From an uncultured Acidobacteriota bacterium (GTDB lineage Bacteria > Acidobacteriota > Vicinamibacteria > Vicinamibacterales > CAVVIG01): a stretch of 64,000 nucleotides of DNA. The stretch covers positions 135,934 through 199,933 of the forward strand of contig CAWIYH010000002.1 of the NCBI GenBank assembly GCA_963840225.1. Direction: 5' to 3'. Below the pieces are notes generated by a model. The model was not told where the DNA came from. It was given only the letters and a program-made list of their open reading frames with translations, and ran no database searches. Made by a program: the position numbers and the translations under genes. Positions 1 through 64,000 of this stretch are shown here, piece after piece (within the stretch, counting starts at the first letter, position 1; every line of letters begins with the position of its first letter).

Positions 1-916
1 CGTGGTCGTAGTCGTCCTCGACGATGGCGAAGTGCGCGTCGGCCGCCAGCTGCAGCAGGGCGAGCCGCCTGGACGCGCTCAGCGTGACCGTGGTCGGGAA
101 CTGGCGGTGCGGCGTCAGGTACAACGCCCGGATCGGCTTCGCGCGTGTCGCCCGCTGCAGCGCGGCGACGTCGAGGCCGTGTTCATCGACCGGAATCGGC
201 ACGATGGCGGCTCCCGCCAGCTTGAAGGCCTCCCACGCGGGCCGATAGCCGGGATCTTCGACCGCCACGGCGTCTCCCGGGCCCATCAGCGCTCGAGCCG
301 CAAGCGCAAGCCCCATCTGGCTTCCGCGCGTCAGGAGGATGGACGCCGGGTCGACGGCGAGGCCGCGCGTGGCCGAGAGCATCGAGGCGAGTCCGCGGCG
401 CAGACCCGGAAAGCCGGCGGGGTGGGCGTAGGCGAGCAGGCTTGGCCCGTGCGTCCGAAGAGCCCGTCGATACGCTCTTCCGATCAGGTCGGCCGGCAGG
501 AGCCGGACGTCGGGGCGGGTGCCCGACATCAGAATCGTGCCGGACGGCGCCGACGCCGGGAGTTCGGGCTTCGGCGCACCGGCCAACGGAATGGCCATTC
601 GCCGCGGCATCGCATCGCGCGATCGATCGGCGCTGGCGAATCGCCGCGGTGTCGGCTCCGGCCTCTTCCGGGCGACGAAGGTTCCCGACGCCCGACGGCT
701 GATCAGCCAGCCCTCCGCGATCAGCTCTTCGACGGCCGAGACCACGGTCTGGCGGTGCACGCGCAGCGTCCTGGCGAGCGTACGCGATCCGGCGACCCGA
801 TCGCCCGGGCGCAGACGACCCCGCTCGATCTCGGCCACGATCGCCGAGGCGATCTGCCGGGCCACGGGGACGCCGCGGCGTCGCTCGAGGTCAAGCGTGA
901 ATTCCCAGCGCGCCAT
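1..916 (-). CDS. MocR/PdxR-type transcriptional regulator (GntR wHTH + aminotransferase-like PLP domain); C-terminus runs off the window
   Basis: Absent from the ORF track (no stop in window). Reverse translation from ATG 916-914 gives MARWEFTLDLERRRGVPVARQIASAIVAEIERGRLRPGDRVAGSRTLARTLRVHRQTVVSAVEELIAEGWLISRRASGTFVA. It stays open to nt 2 (...LYLTPHRQFPTTVTLSASRRLALLQLAADAHFAIVEDDYDH) and is colinear with the complete paralog at 15630-17132. Confidence 0.85.
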   Translation of the reverse strand, partial: MARWEFTLDLERRRGVPVARQIASAIVAEIERGRLRPGDRVAGSRTLARTLRVHRQTVVSAVEELIAEGWLISRRASGTFVARKRPEPTPRRFASADRSRDAMPRRMAIPLAGAPKPELPASAPSGTILMSGTRPDVRLLPADLIGRAYRRALRTHGPSLLAYAHPAGFPGLRRGLASMLSATRGLAVDPASILLTRGSQMGLALAARALMGPGDAVAVEDPGYRPAWEAFKLAGAAIVPIPVDEHGLDVAALQRATRAKPIRALYLTPHRQFPTTVTLSASRRLALLQLAADAHFAIVEDDYDH

Positions 917-1079
917 GTGCGTTCGCTCTCCTGTGCGTTCGCTCTGCGTTGAAGCGCCTCGCGCCAGTATACGTTCGAGCGTCGTCTGCCTGGCCCGGTT
1001 CGGTTTCCGGAACTGGTCGATGACGCCCGTTTGTGGCGTCGGCTACGGTACGAGAGTGATCGCGCGAGGCCTACCGCGG

Positions 1080-2090
1080 ATGGCGCTGGGGAAATGGCTT
1101 GGGGCCGCGTGTTTCGTGCTCGCACTGACCGCGGTCCCGGCCCGCGCGGAACAGTCTCCGGGGTCCTCGGCCGATCGCCAGTCGCTCGACGATGCGTGGT
1201 GGACCGGCTCCATGCTGGCAGCGTCGGCGGCGACCCTGCCGCGCGGGCATATCCTGATCGAGCCTTACGTCTACGACGTTACCGTCGGCGGACGTTATGA
1301 CCACGACGGCAAACGGCGGAGCACCCTGCGCTCGGACCGGTTCGGATCCTTGACGTACGCGCTCTACGGTTTAACCGACAGCGTGACGGTCGGGCTGATT
1401 CCCACCGCCGGCTTCAATCGAGTGAGCGAAGGGCCGAGCAGCGCCGGCCTCGGGATTGGGGACGTCACGGTGCACGCCCAGCGTCGCCTCACGCAGTTCC
1501 GCCGCGGGAGCCGGACACCTGCGACTGCTTTCGTCGTACAGGAGACGCTGCCGACCGGGAGGTACGATCGCCTCGGCGAACGGTTGAGCGACGGGCTTGG
1601 CACCGGGGCGTACACCACGACAGTGGCGCTCTTCTCACAGACGTACTTCTGGCTCCCGAACGGACGGATTCTGCGCACGAGGCTCGACGTGTCTCAGGCA
1701 TTTTCGAGCGGCGTGGAGGTCAGGGACAGCAGCGTCTATGGCACGGCGGACGGATTTCGGGGCCGCGCGGAACCAGGCCTGTCGTTTTCAGTCGATGGAT
1801 CCCTTGAGTACAGCCTCTCACGGCGCTGGGTGGCGGCCGTCGACCTCGTGTACCGGCGCGACGGCACTACGAGGGTGACGGGATTCAGCGCGCCGGGTTC
1901 ACACGGGCCGGCCGATCCGCCCGACGTCCTTCTGGATTCCGGTTCCAGCCGGGCGTTCGCCCTGGCGCCCGCCATCGAGTACAGCTGGTCCCCCAGGGTG
2001 GGCATGCTCATCGGCGCCCGCGTCATCGCGGTCGGCCGTAACACCGCCGCCACCGTTACCCCCGCAATTGCCATCAATTTCGTTCACTGA
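1080..2090 (+). CDS. secreted outer-membrane beta-barrel protein (family tentative, MetA-pathway/phenol-degradation-like OMP)
   Basis: In-frame ATG at 1080 inside ORF 519-2090 opens a signal peptide MALGKWLGAACFVLALTAVPARA. The body has an alternating beta-strand-like Gly/Tyr/Ser-rich pattern and ends ...AIAINFVH. The upstream part of the ORF is Arg-rich antisense of the MocR gene. Confidence 0.6.
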   Translation: MALGKWLGAACFVLALTAVPARAEQSPGSSADRQSLDDAWWTGSMLAASAATLPRGHILIEPYVYDVTVGGRYDHDGKRRSTLRSDRFGSLTYALYGLTDSVTVGLIPTAGFNRVSEGPSSAGLGIGDVTVHAQRRLTQFRRGSRTPATAFVVQETLPTGRYDRLGERLSDGLGTGAYTTTVALFSQTYFWLPNGRILRTRLDVSQAFSSGVEVRDSSVYGTADGFRGRAEPGLSFSVDGSLEYSLSRRWVAAVDLVYRRDGTTRVTGFSAPGSHGPADPPDVLLDSGSSRAFALAPAIEYSWSPRVGMLIGARVIAVGRNTAATVTPAIAINFVH

Positions 2091-2360
2091 CTGGCGGTGC
2101 ATCGACCGCCTGACACGTCGAGATTCGTCGAGCTCGTTCGTACGCCGATGAGCGTTCCGCGCCCTTCAGCTCCGCTCCGGTCGGCCAGCGATCTTGCGCA
2201 GTCCTCTGGGACCGACTGCGCCACTCGTCCCGTGGCGGTGCTGCGCCGCCTCCTCGCGCAAGCGGGTACATACGTTGCGAGTGTTCCTTCCATTTCGAAG
2301 AAGTGTCAATCCGGTGCTGCAGACCTGTGAATGGATCGAGAACTGAAGGAGGGACGGAAC

Positions 2361-2570
2361 ATGGCTGACACTTCACACCGCGACGACCGCAACCACCCCG
2401 ACTGGCAGCACGACGTCAAGGGCAAAGGCAACGAGCCGCGGACTCCCCCGGATCGCCGGGAGGTCGAGCGCCGTGCGTACGAGCGGTTCCAGGAGCGGGG
2501 CCGCGAAGACGGACGCGATCAGGAAGACTGGTTCGAGGCCGAACGCGAGGCCCGACAGCGCTCGAAGTAG
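2361..2570 (+). CDS. DUF2934-like small charged protein
   Basis: GGAGG RBS lies just upstream of ATG 2361. The C-terminal motif RRAYERFQERGREDGRDQEDWFEAERE is typical of DUF2934. Confidence 0.7.
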   Translation: MADTSHRDDRNHPDWQHDVKGKGNEPRTPPDRREVERRAYERFQERGREDGRDQEDWFEAEREARQRSK

Positions 2571-2592
2571 TACGGCCCACGGCTCCAGGCGG

Positions 2593-2624
2593 TCCGTCGG
2601 CGCGAGCTCAAGGGCGCCGACGGA
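2593..2624. terminator. GC-rich hairpin between convergent genes (possible bidirectional terminator)
   Basis: CCGTCGGCGC (2594-2603) pairs perfectly with GCGCCGACGG (2614-2623) around a 10-nt loop. No clear U-tract. Confidence 0.35.
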
Positions 2625-2669
2625 TCCTGCAGAGGCGGGCTCCGCACGCTGACAATGGACCTGCTCGAC

Positions 2670-2885
2670 TCAGTTGTCGGCCGGATCTGATCGATCGGGC
2701 TCGAGGGCTTCCGACAGTGCGTCGATCGCGGTCTGATGGGCCTCGACCCGGCGCGCCATCTCGGCGAGATCGAGCCCCTGAAGGTTCCCCGCACCGGCGT
2801 AAATGTCCGGCTGCATCGCGACCAGGTCGTCCCAGCTGCGCCGCGCATCGGCGAATGCGTCGAGCAGCGCGCGGTGATCGTTCAT
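2670..2885 (-). CDS. small hypothetical protein (71 aa)
   Basis: High GC3 in this frame, AGGAGA RBS upstream of ATG 2885, and a non-shadow composition (MNDHRALLDAFADARRSWDDLVAMQPDIYAGAGNLQGLDLAEM...). Confidence 0.55.
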   Translation of the reverse strand: MNDHRALLDAFADARRSWDDLVAMQPDIYAGAGNLQGLDLAEMARRVEAHQTAIDALSEALEPDRSDPADN

Positions 2886-2998
2886 CCAAGTCTCCTGTCG
2901 TGCCAGCCACTCGAGCGTGGCCAGCTGTGGCGATCCCTATCGTGCAGGACTCGTTCCGCCTGGCGCCGGGACTTCCGACGAGGGTCGAACGGTCGTGC

Positions 2999-3026
2999 TT
3001 GACAGATGCCCATATAGGCATATGAT
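2999..3026 (+). promoter_or_regulatory. sigma-70-type promoter TTGACA-N16-TATGAT with embedded inverted repeat ATGCC-N6-GGCAT
   Basis: TTGACA is at 2999-3004 and TATGAT at 3021-3026. The palindrome ATGCCcatataGGCAT (3006-3021) sits in the spacer. This is an AT-rich island in GC-rich DNA immediately upstream of the ArsR-family gene. Confidence 0.45.
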
Positions 3027-3029
3027 CGG

Positions 3030-3356
3030 ATGTCGATGCCACGCGCCGCGACACGGTCCGACGCGTTCAACGCCATCGCTGAACCCCGCCGTCGAGACAT
3101 CCTGGACTATCTCGCCGCTCGCGAGCACCCGGTCGGAGACATCGTCGAGGCGCTGGGGCTCGCTCAGCCGTCGGTCTCCAAGCACCTTCGGGTGCTTCTC
3201 GATGTCGGACTGGTCGAGGTGAGGCGCGACGGACGGCAGGCGTTCTATCGCACCAACCCGGAGCGGATCAGGCCGCTGCACGAGTGGGCCGGCCGGTTCG
3301 AGCGCTACTGGCGGCGTCAGCTCACGAGGGTGAAGGAGCGGGCCGAGCGGCCGTAG
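3030..3356 (+). CDS. ArsR/SmtB-family transcriptional regulator (contains no Cys)
   Basis: AEPRRRDILDYLAAREHPVGDIVEALGLAQPSVSKHLRVLLDVGLVEVRRDGRQAFYR is a canonical ArsR wHTH. Confidence 0.9.
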   Translation: MSMPRAATRSDAFNAIAEPRRRDILDYLAAREHPVGDIVEALGLAQPSVSKHLRVLLDVGLVEVRRDGRQAFYRTNPERIRPLHEWAGRFERYWRRQLTRVKERAERP

Positions 3357-3387
3357 CCGATCGACAAGAAGGCCAGGAGGACAGCAC

Positions 3388-3837
3388 ATGACCGCCATCG
3401 CACCACCGCTCGACAACGTGTCACTCGACGTCACCGAGGAGATTCTCGTACGCGCGCCGCTCGACGCGGCGTTCGCTGCCCTGCTCGAGGAGATGGGGCC
3501 GTCGAACGAGGGGCACAACCGCACGCCGATGCCGATGACGCTGGAGCCATGGCCCGGCGGCCGGTGGTTCCGCGACCTCGGCGAAGGCAACGGCCACCTG
3601 TGGGGCCACGTGCAGGCCATCAAGCGGCCGGCGCTGCTCGAGATCGCCGGCCCATTGATGATGTCCTTTGCCGTGGCGTCAAACCTCCAGTACCGGCTCA
3701 AGGAGACCGACGGCGGCACCTTGATCACCCTGCGTCACACGGCGCTCGGGTTGTTTCCCGACGGATACCGCGAGGCGCTCACGCAAGGCTGGACGCAACT
3801 GTTCGACCGCATCCGGAGCCGCCTCGAGACGGTCTGA
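3388..3837 (+). CDS. SRPBCC / AHSA1 (Aha1-like) domain protein
   Basis: The ArsR-SRPBCC pairing is typical. Motifs seen are EILVRAPLDAAFAAL, PWPGGRWF and GHVQAIKRPALLE. AGGAGG RBS present. Confidence 0.85.
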   Translation: MTAIAPPLDNVSLDVTEEILVRAPLDAAFAALLEEMGPSNEGHNRTPMPMTLEPWPGGRWFRDLGEGNGHLWGHVQAIKRPALLEIAGPLMMSFAVASNLQYRLKETDGGTLITLRHTALGLFPDGYREALTQGWTQLFDRIRSRLETV

Positions 3838-3868
3838 CGCGGCTCGCCGCCGCAAGAGGGAGAGAGCG

Positions 3869-4375
3869 ATGTCGATGATAGACGGGATGCTGCAGGAGCT
3901 CGACCAGGAAGCGCAGACGACGCGCCGCGTGCTCGAGCGGGTGCCGGACGACCGCCTCGACTGGCGGCCGCATGAAAAGGCGAGGACGCTTGGCCAGCTC
4001 GCACTGCACGTGGCCATCACGCCGGGCGGTGTCGCTCAACTGGCCGCCTCTCCGTCACCGGCTCAGGCGCCGGATTTCTCCGGTCCCGAACCGAGCCCGA
4101 AGCGCGCGTCAGAGCTCGTTCCCGCGCTCGAGGAGAGCATCGCCACGGCGAAGCGGACGCTCGGCGGGCTCGACGATGCCACCCTCACGGCGACCTGGCG
4201 GCTCATGCGAGGCGAGCGGGACCTGATGGCGATTCCCCGCGTGGCGTTTCTGCGGTCGATCATGCTCAATCACTGGTATCACCACCGGGGCCAGCTGACC
4301 GTGTACCTGCGGGAGCTCGGTGTGCCGATCCCGTCGATCTACGGGCCGAGCGCCGACGAGAACCCCTTCGTCTGA
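3869..4375 (+). CDS. DinB-family protein
   Basis: RRVLERVPDDRLDWRPHEKARTLGQLALHV ... MLNHWYHHRGQLTVYLRELGVPIPSIYGPS matches the DinB four-helix pattern. Confidence 0.85.
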   Translation: MSMIDGMLQELDQEAQTTRRVLERVPDDRLDWRPHEKARTLGQLALHVAITPGGVAQLAASPSPAQAPDFSGPEPSPKRASELVPALEESIATAKRTLGGLDDATLTATWRLMRGERDLMAIPRVAFLRSIMLNHWYHHRGQLTVYLRELGVPIPSIYGPSADENPFV

Positions 4376-4448
4376 CCTGGCATCGTGCAAACAGTCTGCG
4401 GGCCCTCGGCACCGGCAATCACCCTAGAATCAGCACAGGGGAGGGCGC

Positions 4449-4976
4449 ATGGCCGAGACGCACAGCCTGGTGGCCGAGATCGCGCGGCTGAACACTATTG
4501 AACGTCAGATCATCGACAGGTTCATCCACCGGCAGCGCGCGACGCGCGGTCCGTCCACCGGGGAAGCGTCGGCCGGCGACCGCGTGGCGGACCGCGTGGC
4601 CGCATTCGGGGGCAGCTGGAGCTTCATCCTGCTGGCAGTTGGCGCCATCTTCGTCTGGATGCTGATCAACGCCGCGCTGGCCAGGCCGTTCGATCCGTAT
4701 CCGTACATCCTCCTGAACCTGGTCCTGTCGTGCGTGGCGGCCCTCCAGGCGCCGATCATCATGATGAGTCAGAACCGTCAGGCGGCCCGCGATCGCCTCG
4801 ACGCGCAGCACGACTACGAGGTGAACACCAGGGCGGAGCTCGAGATCATGGCACTGCATGCAAAGCTCGACGAAATCCGCGAGCGGAAGTGGGTCGAGCT
4901 GATGAAGGTCCAGGACGAGCAGCTCGCGCTGCTGGAGCAGGTTTCGCGTCCGGGCAACACGTCGGCGGAACCGTGA
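4449..4976 (+). CDS. DUF1003 membrane protein
   Basis: Two TM helices followed by LQAPIIMMSQNRQAARDRLDAQHDYEVNTRAELEIMALHAKLDEI. Confidence 0.85.
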   Translation: MAETHSLVAEIARLNTIERQIIDRFIHRQRATRGPSTGEASAGDRVADRVAAFGGSWSFILLAVGAIFVWMLINAALARPFDPYPYILLNLVLSCVAALQAPIIMMSQNRQAARDRLDAQHDYEVNTRAELEIMALHAKLDEIRERKWVELMKVQDEQLALLEQVSRPGNTSAEP

Positions 4977-5164
4977 GGGGACCGGTCGCCGGTTCCTCCG
5001 GGCGACGGGCCGATCCTCGTGGTGCACATCGTTCGAGCCGTACGTCGGTTTCCGGCCGGAAACGTGACACACGATTCGCTCGTCGACTCGCGCGTCCGTC
5101 CCGGCCGAAGTCCTCAACGGCGTCTGGCGCGGGTTAGGGACGCGAGGTTCGTCCCGGCTGAGGC

Positions 5165-5533
5165 TCAGCGGCCCGGCTGCTGGTAAAGGCCGATCACGTT
5201 CCCGCCGGGGTCGCGGAATCTCGCGGTAATCTCCGGCGCGTCGGCGCCTATCGGCTGCACGATCTCGCCGCCGTTGGCCACGATCGCGTCCACGGTCGCG
5301 GCCACGCTGTCGACCATGATGTAGACGAGAAGGCCTGGCGTCGAGGCCGGCGGCCTGCGGAGGACCCAGGTCCCGCTCACCTCGCCGGCGCCGTCGTCAA
5401 ACGCCGTGCTGCCGTCGCCGCGGCGCCTGATGTTCCATCCGAACACCTTGACGTAGAAATCGGCCGAGCGCGCGACGTCGGTCGCGGGCATCTCGATGTA
5501 ACAGATCTTGCCATTGGCAAACGTGGGCGGCAT
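5165..5533 (-). CDS. VOC/glyoxalase-family protein
   Basis: ICYIEMPATDVARSADFYVKVFGWNI ... ARFRDPGGNVIGLYQ. Confidence 0.9.
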   Translation of the reverse strand: MPPTFANGKICYIEMPATDVARSADFYVKVFGWNIRRRGDGSTAFDDGAGEVSGTWVLRRPPASTPGLLVYIMVDSVAATVDAIVANGGEIVQPIGADAPEITARFRDPGGNVIGLYQQPGR

Positions 5534-5551
5534 TGTCGCTCCTTGCGGAAG

Positions 5552-5755
5552 TCAGGACACTCGAGCCGGACGTCGGTGCGCTCGGCCGCCGTCGGGCTTC
5601 TCTCCGGCAGCGGCGGTTCCCTGCGGCCGTCTTGGCGGACGGCTCGACTCCCGGAACTCCGACGGCGTGCAGCCGAACGCCCGGCGGAAGGCCGCTGCGA
5701 CGTGAAGGGGCACGCCTTCGACGCGCTCCACCCCACATTCTAGAACGCCGCACCC
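5552..5755 (-). pseudogene. remnant of an AraC-family regulator C-terminus (no start codon)
   Basis: The minus frame between TGA 5758-5756 and TGA 5554-5552 reads ...VLECGVERVEGVPLHVAAAFRRAFGCTPSEFRESSRP. This is the second HTH of AraC proteins. No Met is present and it is not in the ORF track. Confidence 0.45.
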
Positions 5756-5972
5756 TCATGTCCGGCCGACGGGTCGTGCCACGGGTTCCTCTGGCAAGGG
5801 GGCGCGTTGATCGATCTCGACACGCTGGTGAAGTCCGGCTACGGCCTGATCGAGACCGCCCAGGACATCAACGACGCCGGTTCACCGTCGGCCTTGAGAC
5901 GGGGTGCGGCACGGCCGGAGGAGGCCGGCCGCGCCGCGCGAGAGGCCGCGAATCCCTGCCTACGCGGATTGA

Positions 5973-7595
5973 CTAGATTCCGCCGCCCGGTCGGGTGACA
6001 ACCGACTGAGTGTCCGACGCCGACGCAGCCGCCGACGACGAGGGGCCGGCCTGCTGCACGGCCTCGAAGTCGACGAGCGCCAGGTCGTAGGCCAGGATGG
6101 CCGCCAGCTCGCTCGTCTTCGCCTGCGTCAGGTCGCGCTGAGCCTGGATCACGAGAAAGCTCGTCGACATCCCGACGTCGAAGCGCTTGCGCTCGGCGTC
6201 CAGCCGCTCTTCGGCAAGCACCCGCGCCGCGCGCGTGGTCTCGATGCGCTTGGCGTTCATGCCGATCTTCCGCCACGCATCGCGGACCTGCTGCACGGCC
6301 CTCGACGCGTCGGCCTTCAGCCGCTCGGCCGACTGCCGCTGCTCGAGGCGGGCCCGGGCGTAGTTGGCGTCCTCGGTCGCCTGGCCGAGCGGATAGTTCA
6401 CGCTGACCCCCACCGTCCACGTCGGGTAGTCGTTGCTGAAGACCTGGTTCAGCACCGACCCGAAGTCGACGCCCGGGCCGGCGCCGATCACGTTGCCGGG
6501 GAACCCGCCGTCGCGCAGCAGCTGCGTGCCGCCGAGGCCGCTGGCGAGGTAGCTGGCGTTCACCCGCACGTCGGGCAGGCGCTGATTGCGCGTGAACTTC
6601 ACGCCGATGCCCGAGCTCTCGATGTCCTTGCGGGCGCGCGCGAGGTCGGCGCGGTCGCGGAGCGCGTTGGTCACGGCGGCGTCGAGGTCGGGCGACGCGA
6701 GGCCGACGGGCGGGGAGTCCACGGGCTGGATCTGCACGTTCCAGACGCTCCGATCGCTCGTGTCGAAGATGAGCGTGCGAAGCTGGTCCTCGATCTCCTT
6801 GACGGTCGTCTCGGCGATGATGACCTGCTCCTGATCCGCGGCGGCCTCCGCCTGGGCCGACACGAGATCGAGCGGCGGCGACTGGCCGACGTCGACCTTG
6901 GCCCGGTTCACCCGCACGAGCTCCTGCGCCAGCTCGAGCGCCGACTTGCGCGCGCCCACGTTGGAAATGGCGGACACGAGGTTCCAGTACGCGCTCTTCA
7001 CGTCCGCCGTCGTGTGCACGATCGCCTCGCGCAGCCGGGTGTCGGCCACGTCGCGATCGATGCGGCTCTCGGCCACCTGCTGCCGCGCGGGGTCGATCGC
7101 CAGGTCCCGCAGGAGCGGCTGCGACACGTCCAGCTCGAGGCCCGACTGCAGAACCGGGTTGTAGCTGTTGAGGACGCTGTCGCTGTTGGTGTGGGTCGCG
7201 TTCCACGACAGGCTGTACGACGTCCCGAACCAGGGCAGCTTCTGGTCGAAGCCCACTTTCGAGGTGACCGCGTCGGTGCGCGTGGCGGTCGGGACGAGAA
7301 AGCTCGCGGGCGGCTGGAGCTGGTTGTTCCGCTGCAGGCGCGTGTTGAAGACCGGCCGGAACGCCCCGGCGGCGGCCGCCACGCTCGTGTCGCCAATCTG
7401 CGGGTCCAGGCGCGCCGCGGCAAGGTCGACGTTGTGGTCGATCGCCATCCTGACGGCGTCGTCCACCGACAGGCGCAGCGTGGCCGGCGCGGCCGATCCA
7501 GCCGGCGCCGGGGTCTGGGGCGCGGCCGGCGCCTGCCCGTGCAGGGTCGCGGCCACGCCGGCCCAGATGAGTGCGGTCAGAAGTCTTCTCTGCAT
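5973..7595 (-). CDS. TolC-like outer-membrane efflux factor
   Basis: ATG 7595 opens a signal peptide MQRRLLTALIWAGVAATLHGQ. There are two OEP repeats (LSVDDAVRMAIDHNVDLAAARLD..., LDAAVTNALRDRADLARARKD...). It lies directly downstream of the RND gene. Confidence 0.9.
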   Translation of the reverse strand: MQRRLLTALIWAGVAATLHGQAPAAPQTPAPAGSAAPATLRLSVDDAVRMAIDHNVDLAAARLDPQIGDTSVAAAAGAFRPVFNTRLQRNNQLQPPASFLVPTATRTDAVTSKVGFDQKLPWFGTSYSLSWNATHTNSDSVLNSYNPVLQSGLELDVSQPLLRDLAIDPARQQVAESRIDRDVADTRLREAIVHTTADVKSAYWNLVSAISNVGARKSALELAQELVRVNRAKVDVGQSPPLDLVSAQAEAAADQEQVIIAETTVKEIEDQLRTLIFDTSDRSVWNVQIQPVDSPPVGLASPDLDAAVTNALRDRADLARARKDIESSGIGVKFTRNQRLPDVRVNASYLASGLGGTQLLRDGGFPGNVIGAGPGVDFGSVLNQVFSNDYPTWTVGVSVNYPLGQATEDANYARARLEQRQSAERLKADASRAVQQVRDAWRKIGMNAKRIETTRAARVLAEERLDAERKRFDVGMSTSFLVIQAQRDLTQAKTSELAAILAYDLALVDFEAVQQAGPSSSAAASASDTQSVVTRPGGGI

Positions 7596-7610
7596 GTTGC
7601 CGATCCCCAA

Positions 7611-10600
7611 TCAGGAAGGAGCCCCGACCAGTTCGGGCTCCTCGGCCGCCGGCGCGGCATCCACCACCCGAGCGACGGCTCTGTGTGTCCGGGCGACGAG
7701 CACGTAGATCGACGGCACGATGAACAGGGTGAAGGCGGAGCCGATCACCATGCCCGTCACCAGCATCATGCCGATGCTGTTGCGCGCTCCGGCCCCGGGA
7801 CCCGTCGCAAAGACCAGCGGCAGATGGCCCATGACGGTCGCCGCCGTCGTCATCAGGATCGGCCGCAGCCGCGTCGAGGCGGCCTCGACGACCGCCGCCA
7901 GGCGATCCCGCCCCTGTTCCTGGAGCTTGTTGGCGAACTCCACGATCAGGATGCCGTTCTTGGACACCAGGCCGACGAGCGTGATGAGGCCGATCTGGCT
8001 GTAGATGTTGAGCGTCGTCAGCCCGAGAAACGAGAACATGAGCGCGCCCGACAGGGCGAGCGGCACCGACCCGGCCAGGATGATGAACGGGTCGCGGAAG
8101 CTCTCGAACTGGGCGGCGAGCACCAGGTAGATCAGGATGCCGGACAGGGCGAACGTGCCGAGGAAGTGGCCGCCCTCGGTCCGAAGCTGCCGCGACTGCC
8201 CGGCGTAGTCGATCGTGAAGCCCTGTCCCGGCGGCAGGATGCGGTGCGCCTCGTCTTCGAGGACGCGGAGCGCGCTGTCGAGCGAGACGGGCGGAGGGAT
8301 GACGCCCTGGATGCGGACGGCGTTCAGCTGCTGGAAGCGCTTCAGCTCCCGCGGCTGGGTCGAGGTCTGGAGCGTCGCGAACGTCGACAGCGGAACCAGC
8401 CGGTGATCCGCGCCGGTCACGTACAGGTCCTTCAGCTGATCGGGCGTCAGCCGCCCCGAGCGCTCGATCTGCGGAATCACCTTGTAGCTGCGCCCCTGCA
8501 CGCTGAAGCGGTTCACGTAGTCGCCGCCGAGGAAGGTCGAGAGGTCCTGGCCGGCCTGCGAGAGATCGACCCCCTGCGACCGCAGCTTGTCGCGATCGAA
8601 GACGACCTCGGTCTGCGGCTGGTCGAACTTGAGGTCGGCGTCGGCGAACATGAACAACCCGCTCGACATCGCCTTTTCGACGAGGTCCTTCGCGATGGGC
8701 ACCAGCCGCTCCGGTTCCGCCGTCGAGGCGACGACGAAGTCCACGGGAAAGTCTCCACCGCCGGGGAGCGCCGGAGGCACGGTCGAGATGACGCGCACGC
8801 CCGGAATCTTCGCCAGCCGCGCGGCCGCCTCCACCTGCAGCTCGTTCGTCGTCTTCGTCCGTTCGTCCCACGGCTTGGTCACCATGCCGCCGAATCCGCC
8901 GGCCGGCGAGGTGATCTGGAAGATGCTCTCCGCCTCCGGGAACGACCGGTACACGTCGTGGACCTTTGCGGCGAAGAGCTTCGTCTGGTCGAGCGTCGCG
9001 TTCGGCGCCGCCTGGACGATGCCGAACACCACGCTCTGGTCCTCGGTCGGCGCCAGCTCCTTCTGCGAGAACATGTAGAAGGGCACGATCAGCAGGGCGA
9101 CGATCGCCCACAGGACCAGCACGACCGGCCGGTAGTTCAGCGTGCCCTGGAGCAGGCGGGCGTAGCCGCGCCGCACCCGGTCGAACCGACGATTGATCCA
9201 GCCCGCGAAGCCGCGCTCGGCGTCTCCCGCGCGCAGCAGCCGGGAGGACATCATCGGCGACAGCGTCAGCGCGACGACGCCGGAGACGACGACGGCGCCG
9301 GCCAGCGTGAAGGCGAACTCCCGGAAGAGCGCGCCGGTCAGCCCGCCCTGGAGACCGATGGGCGCGTAGACGGCCGCCAGCGTGATCGTCATCGCGATGA
9401 TCGGGCCGACCAGCTCGCGGGCGGCGGCGAGGGCCGCCTGGACCGGCTTGTGCCCGAGCTCCAGGTGCCGTTCGACGTCCTCCACCACCACGATCGCGTC
9501 GTCGACGACGAGGCCGACCGACAGCACGATGGCGAGCAGCGTCAGCAGGTTGATCGTGAAGCCCGCGACCAGCATCAGGAAGACCGCGCCGACGAGCGAG
9601 ATCGGGATGGCGATTGCCGGAATGAGCACCGACCGCGGCGACCCCAGGAACAGGAAGATCACGACGATGACGATGAGAAGCGTCTCGGTCAGCGTCGAGA
9701 AGACTTCGTGGATGGCGTCCTGGATATACCGGGTCGAGTCGTACGGAATCCCCGCCGTCATGCCCGCCGGCAGCTGGGCCTGGATCTCCTTCATCGCCTC
9801 GCGGACCCGGGCGATCACGTCGAGAGAGTTCGCCGTCGGCAGCACCCAGACGCCGATGAAGGTCGAGTTCTGACCGTTGAACCGCACGTCCGAGTCGTAG
9901 TTCTCGGCTCCCAGCACGACGTCGGCGATCTCGCCCAGCCGGACCACGACCCCCTTGTCCTGCTTCACGACCAGCTGCTTGAACTCGTCGGCCGTCTGGA
10001 GGTTCGTGTTGGCAATCAGGTTCACCGACACCATCGAGCCCTTCGTCTTGCCGAGTGCGGCAAGGTAGTTGTTGTTCGACAGCGCCGCCCGCACCTCGGA
10101 GGGCGAGATCCCGAGGGCGGCCATCTTGTCGGGCTTGAGCCAGATCCGCATCGCGAAGGTGCGATCGTTGAGGATGTCCGCGCGCTGGACGCCGCTGATG
10201 GCGGAGAGCTTCGGCTGCACCACCCGGGTGAGGTAGTCGGTGATCTGGTTCTGGTCGAGATCGCTCGAGGAGAACCCGAGATAGATCGCGGCGAACTGGT
10301 TGTCCGCCGTCTCGAGCTCGATGACCGGCGCCTCGGCCTCCGGCGGCAGGTTGTTGCGCACCTGCGCGACCTTGGCCTGAATCTGCGTCAGCGCCGCGTT
10401 CGTGTCGTAGTTGAGCTTGAGGTGCACGGTAATCGTGCTCACCCCCTGTGCGCTCGACGACTCGAGGTAGTCGATGCCGTCGGCGCTCGCGATCACCCGC
10501 TCGAGCGGCGTGGTGATGAAGCCGCGCACGAGATTCGCGTTGGCGCCGACGTACGCGGTCGTCACGGTCACCACCGCGATGTCGCTGCGGGGTACTGCCG

Positions 10601-10702
10601 CACCGAGAGCGCCCGGACCGACTGGAGCCCGGCGATCAGGATGACGAGGTTGACGACGACGGCCAGAACGGGTCGTCGGATGAACAGGTCCGTCAGCTTC
10701 AT
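7611..10702 (-). CDS. RND (AcrB/MdtB-type) inner-membrane efflux pump with an apparent 1-nt frameshift near the 5' end
   Basis: The 987-aa ORF is a typical HAE1 RND protein. The true N-terminus MKLTDLFIRRPVLAVVVNLVILIAGLQSVRALSVRQYP starts at ATG 10702 in another frame. The span is 3092 nt (3n+2). Confidence 0.9.
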
Positions 10703-11826
10703 TACCGGTCCTCGACCCGCGGCGACGGGTTGTTGGAAGGCCGGACGCTATTGTTCACGAGCACCGCGGCCTTGTTGTGCAGCTTGAATACGCCGGACGT
10801 GACGACTTCCTCGCCGGCCTTGACCCCGGAGAGCACGGCGATCTGGTCGCCTCGGTTCTCTCCCACCTTGATGAACCGCTGGATGACCCCCTTGTAGCTG
10901 GCGCCCTTCGGGTCCTTCAGGCCGGTCACGACGAACACCGAATCGCCGTACGGCGCGTAGCTCACCGCCGACGCGGGCAGGGCGATGACGCTGTCGGCGT
11001 GGCCGAACATCACCGTCGTCTGGACGAACATGCCGGGGCGGAGCCTGCCGTCAGGATTCGCGAACGTCGCCTGGATGTTGACGTTCCGCGTCGCCGGATC
11101 GACCACCGAGTCGAGCGCCGAGATGTGGCCGGCCGGGCCCGCCGCCTCGCCGTCAATCGCGGCGTGCACGGGGGTCCCGACCTTCAGCCGGGCGAGCTGT
11201 TCCTGCGGAACCGCGAAGTCCACGTAGATCGGATGGAGCGACTGCAGCGAGACGATGGCGGTGCCGCCGGAGAGGTACTGGCCGAGATCGACGCGGCGGA
11301 GGCCCAGCACCCCCGAGAACGGCGCCCGAATCGTCTTGCGCGCGATCGTGGCGCGAATCTCGCCGACGTTCGCGTCGGCCTGCTTGTACGCGGCATCCGC
11401 CTGGTCGAACTCGGCCTGCGAGACGACCCGCTCGTCCTTCAGGTTCCGGATCCGCTGCAGGTTGGCGCGCGACAGATCCCGCTGTGCCTGCGCCGCCGTC
11501 AGCTGCGCCTGCTCCTGTCGCGTGTCCAACTGCACCAGCACGTCGCCCTCGTGCACCATCTTTCCGGAGTCGAAGACGATCCGCTCCACGATGCCGGGCA
11601 GATCCGCCGCGACGTCGACGCCGCGGACCGCGGCGACCGTGCCGATGGCGCCGAGCGTCGCGGGCCACCGCGCCTGGCGCGCCACGATCGTGGTCACGGC
11701 CTCGGGCGGCGGCTGGTACGACGCGTACACCGCGATCGCCGCCTTGACCTGCCGGAACTTCACGAAGCCGAGACCGGCCAGGCATAGAGCCAGCACGGTC
11801 AACATGAGGATCATCCGTTTCGCCAT
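10702..11826 (-). CDS. RND periplasmic adaptor (membrane fusion protein, HlyD family)
   Basis: ATG 11826 opens MAKRMILMLTVLALCLAGLGFV (TM anchor), followed by lipoyl/barrel-sandwich motifs. The stop TAA 10704-10702 overlaps the pump ATG (TAATG). Confidence 0.9.
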   Translation of the reverse strand: MAKRMILMLTVLALCLAGLGFVKFRQVKAAIAVYASYQPPPEAVTTIVARQARWPATLGAIGTVAAVRGVDVAADLPGIVERIVFDSGKMVHEGDVLVQLDTRQEQAQLTAAQAQRDLSRANLQRIRNLKDERVVSQAEFDQADAAYKQADANVGEIRATIARKTIRAPFSGVLGLRRVDLGQYLSGGTAIVSLQSLHPIYVDFAVPQEQLARLKVGTPVHAAIDGEAAGPAGHISALDSVVDPATRNVNIQATFANPDGRLRPGMFVQTTVMFGHADSVIALPASAVSYAPYGDSVFVVTGLKDPKGASYKGVIQRFIKVGENRGDQIAVLSGVKAGEEVVTSGVFKLHNKAAVLVNNSVRPSNNPSPRVEDR

Positions 11827-12115
11827 GGGTACCTCTTCATCGCCCGGGGGCGCTCGCGACACCGCCTGTCGCAGATGCGTCCCGCGATGCGGGATCCCTA
11901 CGGCAAATGGAGATCCACTCGGGTGGCGGCCGCCGGCAGAGTGGCCGGACGCCGGGAATACAGCGAGTTCCGGGCGGCCCGCGTCGAACCGACGAAATGC
12001 CGAGCTTGCGATCGGCTGCGTAGCCGCACGCAGGTTGCGCACCTGCGCGCAGTCGCATCAGGGCATCCGTCGGCCGGACGGCCGGCAGAGGCTCACGTCA
12101 CGGGTTTCGCGCGGC

Positions 12116-12130
12116 TGGCCCGCGCCTTGC
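12116..12130 (+). promoter_or_regulatory. sigma-54 (-24/-12) promoter candidate
   Basis: TGGCCC-GCGCC-TTGC against the consensus TGGCAC-N5-TTGC, with GG and GC separated by exactly 10 nt. It sits ~45 nt upstream of ATG 12174 and next to a sigma-54 enhancer-binding protein gene. Confidence 0.5.
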
Positions 12131-12173
12131 CCTGAACGCTGGCGCGGTGGATCGAACCGAGGAGGTCTGGGTC

Positions 12174-12377
12174 ATGTCGCGGCAGGTGGTGGAGTCGGTC
12201 ATCGACAGGCTGCTCGGCGACGAAGAGCTGCGCCTGCGGCTGCTCGAGGATCCAATCGAGGTGCTCGCTGAGCTGCACGCGCGCGGCTTCGGCCTGACGT
12301 CGCGCGAGATCGACGCCTTCATCCAGGCGGACGCGCGCATCTGGTTTCTCGAGGGAGACCACACCCGCGCGAGCTGA
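12174..12377 (+). CDS. small helical protein resembling NHLP-clan / Os1348-like proteins (67 aa)
   Basis: GAGGAGG RBS at 12160-12166. MSRQVVESVIDRLLGDEELRLRLLEDPIEVLAELHARGFGLTSREIDAFIQAD resembles, from memory, nitrile-hydratase-leader-like small proteins. Confidence 0.6.
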   Translation: MSRQVVESVIDRLLGDEELRLRLLEDPIEVLAELHARGFGLTSREIDAFIQADARIWFLEGDHTRAS

Positions 12378-12403
12378 GGCCCCGACGCCGCTGGTCGTGG
12401 GGC
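12377..12403. terminator. hairpin between convergent genes
   Basis: GGCCCCGAC (12377-12385) pairs with GTCGTGGGGCC (12393-12403) with one bulge and a 7-nt loop. Confidence 0.35.
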
Positions 12404-12443
12404 CCTCGAGCCGGTCAGCCGGACGCGACTGTCGCGCGGCGGG

Positions 12444-14474
<2,031 letters not shown>

Positions 14475-14542
14475 AGCAAGCGATCTTCCTGTGCCGGCGC
14501 CTCATGCGATCGGCATGACCCGCGCGGGCTACTAGCGTTTGA

Positions 14543-15473
14543 CTATCGCTCGGGACGAAAGGTTCCGACGACGGCCTGACTGGGCGTCTGCCAGTCGGTT
14601 ACTTGCGCGTAGCGCTCGCGCCGCCAGCGGTAGGGGAGCTCGACCACCAGGCCGGGACGCGGCGCGCCGACGGCCATCGAGAGCATGTCGTGCAGCACCG
14701 TGCGCTGCTGGGCCACGTGGCCCGGCTCGCCCAGCGCGTGGCCGAAGGGCCAGTGCAGGTACACGAACCGGGGCGCCCGCGCCGCCACGGCGACTTCCTT
14801 CACGAGCGCGACGCCGACCGTCGTCACGCCCTTCGCTTCAATCTCCCTGGCCAGCAGTCCGACGGACCGCGTGCAGATCGGTCAGGCCGGCACCAGCAGA
14901 GCCAGATCGACCTGTGCCGCCCTGATGCGCCGCGCGACGTCCTGAATCGACGGCATGAGCCGCCTGGCGCTGCCCATCAGTCCAAATCCGTAGTGGTGCT
15001 CGGCGAGACGGCCGATCACCCGTTCGGCCTCGAGCTCGCGCAGCCGCTCGAGCGGAAACACCAGGTTGATGTCCTTGAGCGCGTCGGTCCGGTCGGTACG
15101 CCTGGTGCGAGATGGCGAGGTCGCCGGCCCGTGCCGCCTTCGGAATGACCCGGAAGGTCGAATCGCCATTGAGGTTGAAGGGAGGGTCGGTGCGCAGATG
15201 GACGCCGCCGGTCGAGATCAGGACCACCTTGCAGGCCGACAGCGGCTTCTCGAGCGGCGTCCACGGCACGTTCGCGCCGGCGAGGCGCCTGAGCTGCGGA
15301 AGCGCGATGGTCCTGCTGAGCCAACGGCCGATCGCCGCGCCTTCGGCGCTGTTGGTGATCCACCGGGCGAACCATTCATTCAGCCGGCCCGCCCGCGTGC
15401 GGACCGGACCGTCATGTTCGATGCTGTGATGCGTTTGCACGACGGAGGGCGGACGCTGCAACGACGGGACCAT
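14543..15473 (-). CDS. GrdB-like (glycine/sarcosine/betaine/proline reductase component B family) protein; in-frame TGA 14884-14882 is a candidate selenocysteine codon; also has a 1-nt frameshift near 15095
   Basis: Three track ORFs concatenate into one family-typical protein: ...VVLISTGGVHLRTDPPFNLNGDSTFRVIPKAARAGDLAISHQAY / DRTDALKDINLVFPLERLRELEAERVIG...VDLALLVPA-TGA-PICTRSVGLLAREIEAKGVTTVGVALV.... The span is 931 nt (3n+1). Confidence 0.7.
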
Positions 15474-15526
15474 CCCGCAGGGTCCGATCGAATCGGCCCG
15501 CGCCGCCGCGGGCTACCCGTTCGGGC

Positions 15527-15551
15527 TGCGCAGGCGTGCGCAGAATGCGCA
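15527..15551. promoter_or_regulatory. three TGCGCA hexamers at 10- and 9-bp spacing (candidate operator)
   Basis: TGCGCA occurs at 15527-15532, 15537-15542 and 15546-15551, in the intergenic region between the MocR gene and the GrdB-like gene. Confidence 0.3.
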
Positions 15552-15629
15552 TTCGTGCCCAGACAAGTGCGGCCGACGTCGAGTTCGGCAGGCTTGGGGG
15601 TTCTGGTGAAAGGCCGCGACCGAGTGAGC

Positions 15630-17132
15630 TCAGACCGGCATGGCAGCGGCCCTCGCCAGCTTGCGGATGCCTTCGGCGATCGCCTGCTCGTCGTACGCCG
15701 CGAATCCGAGCACGAGACCGGGCCGATCGGCCGCCCTCCGCGACTGCCAGCAGCAGGACGAAAGCGCCCACGCGGAGATGCCGGCGTCGGCTGCCCGCCG
15801 GCTGAGCGCCCGATCGCTGTTCGGTTCGCTCAGCCAACCGATCGTGTGCATGCCGGCCTCCGGCAGCGTGACCGTCATCAGGCCGGCGAGGTTCTGCTCG
15901 ACGGCGCCGACGAGCGCCTCCGCGCGCTCAAGGTAGAGCGTGCGCATTCGACGGATGTGACGCCCGAAGTGCCCTTCGGCGATGAACTCGGCGAGGACGG
16001 CCTGATCCGGTGTCGGCGACTGCCGGTCGGCGATCGCCTTGGCGGCGAGAAATCGATCGACGAAGTCCGACGGGACGATCAGGTACGCGAGGCGGATGGA
16101 CGGAAAGAGCACCTTCGTGAACGTCCCGAGGTAGAAGACACGGTCGCTTCGATCGAGCGCCTGCAGCGCCGGAATCGAGCGCCCCGCGTACCGGTATTCG
16201 CTGTCGTAGTCGTCCTCGAGAATCCACGCGTCGGCGTGCGCCGCCCACTGCAGCAGCTCGAGCCGGCGGCTCAGCGTCATCGTCACGCCTCGAGGGAACT
16301 GATGGGAGGGGGTGACGTAGGCGAGCTTGGCGGTCGGCGCCAGGGCGATGCCGGTCCTGACCGACAGCCCCGATTCGTCGACGGGCACCGGGACGACGTC
16401 GGCGCCGGCGGCTCGGAGCGTTGCGACGGCGCCGGCGTAGCCCGGCTCCTCCATCCAGGCGGGGTCGCCCGGGTCGAGCAGCAAACGCGCGATCAAATCG
16501 ATTCCCTGCTGGGCCCCGCCGACGATCACCACCTGCTCCGGCTCGCCGCGGACGCCGCGGGCGATCCGCATGTAGTCGAGGATCGCGCGGCGCAGTGGCA
16601 GATACCCGGCCGGGTCGCCGTAGCTGAGCAGCGCGTTTTCGCGGGTCTTCCATCGCCGATTCGCGATCCGGCTCCAGAGGTCGAACGGAAACTGGTCGAA
16701 CGCGGGGATGCCCGGGCGGAACGGGCCCGTCACGAGCTCGCGAGAGGTCAGCCGCGGATCCGGGACGAGCAGCCTGGCCCCGAACTGCGACCAGCGGGGG
16801 TCGCGCGGCGCGCGCGGCGCGACCTTCGGCAGCGCCGGGTCGACCGACGTCGTCTGGTCGGGGAGCACGTCGGCGACGAACGTGCCGCTCTTGGCTTCGC
16901 CTTCCAGGTACCCTTCCGCGATCAGCTGCTCGATCGCGTTGAGGACGGTATTGCGCGACACGCGCAGATCGACTGCGAGCACACGCGTGGACGGGATCTG
17001 CTGGCCGGGCGCCAGCGCGCGGCTCAGGATGAGCTGACGCAGCTTCTCGTAGAGCTGACGGTACAGGGGTTCGGCCGACTGGGGATCCGGCGTGAGCGTG
17101 GCGGCGACGGCGGCGGAAGAGACCCGACCCAT
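15630..17132 (-). CDS. MocR/PdxR-type regulator (GntR wHTH + PLP aminotransferase-like domain)
   Basis: PLYRQLYEKLRQLILSRALAPGQQIPSTRVLAVDLRVSRNTVLNAIEQLIAEGYLEGEAKSGTFV, followed by an aminotransferase fold (YGDPAGYLPLRRAI..., FTKVLFPSIRLAYLIVP). Confidence 0.9.
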   Translation of the reverse strand: MGRVSSAAVAATLTPDPQSAEPLYRQLYEKLRQLILSRALAPGQQIPSTRVLAVDLRVSRNTVLNAIEQLIAEGYLEGEAKSGTFVADVLPDQTTSVDPALPKVAPRAPRDPRWSQFGARLLVPDPRLTSRELVTGPFRPGIPAFDQFPFDLWSRIANRRWKTRENALLSYGDPAGYLPLRRAILDYMRIARGVRGEPEQVVIVGGAQQGIDLIARLLLDPGDPAWMEEPGYAGAVATLRAAGADVVPVPVDESGLSVRTGIALAPTAKLAYVTPSHQFPRGVTMTLSRRLELLQWAAHADAWILEDDYDSEYRYAGRSIPALQALDRSDRVFYLGTFTKVLFPSIRLAYLIVPSDFVDRFLAAKAIADRQSPTPDQAVLAEFIAEGHFGRHIRRMRTLYLERAEALVGAVEQNLAGLMTVTLPEAGMHTIGWLSEPNSDRALSRRAADAGISAWALSSCCWQSRRAADRPGLVLGFAAYDEQAIAEGIRKLARAAAMPV

Positions 17133-17214
17133 GGCGGTGACCGCGGATGACGCGGGAGCAATCCCATTCTAGGACTTCCCCGAGGTCAAGTCACCGTCGC
17201 GCGCCGGTCGCCGT

Positions 17215-19209
<1,995 letters not shown>

Positions 19210-19410
19210 CCACGCCTCCGACCGCCGCACATAGACACCCGCTATTCCAACGGCATTCGCGGCACAACAAAAGATCCAGATGCAGTCGGACGACAGGAGC
19301 CAAGGGATGAGCGCTCGTCGAAAAGGAGGGACGGCAGACAAGGTCATCCTCTCCAGCCGCTTCTCGCGAGCGTCCGGTGTGGATTACGCTAGGTAATCGG
19401 TGCCACCGAG

Positions 19411-20112
19411 ATGATCGTCCGTCACGTCGATGACCGCCTGCAGCTGATCACCCAGCCCGACCATGCCCACCTGGCTCGGCGCATCATGGAAGCGTGTGCG
19501 CCTCTGGCGGCGCGGCCGCGGCGCGAATCGATCCTCAACGCGATCGGCGAGCACGACAACGGATGGGCGGAGGCGGACGCGGCACCGCTGGCGAGCGCCG
19601 ACACCGGCTCGGTGGTCGACTTCGTAGCGGCGCCGCTGGCCGTCCGGCACGCCGTCTGGCCGCGGGGCGTCGCGCGGCTCGCCGACGATCCCTGGGCGGC
19701 GGCGCTGGTGGCGCAGCATGCGATCACGGTGTACGGCCGGTTCCGGTCCGACGCCGCGTGGACGCCTTTCTTCGCCGAGATGGAAGAGGCGCGCGACGCG
19801 ATGCGCCGCGCGAGCGGCGTGCCGGACGACATTTCGGCCGACTATCCGTTCGTCCGGCTCGGCGACCTGATCTCGCTGGCCCTCTGCACCGGCTCGACCG
19901 ACGAGCATCGCTTCGCCGAATACAGCGTGCGGCTGTCGGGGCACCGGGTCGTCGTCTCGCCCGACGTGTTCGGCGGAGCCGCGATTCCCGTCGAGATTGC
20001 CGCCAGGGAGATCCCCGACCGGCCGTATCGATCCGATGCGGCGCTGCGCGACACCCTGCGCGATGCGCCGCCGACGACGCTTCGGGGCGAGGTCGTGGGG
20101 CAGCGCCGCTGA
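19411..20112 (+). CDS. DUF3891-like protein
   Basis: The N-terminus LQLITQPDHAHLARRIMEA...AIGEHDNGWAEAD is typical of DUF3891 (recognised from memory). Confidence 0.7.
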   Translation: MIVRHVDDRLQLITQPDHAHLARRIMEACAPLAARPRRESILNAIGEHDNGWAEADAAPLASADTGSVVDFVAAPLAVRHAVWPRGVARLADDPWAAALVAQHAITVYGRFRSDAAWTPFFAEMEEARDAMRRASGVPDDISADYPFVRLGDLISLALCTGSTDEHRFAEYSVRLSGHRVVVSPDVFGGAAIPVEIAAREIPDRPYRSDAALRDTLRDAPPTTLRGEVVGQRR

Positions 20113-20125
20113 CCGCGCCGCGAGT

Positions 20126-20674
20126 CTACACGCCGTCGCACGAGACGCGCGGATTCCAGTCGGCGAAGGTGCCGTTCGGGTTGTCGCGCCACGCCCACAC
20201 GTGCAGCTCGTAGAAGGCCGGCAGGCCGAAGCGGTTGGGGCTCCCGACGTAGTGGAACAGCTGTCCTTCGAGCGCGGGCGGATCGTTCTCGTCGTGGGTG
20301 GCGTGCCAGGCGTCGGCCAGCACGATGAACTCCACGGCCACCAGTCGCGATCGTCCGTTCCTCGGCTCGTAGATCAGCGCTTCGGGATGGGCCGCGTCGA
20401 GCGCGCCGTCGCCCACCAGCGCGCCGTTGACGTAGTGCACGCCCATTGCCCCCATCTCGGGTCCGCTCACGCAGCCGAGGACCGGCGCATAGCCGTCCGG
20501 AACGTCTCGCGCGTCCTGAAACCCTCGAGTGGCGTCCTGGACCGTCCGGACGAGGGTGGCAGTGTCTGGCGCGCGATTGCGATCGTATTCAGGGCCGACG
20601 CCGCTCGCGCCGGCTGTGACAAGCGGCACGGTCGCGGCCGCGATGGCGCCCAGAACCAGATGTGTGAGCCTCAT
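20126..20674 (-). CDS. secreted hypothetical protein
   Basis: Signal peptide MRLTHLVLGAIAAATVPLVTAGA. Coherent composition (GAMGVHYVNG, HVWAWRDNPNGTFADWNP). Confidence 0.7.
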   Translation of the reverse strand: MRLTHLVLGAIAAATVPLVTAGASGVGPEYDRNRAPDTATLVRTVQDATRGFQDARDVPDGYAPVLGCVSGPEMGAMGVHYVNGALVGDGALDAAHPEALIYEPRNGRSRLVAVEFIVLADAWHATHDENDPPALEGQLFHYVGSPNRFGLPAFYELHVWAWRDNPNGTFADWNPRVSCDGV

Positions 20675-20759
20675 GCTGTCCCTCCGCTGTGATCGGCCGG
20701 CGTCACCGATGCCGCCGATTCGGGTGACGTGAGGCTAGCACCCGGGGAGCGGGGAACCC

Positions 20760-21833
20760 ATGACCGAAACGCCGAATCTCCTGACCGGGACGCCGTTTCC
20801 CGGCGAGGCCGTGCCCGGTCCCAACGGCACGGATGTGCTTTCCGACGTGCTGCGGGTGTTCCGGGCTTCCGGCGCGGCGCTCCTGCGCGGCGACTTCCGT
20901 GCACCCTGGTCGTGGGTCACGCCGCCTGCGACCGCGATCGCCGCCATGCTGCACGGGGGCGCCTCGCGTCTCGTGATCTTTCATATCGTGGCGGAGGGGA
21001 GCTGCTGGGTCGAGATCCCGGACGGTCCGAGGATCGAGCTGCAGCAGGGCGATGTCGTGGGGTTCCCGCACGGCCAGGCCCACGCGATGGGCGCCGGCAA
21101 GGGCGCCGAGCGCGTGCCGATTGCGAGCCTGCTGCCGCCGCACCCCTGGGCCGAGCTGCCCGTGCTCTCCTACGGCGGCCACGGCGCGCTGACGCGCATC
21201 GTGTGCGTCTACCTCCAGTGCGACGACCTCGTGTTCAATCCCCTGCTCGACAGCCTGCCTGACGCGCTGGTCGCGCGTCCGCGTCAGGACGGCGCGGCAC
21301 AATGGCTGAACGTCAACCTGCAGTACCTCATCGCCGAGGCCAACCGCGGGGCCGCCGGCAGCGCCGCCCTGCTGGCGCGGATGACCGAGCTTCTCTTCAT
21401 CGAGATGCTCCGAATCCATCTGGTCACACTCGGCGACCAGGACGTCGGCTGGCTGGCGGCGCTCAAGGACCACCACGTCTCACAGGTGCTGCACCTGTTC
21501 CACAACGATCCCGGCCGGCACTGGAGCAAGGCCACGCTTGCGAGACACTCGGGCCTGTCGCGGTCCGCCCTCGACGAGCGCTTCAGGAGGCTGCTGGCGA
21601 CCTCGCCGGGCCGCTACCTCACGAAGTGGCGCCTGCAACGGGCGGCGCAGGCGCTGCGGCACACGCAGGCCGCCGTCGGTCAGATTGCGGCCGGCGTCGG
21701 ATACACCTCCGAGGAGGCGTTCAGCCGCGCGTTCAAGCGCTTCACGGGAAGCTCGCCGGCGGCCTGGCGGACGCAGCATTTGAGATCGATCGAGCGCCGC
21801 GGCGAGTCGGCGGCGAAGAACCGCGGCCCGTAG
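20760..21833 (+). CDS. AraC-family regulator with N-terminal cupin domain
   Basis: Cupin region IVAEGSCWVEIPDGPRIELQQGDVVGFPHGQAH. The C-terminus carries two HTHs (HSGLSRSALDERFRRLLATSPGRYLTKWR ... GYTSEEAFSRAFKRFTGSSPAAWR). Confidence 0.9.
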   Translation: MTETPNLLTGTPFPGEAVPGPNGTDVLSDVLRVFRASGAALLRGDFRAPWSWVTPPATAIAAMLHGGASRLVIFHIVAEGSCWVEIPDGPRIELQQGDVVGFPHGQAHAMGAGKGAERVPIASLLPPHPWAELPVLSYGGHGALTRIVCVYLQCDDLVFNPLLDSLPDALVARPRQDGAAQWLNVNLQYLIAEANRGAAGSAALLARMTELLFIEMLRIHLVTLGDQDVGWLAALKDHHVSQVLHLFHNDPGRHWSKATLARHSGLSRSALDERFRRLLATSPGRYLTKWRLQRAAQALRHTQAAVGQIAAGVGYTSEEAFSRAFKRFTGSSPAAWRTQHLRSIERRGESAAKNRGP

Positions 21834-21839
21834 GGCCGG

Positions 21840-23093
21840 CTACTGCGGCCATCCCTCCCTGGGCAGGCCGGCCGTCAGCTTGAGCGCGTTCTGGAAGTAG
21901 ACCTTCTTCAGCACGGCGTCGGGCAGGTCGATGCCGTACAGCTTCCAGAACGCATGGTACGGGCGGTAGTAGTCGAAGTACTCGTCTTTCGTCTCGAAGA
22001 CCCGCCAGTAGTACGGATATTCCTCCGGCTGGAAGGAATCCTTCCCGAAGAGGAGCCGGTCCTGGTACTTGACGAAGAAGTCGTGCGCCGCTCGAGGCTG
22101 CCGTCCGATGTCGTACAGCACGGCGCCGACCTCCGTGTAGACGTTCGGCATCGCGTCGAGCAACCGCCCGAGCTTCGCCAGGTCGTTGGCATCCCAGGCC
22201 ATGTGCGCCGCGACGAACGTCGTCTTCGGGTGTCGGCTGAACAGGTGGTCGCGCTCGGCCGTCAGCTCCTCGAAGCGTGGAAACTGGCCGGCGGGGTAGC
22301 GGCGATCGGCGAAGAGCGACAGTTCGAGCCACCGCTCGTTGTGGTTGTCAATCGCCTCGAAGAACTCCTGCGGATCGGCGGTGTGGATGAACACCGGCAG
22401 GTTCAGACGCGCGCACGCATCCCAGATCGGATCGAGCTCCGGGTCGTCGATCCGCAGTCGCGTGCCGTCGCGCTTCCTGATCCTCAGACCCAGGGCCTTC
22501 GAGATTTCGCCCACGCCGACCGCTCCGGCCTTCACGTCGGCCTCGAGCTGGCCGATGGCCCTGTCGACCCATCCCGGACCGACGTCCCTGAAGTCGATGC
22601 CGGCGAGCACGCGAACGCGATCCTTCTGCGGAGCACCCGCGATCGTCGACAACGCCTGCTGCAGCCGCGTCCCCGAGAGATTGTCGGCGCTCACCATGAC
22701 GCGCACGTTCAGGGCGTCCAGCGCCGAGACCATGCCGGCCAGTCGGTCCGGCGAGAACAGACGGCTCTGGGGATGCCCGTGGAAGTCGACCACGGGGAAC
22801 TTCGCGCGCGGCACGGGATGCGCCGCGGTGACCAATGTCGAGCGCGGCCGGTAGTCGACGATGCTCGGGGGCGGGAACTCCGGCGCGAGGCACGATCCCG
22901 GCCGCACTTCGGTCGTGCCGGGCGGACACTCCTCGCCGGGCTTGATCTCGACGCCCTGGAAGCCTCGCCCTCGACCCTGCCGGCCCTGGCCGGCCGGCGA
23001 GGCCGGGCCCGGAGCGGCCTGCTGTTGCGCGACGAGCGCGGCGCCGAGGGCCAGCGCGGCGGAAGTGACAATCGCGAGTCGTGTCGTTCGCAT
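21840..23093 (-). CDS. secreted amidohydrolase-superfamily metal hydrolase
   Basis: ATG 23093 opens MRTTRLAIVTSAALALGAALVAQQ (signal peptide). HxH motif VVDFHGHP. TIM-barrel hydrolase pattern (VFIHTADP, FVAAHMAWD). Confidence 0.85.
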   Translation of the reverse strand: MRTTRLAIVTSAALALGAALVAQQQAAPGPASPAGQGRQGRGRGFQGVEIKPGEECPPGTTEVRPGSCLAPEFPPPSIVDYRPRSTLVTAAHPVPRAKFPVVDFHGHPQSRLFSPDRLAGMVSALDALNVRVMVSADNLSGTRLQQALSTIAGAPQKDRVRVLAGIDFRDVGPGWVDRAIGQLEADVKAGAVGVGEISKALGLRIRKRDGTRLRIDDPELDPIWDACARLNLPVFIHTADPQEFFEAIDNHNERWLELSLFADRRYPAGQFPRFEELTAERDHLFSRHPKTTFVAAHMAWDANDLAKLGRLLDAMPNVYTEVGAVLYDIGRQPRAAHDFFVKYQDRLLFGKDSFQPEEYPYYWRVFETKDEYFDYYRPYHAFWKLYGIDLPDAVLKKVYFQNALKLTAGLPREGWPQ

Positions 23094-23230
23094 GCAAACC
23101 TCTGAGTCTGCGGATTCTAACAGGCAGCCCCGAAGGAGGCGCGCCGCGACGAGATCGGCGAACCGCTCGGCCGCGCCGGAGGGAGGTTGGTCTTTCACAC
23201 GTCGACGTCCCTGTGTACGATCGTCGAACC

Positions 23231-23533
23231 ATGACTCAACTCGATACCCAGGCGAGCTTCGACGTCGCCGACACGATTAGCCGTCTGGCGCAGACGCCCG
23301 CGGTGGTCGCGGCGCTGTGCGGCGGCTGGCCGTCCCCACTCTGGGACGTCAACGAAGGAAGCCCCACGTGGTCGGTGACCCTCGAGCAGTTGCTCGAGAC
23401 CTGGGTGACGCACGACTTTGCGCACGTCGTGCAGATGGCGCGAATCGCCACCAAGCACTACGGCCGATGGATCGGGCCGTGGCGTGCGTACTTCAGCCTG
23501 CTCCAGGCGCCGGCGCAGCCCGGGGCGCGGTGA
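23231..23533 (+). CDS. short DinB-like protein, possibly truncated
   Basis: Only the C-terminal DinB-like helix pair is present (SVTLEQLLETWVTHDFAHVVQMARI). 100 aa against ~160 aa typical for the family. Confidence 0.4.
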   Translation: MTQLDTQASFDVADTISRLAQTPAVVAALCGGWPSPLWDVNEGSPTWSVTLEQLLETWVTHDFAHVVQMARIATKHYGRWIGPWRAYFSLLQAPAQPGAR

Positions 23534-23561
23534 TGGCCCAGCGGCCAGACCCGGACGCGGA

Positions 23562-23990
23562 ATGAGCGGACCGTCACCGGGCCCGGATCGTCGCGTCGAG
23601 ACGCAGCGGTTCTCCGTGCTGCCCGGCGCATGGGCGGTCGTTCGGCTGGCGCCGGACGCTGCGATTCCAGGCAGGGCGATGGATACCCCGGTGTTCATGT
23701 CGATCACGCGCACGGCCCGAGAACTGTCGGTGGTGTGCCCCGAGTCGGCGGCTCCTCACGGCGTTGCCGTCGAACGGGGATGGCGGCTCCTCGAGATCCA
23801 TGGCCCGCTCGCGTTCGGCCAGATCGGCGTGCTGGCCGGCTTCCTGTCGCCGCTGGCGGCGGCCGGCGTCAGCGTGTTCGTCGTCAGCACGTTCGATACC
23901 GACTACGTGCTGGTCAAGGAGACGCACGTCGCGGCGGCGTGCGCGGCGTTGACGGCCGCCGGGCATGCGCTCGTCGAGAAGCCGGCCTGA
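23562..23990 (+). CDS. ACT-domain protein
   Basis: ELSVVCPESAAP...WRLLEIHGPLAFGQIGVLAGFLSPLAAAGVSVFVVSTFDTDYVLVKE. Confidence 0.75.
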   Translation: MSGPSPGPDRRVETQRFSVLPGAWAVVRLAPDAAIPGRAMDTPVFMSITRTARELSVVCPESAAPHGVAVERGWRLLEIHGPLAFGQIGVLAGFLSPLAAAGVSVFVVSTFDTDYVLVKETHVAAACAALTAAGHALVEKPA

Positions 23991-24292
23991 TCAGCGGCCT
24001 CTCACGACTTTCAGATTGAGATTGACGACATCGGCGGCGTCGCCGTGAGAGCCCTCCCGCCAGCGTCCGCCGATGAACAGGCGAACGTTGCTCATCCAAG
24101 CGCCCCGGCTGACAGCCGGCCGCGCGCGGCGCGCGAGCCACCGACCCGTGGACCCACCATTTTCCGATCCATCTGGTCGTGCGGATTGAGCGCCGGCGCC
24201 AGGACGAGCTCGACGATCAGCATCGCGATCTCGCGCACTTGGTGGAGCTGCTGGACCTCTTCGCCGCCGAGGCCCCGGAGACGGCCCGCGCT

Positions 24293-27200
24293 TCACTCGC
24301 GCTCGGCCCGGATGATCCGATACTCCCACGCGCCCGATCGCATCTGCTCGTAGACCATCGACCCGGGCACTGCCAGGAAGTTGTCGATCGCGCTCCCGCC
24401 GCCGAACGCCTGCGAGCGCGTGGCGGCGACCTCGTCGCACGACGCGAGGACGTTGGCCGTGATCGCGCGGTCCTGCGTGATCCGCAACCGGAGCGGCCCG
24501 AGGAGCGCGCGCACTTCCATCCACCGCGGCACCGGCAGGAGATCCGTGTAGAGGAACAGGCCGCCGCTCCTCAGCACCCGTGCGACCTCGCCGTAGAACG
24601 CGCGCAGGTTCGGATAGGTATGCGACGACTCGACGTTGGTGACCACGTCGAACGATCCGGCGTCGAACGGCAGATGCTCGGCGTCGCCGACGTCGAACCG
24701 GACGGCGGGGCGCGTGTGCGTGCGCCGGCAGAACGCGATCGCTTCGGGCGAGAGATCGACGCCCGTCACGTCGGCCTCCCAGCGTTCAGCCATCAGGGCG
24801 GCCGTGCCGCCTCGCCCGCAGCCGACGTCGAGCACCCCGCGCCGGCGCAGGTCGGCGCGGCCGATCAGCTCGAACGCCAGCCGAACCGAGCTTGGATTGA
24901 ACACGCCGGAGGGAACGTCGAATGCCGCCTCGTCGGCGCCGTCTCCGAGGGAGATGTAGCCGTAGTTCAGGAAGAACGACGCGCCGCCGACGCCGGCCCG
25001 CTCCAGCCGGCGCGTGATGTCGTCGTAGAACTCCCGATAGCTCGCCTTCGCGGCGGTCGCAGGCGCGGCGCCCTCGAGCGGAATGGGCGAGGGCGCGCGG
25101 CTCTCGGCGCCGGCCCAGGGAAGGCCGGCCGGCGCATCGTCGGCCCCGCCGGCCGCCTGCGCCTGCTCGACGAACACGGCGAGCTCGGCGATCGTCGGCG
25201 CCTGAAACAGTTTCAGCACGGGCAGCTCGATCTGGAGCCGATCCCGGATCTCGGACGCGACCTGCACGGCGAGCAGCGAGTGGCCGCCCAGATCGAAGAA
25301 GCGATCGTGGATGCCGATCGGGTCGATGGCGAGCTGGTTGCCCCAGATGTCGGCCAGTTCGCGTTCGGTCGCCGTACGCGGCTCGACGAACGCGGTCGTC
25401 AGGTTCGGGCGTGGATGCCGCTCGACCGGCGATCCCTTGGCCGGCGCCGAATCGGCGTGGCGGATCCAGGCCTTCAGCCGCGCCGCGAGGTCGCTGACGG
25501 CCACCAGCAGCCGCGGCCCGACGTCGGCGCCGAGGATCCGCAGGAACGCCTCGAGGCCCTCCGGCGGATGGATGGCGGTCGGCATCGAGGCGGCCTGGGC
25601 CTCGGCGGCGTTGTCCCACAGGTCCCAGCCGATGCTGAGCCAGCCGTCGCCGGCTGCGTCGGCCAGCGCGTCGAGGACGGCGTTCGCGGCGGAATACGCC
25701 GCGAGGCCCAGCCCGCCGAGGACGCTGGCGATCGACGAGTGGAGGACCCAGCGCCGCGGCTCGCGTCCGCGAAACGCCTCCGTCAGGTACAACAAGCCGC
25801 GCAGCTTCGGCGAGAACTGCGCTTCCATGACCTCGATGCCGGTCTCGGCCGCCGACGCGAACGCGGCCGCGTCGATTCGTGCCGCGCCGTGGATGACGAG
25901 ATCGATCCGGCCGAAGCGCTCGAACGCGAGGTCGACGGCCGTCTTCACCTGGTGGCCGTCGTTGAGATCGGCTTTCAACACGAGCACGTCGTCGCGCTCG
26001 GCCCGGAGGCGCGCCAGTCGCGCGAGCAGGTTCCGGTGCTCGGGCGGGGTGGCCGGATCCTCGCCGTGGGCGCGCCACGCCGAGGGCTCGGGCACCGCCG
26101 TGCGGCCGACCAGGATCAGCTTCGCATGCAGCCGCGAGAACATGCCCTCGGCCAGATTGATGCCCATGTGGCCGAGTCCGCCGGTCACCATCACCACCGG
26201 CTGCTCCGGCAGGCCAACGGGCGCGCGGGCCTCGCGAATCTCGACCGGCTCGTAGGTTTCGACCAGCCGCCGTCCACCCCGCAGGGCGACGGCCGGCTCC
26301 GGCGCGCCCGCGGCGAGCTCGGCGACGATCATGTCGGGCACGGCCGCGTCGTCGTCGACGTCGACGTGAGTGACGCGCAGGCCCGGATGCTCCTGCGGGA
26401 GCACTTTGGCCGACCCGATGCCGAGGGCTCTCGCCGCGTCGATCGCGTCGGCCGCCTCCACGCGGCGCGTGCCGCGAGCCACCAGGACCATCGCGAGAGG
26501 GCGAACGGTCGCCTGTCCGCTCAGCGCGTGTGCGAGTCGCATCGGGGCCAGCAGCGTCACGACGCCGGCGACGTCCAGATCGGTCGAGCCGGGCGGTTCG
26601 GCCGTCCAGCAGTCGACGATGCCGGCCAGGCGGTTGTCCCGGGTGCAGACCTGCGCAGCCAGCCGCTTGAAACCCCCGGGATCTGACGGATCGATCGTGT
26701 ACTGGTCGTCGCCGGCGCGATCGAACCGATCGCCCTGCCGCACGACAATCGCGTGAGCGCCGGCGCTCAGGAGCCGGGCGGAGACCGCCGCGCCGACTCC
26801 ACCGCCCTCGTCGAAGACGAGGATGCGCCGCCCGGCGAGCGACCCCGGTGCCCAGGCCACGGGCGCGGCCTCCCGCCAGATCGGCCGATGAAACCAGTTC
26901 GACGTGTCGCGAGCCTCGTGCGCGCGGCGCTCGACGGCGTGCCCGGGCCGCGGGCCGATCCAGTAGGTCCGCCGCTCGAAGGGGTACGTCGGCAGGCTGA
27001 CCCTCGTCCGTCGCTCCGATCGGTGGAATCCGTCCCAGTCGACGCTCGCGCCGCCGGCCCACAGCTGGCCGAGCGACGAGAGCATCACCTCGGTGCCCGA
27101 CCGGCGATCGTGCGCGCCCGGCAGCGACGTCGAACAGGGAGGCGGAGGTCCGCCGTTCCTCGCGATCTCGCTGGCGAAGGTGACCAGCGTGTTGCCAGGG

Positions 27201-29629
27201 CCGACTTCGAGGAACGCGTGGCTCTTGCCGACCGGTCCCTGGCCGGACGCGATCGTGCGCACGGCGTCGGCAAAGCGGACGGTGGATCGCAGCTGTGCAC
27301 TCCAGTACCAGGGGGACGTGACGGCGCTGCCGGCCCACTCGCCGGTCAGCGTCGCCGCGAAGGGAAGCGACGGCGGCGACAGCGGAACGGCCGCGACGAC
27401 CTCCTCGAACTCGCGCAGGATCGGGTCCATCATCGACGAATGGAAGGCGTGCGACGTGTGCAGGCGCCGCGCCGCGATCGATTCGCGCGCCAGCGCGGCC
27501 TCCACGCGATCGATGGCAGCATCCGGTCCGGAGAGCACCGAGTATCCAGGGCCGTTCACCGCGGCCAGCGAGACGTCGCCGCCCACGAAGGGCTCGAGCG
27601 CCGAGGCCGGCGCCATGGCCGCGAGCATCGATCCGCGAGGCAGGCCCGCAATCAGGCGGCCGCGGCGGGCGATGATCGAGAGCGCATCGTCCAGGCTCAT
27701 CACGCCGCCGAGCGTGGCGGCGACATATTCGCCGACGCTATGTCCCACCATCGCGGCCGGTTGAACGCCCCAGGAGCGCCACAATTCCGCGAGCGCGTAC
27801 GCGACCGTGAAGAGCGCCGGCTGCGCCCATTGCGTGTTCTTCAGCACGTCGGCCGCGTTCCGCCGGCGCCGCTCGGAGGGGAAGAGCAGCGTGCGCAGAT
27901 CGGCGCCGACCAGCGGCTTGAGAACACGGGCGCAACGGTCGATCGCCCGCCGGACCACGGGTTCGGTCTCGTAAAGGTCGCGGCCCATTCCCGGATACTG
28001 CGATCCCTGTCCCGGGAACATGAAGACGACGGCCCGTTCGGCGCCCGCGGCGGCGGCCGGCAGCCGCGCGGGATCGGCCAGCGAGTCCATCAGGCCCGAT
28101 CGATCGTCGCCGCCGACCACCACGGCTCGCCGGTGCCTGAACGCGCGGCGTCCCACGTGCAGCGTGAACGCGACGTCGGCCAGATCGAGCTCCGGGTGCG
28201 ACTGGAGGTGCCGGCCGAGCCGGGCGGTCGCCGCGTCGAGCGCCGATTCGCTCCGCGCCGACAGGACGATCAGCTGATGCGAGCGCCGCTCTTTCACCCC
28301 GGGCCGTTCCGGCGCCTCCTCGAGCACGACATGGGCGTTCGTGCCGCCCACGCCGAACGAGCTCACGCCGGCGCGCCGCGGCGTGCCGTTGCGCAGCCAG
28401 GGCTGCAGGGTCGTCGTCACATAGAACGGGCTCGTGGCGAAGTCGATGGCCGGGTTCGGGCTCTTGTAGTGCACGGTCGGCGGAATCGCGCCGTTCTCGA
28501 GCGTGAGGACCGCCTTGATCAGGCCGGCGACTCCCGCGGCGCACGACAGGTGCCCGAAGTTCGACTTCGCCGACCCGATGCCGCAGTAGCCCCGCTCACT
28601 CGAGGCGGACTTGAACACCTCGTTGAGCGCGGCCACCTCGATCGGGTCGCCGAGAATCGTCCCGGTTCCGTGCGCTTCGACGTAGCCGATCGATTCGGCG
28701 GACACGCCGGCCATTGCATGCGCGGCGCGGATGGCCGCCGCCTGGCCGCGAAAGCTCGGTGCCGTGTAGCCGACCTTGTCGTTGCCGTCGTTGTTCAACC
28801 CCGTGCCGAGGATCACGGCGCGGATCCGGTCGCCGGCCGCCAGCGCATCGCGGAGGCGCTTGAGGACCACCAGGCCGACGCCGCTCCCGACGATCGTGCC
28901 CTGAGCCTCCGCGTCGAAGGGCCGGCAGTGGCCGTCCGGCGACAGGATGGATCCGGGGGTGTAGTAGTAGCCGCCGCGCTGGGGCACGCGGACCGTGACG
29001 CCGCCGGCGAGCGCCATGTCGCACCGGCCCGCGTTCAGGCTCTCGCAGGCCAGCGACACCGCGACCAGCGACGTCGAGCACGTCGTCTGCACGACGATGC
29101 TGGGGCCGCGCAGGTTGAGGCGGTACGACGCCTGCGTGCAGAGGTGGTCCTTGTCGTTGGTCACCATCAACTGCATGCCGTCGATGTACTGGAGCGCCTC
29201 GATGTTCTGGTACAGCTGGTAGAGGTACGTGCTCATCTCGCACCCGCCATACAGGCCGATCGGTCCGGGGAAGGTGGCCGGATCGTAGCCGGCGTCCTCG
29301 AGCGCCTCCCAGCAGGTTTCGAGGAAGATGCGGTGCTGCGGATCGGTGAGCGACGCATCGCGTGCGGAGAAGCCGAAGAACTCGGCGTCGAACTCGTCCA
29401 CGTGGTCGAGCACCGGCGAGGCGTTCACGTAGCCGGGCAGGCGCGAGATGTTGTCGGGCACGCCGGCCGCCCGCATGTCCTCGGGCGTCAACGTCGCAAT
29501 CGACTCGACGCCCGCGGCCAGGTTGTGCCAGTACGCGTCGAGGTCGTTCGCGCCGGGAAACCGCCCGCGCATGCCGATAATCGCGACCGGCTCATGGCGC
29601 GGTCCGGTGCCGGCGCCGTTGCCTTTCAT
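24293..29629 (-). CDS. type I polyketide synthase, single module KS-AT-KR-ACP with C-terminal SAM methyltransferase
   Basis: KS: TTCSTSLVA, EAHGTGT, KSNFGHL. AT: FPGQGSQ, GHSVGEY, SHAFHS. KR: VTGGLGHMG ... SSIASVLGGLGLAAYSAAN. Carrier: FFDLGGHSLLAVQV. MT: VLDVGCGRGGTAALMAE ... FDVVTNVESSH. Confidence 0.95.
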   Translation of the reverse strand: MKGNGAGTGPRHEPVAIIGMRGRFPGANDLDAYWHNLAAGVESIATLTPEDMRAAGVPDNISRLPGYVNASPVLDHVDEFDAEFFGFSARDASLTDPQHRIFLETCWEALEDAGYDPATFPGPIGLYGGCEMSTYLYQLYQNIEALQYIDGMQLMVTNDKDHLCTQASYRLNLRGPSIVVQTTCSTSLVAVSLACESLNAGRCDMALAGGVTVRVPQRGGYYYTPGSILSPDGHCRPFDAEAQGTIVGSGVGLVVLKRLRDALAAGDRIRAVILGTGLNNDGNDKVGYTAPSFRGQAAAIRAAHAMAGVSAESIGYVEAHGTGTILGDPIEVAALNEVFKSASSERGYCGIGSAKSNFGHLSCAAGVAGLIKAVLTLENGAIPPTVHYKSPNPAIDFATSPFYVTTTLQPWLRNGTPRRAGVSSFGVGGTNAHVVLEEAPERPGVKERRSHQLIVLSARSESALDAATARLGRHLQSHPELDLADVAFTLHVGRRAFRHRRAVVVGGDDRSGLMDSLADPARLPAAAAGAERAVVFMFPGQGSQYPGMGRDLYETEPVVRRAIDRCARVLKPLVGADLRTLLFPSERRRRNAADVLKNTQWAQPALFTVAYALAELWRSWGVQPAAMVGHSVGEYVAATLGGVMSLDDALSIIARRGRLIAGLPRGSMLAAMAPASALEPFVGGDVSLAAVNGPGYSVLSGPDAAIDRVEAALARESIAARRLHTSHAFHSSMMDPILREFEEVVAAVPLSPPSLPFAATLTGEWAGSAVTSPWYWSAQLRSTVRFADAVRTIASGQGPVGKSHAFLEVGPGNTLVTFASEIARNGGPPPPCSTSLPGAHDRRSGTEVMLSSLGQLWAGGASVDWDGFHRSERRTRVSLPTYPFERRTYWIGPRPGHAVERRAHEARDTSNWFHRPIWREAAPVAWAPGSLAGRRILVFDEGGGVGAAVSARLLSAGAHAIVVRQGDRFDRAGDDQYTIDPSDPGGFKRLAAQVCTRDNRLAGIVDCWTAEPPGSTDLDVAGVVTLLAPMRLAHALSGQATVRPLAMVLVARGTRRVEAADAIDAARALGIGSAKVLPQEHPGLRVTHVDVDDDAAVPDMIVAELAAGAPEPAVALRGGRRLVETYEPVEIREARAPVGLPEQPVVMVTGGLGHMGINLAEGMFSRLHAKLILVGRTAVPEPSAWRAHGEDPATPPEHRNLLARLARLRAERDDVLVLKADLNDGHQVKTAVDLAFERFGRIDLVIHGAARIDAAAFASAAETGIEVMEAQFSPKLRGLLYLTEAFRGREPRRWVLHSSIASVLGGLGLAAYSAANAVLDALADAAGDGWLSIGWDLWDNAAEAQAASMPTAIHPPEGLEAFLRILGADVGPRLLVAVSDLAARLKAWIRHADSAPAKGSPVERHPRPNLTTAFVEPRTATERELADIWGNQLAIDPIGIHDRFFDLGGHSLLAVQVASEIRDRLQIELPVLKLFQAPTIAELAVFVEQAQAAGGADDAPAGLPWAGAESRAPSPIPLEGAAPATAAKASYREFYDDITRRLERAGVGGASFFLNYGYISLGDGADEAAFDVPSGVFNPSSVRLAFELIGRADLRRRGVLDVGCGRGGTAALMAERWEADVTGVDLSPEAIAFCRRTHTRPAVRFDVGDAEHLPFDAGSFDVVTNVESSHTYPNLRAFYGEVARVLRSGGLFLYTDLLPVPRWMEVRALLGPLRLRITQDRAITANVLASCDEVAATRSQAFGGGSAIDNFLAVPGSMVYEQMRSGAWEYRIIRAERE

Positions 29630-30603
29630 CGCGCGCCCTCGACCGCGGCGGGGGGAGCCTGGGGAGCGGTCGCGGCGGACGCCTCCTGGCGCGGCTCGGC
29701 GGTGGTCGCCGTGATGCGGAGCGGAATCTCCAGCCGCGGTTCCCCTTCCCGGCTGATGCGCAGTCCGGCGACGTACACGACGTCAGGCTGGTACGTCTCC
29801 CGGTCGAGCACGAGCGATACGACGAGCGTTGTCTCCTCGTTCGGGCCGAGCACGAGATCGCCAGGATCAATCTGGATCGCCGGGACGAAGGCCGGGCCGA
29901 CGCCGTCGGCGCGCCGGACATCGGTCACCTGGCACCGGATCGCCGCCGGCTCGTCGCGCGTGTTCTCGATCGTCAGCGAGAGGGCGGCGCGTTCCCCCGA
30001 GGGTCCGGCCAGGTGCAGCACGGGCGCATCCGCAACCGACGGGTGCGGGGCCGCCAGGACGGCCCGGAGGAGCTCCTCCTGGAAATCGGCCCCGAGGTCG
30101 GTGGCGCCCTGCAGCATGTCGAAGTAGAGCCGGCCCAGGTCGCGGATCTGTTCGGTCGCGCGAGCCGCATAGAAGTTCGAGAACGCGCCCTGGGTTTCCG
30201 GGGCGTCCGCGCGGCCCGCGGCGGCGCGCTCCACTTCGGCCTGATAGTCCCGGACCGCCCGGTGGTTGACCTCGTTGGCGTACTCGACGAGGCGCCGGAG
30301 CCAGGCCATTGGATCGGCGGCGTCGAAGGCCGGTGGCGGATGCGACGCGTGCCCCGCCACCTGCACCAGGCCGGCGAAGAAACACGCGCTCAACTCCGTC
30401 AATCGGGCGGAGTAGGCCGCGCCGCGGGACTCCGAGAGCGCAGACAGAAGGTCACGTACGGTGGCCGGCGACAGTTCGCCCTGGGCCACCCGTCGAAGAA
30501 CGCTGGAGTAGAGATCGAGCGCACGAACCGACCGCTGCGCCGAGCGCATGACGTAGTGCGCATAGGAAGCTGACCAGTCGGCCGATCCCTCCGTCTGCAC
30601 CAT
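29626..30603 (-). CDS. hypothetical protein: phasin-like helical N-half + beta-sandwich-like C-half; translationally coupled to the PKS
   Basis: GGGAGG RBS. Its stop overlaps the PKS ATG (ATGA at 29626-29629). It is a paralog of 32869-33882. No signal peptide or TM segment. Confidence 0.75.
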   Translation of the reverse strand: MVQTEGSADWSASYAHYVMRSAQRSVRALDLYSSVLRRVAQGELSPATVRDLLSALSESRGAAYSARLTELSACFFAGLVQVAGHASHPPPAFDAADPMAWLRRLVEYANEVNHRAVRDYQAEVERAAAGRADAPETQGAFSNFYAARATEQIRDLGRLYFDMLQGATDLGADFQEELLRAVLAAPHPSVADAPVLHLAGPSGERAALSLTIENTRDEPAAIRCQVTDVRRADGVGPAFVPAIQIDPGDLVLGPNEETTLVVSLVLDRETYQPDVVYVAGLRISREGEPRLEIPLRITATTAEPRQEASAATAPQAPPAAVEGAR

Positions 30604-30817
30604 TCCGCCTCCCTGTGAAGCGCTTCAGCATATACAAAAGCCCCGGCCGCGGGACGACGAGCTATGGATGAGTTGGCGCGATTTTTCCGCCGCCGCCGCC
30701 GCGCCCGCAGCCCGTATAATCGGCTCCGCGTGGCGGGACGTCCGAGCGCCCGGCTGCGCGCGCGGGTGCGACTGGTGTGTTCGCCGGCGATTGCCGCGCG
30801 GACGTGTGGAGGTGGTG

Positions 30818-31339
30818 ATGCCCGGTGGGGGAAAAGGCGGCGGGTCCAGCACGGTCACCGTGAACAACGGGCCGGTGACGGTCGACGCCGACAGCACCGT
30901 CGAGGTCGTGGGCCTCGACAACATCAAGCTGACGCTGCAGCCGTCGCCGCTCAAGACGGAATCGAAACAGGAGCTGGTTCTCCCGCAGCCGTTCAAGACC
31001 GAGAGCAAGGTCGACACGACCTCGGGCATCACGAGCGACAGCAAGAGCGCGATGGCGATCGACCTCAAGCCGGTCGCGCTCGACGTCTGCCTGAACACGA
31101 AGCTGCCGCAGGGCCAGATCTGCCAGCCCTTCTCGTATCACCTCGGCGTCACGTGGTTCGGCGTCGAGCTGCTCGGCCTCAATTTCGGCGGCGAGTCGCG
31201 TGTCGTGCTGCAGGATCTCCCGAAGAAGCCGTCGATCGAGTGGCCGGCCCAGCAGAATGCCGGCCCGGCGCACGATGCCGGTCGCGATCGTCCGTTCCAG
31301 GCGGCCGGCGATCGCGGCCTCCGCGTGCGGGTGAAGTAG
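30818..31339 (+). CDS. hypothetical protein (173 aa), Gly-rich N-terminus, beta-rich
   Basis: GGAGG at 30808-30812 precedes ATG 30818. MPGGGKGGGSSTVTVNNGPVTVDADSTVEVVGLDNIKLTL.... Internal near-repeat PLKTESKQE / PFKTESKVD. Confidence 0.7.
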   Translation: MPGGGKGGGSSTVTVNNGPVTVDADSTVEVVGLDNIKLTLQPSPLKTESKQELVLPQPFKTESKVDTTSGITSDSKSAMAIDLKPVALDVCLNTKLPQGQICQPFSYHLGVTWFGVELLGLNFGGESRVVLQDLPKKPSIEWPAQQNAGPAHDAGRDRPFQAAGDRGLRVRVK

Positions 31340-31347
31340 GAACCGCC

Positions 31348-32136
31348 GTGGCGGCACAGACCCCTCGGAGAATCGCGCTCCTCAACGACGCCGCGCAGCC
31401 GCTGGTCGTCGTCGGGCCGCCCCGGGCGATGCGCGGCGAGCTGCGCCTCCAGAATTCCACGGAACGGAAGGTCGTCCTCCGGCAGCTTCAGCTGCGCGCT
31501 GCCGCGCCGCCGCGGGCCAAGGGCGCTCGCGGGCCGCACCCCGTGCCGCTGCCGGGCCACGCGGTGGCGCTGCGCCGGGTCGTCGTCCGCGCCGGAGAAG
31601 CCCGGCACGTGTCGATTGCCCTCGCGCTGGATCCGGCGACGCCTCCCGGCACCTATCACGCCGAGCTCGATGTCGACGGCGATCAGCGCAACGTTCTCCT
31701 GCACGTCGTCGAAGACGTGGCGTTTTCGATGTCGCCGCGGGAGCTCGTGATCCCCAACCAGGCGGGCGCCAAGGTCGAGAAGGCGGTCGTCATCGAGAAC
31801 CTCGGCAACGTGCCGCTGACGGTGAAGACGATCGGCGCCGTGGTGCTCGACGAGGAGCTGGCGCACTGCCGGGCGCTCCGGGGCGCCCTGGCCGACGTCG
31901 GCGACACAATGAAGAACCTCGACGATTTCGCGGTCGCCCTCGGCCGTCGCTACCGCGCGATCTACGGCACCCTCGCCTTGAAGGTCCAGAACGAGAAGCT
32001 GACGGTCGAGCCCGGCAGGACGGCGACCCTCGATCTGACGATTACGCTCCCCGACAAGCTCGAGCCGCGCGGGCGCTACACCGGATACGCGGCGATCTCT
32101 ACAGGTGCTTTGACGTTCACCATCGTGCCCGACTAG
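31348..32136 (+). CDS. hypothetical protein with two beta-sandwich-like modules (262 aa)
   Basis: GTG 31348 lies 8 nt after the upstream stop. LRLQNSTERKVVLRQLQL...PGTYHAELDVDG and VVIENLGNVPLTVKTIG...LTVEPGRTATLDLTITLPD. Confidence 0.7.
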   Translation: MAAQTPRRIALLNDAAQPLVVVGPPRAMRGELRLQNSTERKVVLRQLQLRAAAPPRAKGARGPHPVPLPGHAVALRRVVVRAGEARHVSIALALDPATPPGTYHAELDVDGDQRNVLLHVVEDVAFSMSPRELVIPNQAGAKVEKAVVIENLGNVPLTVKTIGAVVLDEELAHCRALRGALADVGDTMKNLDDFAVALGRRYRAIYGTLALKVQNEKLTVEPGRTATLDLTITLPDKLEPRGRYTGYAAISTGALTFTIVPD

Positions 32137-32164
32137 ATCGGAGCGCGAGCAGGAGGGCATCGCG

Positions 32165-32860
32165 ATGCACGCCTCGCACGACGAGTGGTCCCGCCAGGAC
32201 CGCGGACCGGCCGTCTACTACGGATATTGCGGCCGGACGCGCCGGTTCCGCATGATGGATCTGCCCGACTACCTGTCCAACGCCCAGCAGGGGATGTCGC
32301 GGCTGGCCACCGATCCGCAGGGCATCTACCAGGAGATGATCCAGAGCTACTACGGGCCCTCGGCGGCCGGGGGCGGCGGCGTCCACGGCTGGGCGCTCCA
32401 CGACTGCGGGTGCCACGGCGGCCGCGACTGTCACTGCGAGTGCTGCGTCTCAGACGCCGACGTCCTCGTGCACGCCCGTTGCGGCGAGGTTCGCCGGATT
32501 CCGGTCACCTTCGAGAACGATACCCGGCGAGAGCGCAACGTCACCCTGGAGCTCGGCCAGTTCGCGGCCTCCGGCGGCACCGATCTGAAGTGGAACGCGC
32601 AGCTGTCGGAGCAGGCGTTCACCCTCGCGCCGTGCGGCGAACATACGGTCATCGTCACGGTACGCGTGGAATGCGATGGTCCAGACGTCGCCGGCGCCGT
32701 GAACGAGCGCGGCGTCGGCACCGTGGATCGATGCCGGACCGGGTACGCCACCCTGCGCGCAGAGGGCTGCCTGGTGCGGCCGGCCGTGCTCGCGGTTGCC
32801 GTGCTGCCCGACGACTGCGATTCGTATCGCCGTCCCTGCAGCTGCGGCTGCTGCAACTGA
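32165..32860 (+). CDS. Cys-rich hypothetical protein (17 Cys in 231 aa) with a central beta-sandwich-like module
   Basis: AGGAGGG RBS. HDCGCHGGRDCHCECC (aa 79-94) and C-terminal PCSCGCCN. Middle region VTFENDTRRERNVTLELGQF...FTLAPCGEHTVIVTVRV. Confidence 0.75.
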   Translation: MHASHDEWSRQDRGPAVYYGYCGRTRRFRMMDLPDYLSNAQQGMSRLATDPQGIYQEMIQSYYGPSAAGGGGVHGWALHDCGCHGGRDCHCECCVSDADVLVHARCGEVRRIPVTFENDTRRERNVTLELGQFAASGGTDLKWNAQLSEQAFTLAPCGEHTVIVTVRVECDGPDVAGAVNERGVGTVDRCRTGYATLRAEGCLVRPAVLAVAVLPDDCDSYRRPCSCGCCN

Positions 32861-32868
32861 GTGGACCG

Positions 32869-33882
32869 GTGACGCAGGCGACCGACTGGGGGCTCAGGTT
32901 CCAGGAGCTCGCCGCCGACGCCGGGCAGATGTACGCGCGCACGCTGCGCCGCTACAACGAGCTGCTCGATCGCGTCGCGCGCGCCGAGGTCAGCCCACAG
33001 GAGGTCGAGCGGCAGTTCCGCGAATACCTGCAGGAACAGGCGGCCGCGTCGACGCGTGAGCTGGTCGAGCTGAGCGTCGGTCTCCTCGCCGGCCTGCTCC
33101 ACGTCGAGGCCCGGTACCGCGAGGCGCTCCTCGACGGTCTCCTGCCGGCAGAGGGCGCTCCGCCTCCGCCTCCCTCGCCGTCGAGCATCGACGTGACGAA
33201 CTGGTTTCAGGCGCTCGCCACGTACGCGGCGGAGCAGAGCGCGCGCGGCATCGCGCGGCACCAGCAGCTCGTCGAGCGGGTCGCATCCGGCGAGATTCCA
33301 CCGTCCAGGGTGCAGGAGCAGGGACGCCGGTATCTCGAGCGGCACGCCCCCGAGTTTCTCGGCGACGTCATGAACCTGGGGCTCACCTTCGTCGGCCGGC
33401 TGCAGCGGTCGTCGGCATCCTTCGCCGACGGCCTGTACAATCGCGTGCTCGGCGCCGAGCCGGCCGGCGCCCCGTCGGGCCCCGAGCCGCCGGTCTGCGT
33501 CGACCTGCGCGGGCCGTCAGGCAGCGTGGCATCGGGGGGCATCGTCGTGGAGAACTCGCGTCCGCAGCCGGCGGACGTGGTGTGCCGCGCCTCGGAGTTC
33601 GCGCGGCGCAGCGGCGGGCGCCGTGTCCGCGCCCCGCTCGAGATCCTCCCATCGCAGTTCACGCTCGCCCCGGGCGGACAGAAGGACGTCGCCATCCGTC
33701 TGCCGCTCGACCCCGAGCAGTTCGAGACGGGAGCCGACTACGTGGCCACGCTCCTCGTCTCGGGCGCCGGCGAGCAGGATCTCGTCGTGCCGCTGATCGC
33801 ACGAGCCGAAGCCGGCGCCGCGCCGCCCGCCCCGGCGACCCCCGCCGGGCCACCGCGCGCCCGGCGCAAAGCCCGAAGCTAG
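32869..33882 (+). CDS. hypothetical protein, paralog of 29626-30603 (phasin-like helices + beta-sandwich)
   Basis: GTG 32869 lies 8 nt after the upstream stop. RVARAEVSPQEVERQF and RVASGEIPPSRVQEQG repeats. C-terminus IVVENSRPQPADVVCRASEF...FTLAPGGQKDVAIRLPLD. Confidence 0.75.
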   Translation: MTQATDWGLRFQELAADAGQMYARTLRRYNELLDRVARAEVSPQEVERQFREYLQEQAAASTRELVELSVGLLAGLLHVEARYREALLDGLLPAEGAPPPPPSPSSIDVTNWFQALATYAAEQSARGIARHQQLVERVASGEIPPSRVQEQGRRYLERHAPEFLGDVMNLGLTFVGRLQRSSASFADGLYNRVLGAEPAGAPSGPEPPVCVDLRGPSGSVASGGIVVENSRPQPADVVCRASEFARRSGGRRVRAPLEILPSQFTLAPGGQKDVAIRLPLDPEQFETGADYVATLLVSGAGEQDLVVPLIARAEAGAAPPAPATPAGPPRARRKARS

Positions 33883-33997
33883 GACTTCATCGGACCGCAG
33901 GAGCGGAGCACGCGGCATGGCCCAGGAACGCTTCGTCGAGGAGAGCGTCTCTCGCGGCACCGAGTGGGACGCATAGGCCGCTGACGCGCGGCGTGGT

Positions 33998-34023
33998 CAT
34001 ATATCTGTCTTGACAAATATATG
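33998..34023. promoter_or_regulatory. 12-2-12 inverted repeat, ArsR/SmtB-type operator candidate
   Basis: CATATATCTGTC-TT-GACAAATATATG has 11 of 12 positions complementary per arm. It overlaps the -35 box of the arsM promoter. Confidence 0.55.
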
Positions 34024-34038
34024 TCAGCGGCCTACACT
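34010..34038 (+). promoter_or_regulatory. sigma-70-type promoter TTGACA-N17-TACACT
   Basis: TTGACA at 34010-34015 and TACACT at 34033-34038, then AGGAG (34064-34068) and ATG 34077. It is an AT-rich island. Confidence 0.55.
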
Positions 34039-34076
34039 GTCACCATATTCGCGTCAGCAGATTCAGGAGCTCGCCC

Positions 34077-34928
34077 ATGTCAGACATCAAGCAGGCCGTT
34101 CAAGAGAAATATGGCGCCATCGCCGCGTCCGTCGCACAGTCCTCGGCCGCCTCCAGGGTCGGCTGCTGCGGGCCGACGGCGTGCGGAGGGGACGACCCGA
34201 TCACGTCGAAGCTGTACTCCGACGCGGAGACAACCGGCCTGCCGGCCGCGGCCGTGGCGGCGTCCCTCGGATGCGGCAACCCGACGGCGCTCATCGACCT
34301 CGAGCCCGGCGAGACCGTCCTCGACCTCGGTTCGGGCGGCGGCATCGACGTCCTGCTGTCGGCGAAGCGGGTCGGTCCCACCGGCAAGGCCTACGGGCTC
34401 GACATGACCGACGAGATGCTGGCGCTCGCGCGTGAGAATCAGCAGAAGGCCGGCGCGGCCAACGTCGAGTTCCTCAAGGGCACCATCGAGGCGATCCCGC
34501 TCCCCGACGCCTCGGTCGACGTCGTCATCTCCAACTGCGTCATCAACCTGTCGAGCGACAAGGACGCCGTGCTGCGCGAGGCGTTCCGGGTGCTGAAGCC
34601 GGGCGGCCGGTTCGCCGTGTCCGACGTGGTGGTTCGCGGCGAGGTTCCCCCCGACATCCGGCGCAACATGGAATTGTGGGTCGGCTGCATCGCCGGCGCG
34701 CTCGAAGAGCGCGAGTACACCGAGAAGCTGCGAGCGGCCGGCTTCGGCGACGTGACGGTCGAGCCGTGGCGCGTCTACCAGGTGGAGGACGCGCGGGCGT
34801 TTCTGACCGAGGCCGGCGTCGACGTCGATCGGTTCGCCCCGCAGGTCGAGGGCAGGTTCGCGAGCGCGTTCGTCCGCGCCCGCAAGCCGGACGCGGCGCC
34901 CTGCTGCGGTCCGCGCTGCTGCTCGTAG
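34077..34928 (+). CDS. arsM: arsenite S-adenosylmethionine methyltransferase
   Basis: [16 protein letters not shown]..., Cys pairs ([16 protein letters not shown]), the SAM motif [19 protein letters not shown], and a C-terminal PCCGPRCCS. Confidence 0.9.
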
Positions 34929-34937
34929 GGATCTGCC

Positions 34938-35135
34938 GTGCCGGCTGCCGCCGGCCTGCCGGCGCACCTGACTGTCGATTGCATCGCGGCGGGCCTCGAC
35001 CTGATGGTGGATCCGCCGCTCGCGAACGCGCGGTACGAGCGGCTCGGCCATGTCTTCCGCGACGTCCGGATTCTGCGGCTGCCGCTCGTCCTCAACGGGG
35101 TGGGCGGACTGCGGCGGATTGTGGGGATCCCGTGA
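34938..35135 (+). CDS. small hypothetical ORF (65 aa) between arsM and arsC
   Basis: GC3 is very high in this frame. Its stop overlaps the arsC GTG (GTGA at 35132-35135). I recognise no family. Confidence 0.4.
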   Translation: MPAAAGLPAHLTVDCIAAGLDLMVDPPLANARYERLGHVFRDVRILRLPLVLNGVGGLRRIVGIP

Positions 35136-35542
35136 GCGACGATCCGCGCACCGTGGTCTTCGCGTGCGTGCACAACGCGGGGCGGTCGCAGATGGCGGCG
35201 GCGTTCTTCAATCGCATTGCCGACGCCCGCCGGGCGCGCGCGCTGTCGGCCGGCACCGAGCCCGCCGACCACGTTCATCCGGAGGTCGTGGCGGTCATGC
35301 ACGAGGCGGGCATCGACCTGAGCGCCGCCACGCCGCGGCTGCTCACGGCCGACCTCGCCCGCTCGATCGACTGGCTCGTCACGATGGGGTGCGGCGAATC
35401 GTGCCCGGTGGTTCCGGGCGCCAGGCGCGAAGACTGGCCGCTCGCCGATCCGAAGGGTCAGCCGCCGGCCCGCGTCCGCGAGATTCGGGACGAGATCCGG
35501 CGCCACGTCGAGGACTTCATCCGTCGCGAAGGGCTCGGGTGA
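35132..35542 (+). CDS. arsC: arsenate reductase, LMW-PTPase type
   Basis: VVFACVHNAGRSQMAAAFF (CX5R P-loop), later MGCGESCP, and DPKGQ. Confidence 0.88.
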   Translation: MSDDPRTVVFACVHNAGRSQMAAAFFNRIADARRARALSAGTEPADHVHPEVVAVMHEAGIDLSAATPRLLTADLARSIDWLVTMGCGESCPVVPGARREDWPLADPKGQPPARVREIRDEIRRHVEDFIRREGLG

Positions 35543-35614
35543 GCGGGTCGATCGCGTCTCCGGAACCGGATGAGGATGTGAAGGCCGCCGCGTCGGCGGG
35601 CCCGGCCGATCGGG

Positions 35615-37510
35615 TCAGCGGATCGAATAGTCCTGCGCCAGGGGCGACGAGAGAATGGAGAGGGCCAGGAGGTTCTGCGGGTCCTTCCCGTTGACCGCCT
35701 TCGCCAGCTGGAACGCCTTCGCGTACTCCTGCTTGCGGAAGTAGTACGTCGCCAGCAGCGCCTGCAAATCGAGGTTGGAGGGGAACCACTTGCGCGCGGT
35801 GTCGGCCATCGCGCCGAGATTGTCGATGGCGCCCGACTGGAGGTACGCCCTCCCGAGCATCACGTAGGCCGCCTCCATGCGCGGATCGAGCAGCACCGCC
35901 TTCTCCAGGTACGGCGTGGCCAGGTCGGTGTCCCGTTCGGCGAGATACAGCGTGCCGAGACAGAAGTAGCCATCGGGGTTGAGCGGCTCCAGGCGCTGGG
36001 CCTTCAGGAAGGCCAGCTCGGCCTTGTCGTAGACGTGCTGCTCGGCAAACAGCTTTCCGATGTCGATCCACGCCGCCTGGAAATCCGGATAGATGCGAAT
36101 CGCCTGCGTGAAAGCCCGCATCGCGGCCGCCAGGCGTTCCTGCCGCTCGTCGGGCGACGACAGCGTAGCGCTCTCGCTCTGGAGATCGGATCCGTAGATC
36201 ACCTGCGCGGCGGCGTTGTTCTGCATGTAGCGGATCCGGTTTCGGATGAGCGTCGAGTCGTTGCGCCAGTCTCCGCTGACGACGGCCGTGCGCGCGAAGA
36301 AGGCGACGAGGACGATCGACAGAAGAGCCAGCGCCCCTCTTGCGGTTCCGCTCGCCAGCGTCGGCGCTCTCAGCGGGATGGATCCCGCCCTGAAGACACA
36401 GTAGATCGCGACCATCGACAGCCCGACCGACGGCATGAACAGATACCGATCGGCCATCGTGTCGGGCGCGTAGACCAGCAGGTTCGAGTACACCGAGTAG
36501 GTGACGACGGCCCATAGGACGCCGAAGGCGAGCGGGCTCCGCGCGGGCAGCGTCCTCCACACCAGGACGGCCAGCGCCGCCAGACCGCCGATCACGAGCC
36601 ACGTCACGGGATCGACCCAGCTGTTCAATGGAATCTGGTCGTACCCGTACAGGTGAATGAGCGGGTGAGGCACCACGAACAGGCGAACGTAGCGGGCGAT
36701 GATGACGAGCGCCGTCGGGACGATGGCATGCGGACGGGTCGTCCACAGGAAGACATTGTTCAGGACCGTCGAGTTCAGGTGCAGGACGAGGTCCGGCGAG
36801 ACCGTGTTCAACAGTTTCCGAACCGCGACGGCCAGCACGGCGCTCGAGACCGCCGCAGCGCCGATCGCGATCGCGAGCCGGCGCGAGACCCCCGGGCCCG
36901 ACGATCGATACCAGGCCACGAGGGGCACGAGAGGAAGCAGCGTGATCGCGTTCTCCTTGGACAGGCAGGCGGCGAGAAAGCAGGCCGCGCCTCCCACGAA
37001 CGACCGCCACTTCAGCCCCTCGAGTCCCTCGACCAGCAGCATGATCGACGCCAGGCCGAAGACGAGGGCGAGAATCTCGTCCCGGCTCTTGATGTTCGCC
37101 ACGACTTCGACGTGCAGCGGGTGAACCGCGAACAGCGCCGCGACGAGCAGCGCGTACAGCGGACCGAGACCGACGAAGACGAACCGCGCGAACTGGTACA
37201 CCATCACGCAGGCGGCCGCGTACCACAGGACGTTGAAGGCGTGGCCGGTGTGCGGGTTGCCCCCGAACAGCTGGTATTCGACGGCGTGCAGCGCCTGAGG
37301 CACCGGGCGGTACTCGCTCTTGAACGGCACGCTCACCCGTTTCGTGAAGATGTCGGGCAGGCCCCGGATGCCCGCCTTCGTGTAGTCGTTGGCGGTGATG
37401 GCCAGCTTGTCGTCCCAGGCGTACCCGTACGTCACCGTGCCGGCGTACTGCAGCGCCGCCAGGACGAATATCACCAGCGGCAATAGGCGGGACGCGCGCG
37501 ACAACGCCAC
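35615..37510 (-). CDS. GT-C fold glycosyltransferase of the PMT_2/TMTC/ArnT type with C-terminal TPR repeats
   Basis: N-terminal YGYAWDDKLAITAN motif and ~11 TM helices. The C-terminus carries TPRs (AFTQAIRIYPDFQAAWIDIGKLF..., LEKAVLLDPRMEAAYVMLGRAYL...). GTG start lies 6 nt after the upstream stop. Confidence 0.8.
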   Translation of the reverse strand: MALSRASRLLPLVIFVLAALQYAGTVTYGYAWDDKLAITANDYTKAGIRGLPDIFTKRVSVPFKSEYRPVPQALHAVEYQLFGGNPHTGHAFNVLWYAAACVMVYQFARFVFVGLGPLYALLVAALFAVHPLHVEVVANIKSRDEILALVFGLASIMLLVEGLEGLKWRSFVGGAACFLAACLSKENAITLLPLVPLVAWYRSSGPGVSRRLAIAIGAAAVSSAVLAVAVRKLLNTVSPDLVLHLNSTVLNNVFLWTTRPHAIVPTALVIIARYVRLFVVPHPLIHLYGYDQIPLNSWVDPVTWLVIGGLAALAVLVWRTLPARSPLAFGVLWAVVTYSVYSNLLVYAPDTMADRYLFMPSVGLSMVAIYCVFRAGSIPLRAPTLASGTARGALALLSIVLVAFFARTAVVSGDWRNDSTLIRNRIRYMQNNAAAQVIYGSDLQSESATLSSPDERQERLAAAMRAFTQAIRIYPDFQAAWIDIGKLFAEQHVYDKAELAFLKAQRLEPLNPDGYFCLGTLYLAERDTDLATPYLEKAVLLDPRMEAAYVMLGRAYLQSGAIDNLGAMADTARKWFPSNLDLQALLATYYFRKQEYAKAFQLAKAVNGKDPQNLLALSILSSPLAQDYSIR

Positions 37511-37516
37511 GGCCGC

Positions 37517-39899
37517 TCAGCGTCTCGCTGGCGTCTCGAGGACCACCTTCATGACGCCCGCGCCGCGCGTGCCGACCCAGACGTCGAAGGCGTTGGTCGA
37601 GGCGGAGAAGCGGCCCGGGCTGAAGTAGGCGAAGAGCGGCCGGGGGATGTGCGGCGAGGTCGATGTGGGATTGACAGGCGTCGAGATCGGCTGCCAGTCG
37701 GCGCCGCTGTCGAGCGACAGAAACAACCCGGCATCGACCGCGCCGGCGACGATGGTCGTCGGATCGAGCGGATCGAACTTGAACAGCGACGGCTGCCAGT
37801 AGGTGCCGAATGACAGGGTGGCCGTCAGCCTCCCCAGGTTCGTCCGATTCACGAACACGGGAGCGCCGGTGGCCGTGTTGCCGAGCATCAGGGCTCTCGA
37901 GGGCCGTCAGCCGCGTCCACGGCGCACCGAGCGCCGTCGTCATCCAGATCTCGAAGTTGTTCGACGCGGCGTTGATGCCCGAGATGATGATGCGCCGGCC
38001 GTCGGTCGGGTCCACGTCCCACGCCGTCGCGCTCGCGATGCCGGGCGGCAGCGGCACGGACACCCAGTTGGTCCCCGCCGCGCCGGTCGTGCCGACGAGC
38101 GAGGACATGAAGATGACGCCGGTCGATTCCGGATTGCCCCTGCCGGTGTGAAAGAAGACGGTCGGCTGGCCGCTCAGGGTCGCGACCTTCAGGTTGCCGG
38201 TGCCCGAGCTCGGCGCGGTGGGCGCGCTCAACCCCGTCCAGGCAATCCCGCTCGTGATGTCGTTGGTGAAGTACACGTCGCCCGACAGGTTCACCACGGC
38301 GCCCTTCGCGCCGAATGGCACGTTCTGCCGTCCGCTCTCGAACCGCGTGAAGTTGGCCGACGACGGGTAGTTCGAGATCTCGCTCCCGCCCCCGCCGTCG
38401 CGGTTGCGGAGGTTCAACCGGAACGGCCTGCCCGTGTTCGCCTGCCCCTCCAGGGACAGAATCTTGCCTGGTCCCTCGGAGTTGTGCAGGACGTCGCAGC
38501 AGGTGTAGTTGTTCCAGTTCGGCCCCGGCGGGTTGTGCCCCTCCGCGACATTGGTGGCCGCCCAGCCGCCGGCATCCTGCAGGCCGTAGGTCACGGCGTG
38601 CAGGCCGGCGCCGACGCGCGCGCCGTCCATGCCCCACAGCCACGTGGCGTGCGGGGTGATCGCCGGCTGGTCCCACTCCGGGCCCTGGCAGTCCGGATTG
38701 CTGCGCTTCGTGTTGCGGTAGACGCCGCCGTCGCTCGAGAAGAGCGACGGGCACGCGCCCGACTGGAACCGCGGATCGAACAGCACGTCGCCGACGTCCC
38801 AGTGGCCCCCGTTCTGGACGTTCGTCCAGCTGTTGAGCGGCGTGCGGGCGGCGCCGCCGGGCGCCGCGGTGGACGGCGTGATGGCGGTCGTCTTGAACAG
38901 GTTCGTGTCGCCGAACCACACGTCGAACTGCGTCGACGAGGACGTCTGGTTCGTCTTCACGAACGGGATCCGGCCCTGGGCGGCAGATTTCCCGCCGATG
39001 GTCGGCGGCGTCAATGACGTCGGCCAGGTGGCGCCGCCGTCGTCGGATTCCCAGATGCTGATGCCGGCCAGTGCCGGAGCGGGCGGCCGCTGGGTCGTGG
39101 CCGCCAGCAGCACGTAGCTTTCGGCGGGCGACACGGCAATCGTGGTCACGGGCCCGACCACGCCGGCCACCGGCCCCGGCCCGCCCAGGACCGGCGACCA
39201 GGTGGCGCCGTTGTCGGTCGACCGGAGATGACCGTTGGTGCTGATCACGTCCACGATCTGCCTTCCATGCGCGACGACGGCGAACACCTGCTCCGCCGCA
39301 TCGCCGGGTGAAGGATCGATGAACGTCCAGGTCGCTCCGCGGTCGAGGGTTCTCGCCAGGCCGCAGTTCGTGCCGACGAACACCGCGTTCGGATTGCTCG
39401 CGTTGATCGCAATCTGCCATCCCGCCGGCTCGGTCCGGGCCTGGGGAAGGGCGCAGATCAACGTGTTCAGCGAGCCGATGTTCACCGGCGTCCAGGTGGC
39501 TCCCGCATCGTCGCTGACGCTGATGCCCGATTGCGGGACCACCCGGCCGTCGAAGGACGAGGTCGCGTACACGCGCTGGTCGTTCCCCGGATCCACCTTG
39601 ACGTCCCAGGTGGCCGACGGCGCGAATGTGTTGATCCTCACCCACGTCTGGCCCTGATCGAACGACTGATACAGCCCACCCCATTCCGTGGCGGCGTAGA
39701 TCCTGCTCATGTCGCTCGCCGCACCCACGTGATTCACGCGGCCGCCGCTGGCGCCGTTCGGATCGTCGCCGTCGGTGTTGGAGCGGGAGGGGTTGACGTC
39801 AAACCAGGTGGGCGTGGCCTGCGCGCGCGCCGTACGCACGGCGAGGCCGGAGACGACGAGCAGCGACAGGACGATTCGGGCGCCGGCCTCGTACCTCAT
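37517..39899 (-). CDS. secreted BNR/Asp-box beta-propeller protein, copy 1 (frame broken at ~37891)
   Basis: Signal peptide MRYEAGARIVLSLLVVSGLAVRTARA. Asp-boxes SFDQGQTW, SDDAGATW, TLDRGATW, STDNGATW, SDDGGATW. The C-terminal 123 aa are in another frame. The span is 2383 nt (3n+1). Colinear with copy 2. Confidence 0.8.
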
Positions 39900-39927
39900 C
39901 GTCGGTCTCGTGATGCTGACGGCCCGG

Positions 39928-40665
39928 TCAGAACGACGTCGGACAGACGGGCGTCAGGAACGCGAACTGTCTGTCCTGGTTCCACGCGTTCGAACCCGGG
40001 ACGTCCATGCGGATTGTATACGACAACCCCTGATTCAGGTCGCGCAGGACGAGCGTGTGCCGCAGGAACGGCCGCGCCGTGTCCCGATCGGTGATGGGAT
40101 CCATCCGGAAGTCCATCAGCTTCGGGAACAGCGCCGGACCGGTCACCAGCACGGCCGGCTCGTCGGCGACGAGCGCGCTGGTAGAGGGGATCTTGAACCG
40201 CTGCAGCTTGTCCGACGCGAGCGCCGTGGAATAGAAGTTCCGCTGGAATCCCTGATACTGCACGGTCAGGTCGAACCGCAGTCGCGGTGTCCCGGTCTGT
40301 GCCTGGCGGGTCGCCGAGAGAGCGCCCTCAGGGGCCTGTGCCGTCGGCTCGACCCAGACCAGCGTTACCTGAGGCACCATGCCGCCGGCGTCGGCCGAGA
40401 ACACGCATTCGCTGAGGACGCGCGGCTGCCAGGCCTGGGCCGGCGGCTGCTCGGGGACGACGACCGGCCGGGTGAAGTCCGGCGACTGGCTGATGAGCTC
40501 GCGCCAGTTCTTCCTGAAGTCGACGAAGATCTTGTCCTGCGGCGGGCGCGGGGCGGCCGCATCCCGGTCCACGCCGACTCTGTCCCGGTCGCCGACCTGC
40601 GCGCGGCCGCACGCGAAGGCGGTCAGGACGCACATGGAAAGGAGCAGCGGGGGCAGCGTGCGCAT
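39928..40665 (-). CDS. small secreted protein with N-terminal Cys (possible lipoprotein), copy 1
   Basis: ATG 40665 opens MRTLPPLLLSMCVLTAFAC. It ends FLTPVCPTSF. ~50% aa identity to 43087-43806. Confidence 0.7.
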   Translation of the reverse strand: MRTLPPLLLSMCVLTAFACGRAQVGDRDRVGVDRDAAAPRPPQDKIFVDFRKNWRELISQSPDFTRPVVVPEQPPAQAWQPRVLSECVFSADAGGMVPQVTLVWVEPTAQAPEGALSATRQAQTGTPRLRFDLTVQYQGFQRNFYSTALASDKLQRFKIPSTSALVADEPAVLVTGPALFPKLMDFRMDPITDRDTARPFLRHTLVLRDLNQGLSYTIRMDVPGSNAWNQDRQFAFLTPVCPTSF

Positions 40666-40714
40666 AACAGTCCCTGTCCTCATTCGACGCGGCCGGGAAG
40701 CGGCCCGTCGCACG

Positions 40715-43060
40715 TCACGGCCGCCGCTCGAGGACCACCTTCGTAACGCCGGCACCGCGCGTGCCGACCCAGACGTCGAAGGCGTTGGTCGAGGCGGAGA
40801 AGCGGCCCGGGCTGAAGTAGGCAAAGAGCGGCCGGGGGATGTGCGGCGAGGTCGACGTGGGATTGACCGGCGTCGAGATGGCCTGCCAGCTGCCGCCGTC
40901 GTTCAGCGAGAGAAACACGCCCGCGTCGACGGCACCGGCGACGATGGTCGTCGAGTCGAGCGGGTCGAACTTGAATAGCGACGGCTGCCAGTAGGTGCCG
41001 AACCCGCCGCCCGTGGTCTTGCCTTGCGTCGTCTGGTTGAGGAACGTGGCACCGGCCGGCGTGACGCCGAGCATCAGGTTCTCGAGGGCCGTCAGCCGCG
41101 TCCACGGCGCACCGAGCGCCGTCGTCATCCAGATCTCGAAGTTGTTCGACGCGGCGTTGATACCCGAGATGATGATGCGCCGGCCGTCGGTCGGGTCCAC
41201 GTCCCACGCCGTCGCGCTCGCGATGCCGGGCGGCAGCGGCACGGACACCCAGCTGGTCCCCGCCGCGCCGGTCGTGCCGACGAGCGACGACCGGAAGATC
41301 ACACCGGTCGATTCCGGGTTGCCCGTTCCCGTGTGATAGAAGACGTTCGGCCTGCCGCCGAGGTTGGCCACCTTCAGGTTGCCGGTGCCCGAGCTCGGCG
41401 CGGTGGGCGCGCTCAACCCCGTCCAGGCAATCCCGCTCGTGATGTCGTTGGTGAAGTACACGTCGCCCGACAGGTTCACCACGGCGCCCTTCGCGCCGAA
41501 CGGCACGTTCTGCCGCCCGCTCTCGAACCGCGTGAAGTTGGCCGACGACGGGTAGTTCGAGATCTCGCCGCCGCCCCCGCCGTCGCGGTTGCGGAGGTTC
41601 AACCGGAAGGCCCGGCCCGAATTGAACTGGCCGTCGAGCGAGAGGATTCTGTCGGGTCCCTGGGAATTGTGCAGGACGTCGCAGCAGGTGTAGTTGTTCC
41701 AGTTCGGCCCCGGCGGGTTGTGCCCCTCCGCGACATTGGTGGCCGCCCAGCCGCCGGCATCCTGCAGGCCGTAGGTCACGGCGTGCAGGCCGGCGCCGAC
41801 GCGCGCGCCGTCCATGCCCCACAGCCACGTGGCGTGCGGGGTGATCGTCGGCTGGTCCCACTCCGGGCCCTGGCAGTCCGGATTGCTGCGCTTCGTATTG
41901 CGGTAGACGCCGCCGTCGCTCGAGAAGAGCGACGGGCACGCCCCCGACTGGAACCGCGGATCGAACAGCACGTCGCCGACGTCCCAGTGGCCTCCGTTCT
42001 GGACGTTCGTCCAGCTGTTGAGCGGCGTGCGGGCGGCGCCGCCGGGCGCCGCGGTGGACGGCGTGATGGCGGTCGTCTTGAACAGGTTCACGTCGCCGAA
42101 CCAGACGTCGAACTGGCTGGAGGTCGTCAGCTGATTCGTCCTGACGAATGGAATCCGCCCCTGCTGGTTCGATCCCCCGTTGATCGTCGGCAGCGTCAGG
42201 GAGGTGGGCCACGTCGTTCCGCCGTCGTCGGATTCGAAGATGTTGTTGCTGCTGGCGGCCAGGAGGACGTAGCTCTCGGCCGGCGACACTGCGATCGTGC
42301 TGCCCGGCCCGCTGTTCCCCGCAACGGGACCGGTGCCGGCCGGCACCGGCGTCCAGTTCGTGCCGTCATCGGTCGAGCGGAAGTGCCCGTCGTCGGTGAT
42401 GACGTCGACGATGCGGGCGCCGTGCGCGATGACGGCGTACACCTGCTCGGCCGAATCAGCCGGAGACGGGTCGACGAAGCTCCACACGCCGCCTCCGTTG
42501 AGCGTGACGGCGAGACCGCAATTGGTGCCGACGAACACCTTCTGCGTGTTGCCCGGGTTGACGGCGATCTGCCAGCCGGAGGGCTCGCTGCTCGCCCGGG
42601 CGAACCGGCAGTTCAGCGTGTTCAGCGTCGGGATGCTCACGGCCGTCCAGGTGGCGCCCGCGTCGTTGCTGACGCTGATGCCGGACTGCGGATTCACGCG
42701 GCCGTCGAAGAACGACGTCGCGTACACCCGCTCCTTGTTGTTGGGATCCACCTTGACATCCCAGGTCGCCGACGGAGAGAACGTGTTGATGCGGACCCAG
42801 GTATTGCCCTGATCGAAGCTCGTGTAGAGTCCGCCCCACTCCGTTGCCGCGTAGACCCTGCTGAAGTCGCTGGCGGCTCCCACGTGGTTCACGCGGCCGC
42901 CGCTCGCGCCGTTGGGATCGTCCGAGTCGGTGTTCGAGCGGGACGGATTGATGTCGAACCACCTGAAGGAGGTCCGTGACTGCGCGAACGACGGGGCCGG
43001 AACGATCGACAGCACCAGGCACAGGCGCGCGAGACGTCCGAGGGCCGCTTGACCGTGCAT
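40715..43060 (-). CDS. secreted BNR/Asp-box beta-propeller protein, copy 2 (intact, 781 aa)
   Basis: AGGAGAG RBS, then ATG 43060 opening MHGQAALGRLARLCLVLSIVPAPSFA. Asp-boxes SFDQGNTW, SNDAGATW, STDDGTNW, SDDGGTTW, LNDGGSW. Confidence 0.85.
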   Translation of the reverse strand: MHGQAALGRLARLCLVLSIVPAPSFAQSRTSFRWFDINPSRSNTDSDDPNGASGGRVNHVGAASDFSRVYAATEWGGLYTSFDQGNTWVRINTFSPSATWDVKVDPNNKERVYATSFFDGRVNPQSGISVSNDAGATWTAVSIPTLNTLNCRFARASSEPSGWQIAVNPGNTQKVFVGTNCGLAVTLNGGGVWSFVDPSPADSAEQVYAVIAHGARIVDVITDDGHFRSTDDGTNWTPVPAGTGPVAGNSGPGSTIAVSPAESYVLLAASSNNIFESDDGGTTWPTSLTLPTINGGSNQQGRIPFVRTNQLTTSSQFDVWFGDVNLFKTTAITPSTAAPGGAARTPLNSWTNVQNGGHWDVGDVLFDPRFQSGACPSLFSSDGGVYRNTKRSNPDCQGPEWDQPTITPHATWLWGMDGARVGAGLHAVTYGLQDAGGWAATNVAEGHNPPGPNWNNYTCCDVLHNSQGPDRILSLDGQFNSGRAFRLNLRNRDGGGGGEISNYPSSANFTRFESGRQNVPFGAKGAVVNLSGDVYFTNDITSGIAWTGLSAPTAPSSGTGNLKVANLGGRPNVFYHTGTGNPESTGVIFRSSLVGTTGAAGTSWVSVPLPPGIASATAWDVDPTDGRRIIISGINAASNNFEIWMTTALGAPWTRLTALENLMLGVTPAGATFLNQTTQGKTTGGGFGTYWQPSLFKFDPLDSTTIVAGAVDAGVFLSLNDGGSWQAISTPVNPTSTSPHIPRPLFAYFSPGRFSASTNAFDVWVGTRGAGVTKVVLERRP

Positions 43061-43086
43061 CGTGGCTCTCTCCTGGCTGTGTCGAG

Positions 43087-43806
43087 TCAGCGCGGGCAGA
43101 CGGGGGTGAGGAACACGAAGGAGCCGCCCGCCGTCCACTCGTCGTCGCTGCGACGGTCCTCCCGTATCGCGTACGACAACCCGGCGCTCAGATCCTGAAG
43201 CGTCAATGTGTACCGCTCGAGCCGCCGCCCCGTGTCGCGATCCTGAACGGCCTGGGCTTCGAAGCCCGCGAGCCTGGGAAACAGGCCCGGACCGGTCAAC
43301 AGCACGGCTTCCGGATTCTCGATCAAAGCGCTGTTCGACGGCAGCTCGAACCGCTCGTGCCTGTCGCTCGCCAGGGCGCTCGAGTAATAGTTGCGCCCGA
43401 ATCCGTCGTGATGCACCGCAAGGTCGAACCTGAGCGCCGGCACGTCGCGGCTCGGGTCCGCGGCGCCCGCGCTGCCCGACGGCGGGCCGCTCCACGTGAG
43501 CGTCACCTGGGGGACCAGGCCCCCGGCGCCGGGGGAAGACACGCATTCGGAAACGACCGCCGGCTCCCAGAGCGCTCCGCCGGGCGTCTTCTCCAGCGTG
43601 ACGACCGGCATGGCCAGCTCGGGAGACGCGCTGATGAACCGGCGCCAGTTCTTCTCGAAGTCGGCGAAGCTCTTGTCCTGGGGTTTGCGGTCGGTGGTGA
43701 CGTCCTGCGTCAGGTCGATGCTGTCCCGATCCCGGCGCTGGGCCCGGCTGCACGCGAACGCTGCGACGAGACACGCCGAGAAGAGCAACGGCGAGACCGC
43801 CTGCAT
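43087..43806 (-). CDS. small secreted protein with N-terminal Cys (possible lipoprotein), copy 2
   Basis: MQAVSPLLFSACLVAAFAC... It ends FLTPVCPR. An alternative TTG start lies at 43824. Confidence 0.7.
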   Translation of the reverse strand: MQAVSPLLFSACLVAAFACSRAQRRDRDSIDLTQDVTTDRKPQDKSFADFEKNWRRFISASPELAMPVVTLEKTPGGALWEPAVVSECVSSPGAGGLVPQVTLTWSGPPSGSAGAADPSRDVPALRFDLAVHHDGFGRNYYSSALASDRHERFELPSNSALIENPEAVLLTGPGLFPRLAGFEAQAVQDRDTGRRLERYTLTLQDLSAGLSYAIREDRRSDDEWTAGGSFVFLTPVCPR

Positions 43807-43833
43807 AGCCCTAGCTATACCCAATCGAAAGGC

Positions 43834-43862
43834 TTGTCAAGCAAAGCTTTGACGTTCATAAT
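43834..43862 (+). promoter_or_regulatory. sigma-70-type promoter TTGTCA-N17-CATAAT
   Basis: AT-rich divergent intergenic region. TTGTCA at 43834-43839 and CATAAT at 43857-43862, ahead of ATG 43877. A TTGACA box on the opposite strand overlaps it. Confidence 0.4.
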
Positions 43863-43876
43863 CCGCCCGGTCGGGC

Positions 43877-45070
43877 ATGAAGCCACCAACCGCCCGCGGC
43901 CGCATCGACACGGTGCTCGAGCCGGACTTCCTCACCTTCGGCGAGCCCCACATCCTCGAGGACGAAATCGACGAGGTCGTGGCCTGCCTGCGCTCGGGCT
44001 GGTGCGGCACCGGTCCGCGCGTCGCCCGGTTCGAGCGCGACTTCGCCGACTTCAAGGGCGGCGCGCACGTCGCCGCCGTCGCCTCGTGCTCCGCCGCCCT
44101 GCATCTGAGCCTGCTCGTGGCCGGCATCGAGCCGGGCGACGAGGTCATCACGTCGCCGTTGACCTTCTGCGGCGCGATCAACGCGATCATCCACGCCGGC
44201 GGACGCCCGGTCCTGGCCGACGTCGACCCGATCACGATGAACGTCGACCCGCGCGAGGTGGAAGCCCGCGTCACGCCGCGGACGCGCGCCATCCTGCCCG
44301 TGCACTTTGCCGGGCGCCCGTGCGATCTCGATGCCCTCGGCCGCATCGCGCGCCGGCACGGGCTCCGGCTCATCGAGGACTGCGCGCACGCGGTCGAAGC
44401 GCGCTACCGCGGCGCACCCGTCGGCACCCTCGGCGATTTCGGGTGCTTCAGCTTCTATGCGACCAAGAACGTGACCTCCGGCGAGGGCGGCATGGTGATC
44501 GCGCGCGACGAGCGCGACATCGCCCGGATCAGGACGCTCGCGCTGCACGGCCTGTCGAAGGACGCATGGAGCCGCGTCCGGGCGCGGCACGACACGCGCT
44601 ACCGGTGTGTGGAGATCGGCTTCAAGTACAACATGATCGACCTGCAGGCCGCGATCGGCATCCACCAGCTCCGCCGGGTCGAAGCGAGCTGGGAACGACG
44701 CCAGTCGATCTGGCAGCGATACCTGGGAGCGCTTCGGGATGTCCCCGTCGGCCTCCCCGCCGCGTCCGACCCCGACTGCCGGCACGCCCATCACCTGTTC
44801 ACGATCGCGATCGACGAGCGCAGGACCGGCGTGACGCGCGACCGGTTCCTCGACGCCATGACCGCGCTCGGCATCGGCGTCGGCGTGCACTACCCGAGCG
44901 TGCCCGAGCACCCGGCGTATCGAGAGCGTTTCGGATGGCGCCCCGAGGAGTGGCCGGTCGCCATGCGCATCGGCAGGGAGACCGCCAGCCTGCCGATCGG
45001 TCCGGCGCTCGACGATCGCGACGTCGACCGCGTCGTCGGCGCGGTCGACACCGCCCTGCGCGCGTCCTGA
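43877..45070 (+). CDS. DegT/DnrJ/EryC1/StrS-family PLP sugar aminotransferase
   Basis: ITSPLTFCGAINAI, ILPVHFAGRPCD, FSFYATKNVTSGEGG (PLP lysine). Confidence 0.92.
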   Translation: MKPPTARGRIDTVLEPDFLTFGEPHILEDEIDEVVACLRSGWCGTGPRVARFERDFADFKGGAHVAAVASCSAALHLSLLVAGIEPGDEVITSPLTFCGAINAIIHAGGRPVLADVDPITMNVDPREVEARVTPRTRAILPVHFAGRPCDLDALGRIARRHGLRLIEDCAHAVEARYRGAPVGTLGDFGCFSFYATKNVTSGEGGMVIARDERDIARIRTLALHGLSKDAWSRVRARHDTRYRCVEIGFKYNMIDLQAAIGIHQLRRVEASWERRQSIWQRYLGALRDVPVGLPAASDPDCRHAHHLFTIAIDERRTGVTRDRFLDAMTALGIGVGVHYPSVPEHPAYRERFGWRPEEWPVAMRIGRETASLPIGPALDDRDVDRVVGAVDTALRAS

Positions 45071-46038
45071 GCGGGCGCCGGCGGAGCGGCGAGGTGGTAG
45101 AGGTTCTGCAGCGACCATCGGTCCAGCCGATCCTCGACCCCGAAGACCGGCTTCACGCATCTCAGCTCGAAGAAATCGACCGGAAAGACGTAGTCGTCCC
45201 AGTTCTCGATCCGGGCGATCCCCGTCAACTCCTGGAACCGATTCGAGATCGCCAGGTCCTCGAAGCCGTCGAGCGGAAGGTCGACCGTCTTCAGGAGCGA
45301 AAGGACGAATCCCTTCCGGCGGACCACGTCGAGCACCGCGTTCAGGTCGCCGATCTCGTAGCAGTAGGCGCTGTTGATTCGGCGGATCTCGCGATCGATT
45401 GCGCCGCGATGCTCGGGCCGCGGGGGAACGCGCGCGAACAGGTCCTTGATGTACAGGCAGCCTCCGGGCCTGAGGACGTCCCAGCAGGCGTCGACGAGCC
45501 GGCTCTTGTCGCGCGAGTGTCCGAACGACTCCAGGAAGTAGACGACGTCGTAGGCGCCGCTGGCGAAGTAGTCCGTCAGGCGGTGATAGTCGCCGCAGAC
45601 GACCCGCAGGCGCTCGTGCAGCCCCTCCACGTCGACTCTGCGCCGCGCCGCCTGGTACTGCGCATTCGAGATCGTGATGCCGTCCACCCTCACCTTCGCG
45701 CACCTGACGAAGTGCGCGGCCGGCGCCGCGGTGCCGCAACCGGCGTCCAGCGCCCGTTGTCCCGGCTCGAAGCCGATGCTTCGGATCTCGTAGTTCAGCA
45801 GGTCGACGACGTTCCGGGTCCGGAGCGCCTGGATGACCTCGCCGTACACCTCCATGAACTGGTCGTGGTGGCGATCGTAGAAGCGGCCGACGCTGGCGGC
45901 GTGGCGGTCGTCATACGGCGCGGCGGGGGCGGGCGTCGCCTCGCGGCGCGAGACATTCCTCTTCTTCCACGCCGCGAGCCGCAGCGCGATTTCCGCCTTG
46001 ATGTGCCCCGGCGTGTAGGTGTCCAGGAATCGTCGCAT
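44890..46038 (-). CDS. class I SAM-dependent methyltransferase (CMAS/sterol-MT-like)
   Basis: ALDAGCGTAAPAAHF, VVYFLESFGHS, LRPGGCLYIKD. The 3' tail overlaps the DegT gene by 181 nt. Confidence 0.82.
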   Translation of the reverse strand: MRRFLDTYTPGHIKAEIALRLAAWKKRNVSRREATPAPAAPYDDRHAASVGRFYDRHHDQFMEVYGEVIQALRTRNVVDLLNYEIRSIGFEPGQRALDAGCGTAAPAAHFVRCAKVRVDGITISNAQYQAARRRVDVEGLHERLRVVCGDYHRLTDYFASGAYDVVYFLESFGHSRDKSRLVDACWDVLRPGGCLYIKDLFARVPPRPEHRGAIDREIRRINSAYCYEIGDLNAVLDVVRRKGFVLSLLKTVDLPLDGFEDLAISNRFQELTGIARIENWDDYVFPVDFFELRCVKPVFGVEDRLDRWSLQNLYHLAAPPAPAQDARRAVSTAPTTRSTSRSSSAGPIGRLAVSLPMRMATGHSSGRHPKRSRYAGCSGTLG

Positions 46039-46042
46039 GCGG

Positions 46043-47929
46043 CTACGGCCTCGTCAGACGGTATCGGATCTCCCGCACGATGTTGGCCGGCGTGTACACC
46101 TTCCACAGCGGACGGCCGTCGGCCGGACGAGGCTTGGGCCGGCCCGCCGCCGGTGTCGTCCCCGCGGCTCCCTCGATCGCGAGCGCGGCCACCCGGCTCC
46201 CGAGCGCGGCGTCTTCCCGATTGCCCGCGGCCCTGATGCGCGCCACGAGGTCCGACGTGTCGTACTGCCGGGATCGGACCGCGAACAGCCCGATGCAGTC
46301 GAGCCCGCGCGGTTTGTCCCCTCTCTGGTACAGCGCCGACAGCCGGGCGTTGTTGTAGTGGACGAAGAACTCGGGGGTCACCTCATATCCCTCGATCGCC
46401 GGCCGCGGCTGCCCGGGCAGCAGGTAGTAGTGCCTGAGGCGCGCGTCGCGATGCGTGACGCCGATGCCGAACGCGATCCTGATGCGGTCGGTGCCGTTCG
46501 GCGGCGACGCGTGCAGCGTCCGGTTGTTGAAGACGACGGCCTGACCGGCGCGCAGGTCCACCAGCTGCATGTACGGAAAGATGTCGCGCAGCTGGTCCTT
46601 GAACGGGGGCGCGTACTGCGGAGAGGGTGACGGCCGGACGTGATCGTACAGGAGGTGGCTTCCCTTGAGCAGGGCCAGCGCGCCGTTCTCCACGTTCACG
46701 TCGACGAGCGGACACCACATGGTCGCCGACCAGAATCGCGATTCGTCGACGAAGGTCCAGTCCTGGTGCGGCGGCACGACGCCCAGCGGGTTCGGGCTCT
46801 TCGTCACGAAGCTCGCGGTGAAGATCTGATGATCCGTCAGATGGCGCTCGACGCTCGGGCCCACCTCGTCGACCAGCCTCTCCGAGACGGCGCGCACGAA
46901 CCGGGAGCTCTCGTTGTCCAGGCTCACCTGAAAGCCGTTCTGCGGGACGGCGGCATTCGAGAGGCCGTCATGGAACGCCCGCAGACGATCGACCGTCCCC
47001 TGGTCGATCAGATCCAGGACGACGAAGCCGCTGGCTTCGAACTGGTGCTGAAGCGCCGAATCTCTGAACAGCTGCATCGTCGGGCACCCGCCGCCGCGCT
47101 CGCCGTCGTGCTGGCGGATCCGGGCCTCCAGTGACTGGTCGGTGACCGCAACATGGCTGTAGGGGCGTCGATTCAGCCGGCGGGTCCCCTGCGGCACCAG
47201 CCCCCTGGCCAGCCGGTCGATGTGCGTGAGGTAGAACTCCGGGCTGGCCTCGTAGACGTCGACCTCCGTGTCGCTGTGCTTGTGGAAGTATACGAGGGGC
47301 GTCTCTGGTTCCGTGATCCGGGCCGTCACCACGACGCGATCCCGCGGGCCGCTGTTCGCGTGGCTTCCGTGAAACAGCGCGTCCGAATAGACGATCGCCT
47401 CGCCCGCCCTCAGCGGCACGTCGATCACGTGGTCGTGGAGCTCCACCGGCAGCAGATACCGGTTCGAGGGATAGCTTCCCGACCGGAGAATCGACGCAAA
47501 CCAGCGATGACTGCCCGGGAGCACGAAGAGGGCACCGCTGGTGACCGAGACGTCCTCCAGCGGACACCACAGGAACATCGTCTGGCGGCGCTCTTCGTCC
47601 ACGACGCTCCAGTCCTGATGGAGCGGCAGGACGGAGGAATCCACGTGCGACTTGACCATGAAGGTGCCGCCATAGATCGTCGCCGGCAGGAAGCGACCCG
47701 CCGCGGCCTTCTCGACCTCCTGCCGGATGGCGTCGTTGATCGCACGGTTCACGTCATACGGATTGTGGCGGCTGCTCTCGTAGAGGCCGGAGACCGCGCT
47801 TCTGTCGACGTGCCGCACGTACAGCGCCATGAGCGCGTCGACCTGCGGGCAAGACAGGAGGGGCACGACGAGGTACCCGTCCCGATCGAAGCGTTCTTGC
47901 GCCGAAGGATCGCGCAGGAGGGGCTTCAT
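46043..47929 (-). CDS. tandem di-domain PhyH-type Fe(II)/2-oxoglutarate dioxygenase
   Basis: Two complete PhyH units: LPLHQDWSVVDE...LFHGSHAN and VPPHQDWTFVDE...TLHASPPN. Confidence 0.85.
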   Translation of the reverse strand: MKPLLRDPSAQERFDRDGYLVVPLLSCPQVDALMALYVRHVDRSAVSGLYESSRHNPYDVNRAINDAIRQEVEKAAAGRFLPATIYGGTFMVKSHVDSSVLPLHQDWSVVDEERRQTMFLWCPLEDVSVTSGALFVLPGSHRWFASILRSGSYPSNRYLLPVELHDHVIDVPLRAGEAIVYSDALFHGSHANSGPRDRVVVTARITEPETPLVYFHKHSDTEVDVYEASPEFYLTHIDRLARGLVPQGTRRLNRRPYSHVAVTDQSLEARIRQHDGERGGGCPTMQLFRDSALQHQFEASGFVVLDLIDQGTVDRLRAFHDGLSNAAVPQNGFQVSLDNESSRFVRAVSERLVDEVGPSVERHLTDHQIFTASFVTKSPNPLGVVPPHQDWTFVDESRFWSATMWCPLVDVNVENGALALLKGSHLLYDHVRPSPSPQYAPPFKDQLRDIFPYMQLVDLRAGQAVVFNNRTLHASPPNGTDRIRIAFGIGVTHRDARLRHYYLLPGQPRPAIEGYEVTPEFFVHYNNARLSALYQRGDKPRGLDCIGLFAVRSRQYDTSDLVARIRAAGNREDAALGSRVAALAIEGAAGTTPAAGRPKPRPADGRPLWKVYTPANIVREIRYRLTRP

Positions 47930-47932
47930 CGC

Positions 47933-49789
47933 TCAGCGCCTGAAGAGGGCATTCCACGCGCGGCTCAGTGCCGCGCCTGCCACCGCGGGGTCCCTGCGTC
48001 GAAGCCGGCCGGCCGGCGGCATCAGGCGCCGCCCGTTCTTCTTCAGGCCCGATCGCTCGCAGAGCCGACGGATTTCGTCGGCGGAGAACGGGATGAACTC
48101 GTCCTCGAAGACCGCCTCGACAGTGCAGTCTTCGGGCATCTGCGCAGCGTCGAAAGTCGTCTTGAGCGAGGCGACGGTGTTCCGCTCGAAGAACGACGGG
48201 TCGACCTTGAGCTTGGCGATCGTGCGGCGGGCGTCCTGCACGCCCGCGGGCACGAGGAAGTAATGACAGAGGTCGGCGTCACGCGGCGTCATGCCGATGG
48301 CCACCGCCAGCCTCGGCGCGGTCGTCAGGTTGGGCGGGGCGCCGTGGATGGTGCGGTTGTCGAAGACCACCGCCTGCCCGGCCTCGAGCGGCACGAACGC
48401 CAGGTACTGGTACAGAACCGCCTCGTGGCCCTGCGCGCACGTCCGGAAGTCGGGCGACGGCGAGCCGATCGGTTTGTCGAAGAACTCGTGGCTGCCGCGC
48501 ACGAAGCCGAGGCAGCCGTTGGCCTCGTCCACATCGACGAGCGCGACCCACACGGTCATCGAGCGGTACCCGGGAGCGTCGACGAACGTCCAGTCCTGGT
48601 GCGGGGAGGTGTAGCTGTCGGCTCCCGGCGCCTTGACCAGGAAGCTGCCCAGGTGCGGCTTGCAGTCCGCGAAGTGCTCGCCGAGCCTCGGCATCAGGAC
48701 GCCCGACAGGCGCTCGATGAGCGCGCGCTTGCGCGCGAGGTCCTTCTCCTCCAAACCGATGTACATACCGTAGGCGCTGTTCTCGACCACGCCGCCGGTG
48801 GACTCGACGAACAGCTCCGTCAGGCGGCGCACCTCGTCGCGCCCGAGAAGGGAGAGCGTGACGAAGCCGTTCTCCTCCATCGAGCGCTGGACGGCTGGGT
48901 CGAGAAAGACCCGCCGCGATTCGCGTTGCCGGCGGGCCGATGCGTGCTGCACGGCGAGCCCGGCGAGCGCCCGGGTCACTTCGTCCTTTGTCGGAAACGG
49001 GATGAGGTCCTGCTCGTGATCCACTGCGCGGCGGTCGAGCCGAGCGTCCCAGAGATTGTTCTCGAGCACGAAGGCCTTGTCGATGCGGTGGGCCTTCACC
49101 CGTCCCGTGCCCTGATCGAAGACGCAGTGGATCGCGGGCGCCTCGCGCGGCTTGAGGACCGACTGTACCGCCACGCGCACCTCGCCGGTGCGGTTGGGCG
49201 GCGAATAGTGAATCAGCTTGTGGTCGAAGATCGCGGCCTGACCCCTCCTGAGCGGAATCCGCCGCGCGTACCGCTTGAGCATGTCGTTGTATTCGGTGAG
49301 CGCCTTGGGCAGGTTCGGACCACGCTGCGTCCTGAAGACCTCGTGGCTGCCGGCGATCGCGCAGAGCCCGCCGTTGGTCATGTCCGTGTCGACCAGGGGG
49401 CACCACAGATTGAAGGCCGTATGGCGGTTTTCGTCGACGAAGTTGAAGTCCTGGTGGGCCTCGATCTGGCCGTCGCCAGGAAACTTGATCATGAAGTTGG
49501 AGTAGAAGACCTCGTAATCGGCCAGCAGGTCGTCGACGCGAGGCGCGACGCAACCGGAAATCAGCGCGTCGACCTCGTGTTTGTGCGCCGTGTCCCGGTC
49601 GAAAACGGAGATGTAGTACGGCAGGTCCCGGGCATAGCCGACCACCTCCCGTTTCGTGCGGAACGCCCCCGCGTAGAACGACCACAGCCCGGCGATCTCG
49701 TCGTCGCGCAGCAGATCGACGACGATGTAGCCATTCTCCCTGAACTGCCGCTCGTGGCCGTCGTCCCTGAAGATCCGGCGCATAGCCAT
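47933..49789 (-). CDS. tandem di-domain PhyH-type Fe(II)/2-oxoglutarate dioxygenase (paralog of 46043-47929)
   Basis: IEAHQDFNFVDE...LIHYSPPN and SPHQDWTFVDA...TIHGAPPN. Start set at ATG 49789 (MAMRRIFRDDGHERQFRENGYIVV). Confidence 0.85.
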   Translation of the reverse strand: MAMRRIFRDDGHERQFRENGYIVVDLLRDDEIAGLWSFYAGAFRTKREVVGYARDLPYYISVFDRDTAHKHEVDALISGCVAPRVDDLLADYEVFYSNFMIKFPGDGQIEAHQDFNFVDENRHTAFNLWCPLVDTDMTNGGLCAIAGSHEVFRTQRGPNLPKALTEYNDMLKRYARRIPLRRGQAAIFDHKLIHYSPPNRTGEVRVAVQSVLKPREAPAIHCVFDQGTGRVKAHRIDKAFVLENNLWDARLDRRAVDHEQDLIPFPTKDEVTRALAGLAVQHASARRQRESRRVFLDPAVQRSMEENGFVTLSLLGRDEVRRLTELFVESTGGVVENSAYGMYIGLEEKDLARKRALIERLSGVLMPRLGEHFADCKPHLGSFLVKAPGADSYTSPHQDWTFVDAPGYRSMTVWVALVDVDEANGCLGFVRGSHEFFDKPIGSPSPDFRTCAQGHEAVLYQYLAFVPLEAGQAVVFDNRTIHGAPPNLTTAPRLAVAIGMTPRDADLCHYFLVPAGVQDARRTIAKLKVDPSFFERNTVASLKTTFDAAQMPEDCTVEAVFEDEFIPFSADEIRRLCERSGLKKNGRRLMPPAGRLRRRDPAVAGAALSRAWNALFRR

Positions 49790-49968
49790 GTCTGTCGCGG
49801 GAGGCACGTGTGGACGCGGACGGCGAAAGGACGCCGTGGACGGGCCAAAGTCTGCTACGCTCTCGCGCAAAAGGCAACTGATTGCGGACGGCGCCGGATC
49901 GCGCCCGGCGCCGCGCGACGCCAGCCCTCGCAGCTCGGCAGTGGCCGGCGGCGGCCAGTCCCAAGCCC

Positions 49969-52185
49969 ATGCTCGATCACTGGTGGAAGCCGAAGGGAAC
50001 GAACCTGTTCGTCGTGCTCTACGCGGTCGTCCTCGTCACGGGACTGCCATTCCCGCGCGCGCTTGCTCTCGTCCTCCCGTCGGTCCTGACCATCGCGGGC
50101 ATCGGCACCTTCGGGCACCTCGTCAACGACTGGTTCGACCGCGCCGCCGATGCGGCCGTCGGCAAGGCCAACCGGCTGGCCACGCGTCCATCATGGCAGC
50201 GACGGATGCTCTTGGCCGCCGCCGGGGCACTCGCGCTCCTCCCGTGGATCGCGCTGCCATCGGACGCGAGCTCGGCGGCGCTCCTGCTCCTCGAGCTGGC
50301 GCTTCTCATTGCGTACGCGGTCCCGCCCATCCGCCTGAAAGGACGCCGGATCGCGCCGATTTCCGCCGACGCGGCCTACGCGTACGTCGTCCCCGCGATC
50401 CTGGCCGCGCACACCTTCTTCCTGGCGGCCGCACAGCCGACCGAGCCCGTGTTCGTCGCCGCGCTGACGGTGTGGCAGGCCGGTCTCGGCGTGCGCCATT
50501 TCCTGAACCACCTCGCGCTGGATCGCCGGAACGACCTCGCGACGCGGACCTCGACGCTCGCAACCCGCAAGGGCAACGCGTTTCTACACCGCGTGATTCG
50601 GCGGGTCGTCCTGCCCGTCGAGCTCGCCGGCCTCGTCGGGCTGCTGCTGGCACTCGGCAGGGCGCACTGGCTCCTGCCGGCGACCGTCGGGCTGTTGTTT
50701 CTGGCTTCGTTCGTCATTCACCTGGGCGTCACCGTGGGCCGCCGGTTTCCGCTCACGGCCTACCGGTTCAGCAGGACGGCCCTCGATCGCTTCTATCAGG
50801 AGCTTCTGCCGGTCGTGTTCCTGTCGTTCCTGATCGCGATTGACGCCCGCTTCTCCGCGCTGCTCGCCGCGCATCTGCTGCTGTTCGAGACCAGAATCCC
50901 CTATGCGCTCGCGCGCGTCGCGCTGGCCGGCCCCGCCGTGCTCACGCTGCACGCGGCGCGCGCGTCGGGGGCCCGCCCGGCCGCGGCGCCGGTCGCGTTC
51001 GTGCGCTCGTCATGCGCTGCAGGCTCGACGGTCGCCCCCGTGGCAATCGCGATCGCGAACATCAACAAGCACAAGTACACCGAGACGTTCGTGCACGGCC
51101 CGATTCCGAAGCTTCACTACGCGGTCTACTTCCTGCACGGCGGGGAGCTCCCGCGGTTCGACGACGACGACCGCCACTTCCTGTCGAACTGGCCCTCCGT
51201 CCAGGCGCTCGCCCGGCTGCTGGAGTCGCTCTTCCGCCTGGAGCCGGACTACTTCCTGAAGAACAGCATCGCCAGCTACCTCCAGGCGAAGCGCGTCCGG
51301 CTCGTCCTGGCGCACTTCGGACCCGTCGGCGCCCGAATCGCGCCGATCGCACGTGACCTCGGGATTCCGCTGATCGTGTGGTTCCACGGGTACGACGTCT
51401 TCCATCGCGAGACCCTGCGCGAGTACGCGGCGGAGTACGGGGCGCTCTTCCTCGAGGCCGATCGCATCATCGCGGTCTCGGAGCTGATGATGGCGCGCCT
51501 GGGCGAGCTGGGTGCGCCGGAGGACAAGCTCGTGCACCTTCCGGCGTTCGTCGATCTCGACCGGTTCCAGCTTCAGGATCGCCGCGCCATCGGCCCGCGA
51601 TTCCTGGCGGTCGGGCGGTTCGCCGAATCGAAGGGGCCTCACCTCACGCTCCTCGCCTTCGAGCGCGTCGTGCGCGTGGTACCCGAGGCGCGGCTGACGA
51701 TGGTGGGGAAGGGCGGAGGCGGAGAGCTGTTCGAGGCGTGCGTGATCCTCACCCGCGCGCTCGGACTGGAAGGGCAGGTCGAATTCAAAGGCGTCCTGGG
51801 GCACGACGAGGTGGCCGAAGAGATGCGCCGGGCGAGGGTGTTCGTCCAGCACTCCGTGACGACGCCCGAACACGGCGACATGGAGGGCAAGCCGGTCGCC
51901 GTGATGGAGGCGATGGCGGCCGGCCTGCCCGTCGTCTCCACCAGGCACTCCGGCATCGCCGAGCTCATCGAGGACGGCGTGACCGGGCTCCTGGTCGAAG
52001 AGCTCGACGTCGAAGCGATGGCGGAGGCGATGATCCGCCTGGCGACAGATGACGAGGCCGTGGCGCGGATCGGCCGGAGCGCGAGCGCGCGGATTCACGA
52101 CGACCCGTTGATCGGCCGTCACATCGCGGTACTGGAAGACATCATCAGCACGAGCCTGGCGCGCAGCGGAGGCGGGCCTCCGTAG
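49969..52185 (+). CDS. fusion protein: UbiA-superfamily prenyl/phosphoribosyl-transferase-like membrane domain + GT4 glycosyltransferase
   Basis: N-half: multiple TM helices with HLVNDWFDRAADAAVGKANRL (NDxxDxxxD). C-half: RFAESKGPHL, MEGKPVAVMEAMAAGLPVVSTRHSGIAELIEDGVTGLLV (GT4 EX7E). Confidence 0.8.
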   Translation: MLDHWWKPKGTNLFVVLYAVVLVTGLPFPRALALVLPSVLTIAGIGTFGHLVNDWFDRAADAAVGKANRLATRPSWQRRMLLAAAGALALLPWIALPSDASSAALLLLELALLIAYAVPPIRLKGRRIAPISADAAYAYVVPAILAAHTFFLAAAQPTEPVFVAALTVWQAGLGVRHFLNHLALDRRNDLATRTSTLATRKGNAFLHRVIRRVVLPVELAGLVGLLLALGRAHWLLPATVGLLFLASFVIHLGVTVGRRFPLTAYRFSRTALDRFYQELLPVVFLSFLIAIDARFSALLAAHLLLFETRIPYALARVALAGPAVLTLHAARASGARPAAAPVAFVRSSCAAGSTVAPVAIAIANINKHKYTETFVHGPIPKLHYAVYFLHGGELPRFDDDDRHFLSNWPSVQALARLLESLFRLEPDYFLKNSIASYLQAKRVRLVLAHFGPVGARIAPIARDLGIPLIVWFHGYDVFHRETLREYAAEYGALFLEADRIIAVSELMMARLGELGAPEDKLVHLPAFVDLDRFQLQDRRAIGPRFLAVGRFAESKGPHLTLLAFERVVRVVPEARLTMVGKGGGGELFEACVILTRALGLEGQVEFKGVLGHDEVAEEMRRARVFVQHSVTTPEHGDMEGKPVAVMEAMAAGLPVVSTRHSGIAELIEDGVTGLLVEELDVEAMAEAMIRLATDDEAVARIGRSASARIHDDPLIGRHIAVLEDIISTSLARSGGGPP

Positions 52186-53113
52186 GTCGAGCCGCGTCGA
52201 TCCGGCGCTGGAGGGCGTCGTGATCGGGCGAGCCGACCAGGTCGGCCGCGCGGAGCGCGTAGGCGTAGACGAAGGGCTCCATGAAGCCGTGCCGGCGCAG
52301 CGCGGCGATGAACCCGTTCTCGAAGCCGCCGCCGTCGCAGGGGGCCTGCATCAGCGTGGCATAGTCGCGCGCGACCGGGAGCGCGGCCTCGAGCGTTCCG
52401 TCCGGCCGGGTCAGGGCGCCGGCCATGGCGGCGCGGCACGGCGCGCTCAGGTGGGGATAGTAGAGCGACGTGTCGGGCACGAGCAGGAGCGTCGTCACCG
52501 AGCCCGGATCCATGACGACGTGCCGGTAGTCCTTCCGTTCTAATGCCGAGAGGAGATCGAAGAAATCGAGCGGCTTCCCCCGCTCGTCGCGATAGGTCAG
52601 ATCCAGATAGGCGTCCTGGACGATCAGGCGGCGGCCGTCGGGCGTGTCGACGTCGACCAGCGCGACGCTGTGGATGAAGCGCCGATCCGGAGCCGCGGTG
52701 AACCCGAAGGAATACTGATACGCCTTGTACCCCACGGCGTGCAGCAGCTTGACGTAGAAGAAGCTGGTGATGCCGCAGTCGGCCGGCAGGCGGTCGTCCT
52801 CGAACAGCGGATAGAACTCGGCCGGATCGAACGAGTCGAAGTTCAACGCTCGGTAGCGCCGCTGGGTGCCCGCGTCGAGGCGGCCGAGATCCACGAGGCG
52901 GCCGACGTATTCCCGCAGGAACGTCGTCCGCTCGATGTCCGACGGCATCGTCCTCAGGGCGGCGGCGAGCCGCCCGACTTCGGCGTCCCACCGGCGTCGG
53001 TCCGCACTGCGAGCCTCCGCCCCGGCCTGCGCGCGCGGCGCAGGCCTTCCGCACTGGAGGCAGGACAGCGCGACGAGCAGCAGCGCGGGGCGGGCGAGCC
53101 TGGTTGGCATCAT
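52145..53113 (-). CDS. secreted hypothetical protein, possibly transglutaminase-like/papain-fold
   Basis: Signal peptide MMPTRLARPALLLVALSCLQC. Candidate Cys-His-Asp arrangement: DCGITSFFYVKLLHAVG ... FIHSVALVDV ... VQDAYLD. Confidence 0.55.
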   Translation of the reverse strand: MMPTRLARPALLLVALSCLQCGRPAPRAQAGAEARSADRRRWDAEVGRLAAALRTMPSDIERTTFLREYVGRLVDLGRLDAGTQRRYRALNFDSFDPAEFYPLFEDDRLPADCGITSFFYVKLLHAVGYKAYQYSFGFTAAPDRRFIHSVALVDVDTPDGRRLIVQDAYLDLTYRDERGKPLDFFDLLSALERKDYRHVVMDPGSVTTLLLVPDTSLYYPHLSAPCRAAMAGALTRPDGTLEAALPVARDYATLMQAPCDGGGFENGFIAALRRHGFMEPFVYAYALRAADLVGSPDHDALQRRIDAARPTEARLRCAPGSC

Positions 53114-53160
53114 GAGCTTACTTGCGTCGTGCGGGCGCGTCCTGTAGATTACGCGCGCCG

Positions 53161-54003
53161 ATGAGAGCGGTCGTACGCACCTGCGATCCCGTGCTCGCCC
53201 GGCCGCGTGAGTTTGTCCGGAACCTGTGGGACGACTTCCGCCGATCGCGTCCCCTCGCCGCCGAGATGGCCAGGCGCGACATCCGCAGCCAGTATCGCGC
53301 GTCGATGCTCGGCGCGGCGATTGTGGTGCTGACGCCGCTGGCGATGACCGCCGTCGCCGTCGGGTTCCGCCGCACCGGCATCCTCGCCGTCGACTCGGCC
53401 GCGGTTCCGTACGGCCTGTTCGTCCTCGTCGGCGTCGTGCTCTGGACGACCTTCCTGGACGCGATGAACGCGCCCATCTTCGGCCTGCTCGCGGAAGCGC
53501 GGCTCCTGGCGCGGACCAGCGCCGCGCCCGAAGCGATTGTCCTCGGCAAGCTCGGCCCGGTGTTCTTCAACGCGCTGGTCCGGACCGCGCTCGTGGCCGC
53601 CGCGCTCGTGTGGTACGGAGCGACCCTGCCCGCCACCGTCGTCCTGGCGCCGGTGGGCGCGCTGGCCCTGATCGCGCTCGGGACGGCCATCGGCCTCGCC
53701 CTCGCGCCCGTGAACCTCGTGTACCGGGATACGTCGAAGATTCTCGCCACCTTCACGACCGTCTGGTTCTTCTTCTCGCCGGTGTACTTTCCCGCGCCCG
53801 CCGAAGGGCCTCTCGGCGCCCTGATGAGGCTCAATCCCGTGACGCCGCTGCTGTCCGACACGCGGGCGCTGATTCTGACCGGAATCGTCGCCGAGCCGGG
53901 CCCGAGCCTCGTGGTGGCGCTGGCGACGGCGGTCGCCCTGGCGGTCTGCTGGATCTACGTGCGCATCGCCCTTCGTGTCGCCGTCGAGCAGGTCAACGAG
54001 TAA
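53161..54003 (+). CDS. ABC-2 type polysaccharide export permease (Wzm-like)
   Basis: LAAEMARRDIRSQYRASMLGAAIVVLTPL followed by six TM helices. Confidence 0.85.
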   Translation: MRAVVRTCDPVLARPREFVRNLWDDFRRSRPLAAEMARRDIRSQYRASMLGAAIVVLTPLAMTAVAVGFRRTGILAVDSAAVPYGLFVLVGVVLWTTFLDAMNAPIFGLLAEARLLARTSAAPEAIVLGKLGPVFFNALVRTALVAAALVWYGATLPATVVLAPVGALALIALGTAIGLALAPVNLVYRDTSKILATFTTVWFFFSPVYFPAPAEGPLGALMRLNPVTPLLSDTRALILTGIVAEPGPSLVVALATAVALAVCWIYVRIALRVAVEQVNE

Positions 54004-54010
54004 CCGACGT

Positions 54011-55345
54011 GTGAATCCCGATCTGGTCGTCTCCGTGCGCGGAGCGTCGCGCAAGTTCTGCCGCGATCTGAACCGGTCGCTGCGGTATGCGGTCGCCGAC
54101 GCGATCGACGATCTGCTCGTGCGCCGCCGGAGCAGGGCGGCGCTCAGGCCCGACGAGTTCTGGGCGCTTCGCAACGTGTCATTCGAGCTCCGACGCGGCG
54201 AGAGCCTCGGCGTGATGGGGTTGAACGGCGCGGGCAAGTCGACCCTTCTCAAGCTGGTGCTCGGGTCGCTCCGGCTGACGGAAGGCGAAGCCGTCACCTG
54301 CGGCCGCGTTGCCGTGCTCAGCGAGCACGGCCTGGGCTTCGACCCGCTCCTCTCGGGCCGCGAGAACGCGTACATGACCGCGGCCGTGCTCGGCATCGAC
54401 CGCCGGCGTGTGGACGAGGCGTTCGACGACATCGTCGCGTTCGCGGGACTCGATGAGTTCATCGACTCGCCGGTCCGCGTCTACAGCACCGGCATGCGCG
54501 CGCGGCTCGGCTTTTCCGTCGCCATGCACCTCGAGCCGGATCTCCTGCTCGTGGACGAGGTGCTGGCCGTGGGCGACATCGGATTCCAGCGGCGGTGCAT
54601 CGAGCACGCGCAGCGGTTCCTTCGGGACGGGGGGTCGCTGGTGCTCGTCTCCCACGACCCGCATCTCGTGCAGTTCATCTGCGGGCGGTGCCTCGTGCTG
54701 GACCGCGGCAGAGTGGCGTTCGACGGCGACGTCGTCGGAGGCGTGGCGCGCTACCTGGAAGCCGCGCGGGCGGCGCCGTCCGGCGCCCTCCTGCTCAACG
54801 GATCGCTCGCGCCGCCCGCGGCCGTTCCGGTCGTGCCCGACAGCGGCGTGGCGGTAGACGATTTCGGCGTCGAGCCGGTGACCGGCAGCGAGGTGCGAAG
54901 CGAGGGGCCGGCTCGCGTGTTCGTGCGCTATCGCTCGCGCACGGACCTGCACGTGCGCTGGGGCTTCTCCCTGCTCACCGCCGATCTCGGCACGACGATC
55001 GCCAGCGACGGTCCGGTGCAGCCGTTCTCGATTCCGGCCGGCGCGGGCGAGCTGGCCGCTCTGGTACCGCGGCTGCCGCTCGCCGGCGGACGCTACGCGC
55101 TTCGCGTCGCGATCATGGATCCTCACACCGAGCTGCCTTTCGCGCTCGGCGGCTTCCACGAGCCGCCGCGCTACTTCACGGTCGCGATGCCGCCGAGCCG
55201 CCGCAACAACTACCGGATGTTCACCAACGATCTGGTGGCGCTCGAAGCGGTCGACTGGCAGTGCCGGCCGCTTCACCACCCGGCCAGCGCGACGAGGTCT
55301 TCCGGCCCGAGCGGGTCGACCGGACGGTCGACCGACGTGAGATAA
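54011..55345 (+). CDS. polysaccharide ABC exporter ATPase (Wzt-like) with C-terminal extension
   Basis: Walker A GLNGAGKST, signature YSTGMRARL, Walker B LLLVDEVLAVGD. The ~190-aa beta-rich C-terminal domain is as in glycan-end-binding Wzt proteins. Confidence 0.88.
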   Translation: MNPDLVVSVRGASRKFCRDLNRSLRYAVADAIDDLLVRRRSRAALRPDEFWALRNVSFELRRGESLGVMGLNGAGKSTLLKLVLGSLRLTEGEAVTCGRVAVLSEHGLGFDPLLSGRENAYMTAAVLGIDRRRVDEAFDDIVAFAGLDEFIDSPVRVYSTGMRARLGFSVAMHLEPDLLLVDEVLAVGDIGFQRRCIEHAQRFLRDGGSLVLVSHDPHLVQFICGRCLVLDRGRVAFDGDVVGGVARYLEAARAAPSGALLLNGSLAPPAAVPVVPDSGVAVDDFGVEPVTGSEVRSEGPARVFVRYRSRTDLHVRWGFSLLTADLGTTIASDGPVQPFSIPAGAGELAALVPRLPLAGGRYALRVAIMDPHTELPFALGGFHEPPRYFTVAMPPSRRNNYRMFTNDLVALEAVDWQCRPLHHPASATRSSGPSGSTGRSTDVR

Positions 55346-56106
55346 GTCACGCCCGCAGGATACGGCTTCCGGATGGGCGCGCCGCGCTCCATCTGGACCA
55401 GAAACTCCCTGGTCACCTCCAGGACGTCGAACCTCGTCGGCCGCGCGCCGTTCCACACGTAGACGAGCGGCCGGACGCCTGTGGGCAGCAGGATCGCGAC
55501 AAGCGCCGGGCGTTGGACGGTCGACCGGTTCTCTCCCGAGCCGTGAAAGAGGCGGGACTCGTACGCGAGCAGCGACCCGGCCGCCATCGGAACCGCCGTC
55601 GTGAAGTCCTTCCTCAGCACGTCCATCACGCGGCCGAACACCGGCGGGTACTCGTTCACCGCGTAGGGACTGTCGACCAGGGTGTAGCTGCCCTTCACCA
55701 CCTGGAGGCATCCGTTGGTCTCGTCCACATCGATCAACGGACACCAGAGATGGACGGCGGTGTGTCGGGCGGCGTCGGCGAAGGAATAGTCGCGGTGGAG
55801 GGGAAGGGCGCCCTGCGTGGTGTTGGGCCGCTTGGTCACGAACACGGCGAAGCACAACTCGTGGCGCGGGAAGAGGGCCGACAGGGGCGCGCTCAGGATC
55901 GAGGCGATGCCGTCGGAGACGCGGCGCCGATGGTCGGCGTCGCGGCTGAAGACCGTCGCATAGAAATCGGCCGGCGGACTGCCGGCCAGCGTCGCGTGCA
56001 GCTCGACGAGCCGGCCGACCTCCTGCTCGCCCAGAAAGGGCAGGACGACGTAGCCGTCCCGGCGGAACGTGTCCTGGGTGGTGCGGTCGTCAAACACCTG
56101 GTGCAT
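55273..56106 (-). CDS. PhyH-type Fe(II)/2-oxoglutarate dioxygenase (single domain)
   Basis: FRRDGYVVLPF, LPLHRDYSFAD, WCPLIDVDETNGCLQVVKGS, LFHGSGEN. Confidence 0.85.
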   Translation of the reverse strand: MHQVFDDRTTQDTFRRDGYVVLPFLGEQEVGRLVELHATLAGSPPADFYATVFSRDADHRRRVSDGIASILSAPLSALFPRHELCFAVFVTKRPNTTQGALPLHRDYSFADAARHTAVHLWCPLIDVDETNGCLQVVKGSYTLVDSPYAVNEYPPVFGRVMDVLRKDFTTAVPMAAGSLLAYESRLFHGSGENRSTVQRPALVAILLPTGVRPLVYVWNGARPTRFDVLEVTREFLVQMERGAPIRKPYPAGVTYLTSVDRPVDPLGPEDLVALAGW

Positions 56107-56113
56107 GCGAGGG

Positions 56114-58171
56114 TCAGGCTCGCACGGAGGCGGCGGCCAGGTCGCCGACGTGCACCTGCAGCTGCTGGAAGTTGTTCTTCGCGATCGAGTTGCGCTGCAG
56201 GACGGTCTGCCGGATCCACTGCACCCGGCGATCCTGCCGATCGCCCGAGTCCCAGTCGAGCGCGTGGACGAAGTAGGACCGCTCGCCGCAGGTCTGATCC
56301 GTGACCCTGACGACCGCGTCTGCGGCGGCCGGCTCGTCGAGCGCCTCGCCTCCCGTTCGGCCCCACGCCCGCTCGAAGTACGTCACCCAGTCGCGGTCCG
56401 TGCGGAAGACCTTGCCCGTCCGCCGGTCGTAGGTCGGCAGGATCACGACCTCCTTCTGGTAGGCGATGAGGCTCTCGAGGTGCGTCGCGCGCGGATACCG
56501 ATCGAGGAGGTAGTCCCTCAGCTCGTCGAAGAAATGGTCGATGTCCAGGCAGGCCTGGACCACCAGCCAGCGGGCCGGGTCGAGCAGCAACGTCAGACGG
56601 GGCAGCTGGTCGACTTCCATGTGATCGGTGGCGTCCTGGTTCAGCAGGAAGTCGCGATAGTGATTGACGAGCGCCCGGTACCAGCGCTGCGCCGGCAGAC
56701 GTGTGGCGAAGAAATCGTCGGCGAGGCGGTCGTAGAACGCCGCGTAGGGCAGGCCGTGCGTCAGACGCAGGTAGATCGCAATCAGCCGGGTGAGGCTGGC
56801 GTTGTGCAGGGCCTTGACCATGGTGGCGTAGGTCGCCATCGCCACCCAGTCGGCGCGCGTGTAGGTCTTCGACTGGACGATCAGGCGGCTCTTCGTGTGG
56901 CGGAGCCGGTCCACCCGGCCCTTCTCGATCGGCTGCCGCGGATCCGAGAACGTCGTCCGCTCGATGGTCCCGACCTCCCAGCCCTCGATGAACGCCCGAT
57001 CGCCGGCCGGCGCGTTCGGGAGCAGGTGGTAGAAGAAGGTGTAATACTCCTCGTGGATTCCCCATTCCATCAGGTCGGTCAGGCAGGCTCTCCAGCCCTC
57101 GAGCGTGTCGCCCGGAATGCCGAGAATCAGCTGGACGTCAATCGGGATGCGGCTGTGCATCAGGGCCTTGGCCGCGGCGATCTGCTGCGGCGCGGAGATG
57201 TTCGCGCGATCGGTCGCGGCCAGGACGGCATCGTTCGTGTGCTGGATCGACAGGCTGTGGGTCGGGCACACGCCGGTCTCGGCAAACTTGCGCGCGATCG
57301 CCACGGCTCGCTCGGGATGGTTCTTCGACGCGGTGTAAGTGAGGTACTTCGGGTATCCGTATTTCTCCCGCATCCGGTTCACGCAGTCGGCGATGTCGAG
57401 GTCCCTCGGGAGGATGCCGAAGTTGGCGTCGGCCGAAAAGAGCATCACGATGCGGTGGCGGGCGAGCCATTCGAGATCGGCTTCCACGCGCTCCATGTCG
57501 AAGCGCCTGACTTTCGACATCGTGCTGGATCCCCAGTCGCAGAAGCTGCAGCTGAACGGGCACCCGCGGTTCGTCTCCCACGTGGCGTGGAACACGTCGC
57601 CCCGCGCGAGCAGCCGCTCGTAGTAGGCCGACTGTTCCGCGTAGGGGCTGTGATCGAAGACCGCCGGCACCTCGGCGGGGCCGGTCGCGACGACGCCAAG
57701 GCCGCCGGGCCCGGGCAGGTGCAGGCCGCCGATCCCCCTGAAGTCGCGCTCGGCGGCCGCCAGCTCCGACAGGACCCGCGAGAAGGTGACCTCGCCGTCC
57801 TTGACCGCGATCAGGTCGATGTAGGGATGGCGGCGGAAGAACTGCGGGTCCTTGTAGTCCGGGTGCGGGCCGCCGGCGACGACCAGGCAGGCCGGGTTCC
57901 GCGCCTTCACGTCCCTGGCGATCGCGCACTGAATCTGCCAGTTCCACGTGTAGCAGCTGAGACCGAGCACGTCGATCGGGACGTCCCGATACGGGCGCAG
58001 CAGCGCCGCGGGCGAGTCGTTCCGGAAGATCGGATCGAGCCACTCGTACGCGTCGCGTTCCCCGTGGCGCTCCCAGTAGGATTTCAGGATGGCCCACACG
58101 TAGGGCAGGAACGGCGCCGGCGTGTCCATCGCGTTCGGTTCGCTGATGAGAACGGTCTTCCGCGGCGCCAT
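56114..58171 (-). CDS. B12-binding-domain radical SAM enzyme with a long C-terminal extension
   Basis: B12 domain LGLSCYTWNWQIQCAIARDVKARNPACLVVAGGPHP. Radical SAM motif NRGCPFSCSFCDWG. ~300 further residues of unknown fold. Alternative GTG start at 58189. Confidence 0.88.
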   Translation of the reverse strand: MAPRKTVLISEPNAMDTPAPFLPYVWAILKSYWERHGERDAYEWLDPIFRNDSPAALLRPYRDVPIDVLGLSCYTWNWQIQCAIARDVKARNPACLVVAGGPHPDYKDPQFFRRHPYIDLIAVKDGEVTFSRVLSELAAAERDFRGIGGLHLPGPGGLGVVATGPAEVPAVFDHSPYAEQSAYYERLLARGDVFHATWETNRGCPFSCSFCDWGSSTMSKVRRFDMERVEADLEWLARHRIVMLFSADANFGILPRDLDIADCVNRMREKYGYPKYLTYTASKNHPERAVAIARKFAETGVCPTHSLSIQHTNDAVLAATDRANISAPQQIAAAKALMHSRIPIDVQLILGIPGDTLEGWRACLTDLMEWGIHEEYYTFFYHLLPNAPAGDRAFIEGWEVGTIERTTFSDPRQPIEKGRVDRLRHTKSRLIVQSKTYTRADWVAMATYATMVKALHNASLTRLIAIYLRLTHGLPYAAFYDRLADDFFATRLPAQRWYRALVNHYRDFLLNQDATDHMEVDQLPRLTLLLDPARWLVVQACLDIDHFFDELRDYLLDRYPRATHLESLIAYQKEVVILPTYDRRTGKVFRTDRDWVTYFERAWGRTGGEALDEPAAADAVVRVTDQTCGERSYFVHALDWDSGDRQDRRVQWIRQTVLQRNSIAKNNFQQLQVHVGDLAAASVRA

Positions 58172-58334
58172 GTCAATCCCCTCGAACACGAGACGACGAT
58201 CTCGATGCGGCGATGGGCGGGACGGGGTCGGCGCAGTCTACCACCGCCCAGTCGATCCCGCATGTCGTCCTTGACAAGACCGCCCAACGGTGCCAAAAGA
58301 TCATCCCCACGCCGGAACGCTCAGGTGTCGCCAC

Positions 58335-58586
58335 ATGAACCGAGACCTCCTCGACATCGGGACGTTTCTGCGGAACTTCGAGGGCGAGTTCGACGGCGGC
58401 ATCCCCGGCGGACCGCAGCCCCTGACGCGGTTGCGGGACCTGCCGGACTGGACGTCGCTCCAGGCGCTGATCGTGGTTGCGGGCTTCGAGCGCGACTACG
58501 GCGTCACGATCACGGCTGATGAGCTTGGCCGCGCCGACACGCTCCAGGACCTGTTCGACGCCGTGCTCCGGCGAGTCGGCCCCTGA
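58335..58586 (+). CDS. acyl carrier protein-like protein
   Basis: Four-helix ACP pattern with LPDWTSLQALIVVAGFERDYGVTITADEL. The stop overlaps the KASIII ATG (TGATG). Confidence 0.65.
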   Translation: MNRDLLDIGTFLRNFEGEFDGGIPGGPQPLTRLRDLPDWTSLQALIVVAGFERDYGVTITADELGRADTLQDLFDAVLRRVGP

Positions 58587-59656
58587 TGCCCGCCTTCTCG
58601 GTCCCGCATCTGCGTCTCTCGGCGGTGTGCGCCGCCCTGCCGACACAGGAGGTCTCAAACGCCGCCGATCCCGCCGGTCGATCCCCGAGCCGTGACTTCG
58701 TCCGCACCGTCGGCATCAACACCCGGCGGGTCGCCCCGCCGGAGGTCTGCGCCTCGGATCTGTGCGTGAGGGCGGCCCGCGAGATCCTCGACCGATCGGG
58801 CGTCGATCCGGGAGCGATCGGCGCGCTGGTCTTCGTGACGCAGACCCCCGATTTTCCCCTGCCCGGCAACAGCGTGCTGGCCCAGCGGCGGCTCGATCTG
58901 CGGCCGTCCACGTATCTGCTCGATCTCAACCAGGGCTGCGCCGGCTACGTGTACGGCCTCTCGTCGCTCGCCGCGCTGATGGCGGCGACCGGCATCGACA
59001 AGGGCCTGCTGCTGGTTGGCGACACGATCACGCGGCTGCTGTCGTCGAACGACAGCAGCACCGTGCCCCTCTTCTCGGATGCCGGCTCGGCAACCCTCGT
59101 CGAGCGGTCGCCGGGCGCTCCGGCGATGTACTTCAACCTCGGAAGCGACGGTGCGGGCGCCGACGTGATCCAGGTGCGGGGCGGCGGCGCGCGGCAGCCG
59201 TTCGGCCCGGGGAGTCTCGTCCCCGACGAGGCCGGCGGCGGGCGGGTGCGCGCGCCGATCCACCTGTCGATGCGCGGCATCGACGTGCTGCACTACGTGC
59301 TCAAATATGTCGAGCCGAGCATCAGGGAGCTGCTCTCGGCGGCGCATGCGGACGTGCACACGCCCGACTACTACGTCTTTCACCAGGCCAACCGGATCCT
59401 GAACGCCTCGCTTCGACGGCAGCTCGGGATTCCCGAGGACAAGGCGCCCGAGACGCTGTTCGACTACGGCAACACGAGCTGCGCGAGCATCCCGGTCACG
59501 ATCTGCCGCCGGCTCGGCGAGACGCTGGCGAGCGGCCGGAAGACGCTGCTCCTGTCGGGTTTCGGCGCCGGCTTCTCCTGGGGCAGCGCCCTCTTCAGCG
59601 GCGACTCCATCTTGTGCCCCGAGCTCGTCGAGGTCGACGGGGTCCGTGACGCCTGA
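58586..59656 (+). CDS. FabH-like 3-oxoacyl-ACP synthase III
   Basis: Cys-His-Asn triad contexts NQGCAGYVYG, FHQANRIL, YGNTSCASIP. Confidence 0.9.
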   Translation: MPAFSVPHLRLSAVCAALPTQEVSNAADPAGRSPSRDFVRTVGINTRRVAPPEVCASDLCVRAAREILDRSGVDPGAIGALVFVTQTPDFPLPGNSVLAQRRLDLRPSTYLLDLNQGCAGYVYGLSSLAALMAATGIDKGLLLVGDTITRLLSSNDSSTVPLFSDAGSATLVERSPGAPAMYFNLGSDGAGADVIQVRGGGARQPFGPGSLVPDEAGGGRVRAPIHLSMRGIDVLHYVLKYVEPSIRELLSAAHADVHTPDYYVFHQANRILNASLRRQLGIPEDKAPETLFDYGNTSCASIPVTICRRLGETLASGRKTLLLSGFGAGFSWGSALFSGDSILCPELVEVDGVRDA

Positions 59657-60569
59657 ACCCGAGGTGTCGGTCGTCGTGCCCGTCTTCAACGGCGCGGCGA
59701 CCCTCCGCGTGCTGGACGCCGCGATCCGCGACGTCATCGCGTCGCTGAACCTTCGCGCCGAAGTGGTATTCGTCGACGACGGCAGCACCGACGACTCGTG
59801 GCCGGTCATCCTGGAGCTCAAGGCGCGGCACGGCGACGCGCTGCGCGGATTCCGTCTGGCGCGCAACTCGGGCCAGCAGGCGGCCACCTACTGCGGCCTG
59901 CTCGAGGCGCGCGGTCGGTGGGTGGTCACGATTGACGACGACCTCCAGCCGCACCCGCGCGAGATCCGCAAGCTCTGGGAGCACGCGCAATCGGCCTGCC
60001 GGGACGTGGTCTACGGCGTCTACGCCAGGGCACGTCACCCGCTGGCGCACCGCATCGGCGCGCGCGTGTTCCGGATGCTGCTGAGACGCGTCGCGCCGCG
60101 CTTTCCGGACGGGTCGTCGTTCCGGCTGATTCGCGGCGAGGTCGTGCGGTCGATGCCGCGGCACCTCGGCCCGTGGGTCTTCGTCGACGCCGTCCTGGCG
60201 TGGCAGACCGCCGACATCGGCTCGGTCGTCGTCGAGCACGGCGGTCGCGGGTCGGGCCGATCGGGATACACGCTTCCGGCGCTCGCGGCGGTCGTCTCGA
60301 CGCTGCTGTTCACGCACAGCACCGTGCCGCTGCGCATCATGACGGGGATCGGCCTGCTCTCGGCGGTCGGGTCGTTCGGGCTCGGCGTCTATTTCCTCAT
60401 CCAGAAGCTGACGGTCGGCGCGCAGATCGGCTTTTCCGCGCTGATCGTGACGATCTCCTTCTCCTCGGGCCTCATCCTTCTGAGCCTGGGGATCCTGGGC
60501 GAATACATCTCGCGCATCCACACCATGGTGTCGGGCGAGCCTGCGTTCGCGATCAAGACGACGGCCTGA
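59646..60569 (+). CDS. GT2 polyprenyl-phosphate glycosyltransferase (ArnC/GtrB/DPM1-like)
   Basis: VSVVVPVFNGAATL, VFVDDGSTDDS, TIDDDLQ, and two C-terminal TM helices. Confidence 0.9.
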   Translation: MTPEPEVSVVVPVFNGAATLRVLDAAIRDVIASLNLRAEVVFVDDGSTDDSWPVILELKARHGDALRGFRLARNSGQQAATYCGLLEARGRWVVTIDDDLQPHPREIRKLWEHAQSACRDVVYGVYARARHPLAHRIGARVFRMLLRRVAPRFPDGSSFRLIRGEVVRSMPRHLGPWVFVDAVLAWQTADIGSVVVEHGGRGSGRSGYTLPALAAVVSTLLFTHSTVPLRIMTGIGLLSAVGSFGLGVYFLIQKLTVGAQIGFSALIVTISFSSGLILLSLGILGEYISRIHTMVSGEPAFAIKTTA

Positions 60570-61192
60570 TGCGGTTCCTGCGGTTCGGCGTCACGCTCGA
60601 GCGGCTCGAAGCGCGGCACCTCGAGCTCGTTCGCGCGTGGCGCAACAGCGAATGGGTGCGCCCGTACATGCGGTATCGGGACCTCGTCGGCCCCGACGAT
60701 CAGGTGCGGTGGTTCGACCGGCTCGATCCGCGCCGCGACTGGTATTTCTGCGCCGACGTCGGCGGGGCGCCGTTCGGGCTCTTCCACGTCAAGGGCGCCG
60801 ACCGGGAGTCCGGAGAGGCGGGCGGCTTCGTCGGTCGTCCCGACTTCATCGGACGGCCGGAGCCGGCGCAGGCGACGCTCGCCCTGATGGACTTTGCGTT
60901 CCTGCTGCTGGAGCTCGGATCGCTCGAAGCGCAGTATCGCGCCGCGCTGACCCGGGTCGTCCGCTTCAACGGCCAGCTCGGGTACGTGGTCTTCCGGGAG
61001 GAGCCGGACGGATTCGTCCGGGCGCGGGTGTCCTCAGGCACGTACTTCGCAACCGCAGACCCGTACCGGCGGGCCGCCATGTCGCTCTGCGGCACGGGCG
61101 CGACCGTCTCCGAGCCCGATTCGTGGCTGGCGCGACGGATCGCCGAGGCGGCCGCGCGGTTCCCGCCGGGCTTCGAGCTGCAACTGACCTGA
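60569..61192 (+). CDS. GNAT-family N-acetyltransferase (PseH/RimL-like, tentative)
   Basis: LERLEARHLELVRAWRNSEWVRPYM...DDQVRWFDRL...FGLFHVKG is the pattern of aminosugar N-acetyltransferases. The ATG overlaps the upstream stop (TGATG). Confidence 0.65.
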   Translation: MRFLRFGVTLERLEARHLELVRAWRNSEWVRPYMRYRDLVGPDDQVRWFDRLDPRRDWYFCADVGGAPFGLFHVKGADRESGEAGGFVGRPDFIGRPEPAQATLALMDFAFLLLELGSLEAQYRAALTRVVRFNGQLGYVVFREEPDGFVRARVSSGTYFATADPYRRAAMSLCGTGATVSEPDSWLARRIAEAAARFPPGFELQLT

Positions 61193-61220
61193 GCTGTGAC
61201 CTCGCCGCAGGCGCGACCTG

Positions 61221-62108
61221 TCACCAGGCGCTCGGTCGCGGTCGCCAGCGCCGCGGCTCGAGCATGAGGGCCAGCCGGATCGGAATGGCTGGATGCCGGC
61301 CCCAGCGCCACATGCGGTACGCGACGTTCCGGTCGCCCCAGGGGAACCTGCGGCTGTCCATCTCCGGCCGCATCTGCCGGATCGTCTTCCAGAACTCGCC
61401 CCTGTTGTGGGCCAGGTACTCCGGATCGCGCTTCTTGAAGATCTCCATGCCGACGTGATAGGTGAGGGCGTCGCGTTCGAACAGGGCGAATCGCCGCGCC
61501 CAGCAGAACAGGTTCTGCGAGAAGAGCATCTCGACGAACGGAATGCCGATGCACACGTCACCGAGCCGGAACCTCGGGTAGAGCGATCGATCGAAGACGA
61601 AGCAGTCGAAGCCCGGATGCGGCTCGCCCTTCAGCGCCCAGATGGCCGGCAGATCCTCGACATGCCGGTACCCTGCGGGAACGCGCCGGCGGTTGATGAT
61701 GAACGCATCCAGGCCGTCCCTGATTCGAGCGACGACGGCCTCGTAGAACGAGGGGTGCAGGATGATGTCGACGTTCGTGTAGATGAGATGGGAGGCCGAC
61801 GTCGACTCGTGCAGCCGGTCCATCAGGTCGCGCAGCAGCGGCAGCTTCCGCCGGACCGAAAAGCCGTGGAGGTCGGCCACCGATCGCTCGAGATCGCGCG
61901 TCCGGCTGAAATAGGGCGGGATGACGTCGTGGTCCTCGCGAAACTGCGCTGTGAGCAGATCGACGCGCGCGACGTCCCGGGCGGCGGCCGCCGCGTGTCG
62001 CATCGACTCGAACGTCAGCGGCTCGGTCTCCGCCAGCGCGGCGTCGACGGGGGCGCGCACCGGGTTGATCAGGTGAGCCAGGTGGATTCGTTCGGCCATC
62101 AGCGTCAT
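61221..62108 (-). CDS. hypothetical protein (possibly GT-A-like)
   Basis: Coherent composition and high GC3. IYTNVDIILHPSFY and DAFIINRRR hint at a nucleotide-sugar transferase fold. No firm family assignment. Confidence 0.55.
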   Translation of the reverse strand: MTLMAERIHLAHLINPVRAPVDAALAETEPLTFESMRHAAAAARDVARVDLLTAQFREDHDVIPPYFSRTRDLERSVADLHGFSVRRKLPLLRDLMDRLHESTSASHLIYTNVDIILHPSFYEAVVARIRDGLDAFIINRRRVPAGYRHVEDLPAIWALKGEPHPGFDCFVFDRSLYPRFRLGDVCIGIPFVEMLFSQNLFCWARRFALFERDALTYHVGMEIFKKRDPEYLAHNRGEFWKTIRQMRPEMDSRRFPWGDRNVAYRMWRWGRHPAIPIRLALMLEPRRWRPRPSAW

Positions 62109-62225
62109 GCCCGGGCGCGTCTCGAATTCCGCGGCTGCCGGTTGGGCCCTGTGCTATGCTCCGCGCTTCACGGCTGCGGAAGTGACGACGGACGGACGTC
62201 GGGCGCGGCCCGACCGAGGCAGCTC

Positions 62226-63227
62226 ATGTCGCACGGCATCCCGACCGCTCCGGCGATTGCGGCCGCCTCCCGATCGGCGTCGCCACGGGCCGGCTCTGTC
62301 GATCGCACGCGCGACGCCTTGAGAGCGCGGCTGGCCGACGCGCCTGCAGGCGACATCCTCTGCGAATACTTCGAACGGGGCAAGATGCTGCGCGCGCAGC
62401 TGGTCTTCGCCTCGTCGGCGGCGGTCGGCGGCGACCCGGACGAGGTCGCGGTGGGCGCCGAGGCGATCGAGCTTCTGCACGCCGCTTCGCTGTTCCACGA
62501 CGACATCGTCGACGGCGCCGCGGAGCGTCGCGGCCTCGCGTCGCTGCACGAGCGGCTCGGCGTGGGGCGCGCGCTCGTCGTCGGCGACGACCTGCTCCTC
62601 CGCGCGTTCGCCGCGCTCGGCGACGCCCGCGCGTGCCATCCCCCGACGCGGGTGCTGGAAGCCACCGACGCGCTCAATCAGCTCGCCCGCGCGTGCTGTC
62701 GCGGTCAGTTCGCCGAGCTGTGCGCCGACCGGTGGATCTCCGAGGAACAATACCTGGCGATCGTGCGCGGCAAGACGGCGGCGCCGTTCATCGCGGCCGG
62801 TCTGCTCGGGGTGGTGCTCGGCGGCGGCACCTCCGCGCATGCGGGCCGCATCAGGGTCTACGCCGAGGAGATCGGCGTCGCGTTCCAGATCGGCGACGAC
62901 CTGCTCGACCTGATCGGCGAGCCGGGAATGCTCGGCAAGCCCGTCGGCAATTCGGTGGCGCAGGGACGGCCCATGCTGCCGCTCATCTACCTGCGGCAGG
63001 TCGACCCCGACCTTGCCGCCGGCTGGCAGGGGCGCGTCGATCGAGGCCGCCCTCAAGCAGGCGCCGCGCTGCTCGACGAACGAGGCGTGCTCACGCGGGT
63101 GCGGAACGCGCAGCGCGCGCACGTCGACGCGGCGCTTGCCGCAATCAGCCAGTTCCCGGTGCCTGCCGGCGTCCACGAGCTGCGCGCGCTCGCGGCTCGC
63201 GCCACCTCGCCGGTCGGCGTCACCTAG
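62226..63227 (+). CDS. trans-polyprenyl diphosphate synthase
   Basis: FARM LLHAASLFHDDIVD and SARM FQIGDDLLD, with GKTAAPF between them. Confidence 0.9.
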   Translation: MSHGIPTAPAIAAASRSASPRAGSVDRTRDALRARLADAPAGDILCEYFERGKMLRAQLVFASSAAVGGDPDEVAVGAEAIELLHAASLFHDDIVDGAAERRGLASLHERLGVGRALVVGDDLLLRAFAALGDARACHPPTRVLEATDALNQLARACCRGQFAELCADRWISEEQYLAIVRGKTAAPFIAAGLLGVVLGGGTSAHAGRIRVYAEEIGVAFQIGDDLLDLIGEPGMLGKPVGNSVAQGRPMLPLIYLRQVDPDLAAGWQGRVDRGRPQAGAALLDERGVLTRVRNAQRAHVDAALAAISQFPVPAGVHELRALAARATSPVGVT

Positions 63228-64000
63228 ACGACCGCGTCGGCGCGGCGGCTTTCTGCGCGACTCCGCTGCCGGCCTCGGTACTCGAACAGATCCCCGAACA
63301 GCGCCCGCACCTCGGCCACGACGCCCGGTCGTTCGTGAATGACGACGCGCCTGCCCGAGCGCGCGAGCTCGACGGCCAGCGCGAGCCTCTGTGATTCGAC
63401 CAGGATGTCCGTGCCCGGCTTGTAGCTGAGCAAGTCGACGTGAATCGGCTCGTCTTCCGGATGGGTCTTGCGCAGTTCTTCCAGCTGAAAGGCTCGATGC
63501 CGCTCGTTCATGGCATCGGTCGCTTCCGCCTGGAGCAGGCGGCACCCGCGCTCCGCGGCGAACAGGTTCAACGCCCGGTTGTCCCGCGGGAGGCAGGGCC
63601 CGCCGTAGCCGAATCCGTATCGGAGGAAGGCCGTGCCGACACGCGGGTCGGCGCCGACGGCGGCGAGCACCCGCTCCGGATCGGCGTCCGCCCGCACGGC
63701 GAGATCGCCGATCGCGTTGGCGAAGGCGATCTTCATCGTCAGGAAGGCGTTCGTCGCGAGCTTGGCGATCTCGGCGGCGAGACGCGGCATGCGGTGAACC
63801 GACGGTTGGTTCCGGCAGGTTCGCCGGTAGATCTGCTCGATCCGGGTGCCGGCCGCGGCGTCCGCCTCGCCGATGAGCACCTGCGCCGGGCACTGCTGGT
63901 CGCGCATGATGCTGCCCTGCGCGACGAAACCCGGGCTGTAGCTCAGTCGGTAGTGTCCGGCGTCGGCCTCTGGCGCCCGGCCATCGCAGTAGCCGGGCAT
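63224..64000 (-). CDS. UDP-glucose/GDP-mannose dehydrogenase-family enzyme (N-terminus off window)
   Basis: AEIAKLATNAFLTMKIAFANAIGDL, GFGYGGPCLPRD (catalytic Cys), and a C-terminal UDP-binding domain. Confidence 0.85.
   Translation of the reverse strand: MPGYCDGRAPEADAGHYRLSYSPGFVAQGSIMRDQQCPAQVLIGEADAAAGTRIEQIYRRTCRNQPSVHRMPRLAAEIAKLATNAFLTMKIAFANAIGDLAVRADADPERVLAAVGADPRVGTAFLRYGFGYGGPCLPRDNRALNLFAAERGCRLLQAEATDAMNERHRAFQLEELRKTHPEDEPIHVDLLSYKPGTDILVESQRLALAVELARSGRRVVIHERPGVVAEVRALFGDLFEYRGRQRSRAESRRADAVV

What the first reader, a model, noticed from the sequence alone, without database searches (positions are those of the whole stretch)
43877..64000. Large glycoconjugate locus with an unusually heavy oxidative and radical tailoring complement
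Within 20 kb the locus holds an aminosugar aminotransferase, a SAM-MT, five PhyH dioxygenase domains, a B12-radical SAM enzyme and ACP+KASIII. It also holds a PseH-like GNAT, an ArnC-like GT2, a UbiA-GT4 fusion, an unknown GT-A-like protein and a transglutaminase-like secreted protein. Wzm/Wzt, a dedicated polyprenyl synthase and a UDP-sugar dehydrogenase complete the set. The backbone logic resembles ABC-transporter-dependent O-antigen or Arn-type pathways. I know of no characterised pathway that combines these with multiple PhyH hydroxylases and a B12-rSAM enzyme. The product (an exported glycan or glycolipid carrying an N-acylated, hydroxylated and methylated aminosugar?) cannot be deduced.
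Basis: partly seen in the sequence, partly recalled or inferred. Interest (0 to 1): 0.6.

Follow-up and report, generated by a model that had tools for sequence, protein, structure and literature searches.

The report
Oxygenase-rich envelope glycoconjugate gene cluster
This soil-type acidobacterium carries a 31-kb gene cluster, also found in Bacteroidota and a few Proteobacteria, that most likely builds, heavily oxidises, methylates and exports a lipid-anchored surface sugar molecule whose structure nobody has described.

Summary

The locus is larger than reported: about window 35,615 to 66,467, which runs 2.5 kb past the window end. Upstream it includes a TPR-bearing GT-C glycosyltransferase, two secreted beta-propellers and two lipoproteins. 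Downstream it includes a second GT-A enzyme and a GDP-mannose-3,5-epimerase-like enzyme.

It is one co-inherited unit, not a chance mosaic. The same genes travel together in about ten other Acidobacteriota genomes, two Saprospiraceae-type genomes, many Bacteroidota and a few Proteobacteria. It was not found in 40 close relatives or in 400 sampled genomes of the phylum, so here it is a sporadic accessory island.

The Arn reading fails: there is no ArnA-type decarboxylase, deformylase or ArnE/F.

Best reading:
- a lipid-anchored glycan is primed by UbiA-GT4;
- two GT-A enzymes extend it;
- five PhyH domains, a CMAS-type methyltransferase and a B12-radical SAM enzyme tailor it in the cytoplasm;
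- Wzm/Wzt export it;
- the GT-C decorates it outside with an N-acylated aminosugar carried on polyprenyl phosphate.

The product is unknown and I found no published counterpart. Earlier AI notes of this scan (read, only partly checked here) describe what appear to be Bacteroidota versions on other DNA.

The parts
35615..37510 (-). GT-C glycosyltransferase with a C-terminal TPR domain (631 aa). Predicted user of the polyprenyl-P-sugar donor.
   Evidence: About 9 TM helices and a YAWDD loop motif. TPR Pfam hits at residues 456-614. The homologue in L003 carries a weak PMT_2 hit and sits in one operon with GT-A, ACP, KASIII and GNAT. A homologue lies within 10 kb of the GT-A295 marker in 15 of 41 loci.
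37517..39899 (-). Secreted BNR/Sortilin-like beta-propeller 1, with the reading frame broken near 37,892.
   Evidence: Pfam Sortilin-Vps10 and BNR. About 82% identical to propeller 2, but the alignment changes frame at 37,891-37,893.
39928..40683 (-). Small lipoprotein 1 (about 250 aa, signal ending ...LTAFAC).
   Evidence: Sequence. Homologues lie next to the propeller or GT-C in L003-L006 and L011-L014. No Pfam hit.
40715..43060 (-). Secreted BNR/Sortilin-like beta-propeller 2 (781 aa, Sec signal peptide).
   Evidence: Pfam Sortilin-Vps10 at 49.5 bits. No PDB sequence match. Homologues at 51-66% identity in L003, L004, L006, L011-L013.
43087..43806 (-). Small lipoprotein 2 (about 239 aa, signal ending ...VAAFAC).
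   Evidence: Homologues at 42-58% identity in acidobacterial and Saprospiraceae-type loci.
43877..45070 (+). DegT/ArnB/PseC-family PLP sugar aminotransferase.
   Evidence: PF01041 at 395.5 bits. Best NCBIfam models are ArnB (350.8 bits against a cut-off of 631) and PseC (309.9 against 423.5), so there is no equivalog.
44890..46038 (-). CMAS-type SAM methyltransferase. The conserved part is about 320 aa. The last ~60 aa are an unmatched tail that overlaps the 3' end of DegT.
   Evidence: Pfam CMAS at 45 bits, also Methyltransf_11 and _25. 62% identical to the L005 homologue over residues 2-321 only. 40-52% identical across phyla. A natural fusion with a double PhyH exists (P0028).
46043..47929 (-). 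Double-domain PhyH Fe(II)/2OG dioxygenase A (628 aa).
   Evidence: PF05721 at 139 bits in 2 stretches. Both triads are intact. Nearest solved relatives are SnoK, SnoN, PHYHD1 and EvdO2, all weak.
47933..49789 (-). Double-domain PhyH Fe(II)/2OG dioxygenase B (618 aa).
   Evidence: PF05721 at 144 bits in 2 stretches. Both triads are intact. Weak TIGR01762 and TIGR04324 hits.
49969..52185 (+). UbiA-type membrane prenyltransferase domain fused to a GT4 glycosyltransferase. Predicted primer or initiating enzyme.
   Evidence: GT4 Pfam at 111 bits; UbiA at 31 bits against a gathering score of 34.2. The L086 homologue has a confident UbiA hit. Motifs are conserved across phyla. The GT4 domain is nearest to PimB'/PimA/BshA. 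The UbiA domain is nearest to archaeal prenyltransferases, ChlG and MenA, with no DPPRS hit.
52145..53113 (-). Secreted or lipoprotein of unknown function with an invariant Cys-His-Asp. Found in the acidobacterial version only.
   Evidence: No Pfam or NCBIfam hit. C113, H148 and D167 are invariant in 3 homologues.
53161..54003 (+). Wzm, ABC-2 permease.
   Evidence: PF01061 at 38.9 bits. 6-7 TM helices.
53975..55345 (+). Wzt, ABC ATPase with an unassigned ~200-aa C-terminal extension.
   Evidence: The nucleotide-binding domain scores 185 bits to Aquifex aeolicus Wzt. Residues 254-456 have no match.
55273..56106 (-). Single-domain PhyH dioxygenase, part of an accessory pair with the radical SAM enzyme.
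   Evidence: PF05721 at 77.8 bits. Orthologues at 65-66% identity only in L005 and L009, at the same position.
56114..58171 (-). Cobalamin-dependent (class B) radical SAM enzyme, KedN5-like. Probable C-methyltransferase.
   Evidence: B12-binding plus Radical_SAM Pfam. NF033712 at 177 bits against a cut-off of 700. CPFSCSFC motif.
58335..58586 (+). Small acyl carrier protein.
   Evidence: PP-binding at E = 0.004. Conserved position upstream of KASIII in all versions.
58586..59656 (+). KASIII (FabH-like) condensing enzyme or acyltransferase.
   Evidence: Pfam ACP_syn_III and its C-terminal domain. GCAGY, HQAN and GNTS catalytic residues; best PDB match 4efi at 203 bits.
59646..60569 (+). ArnC/GtrB-like GT2. 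Predicted polyprenyl-phosphate sugar synthase.
   Evidence: PF00535 at 89 bits. Best NCBIfam hits are ArnC (122.7 bits against 529) and PgfS. Two C-terminal TM helices.
60569..61192 (+). GNAT N-acyltransferase, distantly PseH-like.
   Evidence: TIGR03585 at 30.8 bits, below the cut-off. The L086 homologue has a confident Acetyltransf_3 hit.
61221..62108 (-). Divergent GT-A-fold glycosyltransferase (295 aa). The best-conserved marker of the ACP-KASIII-GT2-GNAT block.
   Evidence: No HMM or PDB sequence hit. AF2 pLDDT 91.7. Foldseek matches RmlT, TarP and TarS at probability 1.0. 289 relatives.
62226..63227 (+). trans-Polyprenyl diphosphate synthase. Part of the acidobacterial version only.
   Evidence: PF00348 at 152.9 bits. 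The first Asp-rich motif is DDIVD, with Ala and Ser at positions -5 and -4. Present in 8 of 9 acidobacterial loci and 0 of 32 others.
63224..64000 (-). NDP-sugar 6-dehydrogenase. The gene continues to 64,375 beyond the window.
   Evidence: TIGR03026 at 196.7 bits against a cut-off of 189.8 for the full 383-aa protein. Nearest solved structures are UDP-Glc dehydrogenase at 150 bits and GDP-Man dehydrogenase at 100 bits.

Best explanation
The locus (window about 35,615 to 66,467) is one horizontally mobile, uncharacterised pathway for a lipid-anchored envelope glycoconjugate.

Inferred steps:
1. At the inner face of the membrane, the UbiA-GT4 fusion makes a prenyl- or polyprenyl-linked primer and adds the first sugar.
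2. Two divergent GT-A enzymes (61221-62108, and 64372-65469 beyond the window) extend it. They draw on sugars supplied by the NDP-sugar dehydrogenase and the GDP-mannose-3,5-epimerase-like enzyme, so a uronic acid and an L-hexose are likely components.
3. The five cytoplasmic PhyH domains, the CMAS-type methyltransferase and, in this variant, the B12-radical SAM enzyme oxidise and methylate the intermediate.
4. Wzm/Wzt move it across the inner membrane.
5. In parallel, an aminosugar is made by DegT. The GNAT N-acylates it with a short acyl chain built on the dedicated ACP by KASIII. The ArnC-like GT2 loads it onto polyprenyl phosphate. Outside the membrane, the TPR-bearing GT-C adds it to the exported molecule.

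The secreted propellers, the lipoproteins and the Cys-His-Asp protein are lineage-specific periplasmic accessories.

What is shown: gene content, folds, catalytic motifs, predicted topology and conserved co-occurrence.
What is inferred: every substrate, the order of steps and the product.
For: Gene families and motifs.

Conserved co-occurrence:
- Nearly the whole set recurs in acidobacterial loci L003-L010, L013 and L014, and in Saprospiraceae-type loci L011 and L012.
- The order Wzm - PhyH(n) - MT - Wzt recurs in Bacteroidota and Gammaproteobacteria, flanked by ACP-KASIII-GT2-GNAT|GT-A and by UbiA-GT4/SDR.
- Starting from the GT-A295 marker, KASIII, GT2 and GNAT are present in 34-35 of 41 loci, the GT-C in 15 of 41 and the MT in 25 of 41.
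- By my hand tally of the printed contig accessions, about 44 of the 80 assemblies in that list also appear in the PhyH-based list.
- UbiA-GT4 lies 2-3 kb beyond the fetched range in two further genomes.
- Strong GT-C homologues occur in 5 of 5 Bacteroidota genomes tested. In three they appear to lie about 7-17 kb from the locus, if the tool's contig numbers match the accession suffixes.

Other support:
- In L003, lipoprotein, propeller, GT-C, GT-A, ACP, KASIII and GNAT share one strand.
- Both unknowns have GT-A folds.
- The Wzt nucleotide-binding domain is closest to an O-antigen Wzt.
- The PhyH and MT proteins have no signal peptide or TM segment.
- A natural MT + double-PhyH fusion exists (P0028).
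Against: - No initiating WecA/WbaP-type transferase, polymerase-like GT, flippase for the polyprenyl-P-sugar, O-antigen ligase or outer-membrane exporter is encoded in the locus.
- No enzyme that would make the keto-sugar substrate for DegT is in the locus. UXS/ArnA-like SDRs exist only elsewhere in the genome.
- The UbiA domain matches no solved structure or DPPRS model, so its reaction is unknown.
- DegT, the GT-C and the polyprenyl synthase are not seen within 10 kb in most Bacteroidota loci.
- The target of the oxygenases (sugar, acyl chain or prenyl chain) is not established.
Confidence: 0.55

Rival explanations
1. The product is an isoprenoid glycolipid, not a polysaccharide. The UbiA domain transfers the all-trans polyprenyl chain made by the dedicated synthase onto a small polar acceptor or sugar. 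GT4 and the GT-A enzymes build a short head group. The PhyH domains, the CMAS-type MT and the B12-radical SAM enzyme hydroxylate and methylate the isoprenoid tail. Wzm/Wzt flip the finished lipid.
For: - The UbiA domain's nearest models are prenyl-diphosphate-using prenyltransferases, not DPPRS.
- A trans-polyprenyl synthase is in 8 of 9 acidobacterial loci.
- The MT is of the olefin-methylating CMAS type.
- The GT4 domain is nearest to lipid- or small-molecule-acceptor GT4s: PimA, PimB' and BshA.
- Only three Leloir GTs are present and none looks like a polymerase.
- The radical SAM enzyme has weak hits to lipid methylases HpnR and TIGR04072.
Against: - No polyprenyl synthase lies in the 32 non-acidobacterial loci.
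- The nearest solved relatives of the PhyH domains modify sugars: SnoK, SnoN and EvdO2. There is also a weak hit to the 'sporadic carbohydrate cluster' oxygenase family.
- The Wzt nucleotide-binding domain is closest to polysaccharide exporters.
Confidence: 0.2
2. It is a protein O-glycosylation system. The TPR-bearing GT-C, which has the same domain layout as TMTC/PMT enzymes, glycosylates the co-encoded secreted propellers or lipoproteins. The rest of the locus makes the lipid-linked donor.
For: - The GT-C with a C-terminal TPR domain lies directly downstream of the lipoprotein and propeller genes.
- The same adjacency occurs in L003, L006, L013 and L014.
- TMTC-type enzymes are protein O-mannosyltransferases (PMC7801869, title and abstract).
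Against: - Propellers and lipoproteins are absent from the Bacteroidota and gammaproteobacterial versions, which still have the GT-C and all core blocks.
- L014 has the lipoprotein and GT-C without a propeller.
- A Wzm/Wzt exporter and three Leloir GTs are not needed for single-sugar protein glycosylation.
Confidence: 0.12
3. It is a chance mosaic: an ordinary variable O-antigen-type locus into which unrelated tailoring and lipid genes have drifted, with no common product.
For: - Gene order differs between genomes.
- The B12-rSAM/PhyH pair, the polyprenyl synthase, the propellers and the number of PhyH genes vary.
- An earlier AI note (e1-1177650) calls the oxygenase half hypervariable.
Against: The same families stay together across Acidobacteriota, Bacteroidota and Proteobacteria despite reshuffling. 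MT and double PhyH are even fused in one protein. The island is absent from 40 relatives and 400 sampled genomes of the phylum, yet arrives complete.
Confidence: 0.08
4. It makes a secreted oligosaccharide-type secondary metabolite, like an orthosomycin, tunicamycin or aminoglycoside, which is pumped out by the ABC-2 transporter.
For: - PhyH-family oxygenases tailor sugars in orthosomycins and nogalamycin (EvdO2, SnoK and SnoN hits).
- From my own knowledge: GNAT plus ACP N-acylation and an ABC-2 exporter occur in the tunicamycin cluster.
Against: - Membrane-bound UbiA, ArnC-like GT2 and GT-C enzymes point to lipid-linked intermediates and periplasmic transfer.
- There is no aglycone or cyclitol synthase.
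- The Wzt is of the O-antigen type.
Confidence: 0.05

Closest known systems
ABC-transporter-dependent O-polysaccharide assembly (Wzm/Wzt; E. coli O8/O9a, Klebsiella, Aquifex aeolicus Wzm-Wzt)
   Same: - Adjacent Wzm permease and Wzt ATPase, with the nucleotide-binding domain at 185 bits to A. aeolicus Wzt.
- Cytoplasmic Leloir GTs.
- A methyltransferase next to wzt and a C-terminal extension on Wzt. These recall chain-terminator recognition, which I cite from my own knowledge of WbdD and the Wzt carbohydrate-binding module.
   Different: - No WecA/WbaP initiator. A UbiA-GT4 fusion stands in that position.
- There are 5 (up to 14 elsewhere) PhyH dioxygenase domains between wzm and wzt, plus a B12-radical SAM enzyme.
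- The Wzt C-terminal domain matches no known carbohydrate-binding module.
- No ligase or outer-membrane step is in the locus.
Three-component extracytoplasmic glycosylation (Gtr-type; Citrobacter youngae O1/O2 PPPRS-MATE-GT136, Kelly et al. 2024, PMC11127046)
   Same: - A polyprenyl-phosphate sugar synthase plus a GT-C that modifies an already exported glycan.
- A UbiA-family enzyme sits in a Gram-negative glycan locus.
- That paper explicitly predicts further examples in unknown glycans.
   Different: - Here the donor synthase is an ArnC/GtrB-like GT2, not the UbiA enzyme.
- The UbiA domain is fused to GT4, has no phosphatase partner and shows no similarity to DPPRS.
- No MATE, GtrA or SMR flippase is present.
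- The GT-C carries TPR repeats rather than a carbohydrate-binding module.
Arn pathway (lipid A modification with L-Ara4N)
   Same: Members of the same families are present: a Ugd-family dehydrogenase, an ArnB-family aminotransferase, an ArnC-like GT2 and a GT-C.
   Different: - No ArnA decarboxylase/formyltransferase. The neighbouring SDR is GDP-mannose-3,5-epimerase-like.
- No ArnD and no ArnE/F.
- All matches are far below equivalog cut-offs.
- N-acylation is by GNAT, ACP and KASIII instead of formylation.
Mycobacterial arabinogalactan assembly
   Same: A Wzm/Wzt-type exporter for a lipid-linked glycan, a UbiA-family enzyme, an ArnC-like polyprenyl-P-aminosugar synthase (PpgS) and GT-C decoration outside the membrane. 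The NCBIfam models for galactan Wzm/Wzt and PpgS are hit weakly. The pathway logic is from my own knowledge and PMC11127046.
   Different: There is no orthology: no DprE1/E2, GlfT or Emb/Aft enzymes. The host is Gram-negative. The oxygenase set has no counterpart.
PhyH-family sugar-tailoring oxygenases of natural products (SnoK/SnoN of nogalamycin, EvdO2 of everninomicin)
   Same: They are the nearest solved relatives of the PhyH domains, and the HxD...H iron site is the same.
   Different: - Similarity is very weak (24-36 bits).
- Here the domains are tandem-fused, multiplied and embedded in an envelope-glycan export operon.
- The substrates are unknown.

Membership tests
ABC-transporter-dependent glycan export (Wzm/Wzt) | Adjacent ABC-2 permease and ATPase of the Wzt/TagH type | tested here: met
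   PF01061 and PF00005. The Wzt nucleotide-binding domain scores 185 bits to A. aeolicus Wzt and 147 bits to TagH.
ABC-transporter-dependent glycan export (Wzm/Wzt) | Polyprenyl-phosphate sugar-1-phosphate transferase (WecA/WbaP type) that starts the chain | tested here: not met
   No such family appears among the Pfam or NCBIfam hits of any locus protein. It could be encoded elsewhere in the genome; I did not search for it.
ABC-transporter-dependent glycan export (Wzm/Wzt) | Chain terminator plus a Wzt C-terminal recognition domain | tested here: inconclusive
   Wzt has an extension of about 200 aa with no match. A methyltransferase lies beside wzt in all versions. No binding or capping has been shown.
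Arn (L-Ara4N) pathway | ArnA: UDP-GlcA oxidative decarboxylase plus N-formyltransferase | tested here: not met
   The only SDR in the locus scores 289 bits to GDP-mannose 3,5-epimerase and 86 bits to UXS. The ArnA model scores 19.9 bits. UXS-like genes lie on other contigs.
Arn (L-Ara4N) pathway | ArnB and ArnC equivalogs | tested here: not met
   ArnB model: 350.8 bits against a cut-off of 631. ArnC model: 122.7 bits against 529. These are family-level relatives only.
Arn (L-Ara4N) pathway | ArnD deformylase, ArnE/F flippase and ArnT | tested here: not met
   There are no deformylase or SMR-type hits. The GT-C is a TPR-bearing type, with PMT_2 only weak in a homologue.
Three-component periplasmic glycosylation (polyprenyl-P-sugar synthase, flippase, GT-C) | Membrane-anchored GT2 of the GtrB/ArnC/DPM1 type | tested here: met
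   GT2 Pfam hit. Best NCBIfam models are ArnC, PgfS and PpgS. Two C-terminal TM helices. Activity was not tested.
Three-component periplasmic glycosylation (polyprenyl-P-sugar synthase, flippase, GT-C) | GT-C with multiple TM helices and an acidic motif in the first outer loop, genetically linked to the synthase | tested here: met
   About 9 TM helices and an invariant YAWDD motif. Found with the GT2 block in 15 of 41 loci and in one operon in L003.
Three-component periplasmic glycosylation (polyprenyl-P-sugar synthase, flippase, GT-C) | Dedicated small flippase (GtrA, SMR or MATE) | tested here: not met
   None was found among the called genes of the locus.
UbiA-type polyprenyl-phosphate phosphoribosyltransferase (DPPRS/PPPRS) | NDxxDxxxD loop motif in a membrane domain of about 9 TM helices | tested here: met
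   NDWFDRAAD at residue 82 and DRRND at residue 214. The motifs are invariant across phyla. They are shared by all UbiA enzymes, so they do not discriminate.
UbiA-type polyprenyl-phosphate phosphoribosyltransferase (DPPRS/PPPRS) | Sequence relation to DPPRS, and a partner phosphatase or epimerase | tested here: not met
   The profile finds no PDB chain (the library holds 8j8j) at E <= 10. NCBIfam hits are archaeal prenyltransferases, ChlG, MenA and DGGGPS only. No HAD phosphatase or DprE-like gene is present.
PhyH Fe(II)/2-oxoglutarate dioxygenases | Pfam PF05721 above the gathering score, and an HxD...H iron triad with a 2OG-binding Arg | tested here: met
   139, 144 and 78 bits against a gathering score of 22. 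All five domains keep the triad and the Arg. None has the halogenase HxA/G variant.
Class B (cobalamin-dependent) radical SAM methyltransferases | N-terminal B12-binding domain plus a CxxxCxxC radical SAM core | tested here: met
   PF02310 and PF04055. CPFSCSFC at residue 210. The KedN5 subfamily model scores 177 bits against a cut-off of 700, so this is not a member of that subfamily.

The most novel reading that the evidence does not exclude
The cluster family makes a new class of bacterial envelope lipid. A polyprenyl chain, made here by a dedicated trans-synthase, is attached by the UbiA domain to a sugar-bearing head group. It is then poly-hydroxylated and methylated along the isoprenoid tail by the PhyH, CMAS-type and B12-radical SAM enzymes. 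Finally Wzm/Wzt flip it. The result would be a hyper-oxidised isoprenoid glycolipid with no described counterpart.
Probability: 0.2. Interest if true: 0.85.

Novelty: new variant of a known kind. Interest (0 to 1): 0.6.

Why it matters
The cluster family occurs in at least 171 species-level genomes of Acidobacteriota, Bacteroidota and Proteobacteria. These are abundant soil, freshwater and wastewater bacteria, nearly all uncultured. Its product is probably a major surface molecule of these cells.

Three features have no characterised precedent:
- the density of Fe/2OG oxygenases inside an export operon;
- the UbiA-GT4 fusion in the initiator position;
- the ACP/KASIII/GNAT-fed donor for the GT-C.

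Solving the product would assign chemistry to several large families that currently have no assigned function. These are the double PhyH, two divergent GT-A families, TPR-bearing bacterial GT-C enzymes and the UbiA-GT4 fusion. It could also reveal a new type of glycan or lipid oxidation.

The acidobacterial version is the most compact (5 PhyH domains, about 25 genes). That makes it the most tractable for heterologous expression.

Tried and rejected
- A single-protein search of genome contigs with the double PhyH found nothing. An alignment-based search was needed.
- Profile searches of the PDB found nothing for the GT-A295 family, the GT-A366 family (noise only) or the UbiA domain. A single-sequence search for propeller 2 also found nothing.
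- The context look-up for the Thermomonas homologue P0109 failed.
- Rfam found no riboswitch or RNA in 34-64 kb.
- The left part of the window (the PKS module and others, 6-35 kb) does not co-occur with the cluster elsewhere, so it is not part of the locus.
- The right flank (YceI, DoxX, 3-dmu-9_3-mt) is unrelated.
- I rejected the Arn-pathway reading after the SDR proved to be GME-like.
- I rejected a halogenase reading for the PhyH-B N-domain (weak TIGR01762 hit), because the HxD triad is intact.
- Five literature searches found no description of such a cluster. They showed only that PhyH genes sit unexplained in Xanthomonas wzm/wzt LPS loci.

Full report
**Observation**

The window has about 69% G+C, so I called genes by third-position GC framing. 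I then scanned them against Pfam and NCBIfam.
- a DegT aminotransferase;
- a CMAS-type SAM methyltransferase;
- two proteins that each hold two PhyH domains, plus one single-domain PhyH;
- a UbiA-GT4 fusion;
- Wzm and Wzt;
- a B12-binding radical SAM enzyme (CPFSCSFC motif);
- a small ACP, and a KASIII with intact Cys-His-Asn;
- an ArnC-like GT2 with two C-terminal membrane helices;
- a distant PseH-like GNAT;
- a trans-type polyprenyl synthase;
- an NDP-sugar dehydrogenase that is cut by the window end.

All five PhyH domains keep the HxD...H iron triad and the 2OG-binding Arg.

The "unknown GT-A-like protein" (61221-62108) has no HMM or PDB sequence match. It folds with pLDDT 91.7 into a GT-A glycosyltransferase that resembles RmlT, TarP and TarS.

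The "transglutaminase-like" protein (52145-53113) has no family match. Its only support is an invariant Cys113/His148/Asp167 in three homologues, so that label stays unproven.

**True extent**

The window is C2:135934-199933 of a 6-Mb genome. I read on beyond the window end. The dehydrogenase ends at 64,375. It is followed on the same strand by two more genes.
- A 366-aa protein at 64,372-65,469. Its start overlaps the stop codon of the upstream SDR gene. It is a second GT-A-fold enzyme (pLDDT 79; Foldseek matches K4CP and ppGalNAc-T).
- An SDR at 65,466-66,467. It scores 289 bits to plant GDP-mannose 3,5-epimerase and only 86 bits to UDP-glucuronate decarboxylase.

Next come YceI, DoxX and other unrelated genes.

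Upstream, an operon on the minus strand holds lipoprotein 2, propeller 2, lipoprotein 1, propeller 1 and a 631-aa GT-C. The GT-C has about 9 membrane helices, a YAWDD loop motif and C-terminal TPR repeats (35,615-43,806).

Genes further left, including the PKS module, do not travel with the cluster elsewhere. The locus is therefore about 35,615 to 66,467, with about 25 genes.

**Is it one unit?**

Homologues of the double PhyH, with their neighbourhoods, show that it is.
- In about ten Acidobacteriota assemblies (labelled Bryobacterales, "Acidobacteriaceae" and similar) and in two Lewinellaceae/Saprospiraceae assemblies, nearly the whole gene set recurs at 45-75% identity. This includes the GT-C, propeller and lipoproteins. 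Gene order is reshuffled.
- In L003, the lipoprotein, propeller, GT-C, GT-A, ACP, KASIII, GNAT and polyprenyl synthase lie on one strand.
- In many Bacteroidota and a few Gammaproteobacteria there is a recurrent order: ACP-KASIII-GT2-GNAT | GT-A | Wzm - PhyH(n) - MT - Wzt - PhyH(n) - UbiA-GT4 - SDR.
- The number of PhyH domains per 20-kb window has a median of 4 in the acidobacterial type. It has a median of 7, and reaches 14, in the others.

I then started independently from the GT-A295 marker (289 relatives). Among 41 full-length loci, KASIII, GT2 and GNAT are present in 34-35, the GT-C in 15, the MT in 25 and Wzt in 22. By a hand tally of the contig accessions printed, about 44 of those 80 assemblies also appear in the PhyH-based list.

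Where a block seemed missing, it often lay just outside the fetched 10 kb.
- UbiA-GT4 lies 2-3 kb beyond the range in two genomes.
- Strong GT-C homologues occur in all 5 Bacteroidota genomes tested. In three they appear to lie 7-17 kb away, if the tool's contig numbers match the accession suffixes.
- GT-A295 lies 14-19 kb from the PhyH genes in four acidobacterial contigs (coordinates).

MT and double PhyH are fused in one natural protein (P0028).

It is not met.

**Host and mobility**

RpoB is 94% identical to that of a Vicinamibacterales MAG, so the genome is an acidobacterium of that order. The double PhyH was not found at E <= 1e-30 in 40 relatives of the same genus, family or order. It was also not found in 400 sampled genomes of the phylum.

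In a tree of the double PhyH, the window's protein groups (98/97) with two assemblies. One (L006) is labelled Acidobacteriaceae and the other (L003) is unlabelled. The group lies inside a fully supported clade that also holds the two Saprospiraceae-type sequences.

The cluster is thus a sporadic accessory island that has crossed class and phylum boundaries. The direction of transfer is not resolved.

**Mechanism**

The following points are established.
- The PhyH, MT and radical SAM proteins have no signal peptide or membrane segment, so they are predicted to be cytoplasmic.
- UbiA-GT4, Wzm, the GT2 and the GT-C are membrane proteins.
- The propellers, lipoproteins and the Cys-His-Asp protein carry export signals.
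- There are three Leloir GTs besides the ArnC-like GT2.
- The Wzt nucleotide-binding domain is closest to an O-antigen Wzt.

From these points I infer the following pathway.
1. A lipid-anchored glycan is primed by UbiA-GT4.
2. The two GT-A enzymes extend it. They use a uronic acid from the dehydrogenase, whose nearest solved relatives are UDP-Glc dehydrogenases. They also use an L-hexose from the epimerase-like SDR.
3. It is oxidised and methylated in the cytoplasm.
4. Wzm/Wzt export it.
5. The GT-C decorates it outside the membrane with an aminosugar. DegT aminates that sugar. The GNAT N-acylates it with an ACP-bound chain made by KASIII. The GT2 presents it on polyprenyl phosphate.

The last branch follows the logic of Gtr-type and "three-component" systems (Kelly et al. 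2024, PMC11127046).

Gaps in this model:
- no initiating phosphoglycosyltransferase;
- no small flippase;
- no enzyme in the locus that makes the keto-sugar for DegT (UXS-like genes exist only elsewhere);
- no ligase or outer-membrane step.

**The UbiA domain and the target of the oxygenases**

The UbiA motifs NDxxDxxxD and DxxND are invariant across phyla. However, the domain matches no solved structure. In NCBIfam it matches only archaeal prenyltransferases, chlorophyll synthase, MenA and DGGGPS-type models, not DPPR synthase.

Two further observations bear on this. A trans-polyprenyl synthase is present in 8 of 9 acidobacterial loci. Its small residues before the first Asp-rich motif suggest a product longer than C20. 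Together with the UbiA result, these keep open a more novel reading: a prenylated glycolipid whose isoprenoid tail is the substrate of the PhyH, CMAS-type MT and B12-rSAM enzymes.

Against that reading:
- the other phyla lack the synthase in the locus;
- the nearest, though weak, solved relatives of the PhyH domains modify sugars (SnoK, SnoN, EvdO2).

I cannot decide this with the tools at hand.

**Comparison with the known**

It works like ABC-transporter-dependent glycan assembly followed by GT-C decoration, with mycobacterial arabinogalactan as a loose analogue. It is not a member of the Arn pathway. ArnA, ArnD and ArnE/F are absent, and ArnB and ArnC are matched only far below their equivalog cut-offs.

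PhyH genes are known to sit, unexplained, in Xanthomonas wzm/wzt LPS loci. Five full-text searches found no description of this cluster type.

Earlier AI notes of this scan (e1-3612807, e1-1177650, e1-2366329, e1-3228893) describe what appear to be Bacteroidota versions on other DNA. They reached similar "uncharacterised" verdicts. My own synteny work agrees with them, and it adds the compact acidobacterial form and its GT-C, propeller and synthase additions.

**Verdict**

This is a real, conserved and mobile pathway of unknown product. It is a new variant of a known kind of system. Interest 0.6.

Noticed in passing
window 37,517-39,899 (frame change near 37,891-37,893): Propeller 1 is about 82% identical to propeller 2, but its reading frame shifts by one base after residue ~661. 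It is either a pseudogene or an assembly indel. I did not repair it.
   Followed up: partly
G000 contig C1, minus strand (rpoB): The rpoB open frame that holds the GRHGNKG motif is only 762 codons long, and its first ~60 residues do not read like RpoB. The assembly may therefore carry indel errors, which bears on the propeller 1 frameshift.
   Followed up: no
window 44,890-45,070: The methyltransferase ORF runs about 60 codons past the end of homology and overlaps the convergent DegT gene by 181 nt. This could be a lost stop codon, an indel or a real tail.
   Followed up: partly
L002:3535-4356 (window coordinates about 66,602-67,423, just beyond the locus): A YceI-like protein lies directly next to the cluster. 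From my own knowledge, this family binds polyisoprenoids. It may be coincidence.
   Followed up: no
L011 and L012 (Lewinellaceae and Saprospiraceae MAGs): These Bacteroidota carry the acidobacterial-type version of the cluster (about 55% identity, with propeller and lipoproteins). Their double PhyH nests inside the acidobacterial clade, which indicates cross-phylum transfer.
   Followed up: partly
L039, L085, L086 and other Bacteroidota loci: Up to 14 PhyH domains lie in one 20-kb stretch. Some also carry a sulfotransferase (L086) or a further radical SAM gene (L085).
   Followed up: partly
L009:4708-5676: The homologue of the Cys-His-Asp protein in this acidobacterial MAG contains an internal stop codon.
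   Followed up: no
protein P0028 (JGI metagenome, 949 aa): This is a natural fusion of the CMAS-type methyltransferase with the double PhyH protein. It argues that the two act on the same substrate.
   Followed up: no

What the first reader, a model, noticed from the sequence alone, without database searches (positions are those of the whole stretch)
46043..49789. Two adjacent genes each encode a fused pair of complete PhyH dioxygenase domains
Both proteins (628 and 618 aa) contain two full Fe(II)/2OG units with intact HxD...H triads. The motifs are HQDWSVVDE/FHGSHAN and HQDWTFVDE/LHASPPN in one protein, and HQDFNFVDE/IHYSPPN and HQDWTFVDA/IHGAPPN in the other. The second domains of the two proteins resemble each other more than they resemble their own first domains. 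This implies that a di-domain ancestor was duplicated. A fifth, single-domain PhyH lies at 55273-56106. PhyH enzymes are normally single-domain, and I know of no characterised tandem fusion. The genes are separated by 3 nt and followed (4-nt gap) by a SAM-MT.
Basis: partly seen in the sequence, partly recalled or inferred. Interest (0 to 1): 0.6.

Follow-up and report, generated by a model that had tools for sequence, protein, structure and literature searches.

The report
Fused double iron-oxygenase enzymes, glycolipid locus
Two neighbouring genes each encode two complete iron/2-oxoglutarate oxygenase units joined in one protein; they belong to a large, unstudied family found as arrays of up to 14 such units beside a methyltransferase and a cell-surface polysaccharide exporter in several bacterial phyla.

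Summary
The ORFs 46043-47929(-) (628 aa) and 47933-49789(-) (618 aa) each carry two full PhyH (PF05721) units. A fifth single unit lies at 55273-56106(-). All five keep the HxD...H iron triad and the 2OG-binding Arg.

These residues are invariant in both halves across 96 homologues. AlphaFold2 gives one confident two-lobed fold (pLDDT 92, pTM 0.86). Neither half is a pseudo-domain.

The fusion is not rare, but it is uncharacterised.
- 79 related loci in Acidobacteriota, Bacteroidota and Marinimicrobia MAGs hold 434 PhyH units, a mean of 5.6 and up to 14 per locus. A Xanthomonadales locus holds seven more.
- The units fall into about 10 clades, most present once per locus.
- Neighbouring paralogues were fused in at least six combinations.

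Conserved partners are a CMAS-like methyltransferase (fused to the double PhyH in one homologue), a UbiA-like protein with GT4, a polyprenyl synthase, and a Wzm/Wzt exporter whose Wzt has a cap-reading domain. PhyH proteins, the methyltransferase and a B12-radical SAM enzyme share a terminal helix motif, FWxxYTPxNIxREIxxRL.

Best reading: membrane-proximal oxygenases that tailor a polyprenyl-linked glycoconjugate before export. The substrate is unknown.

The parts
47933..49789 (-). Gene B: double PhyH oxygenase, 618 aa from the ATG at 49789 (an upstream TTG at 49870 would give 645 aa). N unit about 48914-49789 (clade 1), C unit about 48065-48913 (clade 0), short basic tail.
   Evidence: Translation. 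Pfam gives two PhyH stretches, E 1e-41. Homologue alignments start at the MAMRR/MRR position. Clade assignment. H/D/H/N/R are kept in both units.
46043..47929 (-). Gene A: double PhyH oxygenase, 628 aa. N unit about 47084-47929 (clade 7; H104, D106, H187, R198). C unit about 46250-47083 (clade 0; H388, D390, H473, R484). Tail 46046-46249.
   Evidence: Translation and Pfam. The listed residues are invariant in 96 homologues. AF2 gives pLDDT 92.4 and pTM 0.86. Foldseek matches SnoN, SnoK, MysH, EvdO2 and others, each covering one half only.
46055..46096 (-). C-terminal tag helix of gene A, YTPANIVREIRYRL, preceded by PLWKV. It is tethered to the body by a disordered linker (aa 590-603).
   Evidence: The motif ends 3 aa before the stop. 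W609, Y612, N616, E620 and R624 are at least 90% conserved. AF2 predicts a helix at 614-626 after a low-pLDDT linker. The consensus comes from 79 tails.
44890..46038 (-). SAM-dependent methyltransferase (CMAS/Methyltransf_11 type). It has the same motif at its N-terminus (YTPGHIKAEIALRL, 45976-46017). Its last ~60 aa are probably antisense read-through over the DegT gene.
   Evidence: Pfam. The strict motif occurs only twice in the 6-Mb genome, here and at the end of gene A. Homologue P0031 is a double PhyH plus methyltransferase fusion of 949 aa. A homologous methyltransferase lies near the PhyH genes in 27 of 36 fully flanked loci.
55273..56106 (-). Stand-alone PhyH oxygenase (277 aa), in clade 1 together with the N unit of gene B. 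It follows the B12-radical SAM gene.
   Evidence: Pfam E 1.9e-21. Tree placement. Catalytic columns are kept.
49882..52185 (+). Divergently transcribed fusion of a UbiA-like membrane domain and a GT4 glycosyltransferase.
   Evidence: Pfam finds UbiA plus Glycos_transf_1 and Glyco_transf_4. NCBIfam gives only a generic prenyltransferase match, not a DPPR synthase. The UbiA part lies near the PhyH genes in 19 of 36 fully flanked loci.
53122..54003 (+). Wzm-type ABC-2 permease.
   Evidence: Pfam ABC2_membrane. NCBIfam galactan Wzm/RfbD and KpsM. The homologue cluster is present in 36 loci.
53975..55345 (+). Wzt-type ABC ATPase with a C-terminal beta-sandwich domain. This places it in the cap-reading class of exporters.
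   Evidence: NCBIfam Wzt/RfbE and TagH, E 1e-43. The AF2 model (pLDDT 77.5) aligns over about 400 columns with full-length A. aeolicus Wzt including its CBD, E 2e-32. Pfam itself does not recognise the C-terminal domain.
56114..58189 (-). B12-binding radical SAM enzyme, nearest to KedN5-type C-methyltransferases. It is part of the conserved cassette.
   Evidence: Pfam and NCBIfam NF033712, E 4e-52. The gene is syntenic in L001 and L005. The L083 homologue ends with the tag motif.
43877..45070 (+). ArnB-like DegT aminotransferase. It belongs to an Ara4N-like side pathway that also includes ACP, KASIII, an ArnC-like GT2 and a GNAT at 58275-61192, a TPR GT-C at 35615-37516, and Ugd and UXS-like genes at and beyond the right end of the window.
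   Evidence: Pfam. NCBIfam ArnB E 7e-105, ArnC E 2e-35, PseH-like GNAT. tblastn places Ugd at 63275-64327 and a UXS-like gene just past the window end.
62298..63191 (+). trans-Polyprenyl diphosphate synthase homologue. It recurs next to the UbiA/GT4 genes in related loci.
   Evidence: tblastn gives 64% identity to the L001 gene. PF00348 is annotated in L082 and L084.

Best explanation
Genes A and B each encode a covalently fused hetero-pair of two different, catalytically competent PhyH-type Fe(II)/2-oxoglutarate oxygenases. In effect each is a frozen heterodimer of neighbouring paralogues.

They are soluble cytoplasmic enzymes. They belong to a multi-paralogue PhyH array that forms the tailoring module of a conserved envelope-glycoconjugate cassette. 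The other parts of the cassette are:
- a dedicated polyprenyl synthase;
- a UbiA-like membrane enzyme fused or adjacent to a GT4;
- a CMAS-like SAM methyltransferase;
- a B12-radical SAM methylase;
- a cap-dependent Wzm/Wzt exporter.

Proposed mechanism:
1. Each PhyH unit oxidises (most likely hydroxylates) a different C-H position of the polyprenyl-linked intermediate at the inner face of the membrane. My preferred target is its sugar residues.
2. The physically coupled methyltransferase O-methylates at least one of the new hydroxyls.
3. The finished, terminally modified chain is recognised by the Wzt C-terminal domain and exported.
4. A short conserved terminal helix (FWxxYTPxNIxREIxxRL) is carried by PhyH proteins, the methyltransferase and, in a relative, the radical SAM enzyme. 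It holds the tailoring enzymes together or docks them to a common partner.

Shown here: the architecture, the intact active sites in both halves, the conservation, the gene neighbourhood, the methyltransferase fusion, the shared motif and the Wzt fold.

Inferred: the substrate, the hydroxylation-then-methylation order, the role of the cap and the function of the motif.

The confidence of 0.5 is for the whole statement. The architectural part (real fusions with both halves active) I put at about 0.9. Tailoring of a lipid-linked envelope glycoconjugate I put at about 0.55. Sugar rather than lipid as the target I put at about 0.45.
For: Architecture and competence:
- Two PhyH stretches per protein.
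- H, D, H, N and R are invariant in both halves of 96 homologues at 29-68% identity. They are kept in 434 units from 80 loci, apart from a recurrent Asn-for-Asp change in clade 1 and four scattered substitutions elsewhere.
- AF2 gives pLDDT 92.4 and pTM 0.86 for the whole two-lobed chain.
- There is no hydrophobic segment typical of a membrane span (maximum KD19 1.66).

Frozen heterodimer:
- The units form about 10 supported clades, mostly present once per locus. The same clade pairs occur either fused or as adjacent genes: (4,0) x39, (3,5) x11, (1,0) x10, (7,0) x9, (4,2) x3, (7,11) x3.
- Permuted and three-unit forms exist.
- PhyH-like oxygenases are known to work as homo- or heterodimers, for example AndA and TlxI/J (PDB 7VBQ among the fold hits; PMC12141560).

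Glycoconjugate context:
- In Bacteroidota loci the PhyH and methyltransferase genes sit between wzm and wzt.
- A homologous methyltransferase lies within 10 kb in 27 of 36 fully flanked loci, UbiA in 19 of 36 and the ABC ATPase in 13 of 36.
- The same set recurs in Xanthomonadales.
- The Wzt model matches full-length A. aeolicus Wzt including its CBD. That domain reads a methylated terminal sugar (PMC9445017).

Methyltransferase coupling:
- P0031 is a double PhyH plus methyltransferase fusion.
- The strict motif occurs only at the C-terminus of A and the N-terminus of the methyltransferase in the whole genome.

Sugar as the preferred target:
- The nearest solved relatives by sequence and fold are sugar-tailoring oxygenases: SnoK/SnoN, EvdO2, AviO1, HygX and KanJ.
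- PHYHD1 is also a near relative, and it oxidises ribose 2'-O-methyl groups (PMC12709175).
- The best NCBIfam hit for A is the 'sporadic carbohydrate cluster 2OG-Fe(II) oxygenase', matching its N half. B matches the same model through its N half, though less well than the halogenase model TIGR01762.
Against: - No substrate is identified, and all similarities to characterised enzymes are remote (about 15-22% identity, E 1e-8 to 1e-11).
- Five to 14 different oxygenases is far more than a terminal cap needs. It is also odd for a glycan built by only one or two glycosyltransferases.
- The methyltransferase is most similar to lipid methyltransferases (the CMAS family).
- trans-Polyprenyl synthase and UbiA are the most constant neighbours after the methyltransferase. 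Some Chitinophagales loci show only UbiA, methyltransferases and 14 PhyH units within 22 kb. This fits a lipid or prenyl substrate at least as well as a sugar.
- The N unit of B also hits a carrier-protein-dependent halogenase model.
- The docking role of the motif rests on distribution and conservation alone.
- Almost all related loci come from MAGs, so no chemistry can be linked to the genes.
Confidence: 0.5

Rival explanations
1. The architecture is the same, but the substrate is the lipid part. The PhyH units would hydroxylate defined positions of an isoprenoid chain (made by the adjacent polyprenyl synthase and attached by UbiA) or of an ACP-bound acyl chain. The CMAS-like methyltransferase would then make methoxy groups. 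The product would be a poly-oxygenated prenyl or acyl glycolipid, exported by the ABC-2 transporter.
For: - The founding family member hydroxylates an isoprenoid acyl thioester (established knowledge).
- The methyltransferase is nearest to cyclopropane, mycolate and phthiotriol lipid methyltransferases.
- A polyprenyl synthase lies next to UbiA/GT4 in Acidobacteriota and Xanthomonadales loci and in this genome.
- L043 and L039 carry UbiA, two methyltransferases and 14 PhyH units, with no glycan genes within 22 kb.
- Unit numbers of 5-14, with clades mostly present once per locus, suit many fixed positions on one defined molecule.
- A dedicated ACP and KASIII are in the cassette.
- TIGR01762 hits the N unit of B.
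- Fungal meroterpenoid pathways combine a UbiA prenyltransferase, a methyltransferase and several PhyH-like oxygenases. AndA, SptF and TlxIJ are among the fold hits.
Against: - The nearest sequence relatives are sugar-acting enzymes.
- The exporter is of the Wzm/Wzt polysaccharide type with a CBD-like domain.
- The PhyH genes are embedded between wzm and wzt.
- The UbiA domain cannot be assigned to any prenyltransferase subfamily.
Confidence: 0.3
2. Only one half of each fusion is catalytic. The other half is an auxiliary, substrate-positioning subunit, as TlxI is for TlxJ.
For: There is a precedent: TlxI/J and TlxA/C are heterodimers of PhyH-like oxygenases in which one partner is inactive (PMC12141560). 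7VBQ is among the fold hits.
Against: TlxI lacks the 2OG-binding Arg. Here both halves keep H, D, H, N and R invariantly across 96 homologues and 434 units. Both halves are about equally conserved.
Confidence: 0.08
3. The oxygenases modify a protein or peptide, for example the co-encoded BNR propellers or small Cys-anchored proteins, before GT-C-mediated glycosylation. The conserved tail would be a recognition element of such a system.
For: - BNR propellers, small proteins and a TPR-bearing GT-C lie upstream in the window and in some related loci.
- The B12-radical SAM shows weak similarity to RiPP C-methyltransferases.
- The motif is peptide-like and shared by several enzymes.
Against: - The BNR, small-protein and GT-C genes accompany the PhyH array in only 2-5 of 36 fully flanked loci.
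- No precursor-peptide gene is evident.
- The most constant neighbours are the methyltransferase, UbiA and Wzm/Wzt.
- The secreted proteins would have to be hydroxylated in the cytoplasm before export.
Confidence: 0.05
4. The double-domain ORFs are artefacts: two adjacent single-domain genes merged by a sequencing or assembly error that removed a stop codon.
For: Adjacent single-unit PhyH genes of the same clades do exist in other loci.
Against: - 77 two-unit ORFs occur in independent assemblies from several phyla.
- 96 colinear full-length homologues align.
- The inter-unit linker is conserved, and the AF2 inter-domain arrangement is confident (pTM 0.86).
- Both genes in this window show the same layout.
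Confidence: 0.01

Closest known systems
SnoK / SnoN (nogalamycin) and the orthosomycin oxygenases EvdO1/EvdO2, AviO1, HygX
   Same: They share the PhyH-like double-stranded beta-helix fold, the HxD...H triad and the Arg for 2OG. They are the best sequence hits (E 1e-8 to 3e-10) and the best fold hits (E 4e-11 to 1e-9). They oxidise C-H bonds of sugar residues in glycosylated products, and several paralogues work in one pathway.
   Different: They are single-domain proteins of about 250-300 aa from actinomycete antibiotic clusters. Identity is only 15-22%. They have no Wzm/Wzt, UbiA or methyltransferase-fusion context and no terminal tag motif. Each aligns with only one half of gene A (TMq at most 0.26).
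TlxI/TlxJ and TlxA/TlxC heterodimeric alpha-KG oxygenases (fungal talaromyolide pathway; PDB 7VBQ)
   Same: Two paralogous PhyH-like oxygenases form an obligate pair (PMC12141560). 7VBQ is a fold hit. This is the closest precedent for pairing different PhyH paralogues.
   Different: The Tlx pairs are non-covalent. One partner lacks the 2OG Arg and is catalytically dead. Here the pair is one polypeptide and both halves keep all catalytic residues. The Tlx substrate is a fungal meroterpenoid.
WbdD of E. coli O9a (kinase plus methyltransferase chain terminator) in the cap-dependent Wzm/Wzt pathway
   Same: It is a two-activity cytoplasmic enzyme. It first installs a functional group on the terminal sugar and then methylates it, producing the cap read by the Wzt CBD. 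Here an oxygenase-methyltransferase pair (fused in P0031) sits beside a CBD-bearing Wzt.
   Different: There is no homology to the PhyH units, because WbdD uses a kinase, not an oxygenase. Capping by the PhyH/methyltransferase pair is inferred, not shown. Five to 14 oxygenase units exceed what a cap needs.
PHYHD1 / FJS 2'-O-methyl-nucleoside demethylases
   Same: They are PhyH-family enzymes and among the nearest solved relatives (2OPW, E 9e-6 and 1e-7). They act on a methylated sugar hydroxyl (PMC12709175). This links the PhyH fold with sugar O-methyl chemistry.
   Different: They are single-domain enzymes that act catabolically on free nucleosides. There is no evidence that the window enzymes demethylate anything.
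Phytanoyl-CoA 2-hydroxylase (PAHX) and ectoine hydroxylase EctD (the names given by automatic annotation)
   Same: They belong to the same Pfam family and use the same cofactor-binding residues.
   Different: They are not orthologues. The match to PAHX (2A1X) is only E 3e-4 for B. The EctD model TIGR02408 scores 27 bits against a cut-off of 336.

Membership tests
PhyH family (Pfam PF05721) of Fe(II)/2-oxoglutarate oxygenases | Match to the family HMM above the curated threshold | tested here: met
   139.1, 143.9 and 77.8 bits against a cut-off of 22. There are two stretches in each of A and B.
PhyH family (Pfam PF05721) of Fe(II)/2-oxoglutarate oxygenases | HxD/E...H facial triad for Fe(II) in every unit | tested here: met
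   The triad is H104/D106/H187 and H388/D390/H473 in A. The same columns are kept in B and in the single unit. They are invariant in 96 homologues and kept in 434 units, except Asp to Asn in 47 of 64 clade-1 units and two clade-6 units.
PhyH family (Pfam PF05721) of Fe(II)/2-oxoglutarate oxygenases | Basic residue binding the 2OG C5 carboxylate (Arg 10-11 residues after the distal His) | tested here: met
   R198 and R484 are invariant. 433 of 434 units have Arg. It aligns with the SnoK/SnoN Arg.
PhyH family (Pfam PF05721) of Fe(II)/2-oxoglutarate oxygenases | Double-stranded beta-helix fold | tested here: met
   The AF2 model has pLDDT 92.4. Foldseek probability is 1.00 to SnoN, SnoK, MysH, AndA, EvdO2, EctD, SyrB2 and KanJ.
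PhyH family (Pfam PF05721) of Fe(II)/2-oxoglutarate oxygenases | 2OG-dependent oxidation activity | not testable with these tools
   This requires an enzyme assay.
Ectoine hydroxylase EctD (TIGR02408), the name used by JGI annotation of homologues | Score above the equivalog cut-off | tested here: not met
   27.1 bits against a cut-off of 336.5.
Carrier-protein-dependent Fe/2OG halogenases (SyrB2 type, TIGR01762) | Ala or Gly in place of the carboxylate ligand (HxA/G), and the family cut-off | tested here: not met
   All five units have HxD. The scores are 47.1 bits for B and 26 bits for A, against a cut-off of 226.
Sporadic carbohydrate cluster 2OG-Fe(II) oxygenase (TIGR04324) | Score above the subfamily cut-off | tested here: not met
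   44.1, 36.5 and 17 bits against a cut-off of 150. It is the nearest named subfamily for the N half of A, but the window proteins are not members.
Auxiliary-subunit heterodimeric alpha-KG oxygenases (TlxI/J type) | One partner lacks the 2OG-binding Arg and is catalytically inactive | tested here: not met
   Both halves keep the Arg and the triad. The pairing resembles this type, but the inactive-partner feature is absent.
Cap-dependent Wzm/Wzt (ABC transporter-dependent) glycan export pathway | Wzt ATPase with a C-terminal carbohydrate-binding jelly-roll domain | tested here: met
   The AF2 model aligns over about 400 columns with full-length A. aeolicus Wzt (7K2T, 8DKU and others), E 2e-32. 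The model's C-terminal part has pLDDT of about 60-90, and Pfam gives no hit.
Cap-dependent Wzm/Wzt (ABC transporter-dependent) glycan export pathway | A terminal chemical cap made by a dedicated terminator enzyme | not testable with these tools
   A methyltransferase is present and is coupled to the PhyH proteins. The product structure is unknown.

The most novel reading that the evidence does not exclude
The PhyH arrays would form a previously undescribed tailoring metabolon. In it, 5-14 position-specific Fe/2OG oxygenases, a methyltransferase and a B12-radical SAM enzyme are held together, or docked to the exporter, by a shared terminal helix (FWxxYTPxNIxREIxxRL). Together they would convert a dedicated polyprenyl-anchored molecule into a heavily hydroxylated and methoxylated envelope glycolipid of a class not yet described chemically. 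The system is spread by horizontal transfer among Acidobacteriota, Bacteroidota, Xanthomonadales and Marinimicrobia.
Probability: 0.25. Interest if true: 0.8.

Novelty: new variant of a known kind. Interest (0 to 1): 0.62.

Why it matters
Fe(II)/2OG oxygenases of the PhyH type are workhorses of natural-product and lipid chemistry. Those that have been characterised are single-domain proteins.

This locus belongs to a widespread, wholly uncharacterised family. In the 50%-identity representative library, 363 clusters match at E<=1e-30 and 2292 at E<=1e-10. In this family:
- different paralogues are repeatedly fused into two- and three-unit enzymes with all active sites intact;
- up to 14 units are packed into one locus;
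- unrelated tailoring enzymes share a conserved terminal helix.

If the array modifies a lipid-linked surface glycoconjugate, it points to an unknown, heavily oxidised envelope component in common soil and freshwater bacteria (Acidobacteriota, Chitinophagales, Flavobacteriales). It would also be a new way of coupling oxidation and methylation to Wzm/Wzt export.

For enzymologists it offers natural covalent heterodimers in which to study how paired 2OG oxygenases cooperate.

Tried and rejected
- **PhyH units replacing DprE1/DprE2.** I considered that the units might act as a SnoN-like epimerase making polyprenyl-P-arabinose. I dropped this. A Flavobacteriales version carries its own DprE1/E2-like pair beside the PhyH array. 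This genome has no DprE homologue, and its UbiA domain is not of the DPPR-synthase type.
- **UbiA subfamily.** I could not assign one. There is no PDB hit at E<=1 and only generic prenyltransferase models match.
- **Wzt C-terminal domain by Pfam.** No hit even at E 10. It was resolved by fold instead.
- **Literature.** Searches for tandem or two-domain PhyH proteins, PhyH with UbiA and ABC transporters, 2OG oxygenases with O-antigen and Wzt, and phytanoyl-CoA dioxygenase in Flavobacterium or Acidobacteria polysaccharide loci found nothing describing this family.
- **Context of the cultured Thermomonas carbonis homologue P0112.** It is not on record. I used the Xanthomonadales MAG homologue P0115 instead.
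- **Pseudo-domain hypothesis.** Rejected on residue conservation.
- **Assembly-artefact hypothesis.** Rejected on recurrence across assemblies.
- **Earlier findings.** A look-up by sequence returned nothing.
- **Statistical rejection of the duplicated di-domain ancestor.** The AU test was inconclusive (p 0.18).

Full report
**1. The observation**

The window is about 70% G+C. Codon-position GC identifies a minus-strand operon:
- gene B, 47933-49870, with the likely ATG at 49789 giving 618 aa;
- gene A, 46043-47929, 628 aa;
- a SAM methyltransferase, 44890-46038.

The 3-nt and 4-nt gaps are also as stated.

Pfam PF05721 (PhyH) hits A and B in two stretches each, at 139 and 144 bits against a cut-off of 22. 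It hits the ORF at 55273-56106 once, at 78 bits. The five units are 27-38% identical to one another, with z-scores of 34-83 against shuffled sequences. They are the only PhyH matches in the 6.0-Mb genome.

**2. Are both halves real enzymes?**

I aligned 13 and then 96 colinear homologues, 29-68% identical to A. Invariant residues in the N half are H104, D106, H187, N192 and R198. The equivalents in the C half are H388, D390, H473, N478 and R484. These are the Fe(II) facial triad and the Arg that binds the 2OG C5 carboxylate. They align with the same residues of SnoK and SnoN.

I then took 434 PhyH units from 79 related loci plus the window. The five columns are conserved almost throughout. The main exception is clade 1, where 47 of 64 units, all from Bacteroidota, have Asn for the Asp. 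Two clade-6 units also lack the Asp, and one clade-0 unit has Ser for the Arg. The window's clade-1 units keep Asp.

AlphaFold2 with the 96-sequence alignment gives pLDDT 92.4 and pTM 0.86 for the whole chain. Foldseek finds SnoN, SnoK, MysH, AndA, EvdO2, AviO1, HygX, TlxIJ, EctD, SyrB2 and KanJ, and each covers only one half (TMq at most 0.26). No PDB entry contains a tandem PhyH.

No membrane-spanning segment is evident.

**3. How common is the fusion, and how did it arise?**

- A word-indexed search found more than 200 homologues, mostly 620-660 aa.
- An exhaustive HMMER search of 1.84 billion cluster representatives found 363 at E<=1e-30 and 2292 at E<=1e-10. Of the 146 newly listed top representatives, 91 are at least 480 aa and 11 are at least 780 aa.
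- Variants include a three-unit protein (P0085), permuted order in Xanthomonadales (P0108, P0112, P0115), the C unit alone (P0087), and a double PhyH fused to the methyltransferase (P0031).
- A scan of one genome per GTDB species returned 79 loci. They come from Acidobacteriota (Bryobacterales, Acidobacteriaceae, Vicinamibacteria), many Bacteroidota (Chitinophagales, Flavobacteriales, Saprospiraceae and Lewinellaceae) and Marinimicrobia, and all are MAGs.
- None of 300 other sampled genomes from the window's own phylum has a match at 1e-30. The distribution is therefore sporadic.

Domain-level analysis of these loci gave the main surprise. The two genes are part of PhyH arrays. A locus holds 5.6 units on average, and up to 13-14 units within about 22 kb (L038, L039, L043).

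A FastTree of all units resolves about 10 well-supported clades, most present once per locus. For example, clade 3 has 49 leaves in 49 loci and clade 5 has 43 leaves in 43 loci. Each paralogue therefore appears to have its own conserved role.

Fusions join neighbouring clades in at least six combinations: (4,0) x39, (3,5) x11, (1,0) x10, (7,0) x9, (4,2) x3 and (7,11) x3. The same pairs also occur as separate adjacent genes.

In the window, A is (7,0), B is (1,0) and the single PhyH is clade 1. An IQ-TREE (LG+C20) of 70 units confirms clade 0 (SH-aLRT 99). It groups clade 1 with clade 0 (97) rather than with clade 7. Forcing the N units (clades 1 and 7) together costs 13.9 lnL units but is not rejected (AU p 0.18).

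The inference of a duplicated di-domain ancestor is not favoured, though it is not excluded. Recurrent fusion of neighbours explains the whole pattern better.

**4. Surroundings**

Pfam and NCBIfam and tblastn define one large locus, running from about 35.6 kb to just beyond the right end of the window. In order it contains:
- a TPR-bearing GT-C;
- two BNR propellers, each with a small protein;
- an ArnB-like DegT aminotransferase;
- the methyltransferase, then A, then B;
- a divergent UbiA-like plus GT4 fusion;
- an unknown secreted protein;
- Wzm and Wzt;
- the single PhyH and a B12-radical SAM enzyme (KedN5-like);
- ACP, KASIII, an ArnC-like GT2 and a PseH-like GNAT;
- a conserved unknown protein;
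- a trans-polyprenyl synthase;
- Ugd, another unknown, and a UXS-like dehydratase.

The Ugd, UXS, DegT, GNAT(+ACP/KASIII), ArnC-like GT2 and GT-C genes read as an Ara4N-like pathway for an N-acylated aminopentose that is delivered in the periplasm.

The PhyH module has different constant partners. Among the 36 related loci with full 10-kb flanks, a homologous methyltransferase is present in 27, the UbiA part in 19 and the ABC ATPase in 13. These counts come from tblastn with the window proteins, so they are underestimates for distant phyla. Homology clustering finds the permease in 36 loci and the ATPase in 34 of the 80.

Specific contexts:
- In Bacteroidota the order is ACP, KASIII, GT2, GNAT, Wzm, PhyH(n), methyltransferase, (B12-rSAM), Wzt.
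- A Xanthomonadales locus has the methyltransferase, polyprenyl synthase, the ABC transporter, a permuted double PhyH, five more PhyH units, GT4, two radical SAM enzymes and a WelO5-like gene.
- Some Chitinophagales loci show only UbiA, two methyltransferases and 14 PhyH units within 22 kb.

The window's Wzt has a 190-aa C-terminal extension that Pfam does not recognise. Its AF2 model nevertheless aligns over about 400 columns with full-length Aquifex aeolicus Wzt, including the carbohydrate-binding domain (E 2e-32). In that system the domain reads a 3-O-methylated terminal sugar that licenses export (PMC9445017).

**5. A shared terminal helix**

Gene A ends with PLWKVYTPANIVREIRYRL, 3 aa before its stop. 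The methyltransferase begins with a related sequence, FLDTYTPGHIKAEIALRL. In the whole genome the strict motif occurs only at these two places, 79 nt apart.

Across the related loci, 79 PhyH ORFs, both single and double, end with the consensus (R)(S/P)FW(K/E/Q)xYTPxNIxREI(K/R)(Y/F)R(L/I). Some proteins carry it twice (P0097, P0101). The B12-radical SAM enzyme in L083 also ends with it. In P0031 the PhyH tail and the methyltransferase head lie in tandem at the fusion joint.

AF2 places it as a helix (614-626) behind a disordered linker. Y612, N616, E620 and R624 are at least 90% conserved and spaced i/i+4, so they line one face of the helix.

Conservation at sequence level across phyla, on three unrelated enzyme families, argues for a specific docking or assembly function rather than a generic amphipathic membrane anchor. 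This is inference only.

**6. Mechanism**

I commit to the following.
- A and B are covalent hetero-pairs of active PhyH oxygenases that work at the cytoplasmic face of the membrane.
- Their substrate is the polyprenyl-linked intermediate made by the polyprenyl synthase, UbiA and GT4 genes.
- Each unit oxidises its own position.
- The docked methyltransferase O-methylates at least one new hydroxyl.
- The finished molecule is recognised by the Wzt CBD and exported.

The sugar moiety is my preferred target. The reasons are the nearest relatives (SnoK/N, EvdO2, AviO1, HygX, KanJ and PHYHD1), the TIGR04324 hit and the position of the genes between wzm and wzt.

The main rival is that the lipid part, a prenyl or ACP-bound acyl chain, is the target. 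It is nearly as good. It is supported by the CMAS-type methyltransferase, the polyprenyl synthase and UbiA linkage, the high number of position-specific paralogues, and the analogy with UbiA + methyltransferase + multi-PhyH fungal meroterpenoid pathways.

The TlxI-like inactive-partner model is disfavoured, because both halves keep the Arg that TlxI lacks. Protein substrates and an assembly artefact are unlikely.

**7. Comparison with the known, and verdict**

The proteins are members of the PhyH family by every testable criterion. They are not orthologues of PAHX, EctD, SyrB2-type halogenases or TIGR04324. I found no paper or structure describing a tandem PhyH or this cassette.

The finding is a new variant of a known kind: natural fused hetero-pairs with both sites intact, within an unstudied multi-oxygenase array. 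The array and the shared tag helix are the more interesting discoveries. The substrate remains open.

The window's phylum was not determined. The nearest homologues are from Acidobacteriota.

Noticed in passing
window 46055-46096 (-) and 45976-46017 (-); also L083:17609-17662 (-) and many PhyH ORF ends in L001-L084: A conserved terminal helix motif, FWxxYTPxNIxREIxxR[LIV], sits 2-8 aa before the stop of 79 PhyH ORFs. It also ends one B12-radical SAM enzyme and starts the methyltransferase in Acidobacteriota- and Lewinellaceae-type loci. In this 6-Mb genome it occurs only twice, on the two adjacent genes. It may be a docking or assembly tag.
   Followed up: partly
L038, L039, L043 (Chitinophagales MAGs), whole loci: Arrays of 13-14 PhyH units lie within about 22 kb, on both strands, next to a stand-alone UbiA-like gene and two CMAS-like methyltransferases. 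This is the largest local expansion of this oxygenase family that I saw.
   Followed up: partly
Clade 1 PhyH units in Bacteroidota loci (e.g. L030, L071): 47 of 64 clade-1 units have Asn in place of the Asp of the HxD iron motif, while keeping both His and the Arg. The window's clade-1 units keep Asp. This could mean altered metal ligation or altered chemistry in that paralogue.
   Followed up: no
window 54785-55345 (+): The Wzt ATPase has a C-terminal beta-sandwich domain that no Pfam model recognises, even at E 10. Its predicted fold aligns with the carbohydrate-binding domain of A. aeolicus Wzt. It is a divergent cap-reading domain.
   Followed up: partly
window 58275-64000 and about 2.5 kb beyond the right end (genome C2:198231-202400): The locus continues past the window with a polyprenyl synthase (62298-63191), Ugd (63275-64327), a conserved unknown and a UXS-like dehydratase. 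Together with DegT, GNAT, ACP/KASIII, the ArnC-like GT2 and the TPR GT-C, this reads as an Ara4N-like pathway with an ACP-derived N-acyl group.
   Followed up: partly
L080:18209-20439 (Flavobacteriales MAG): A DprE1-like (FAD_binding_4/ALO) and DprE2-like (adh_short) pair sits inside the PhyH cassette, together with a WelO5-like oxygenase and an Asp/Arg hydroxylase. This suggests a polyprenyl-P-arabinofuranose branch in that version. This genome has no homologue.
   Followed up: partly
window 61221-62153 (-) and 52145-53113 (-): Two conserved proteins have no Pfam hit. The 310-aa one recurs in 19 related loci next to the GNAT gene. The 322-aa secreted one recurs in three Acidobacteriota loci. 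Both are candidates for missing pathway functions, or for the partner that binds the tag helix.
   Followed up: no
window 44890-45070: The methyltransferase ORF overlaps the convergent DegT gene by 181 nt. The last ~60 residues of the methyltransferase are low-complexity, and homologues end near residue 316. The real C-terminus may therefore lie upstream, or the tail may be read-through.
   Followed up: partly
whole genome / phylum sample: All five PhyH domains of the genome lie in this one locus. None of 300 sampled genomes of the same phylum has a close homologue. The nearest relatives (55-68% identity) are spread over Acidobacteriota and Lewinellaceae. This pattern suggests horizontal transfer of the cassette.
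   Followed up: partly
P0224 (1226 aa, metagenomic representative): A homologue carries three PhyH units followed by a C-terminal region resembling an aspartyl/asparaginyl beta-hydroxylase-type 2OG oxygenase. It is an even larger multi-oxygenase fusion.
   Followed up: no
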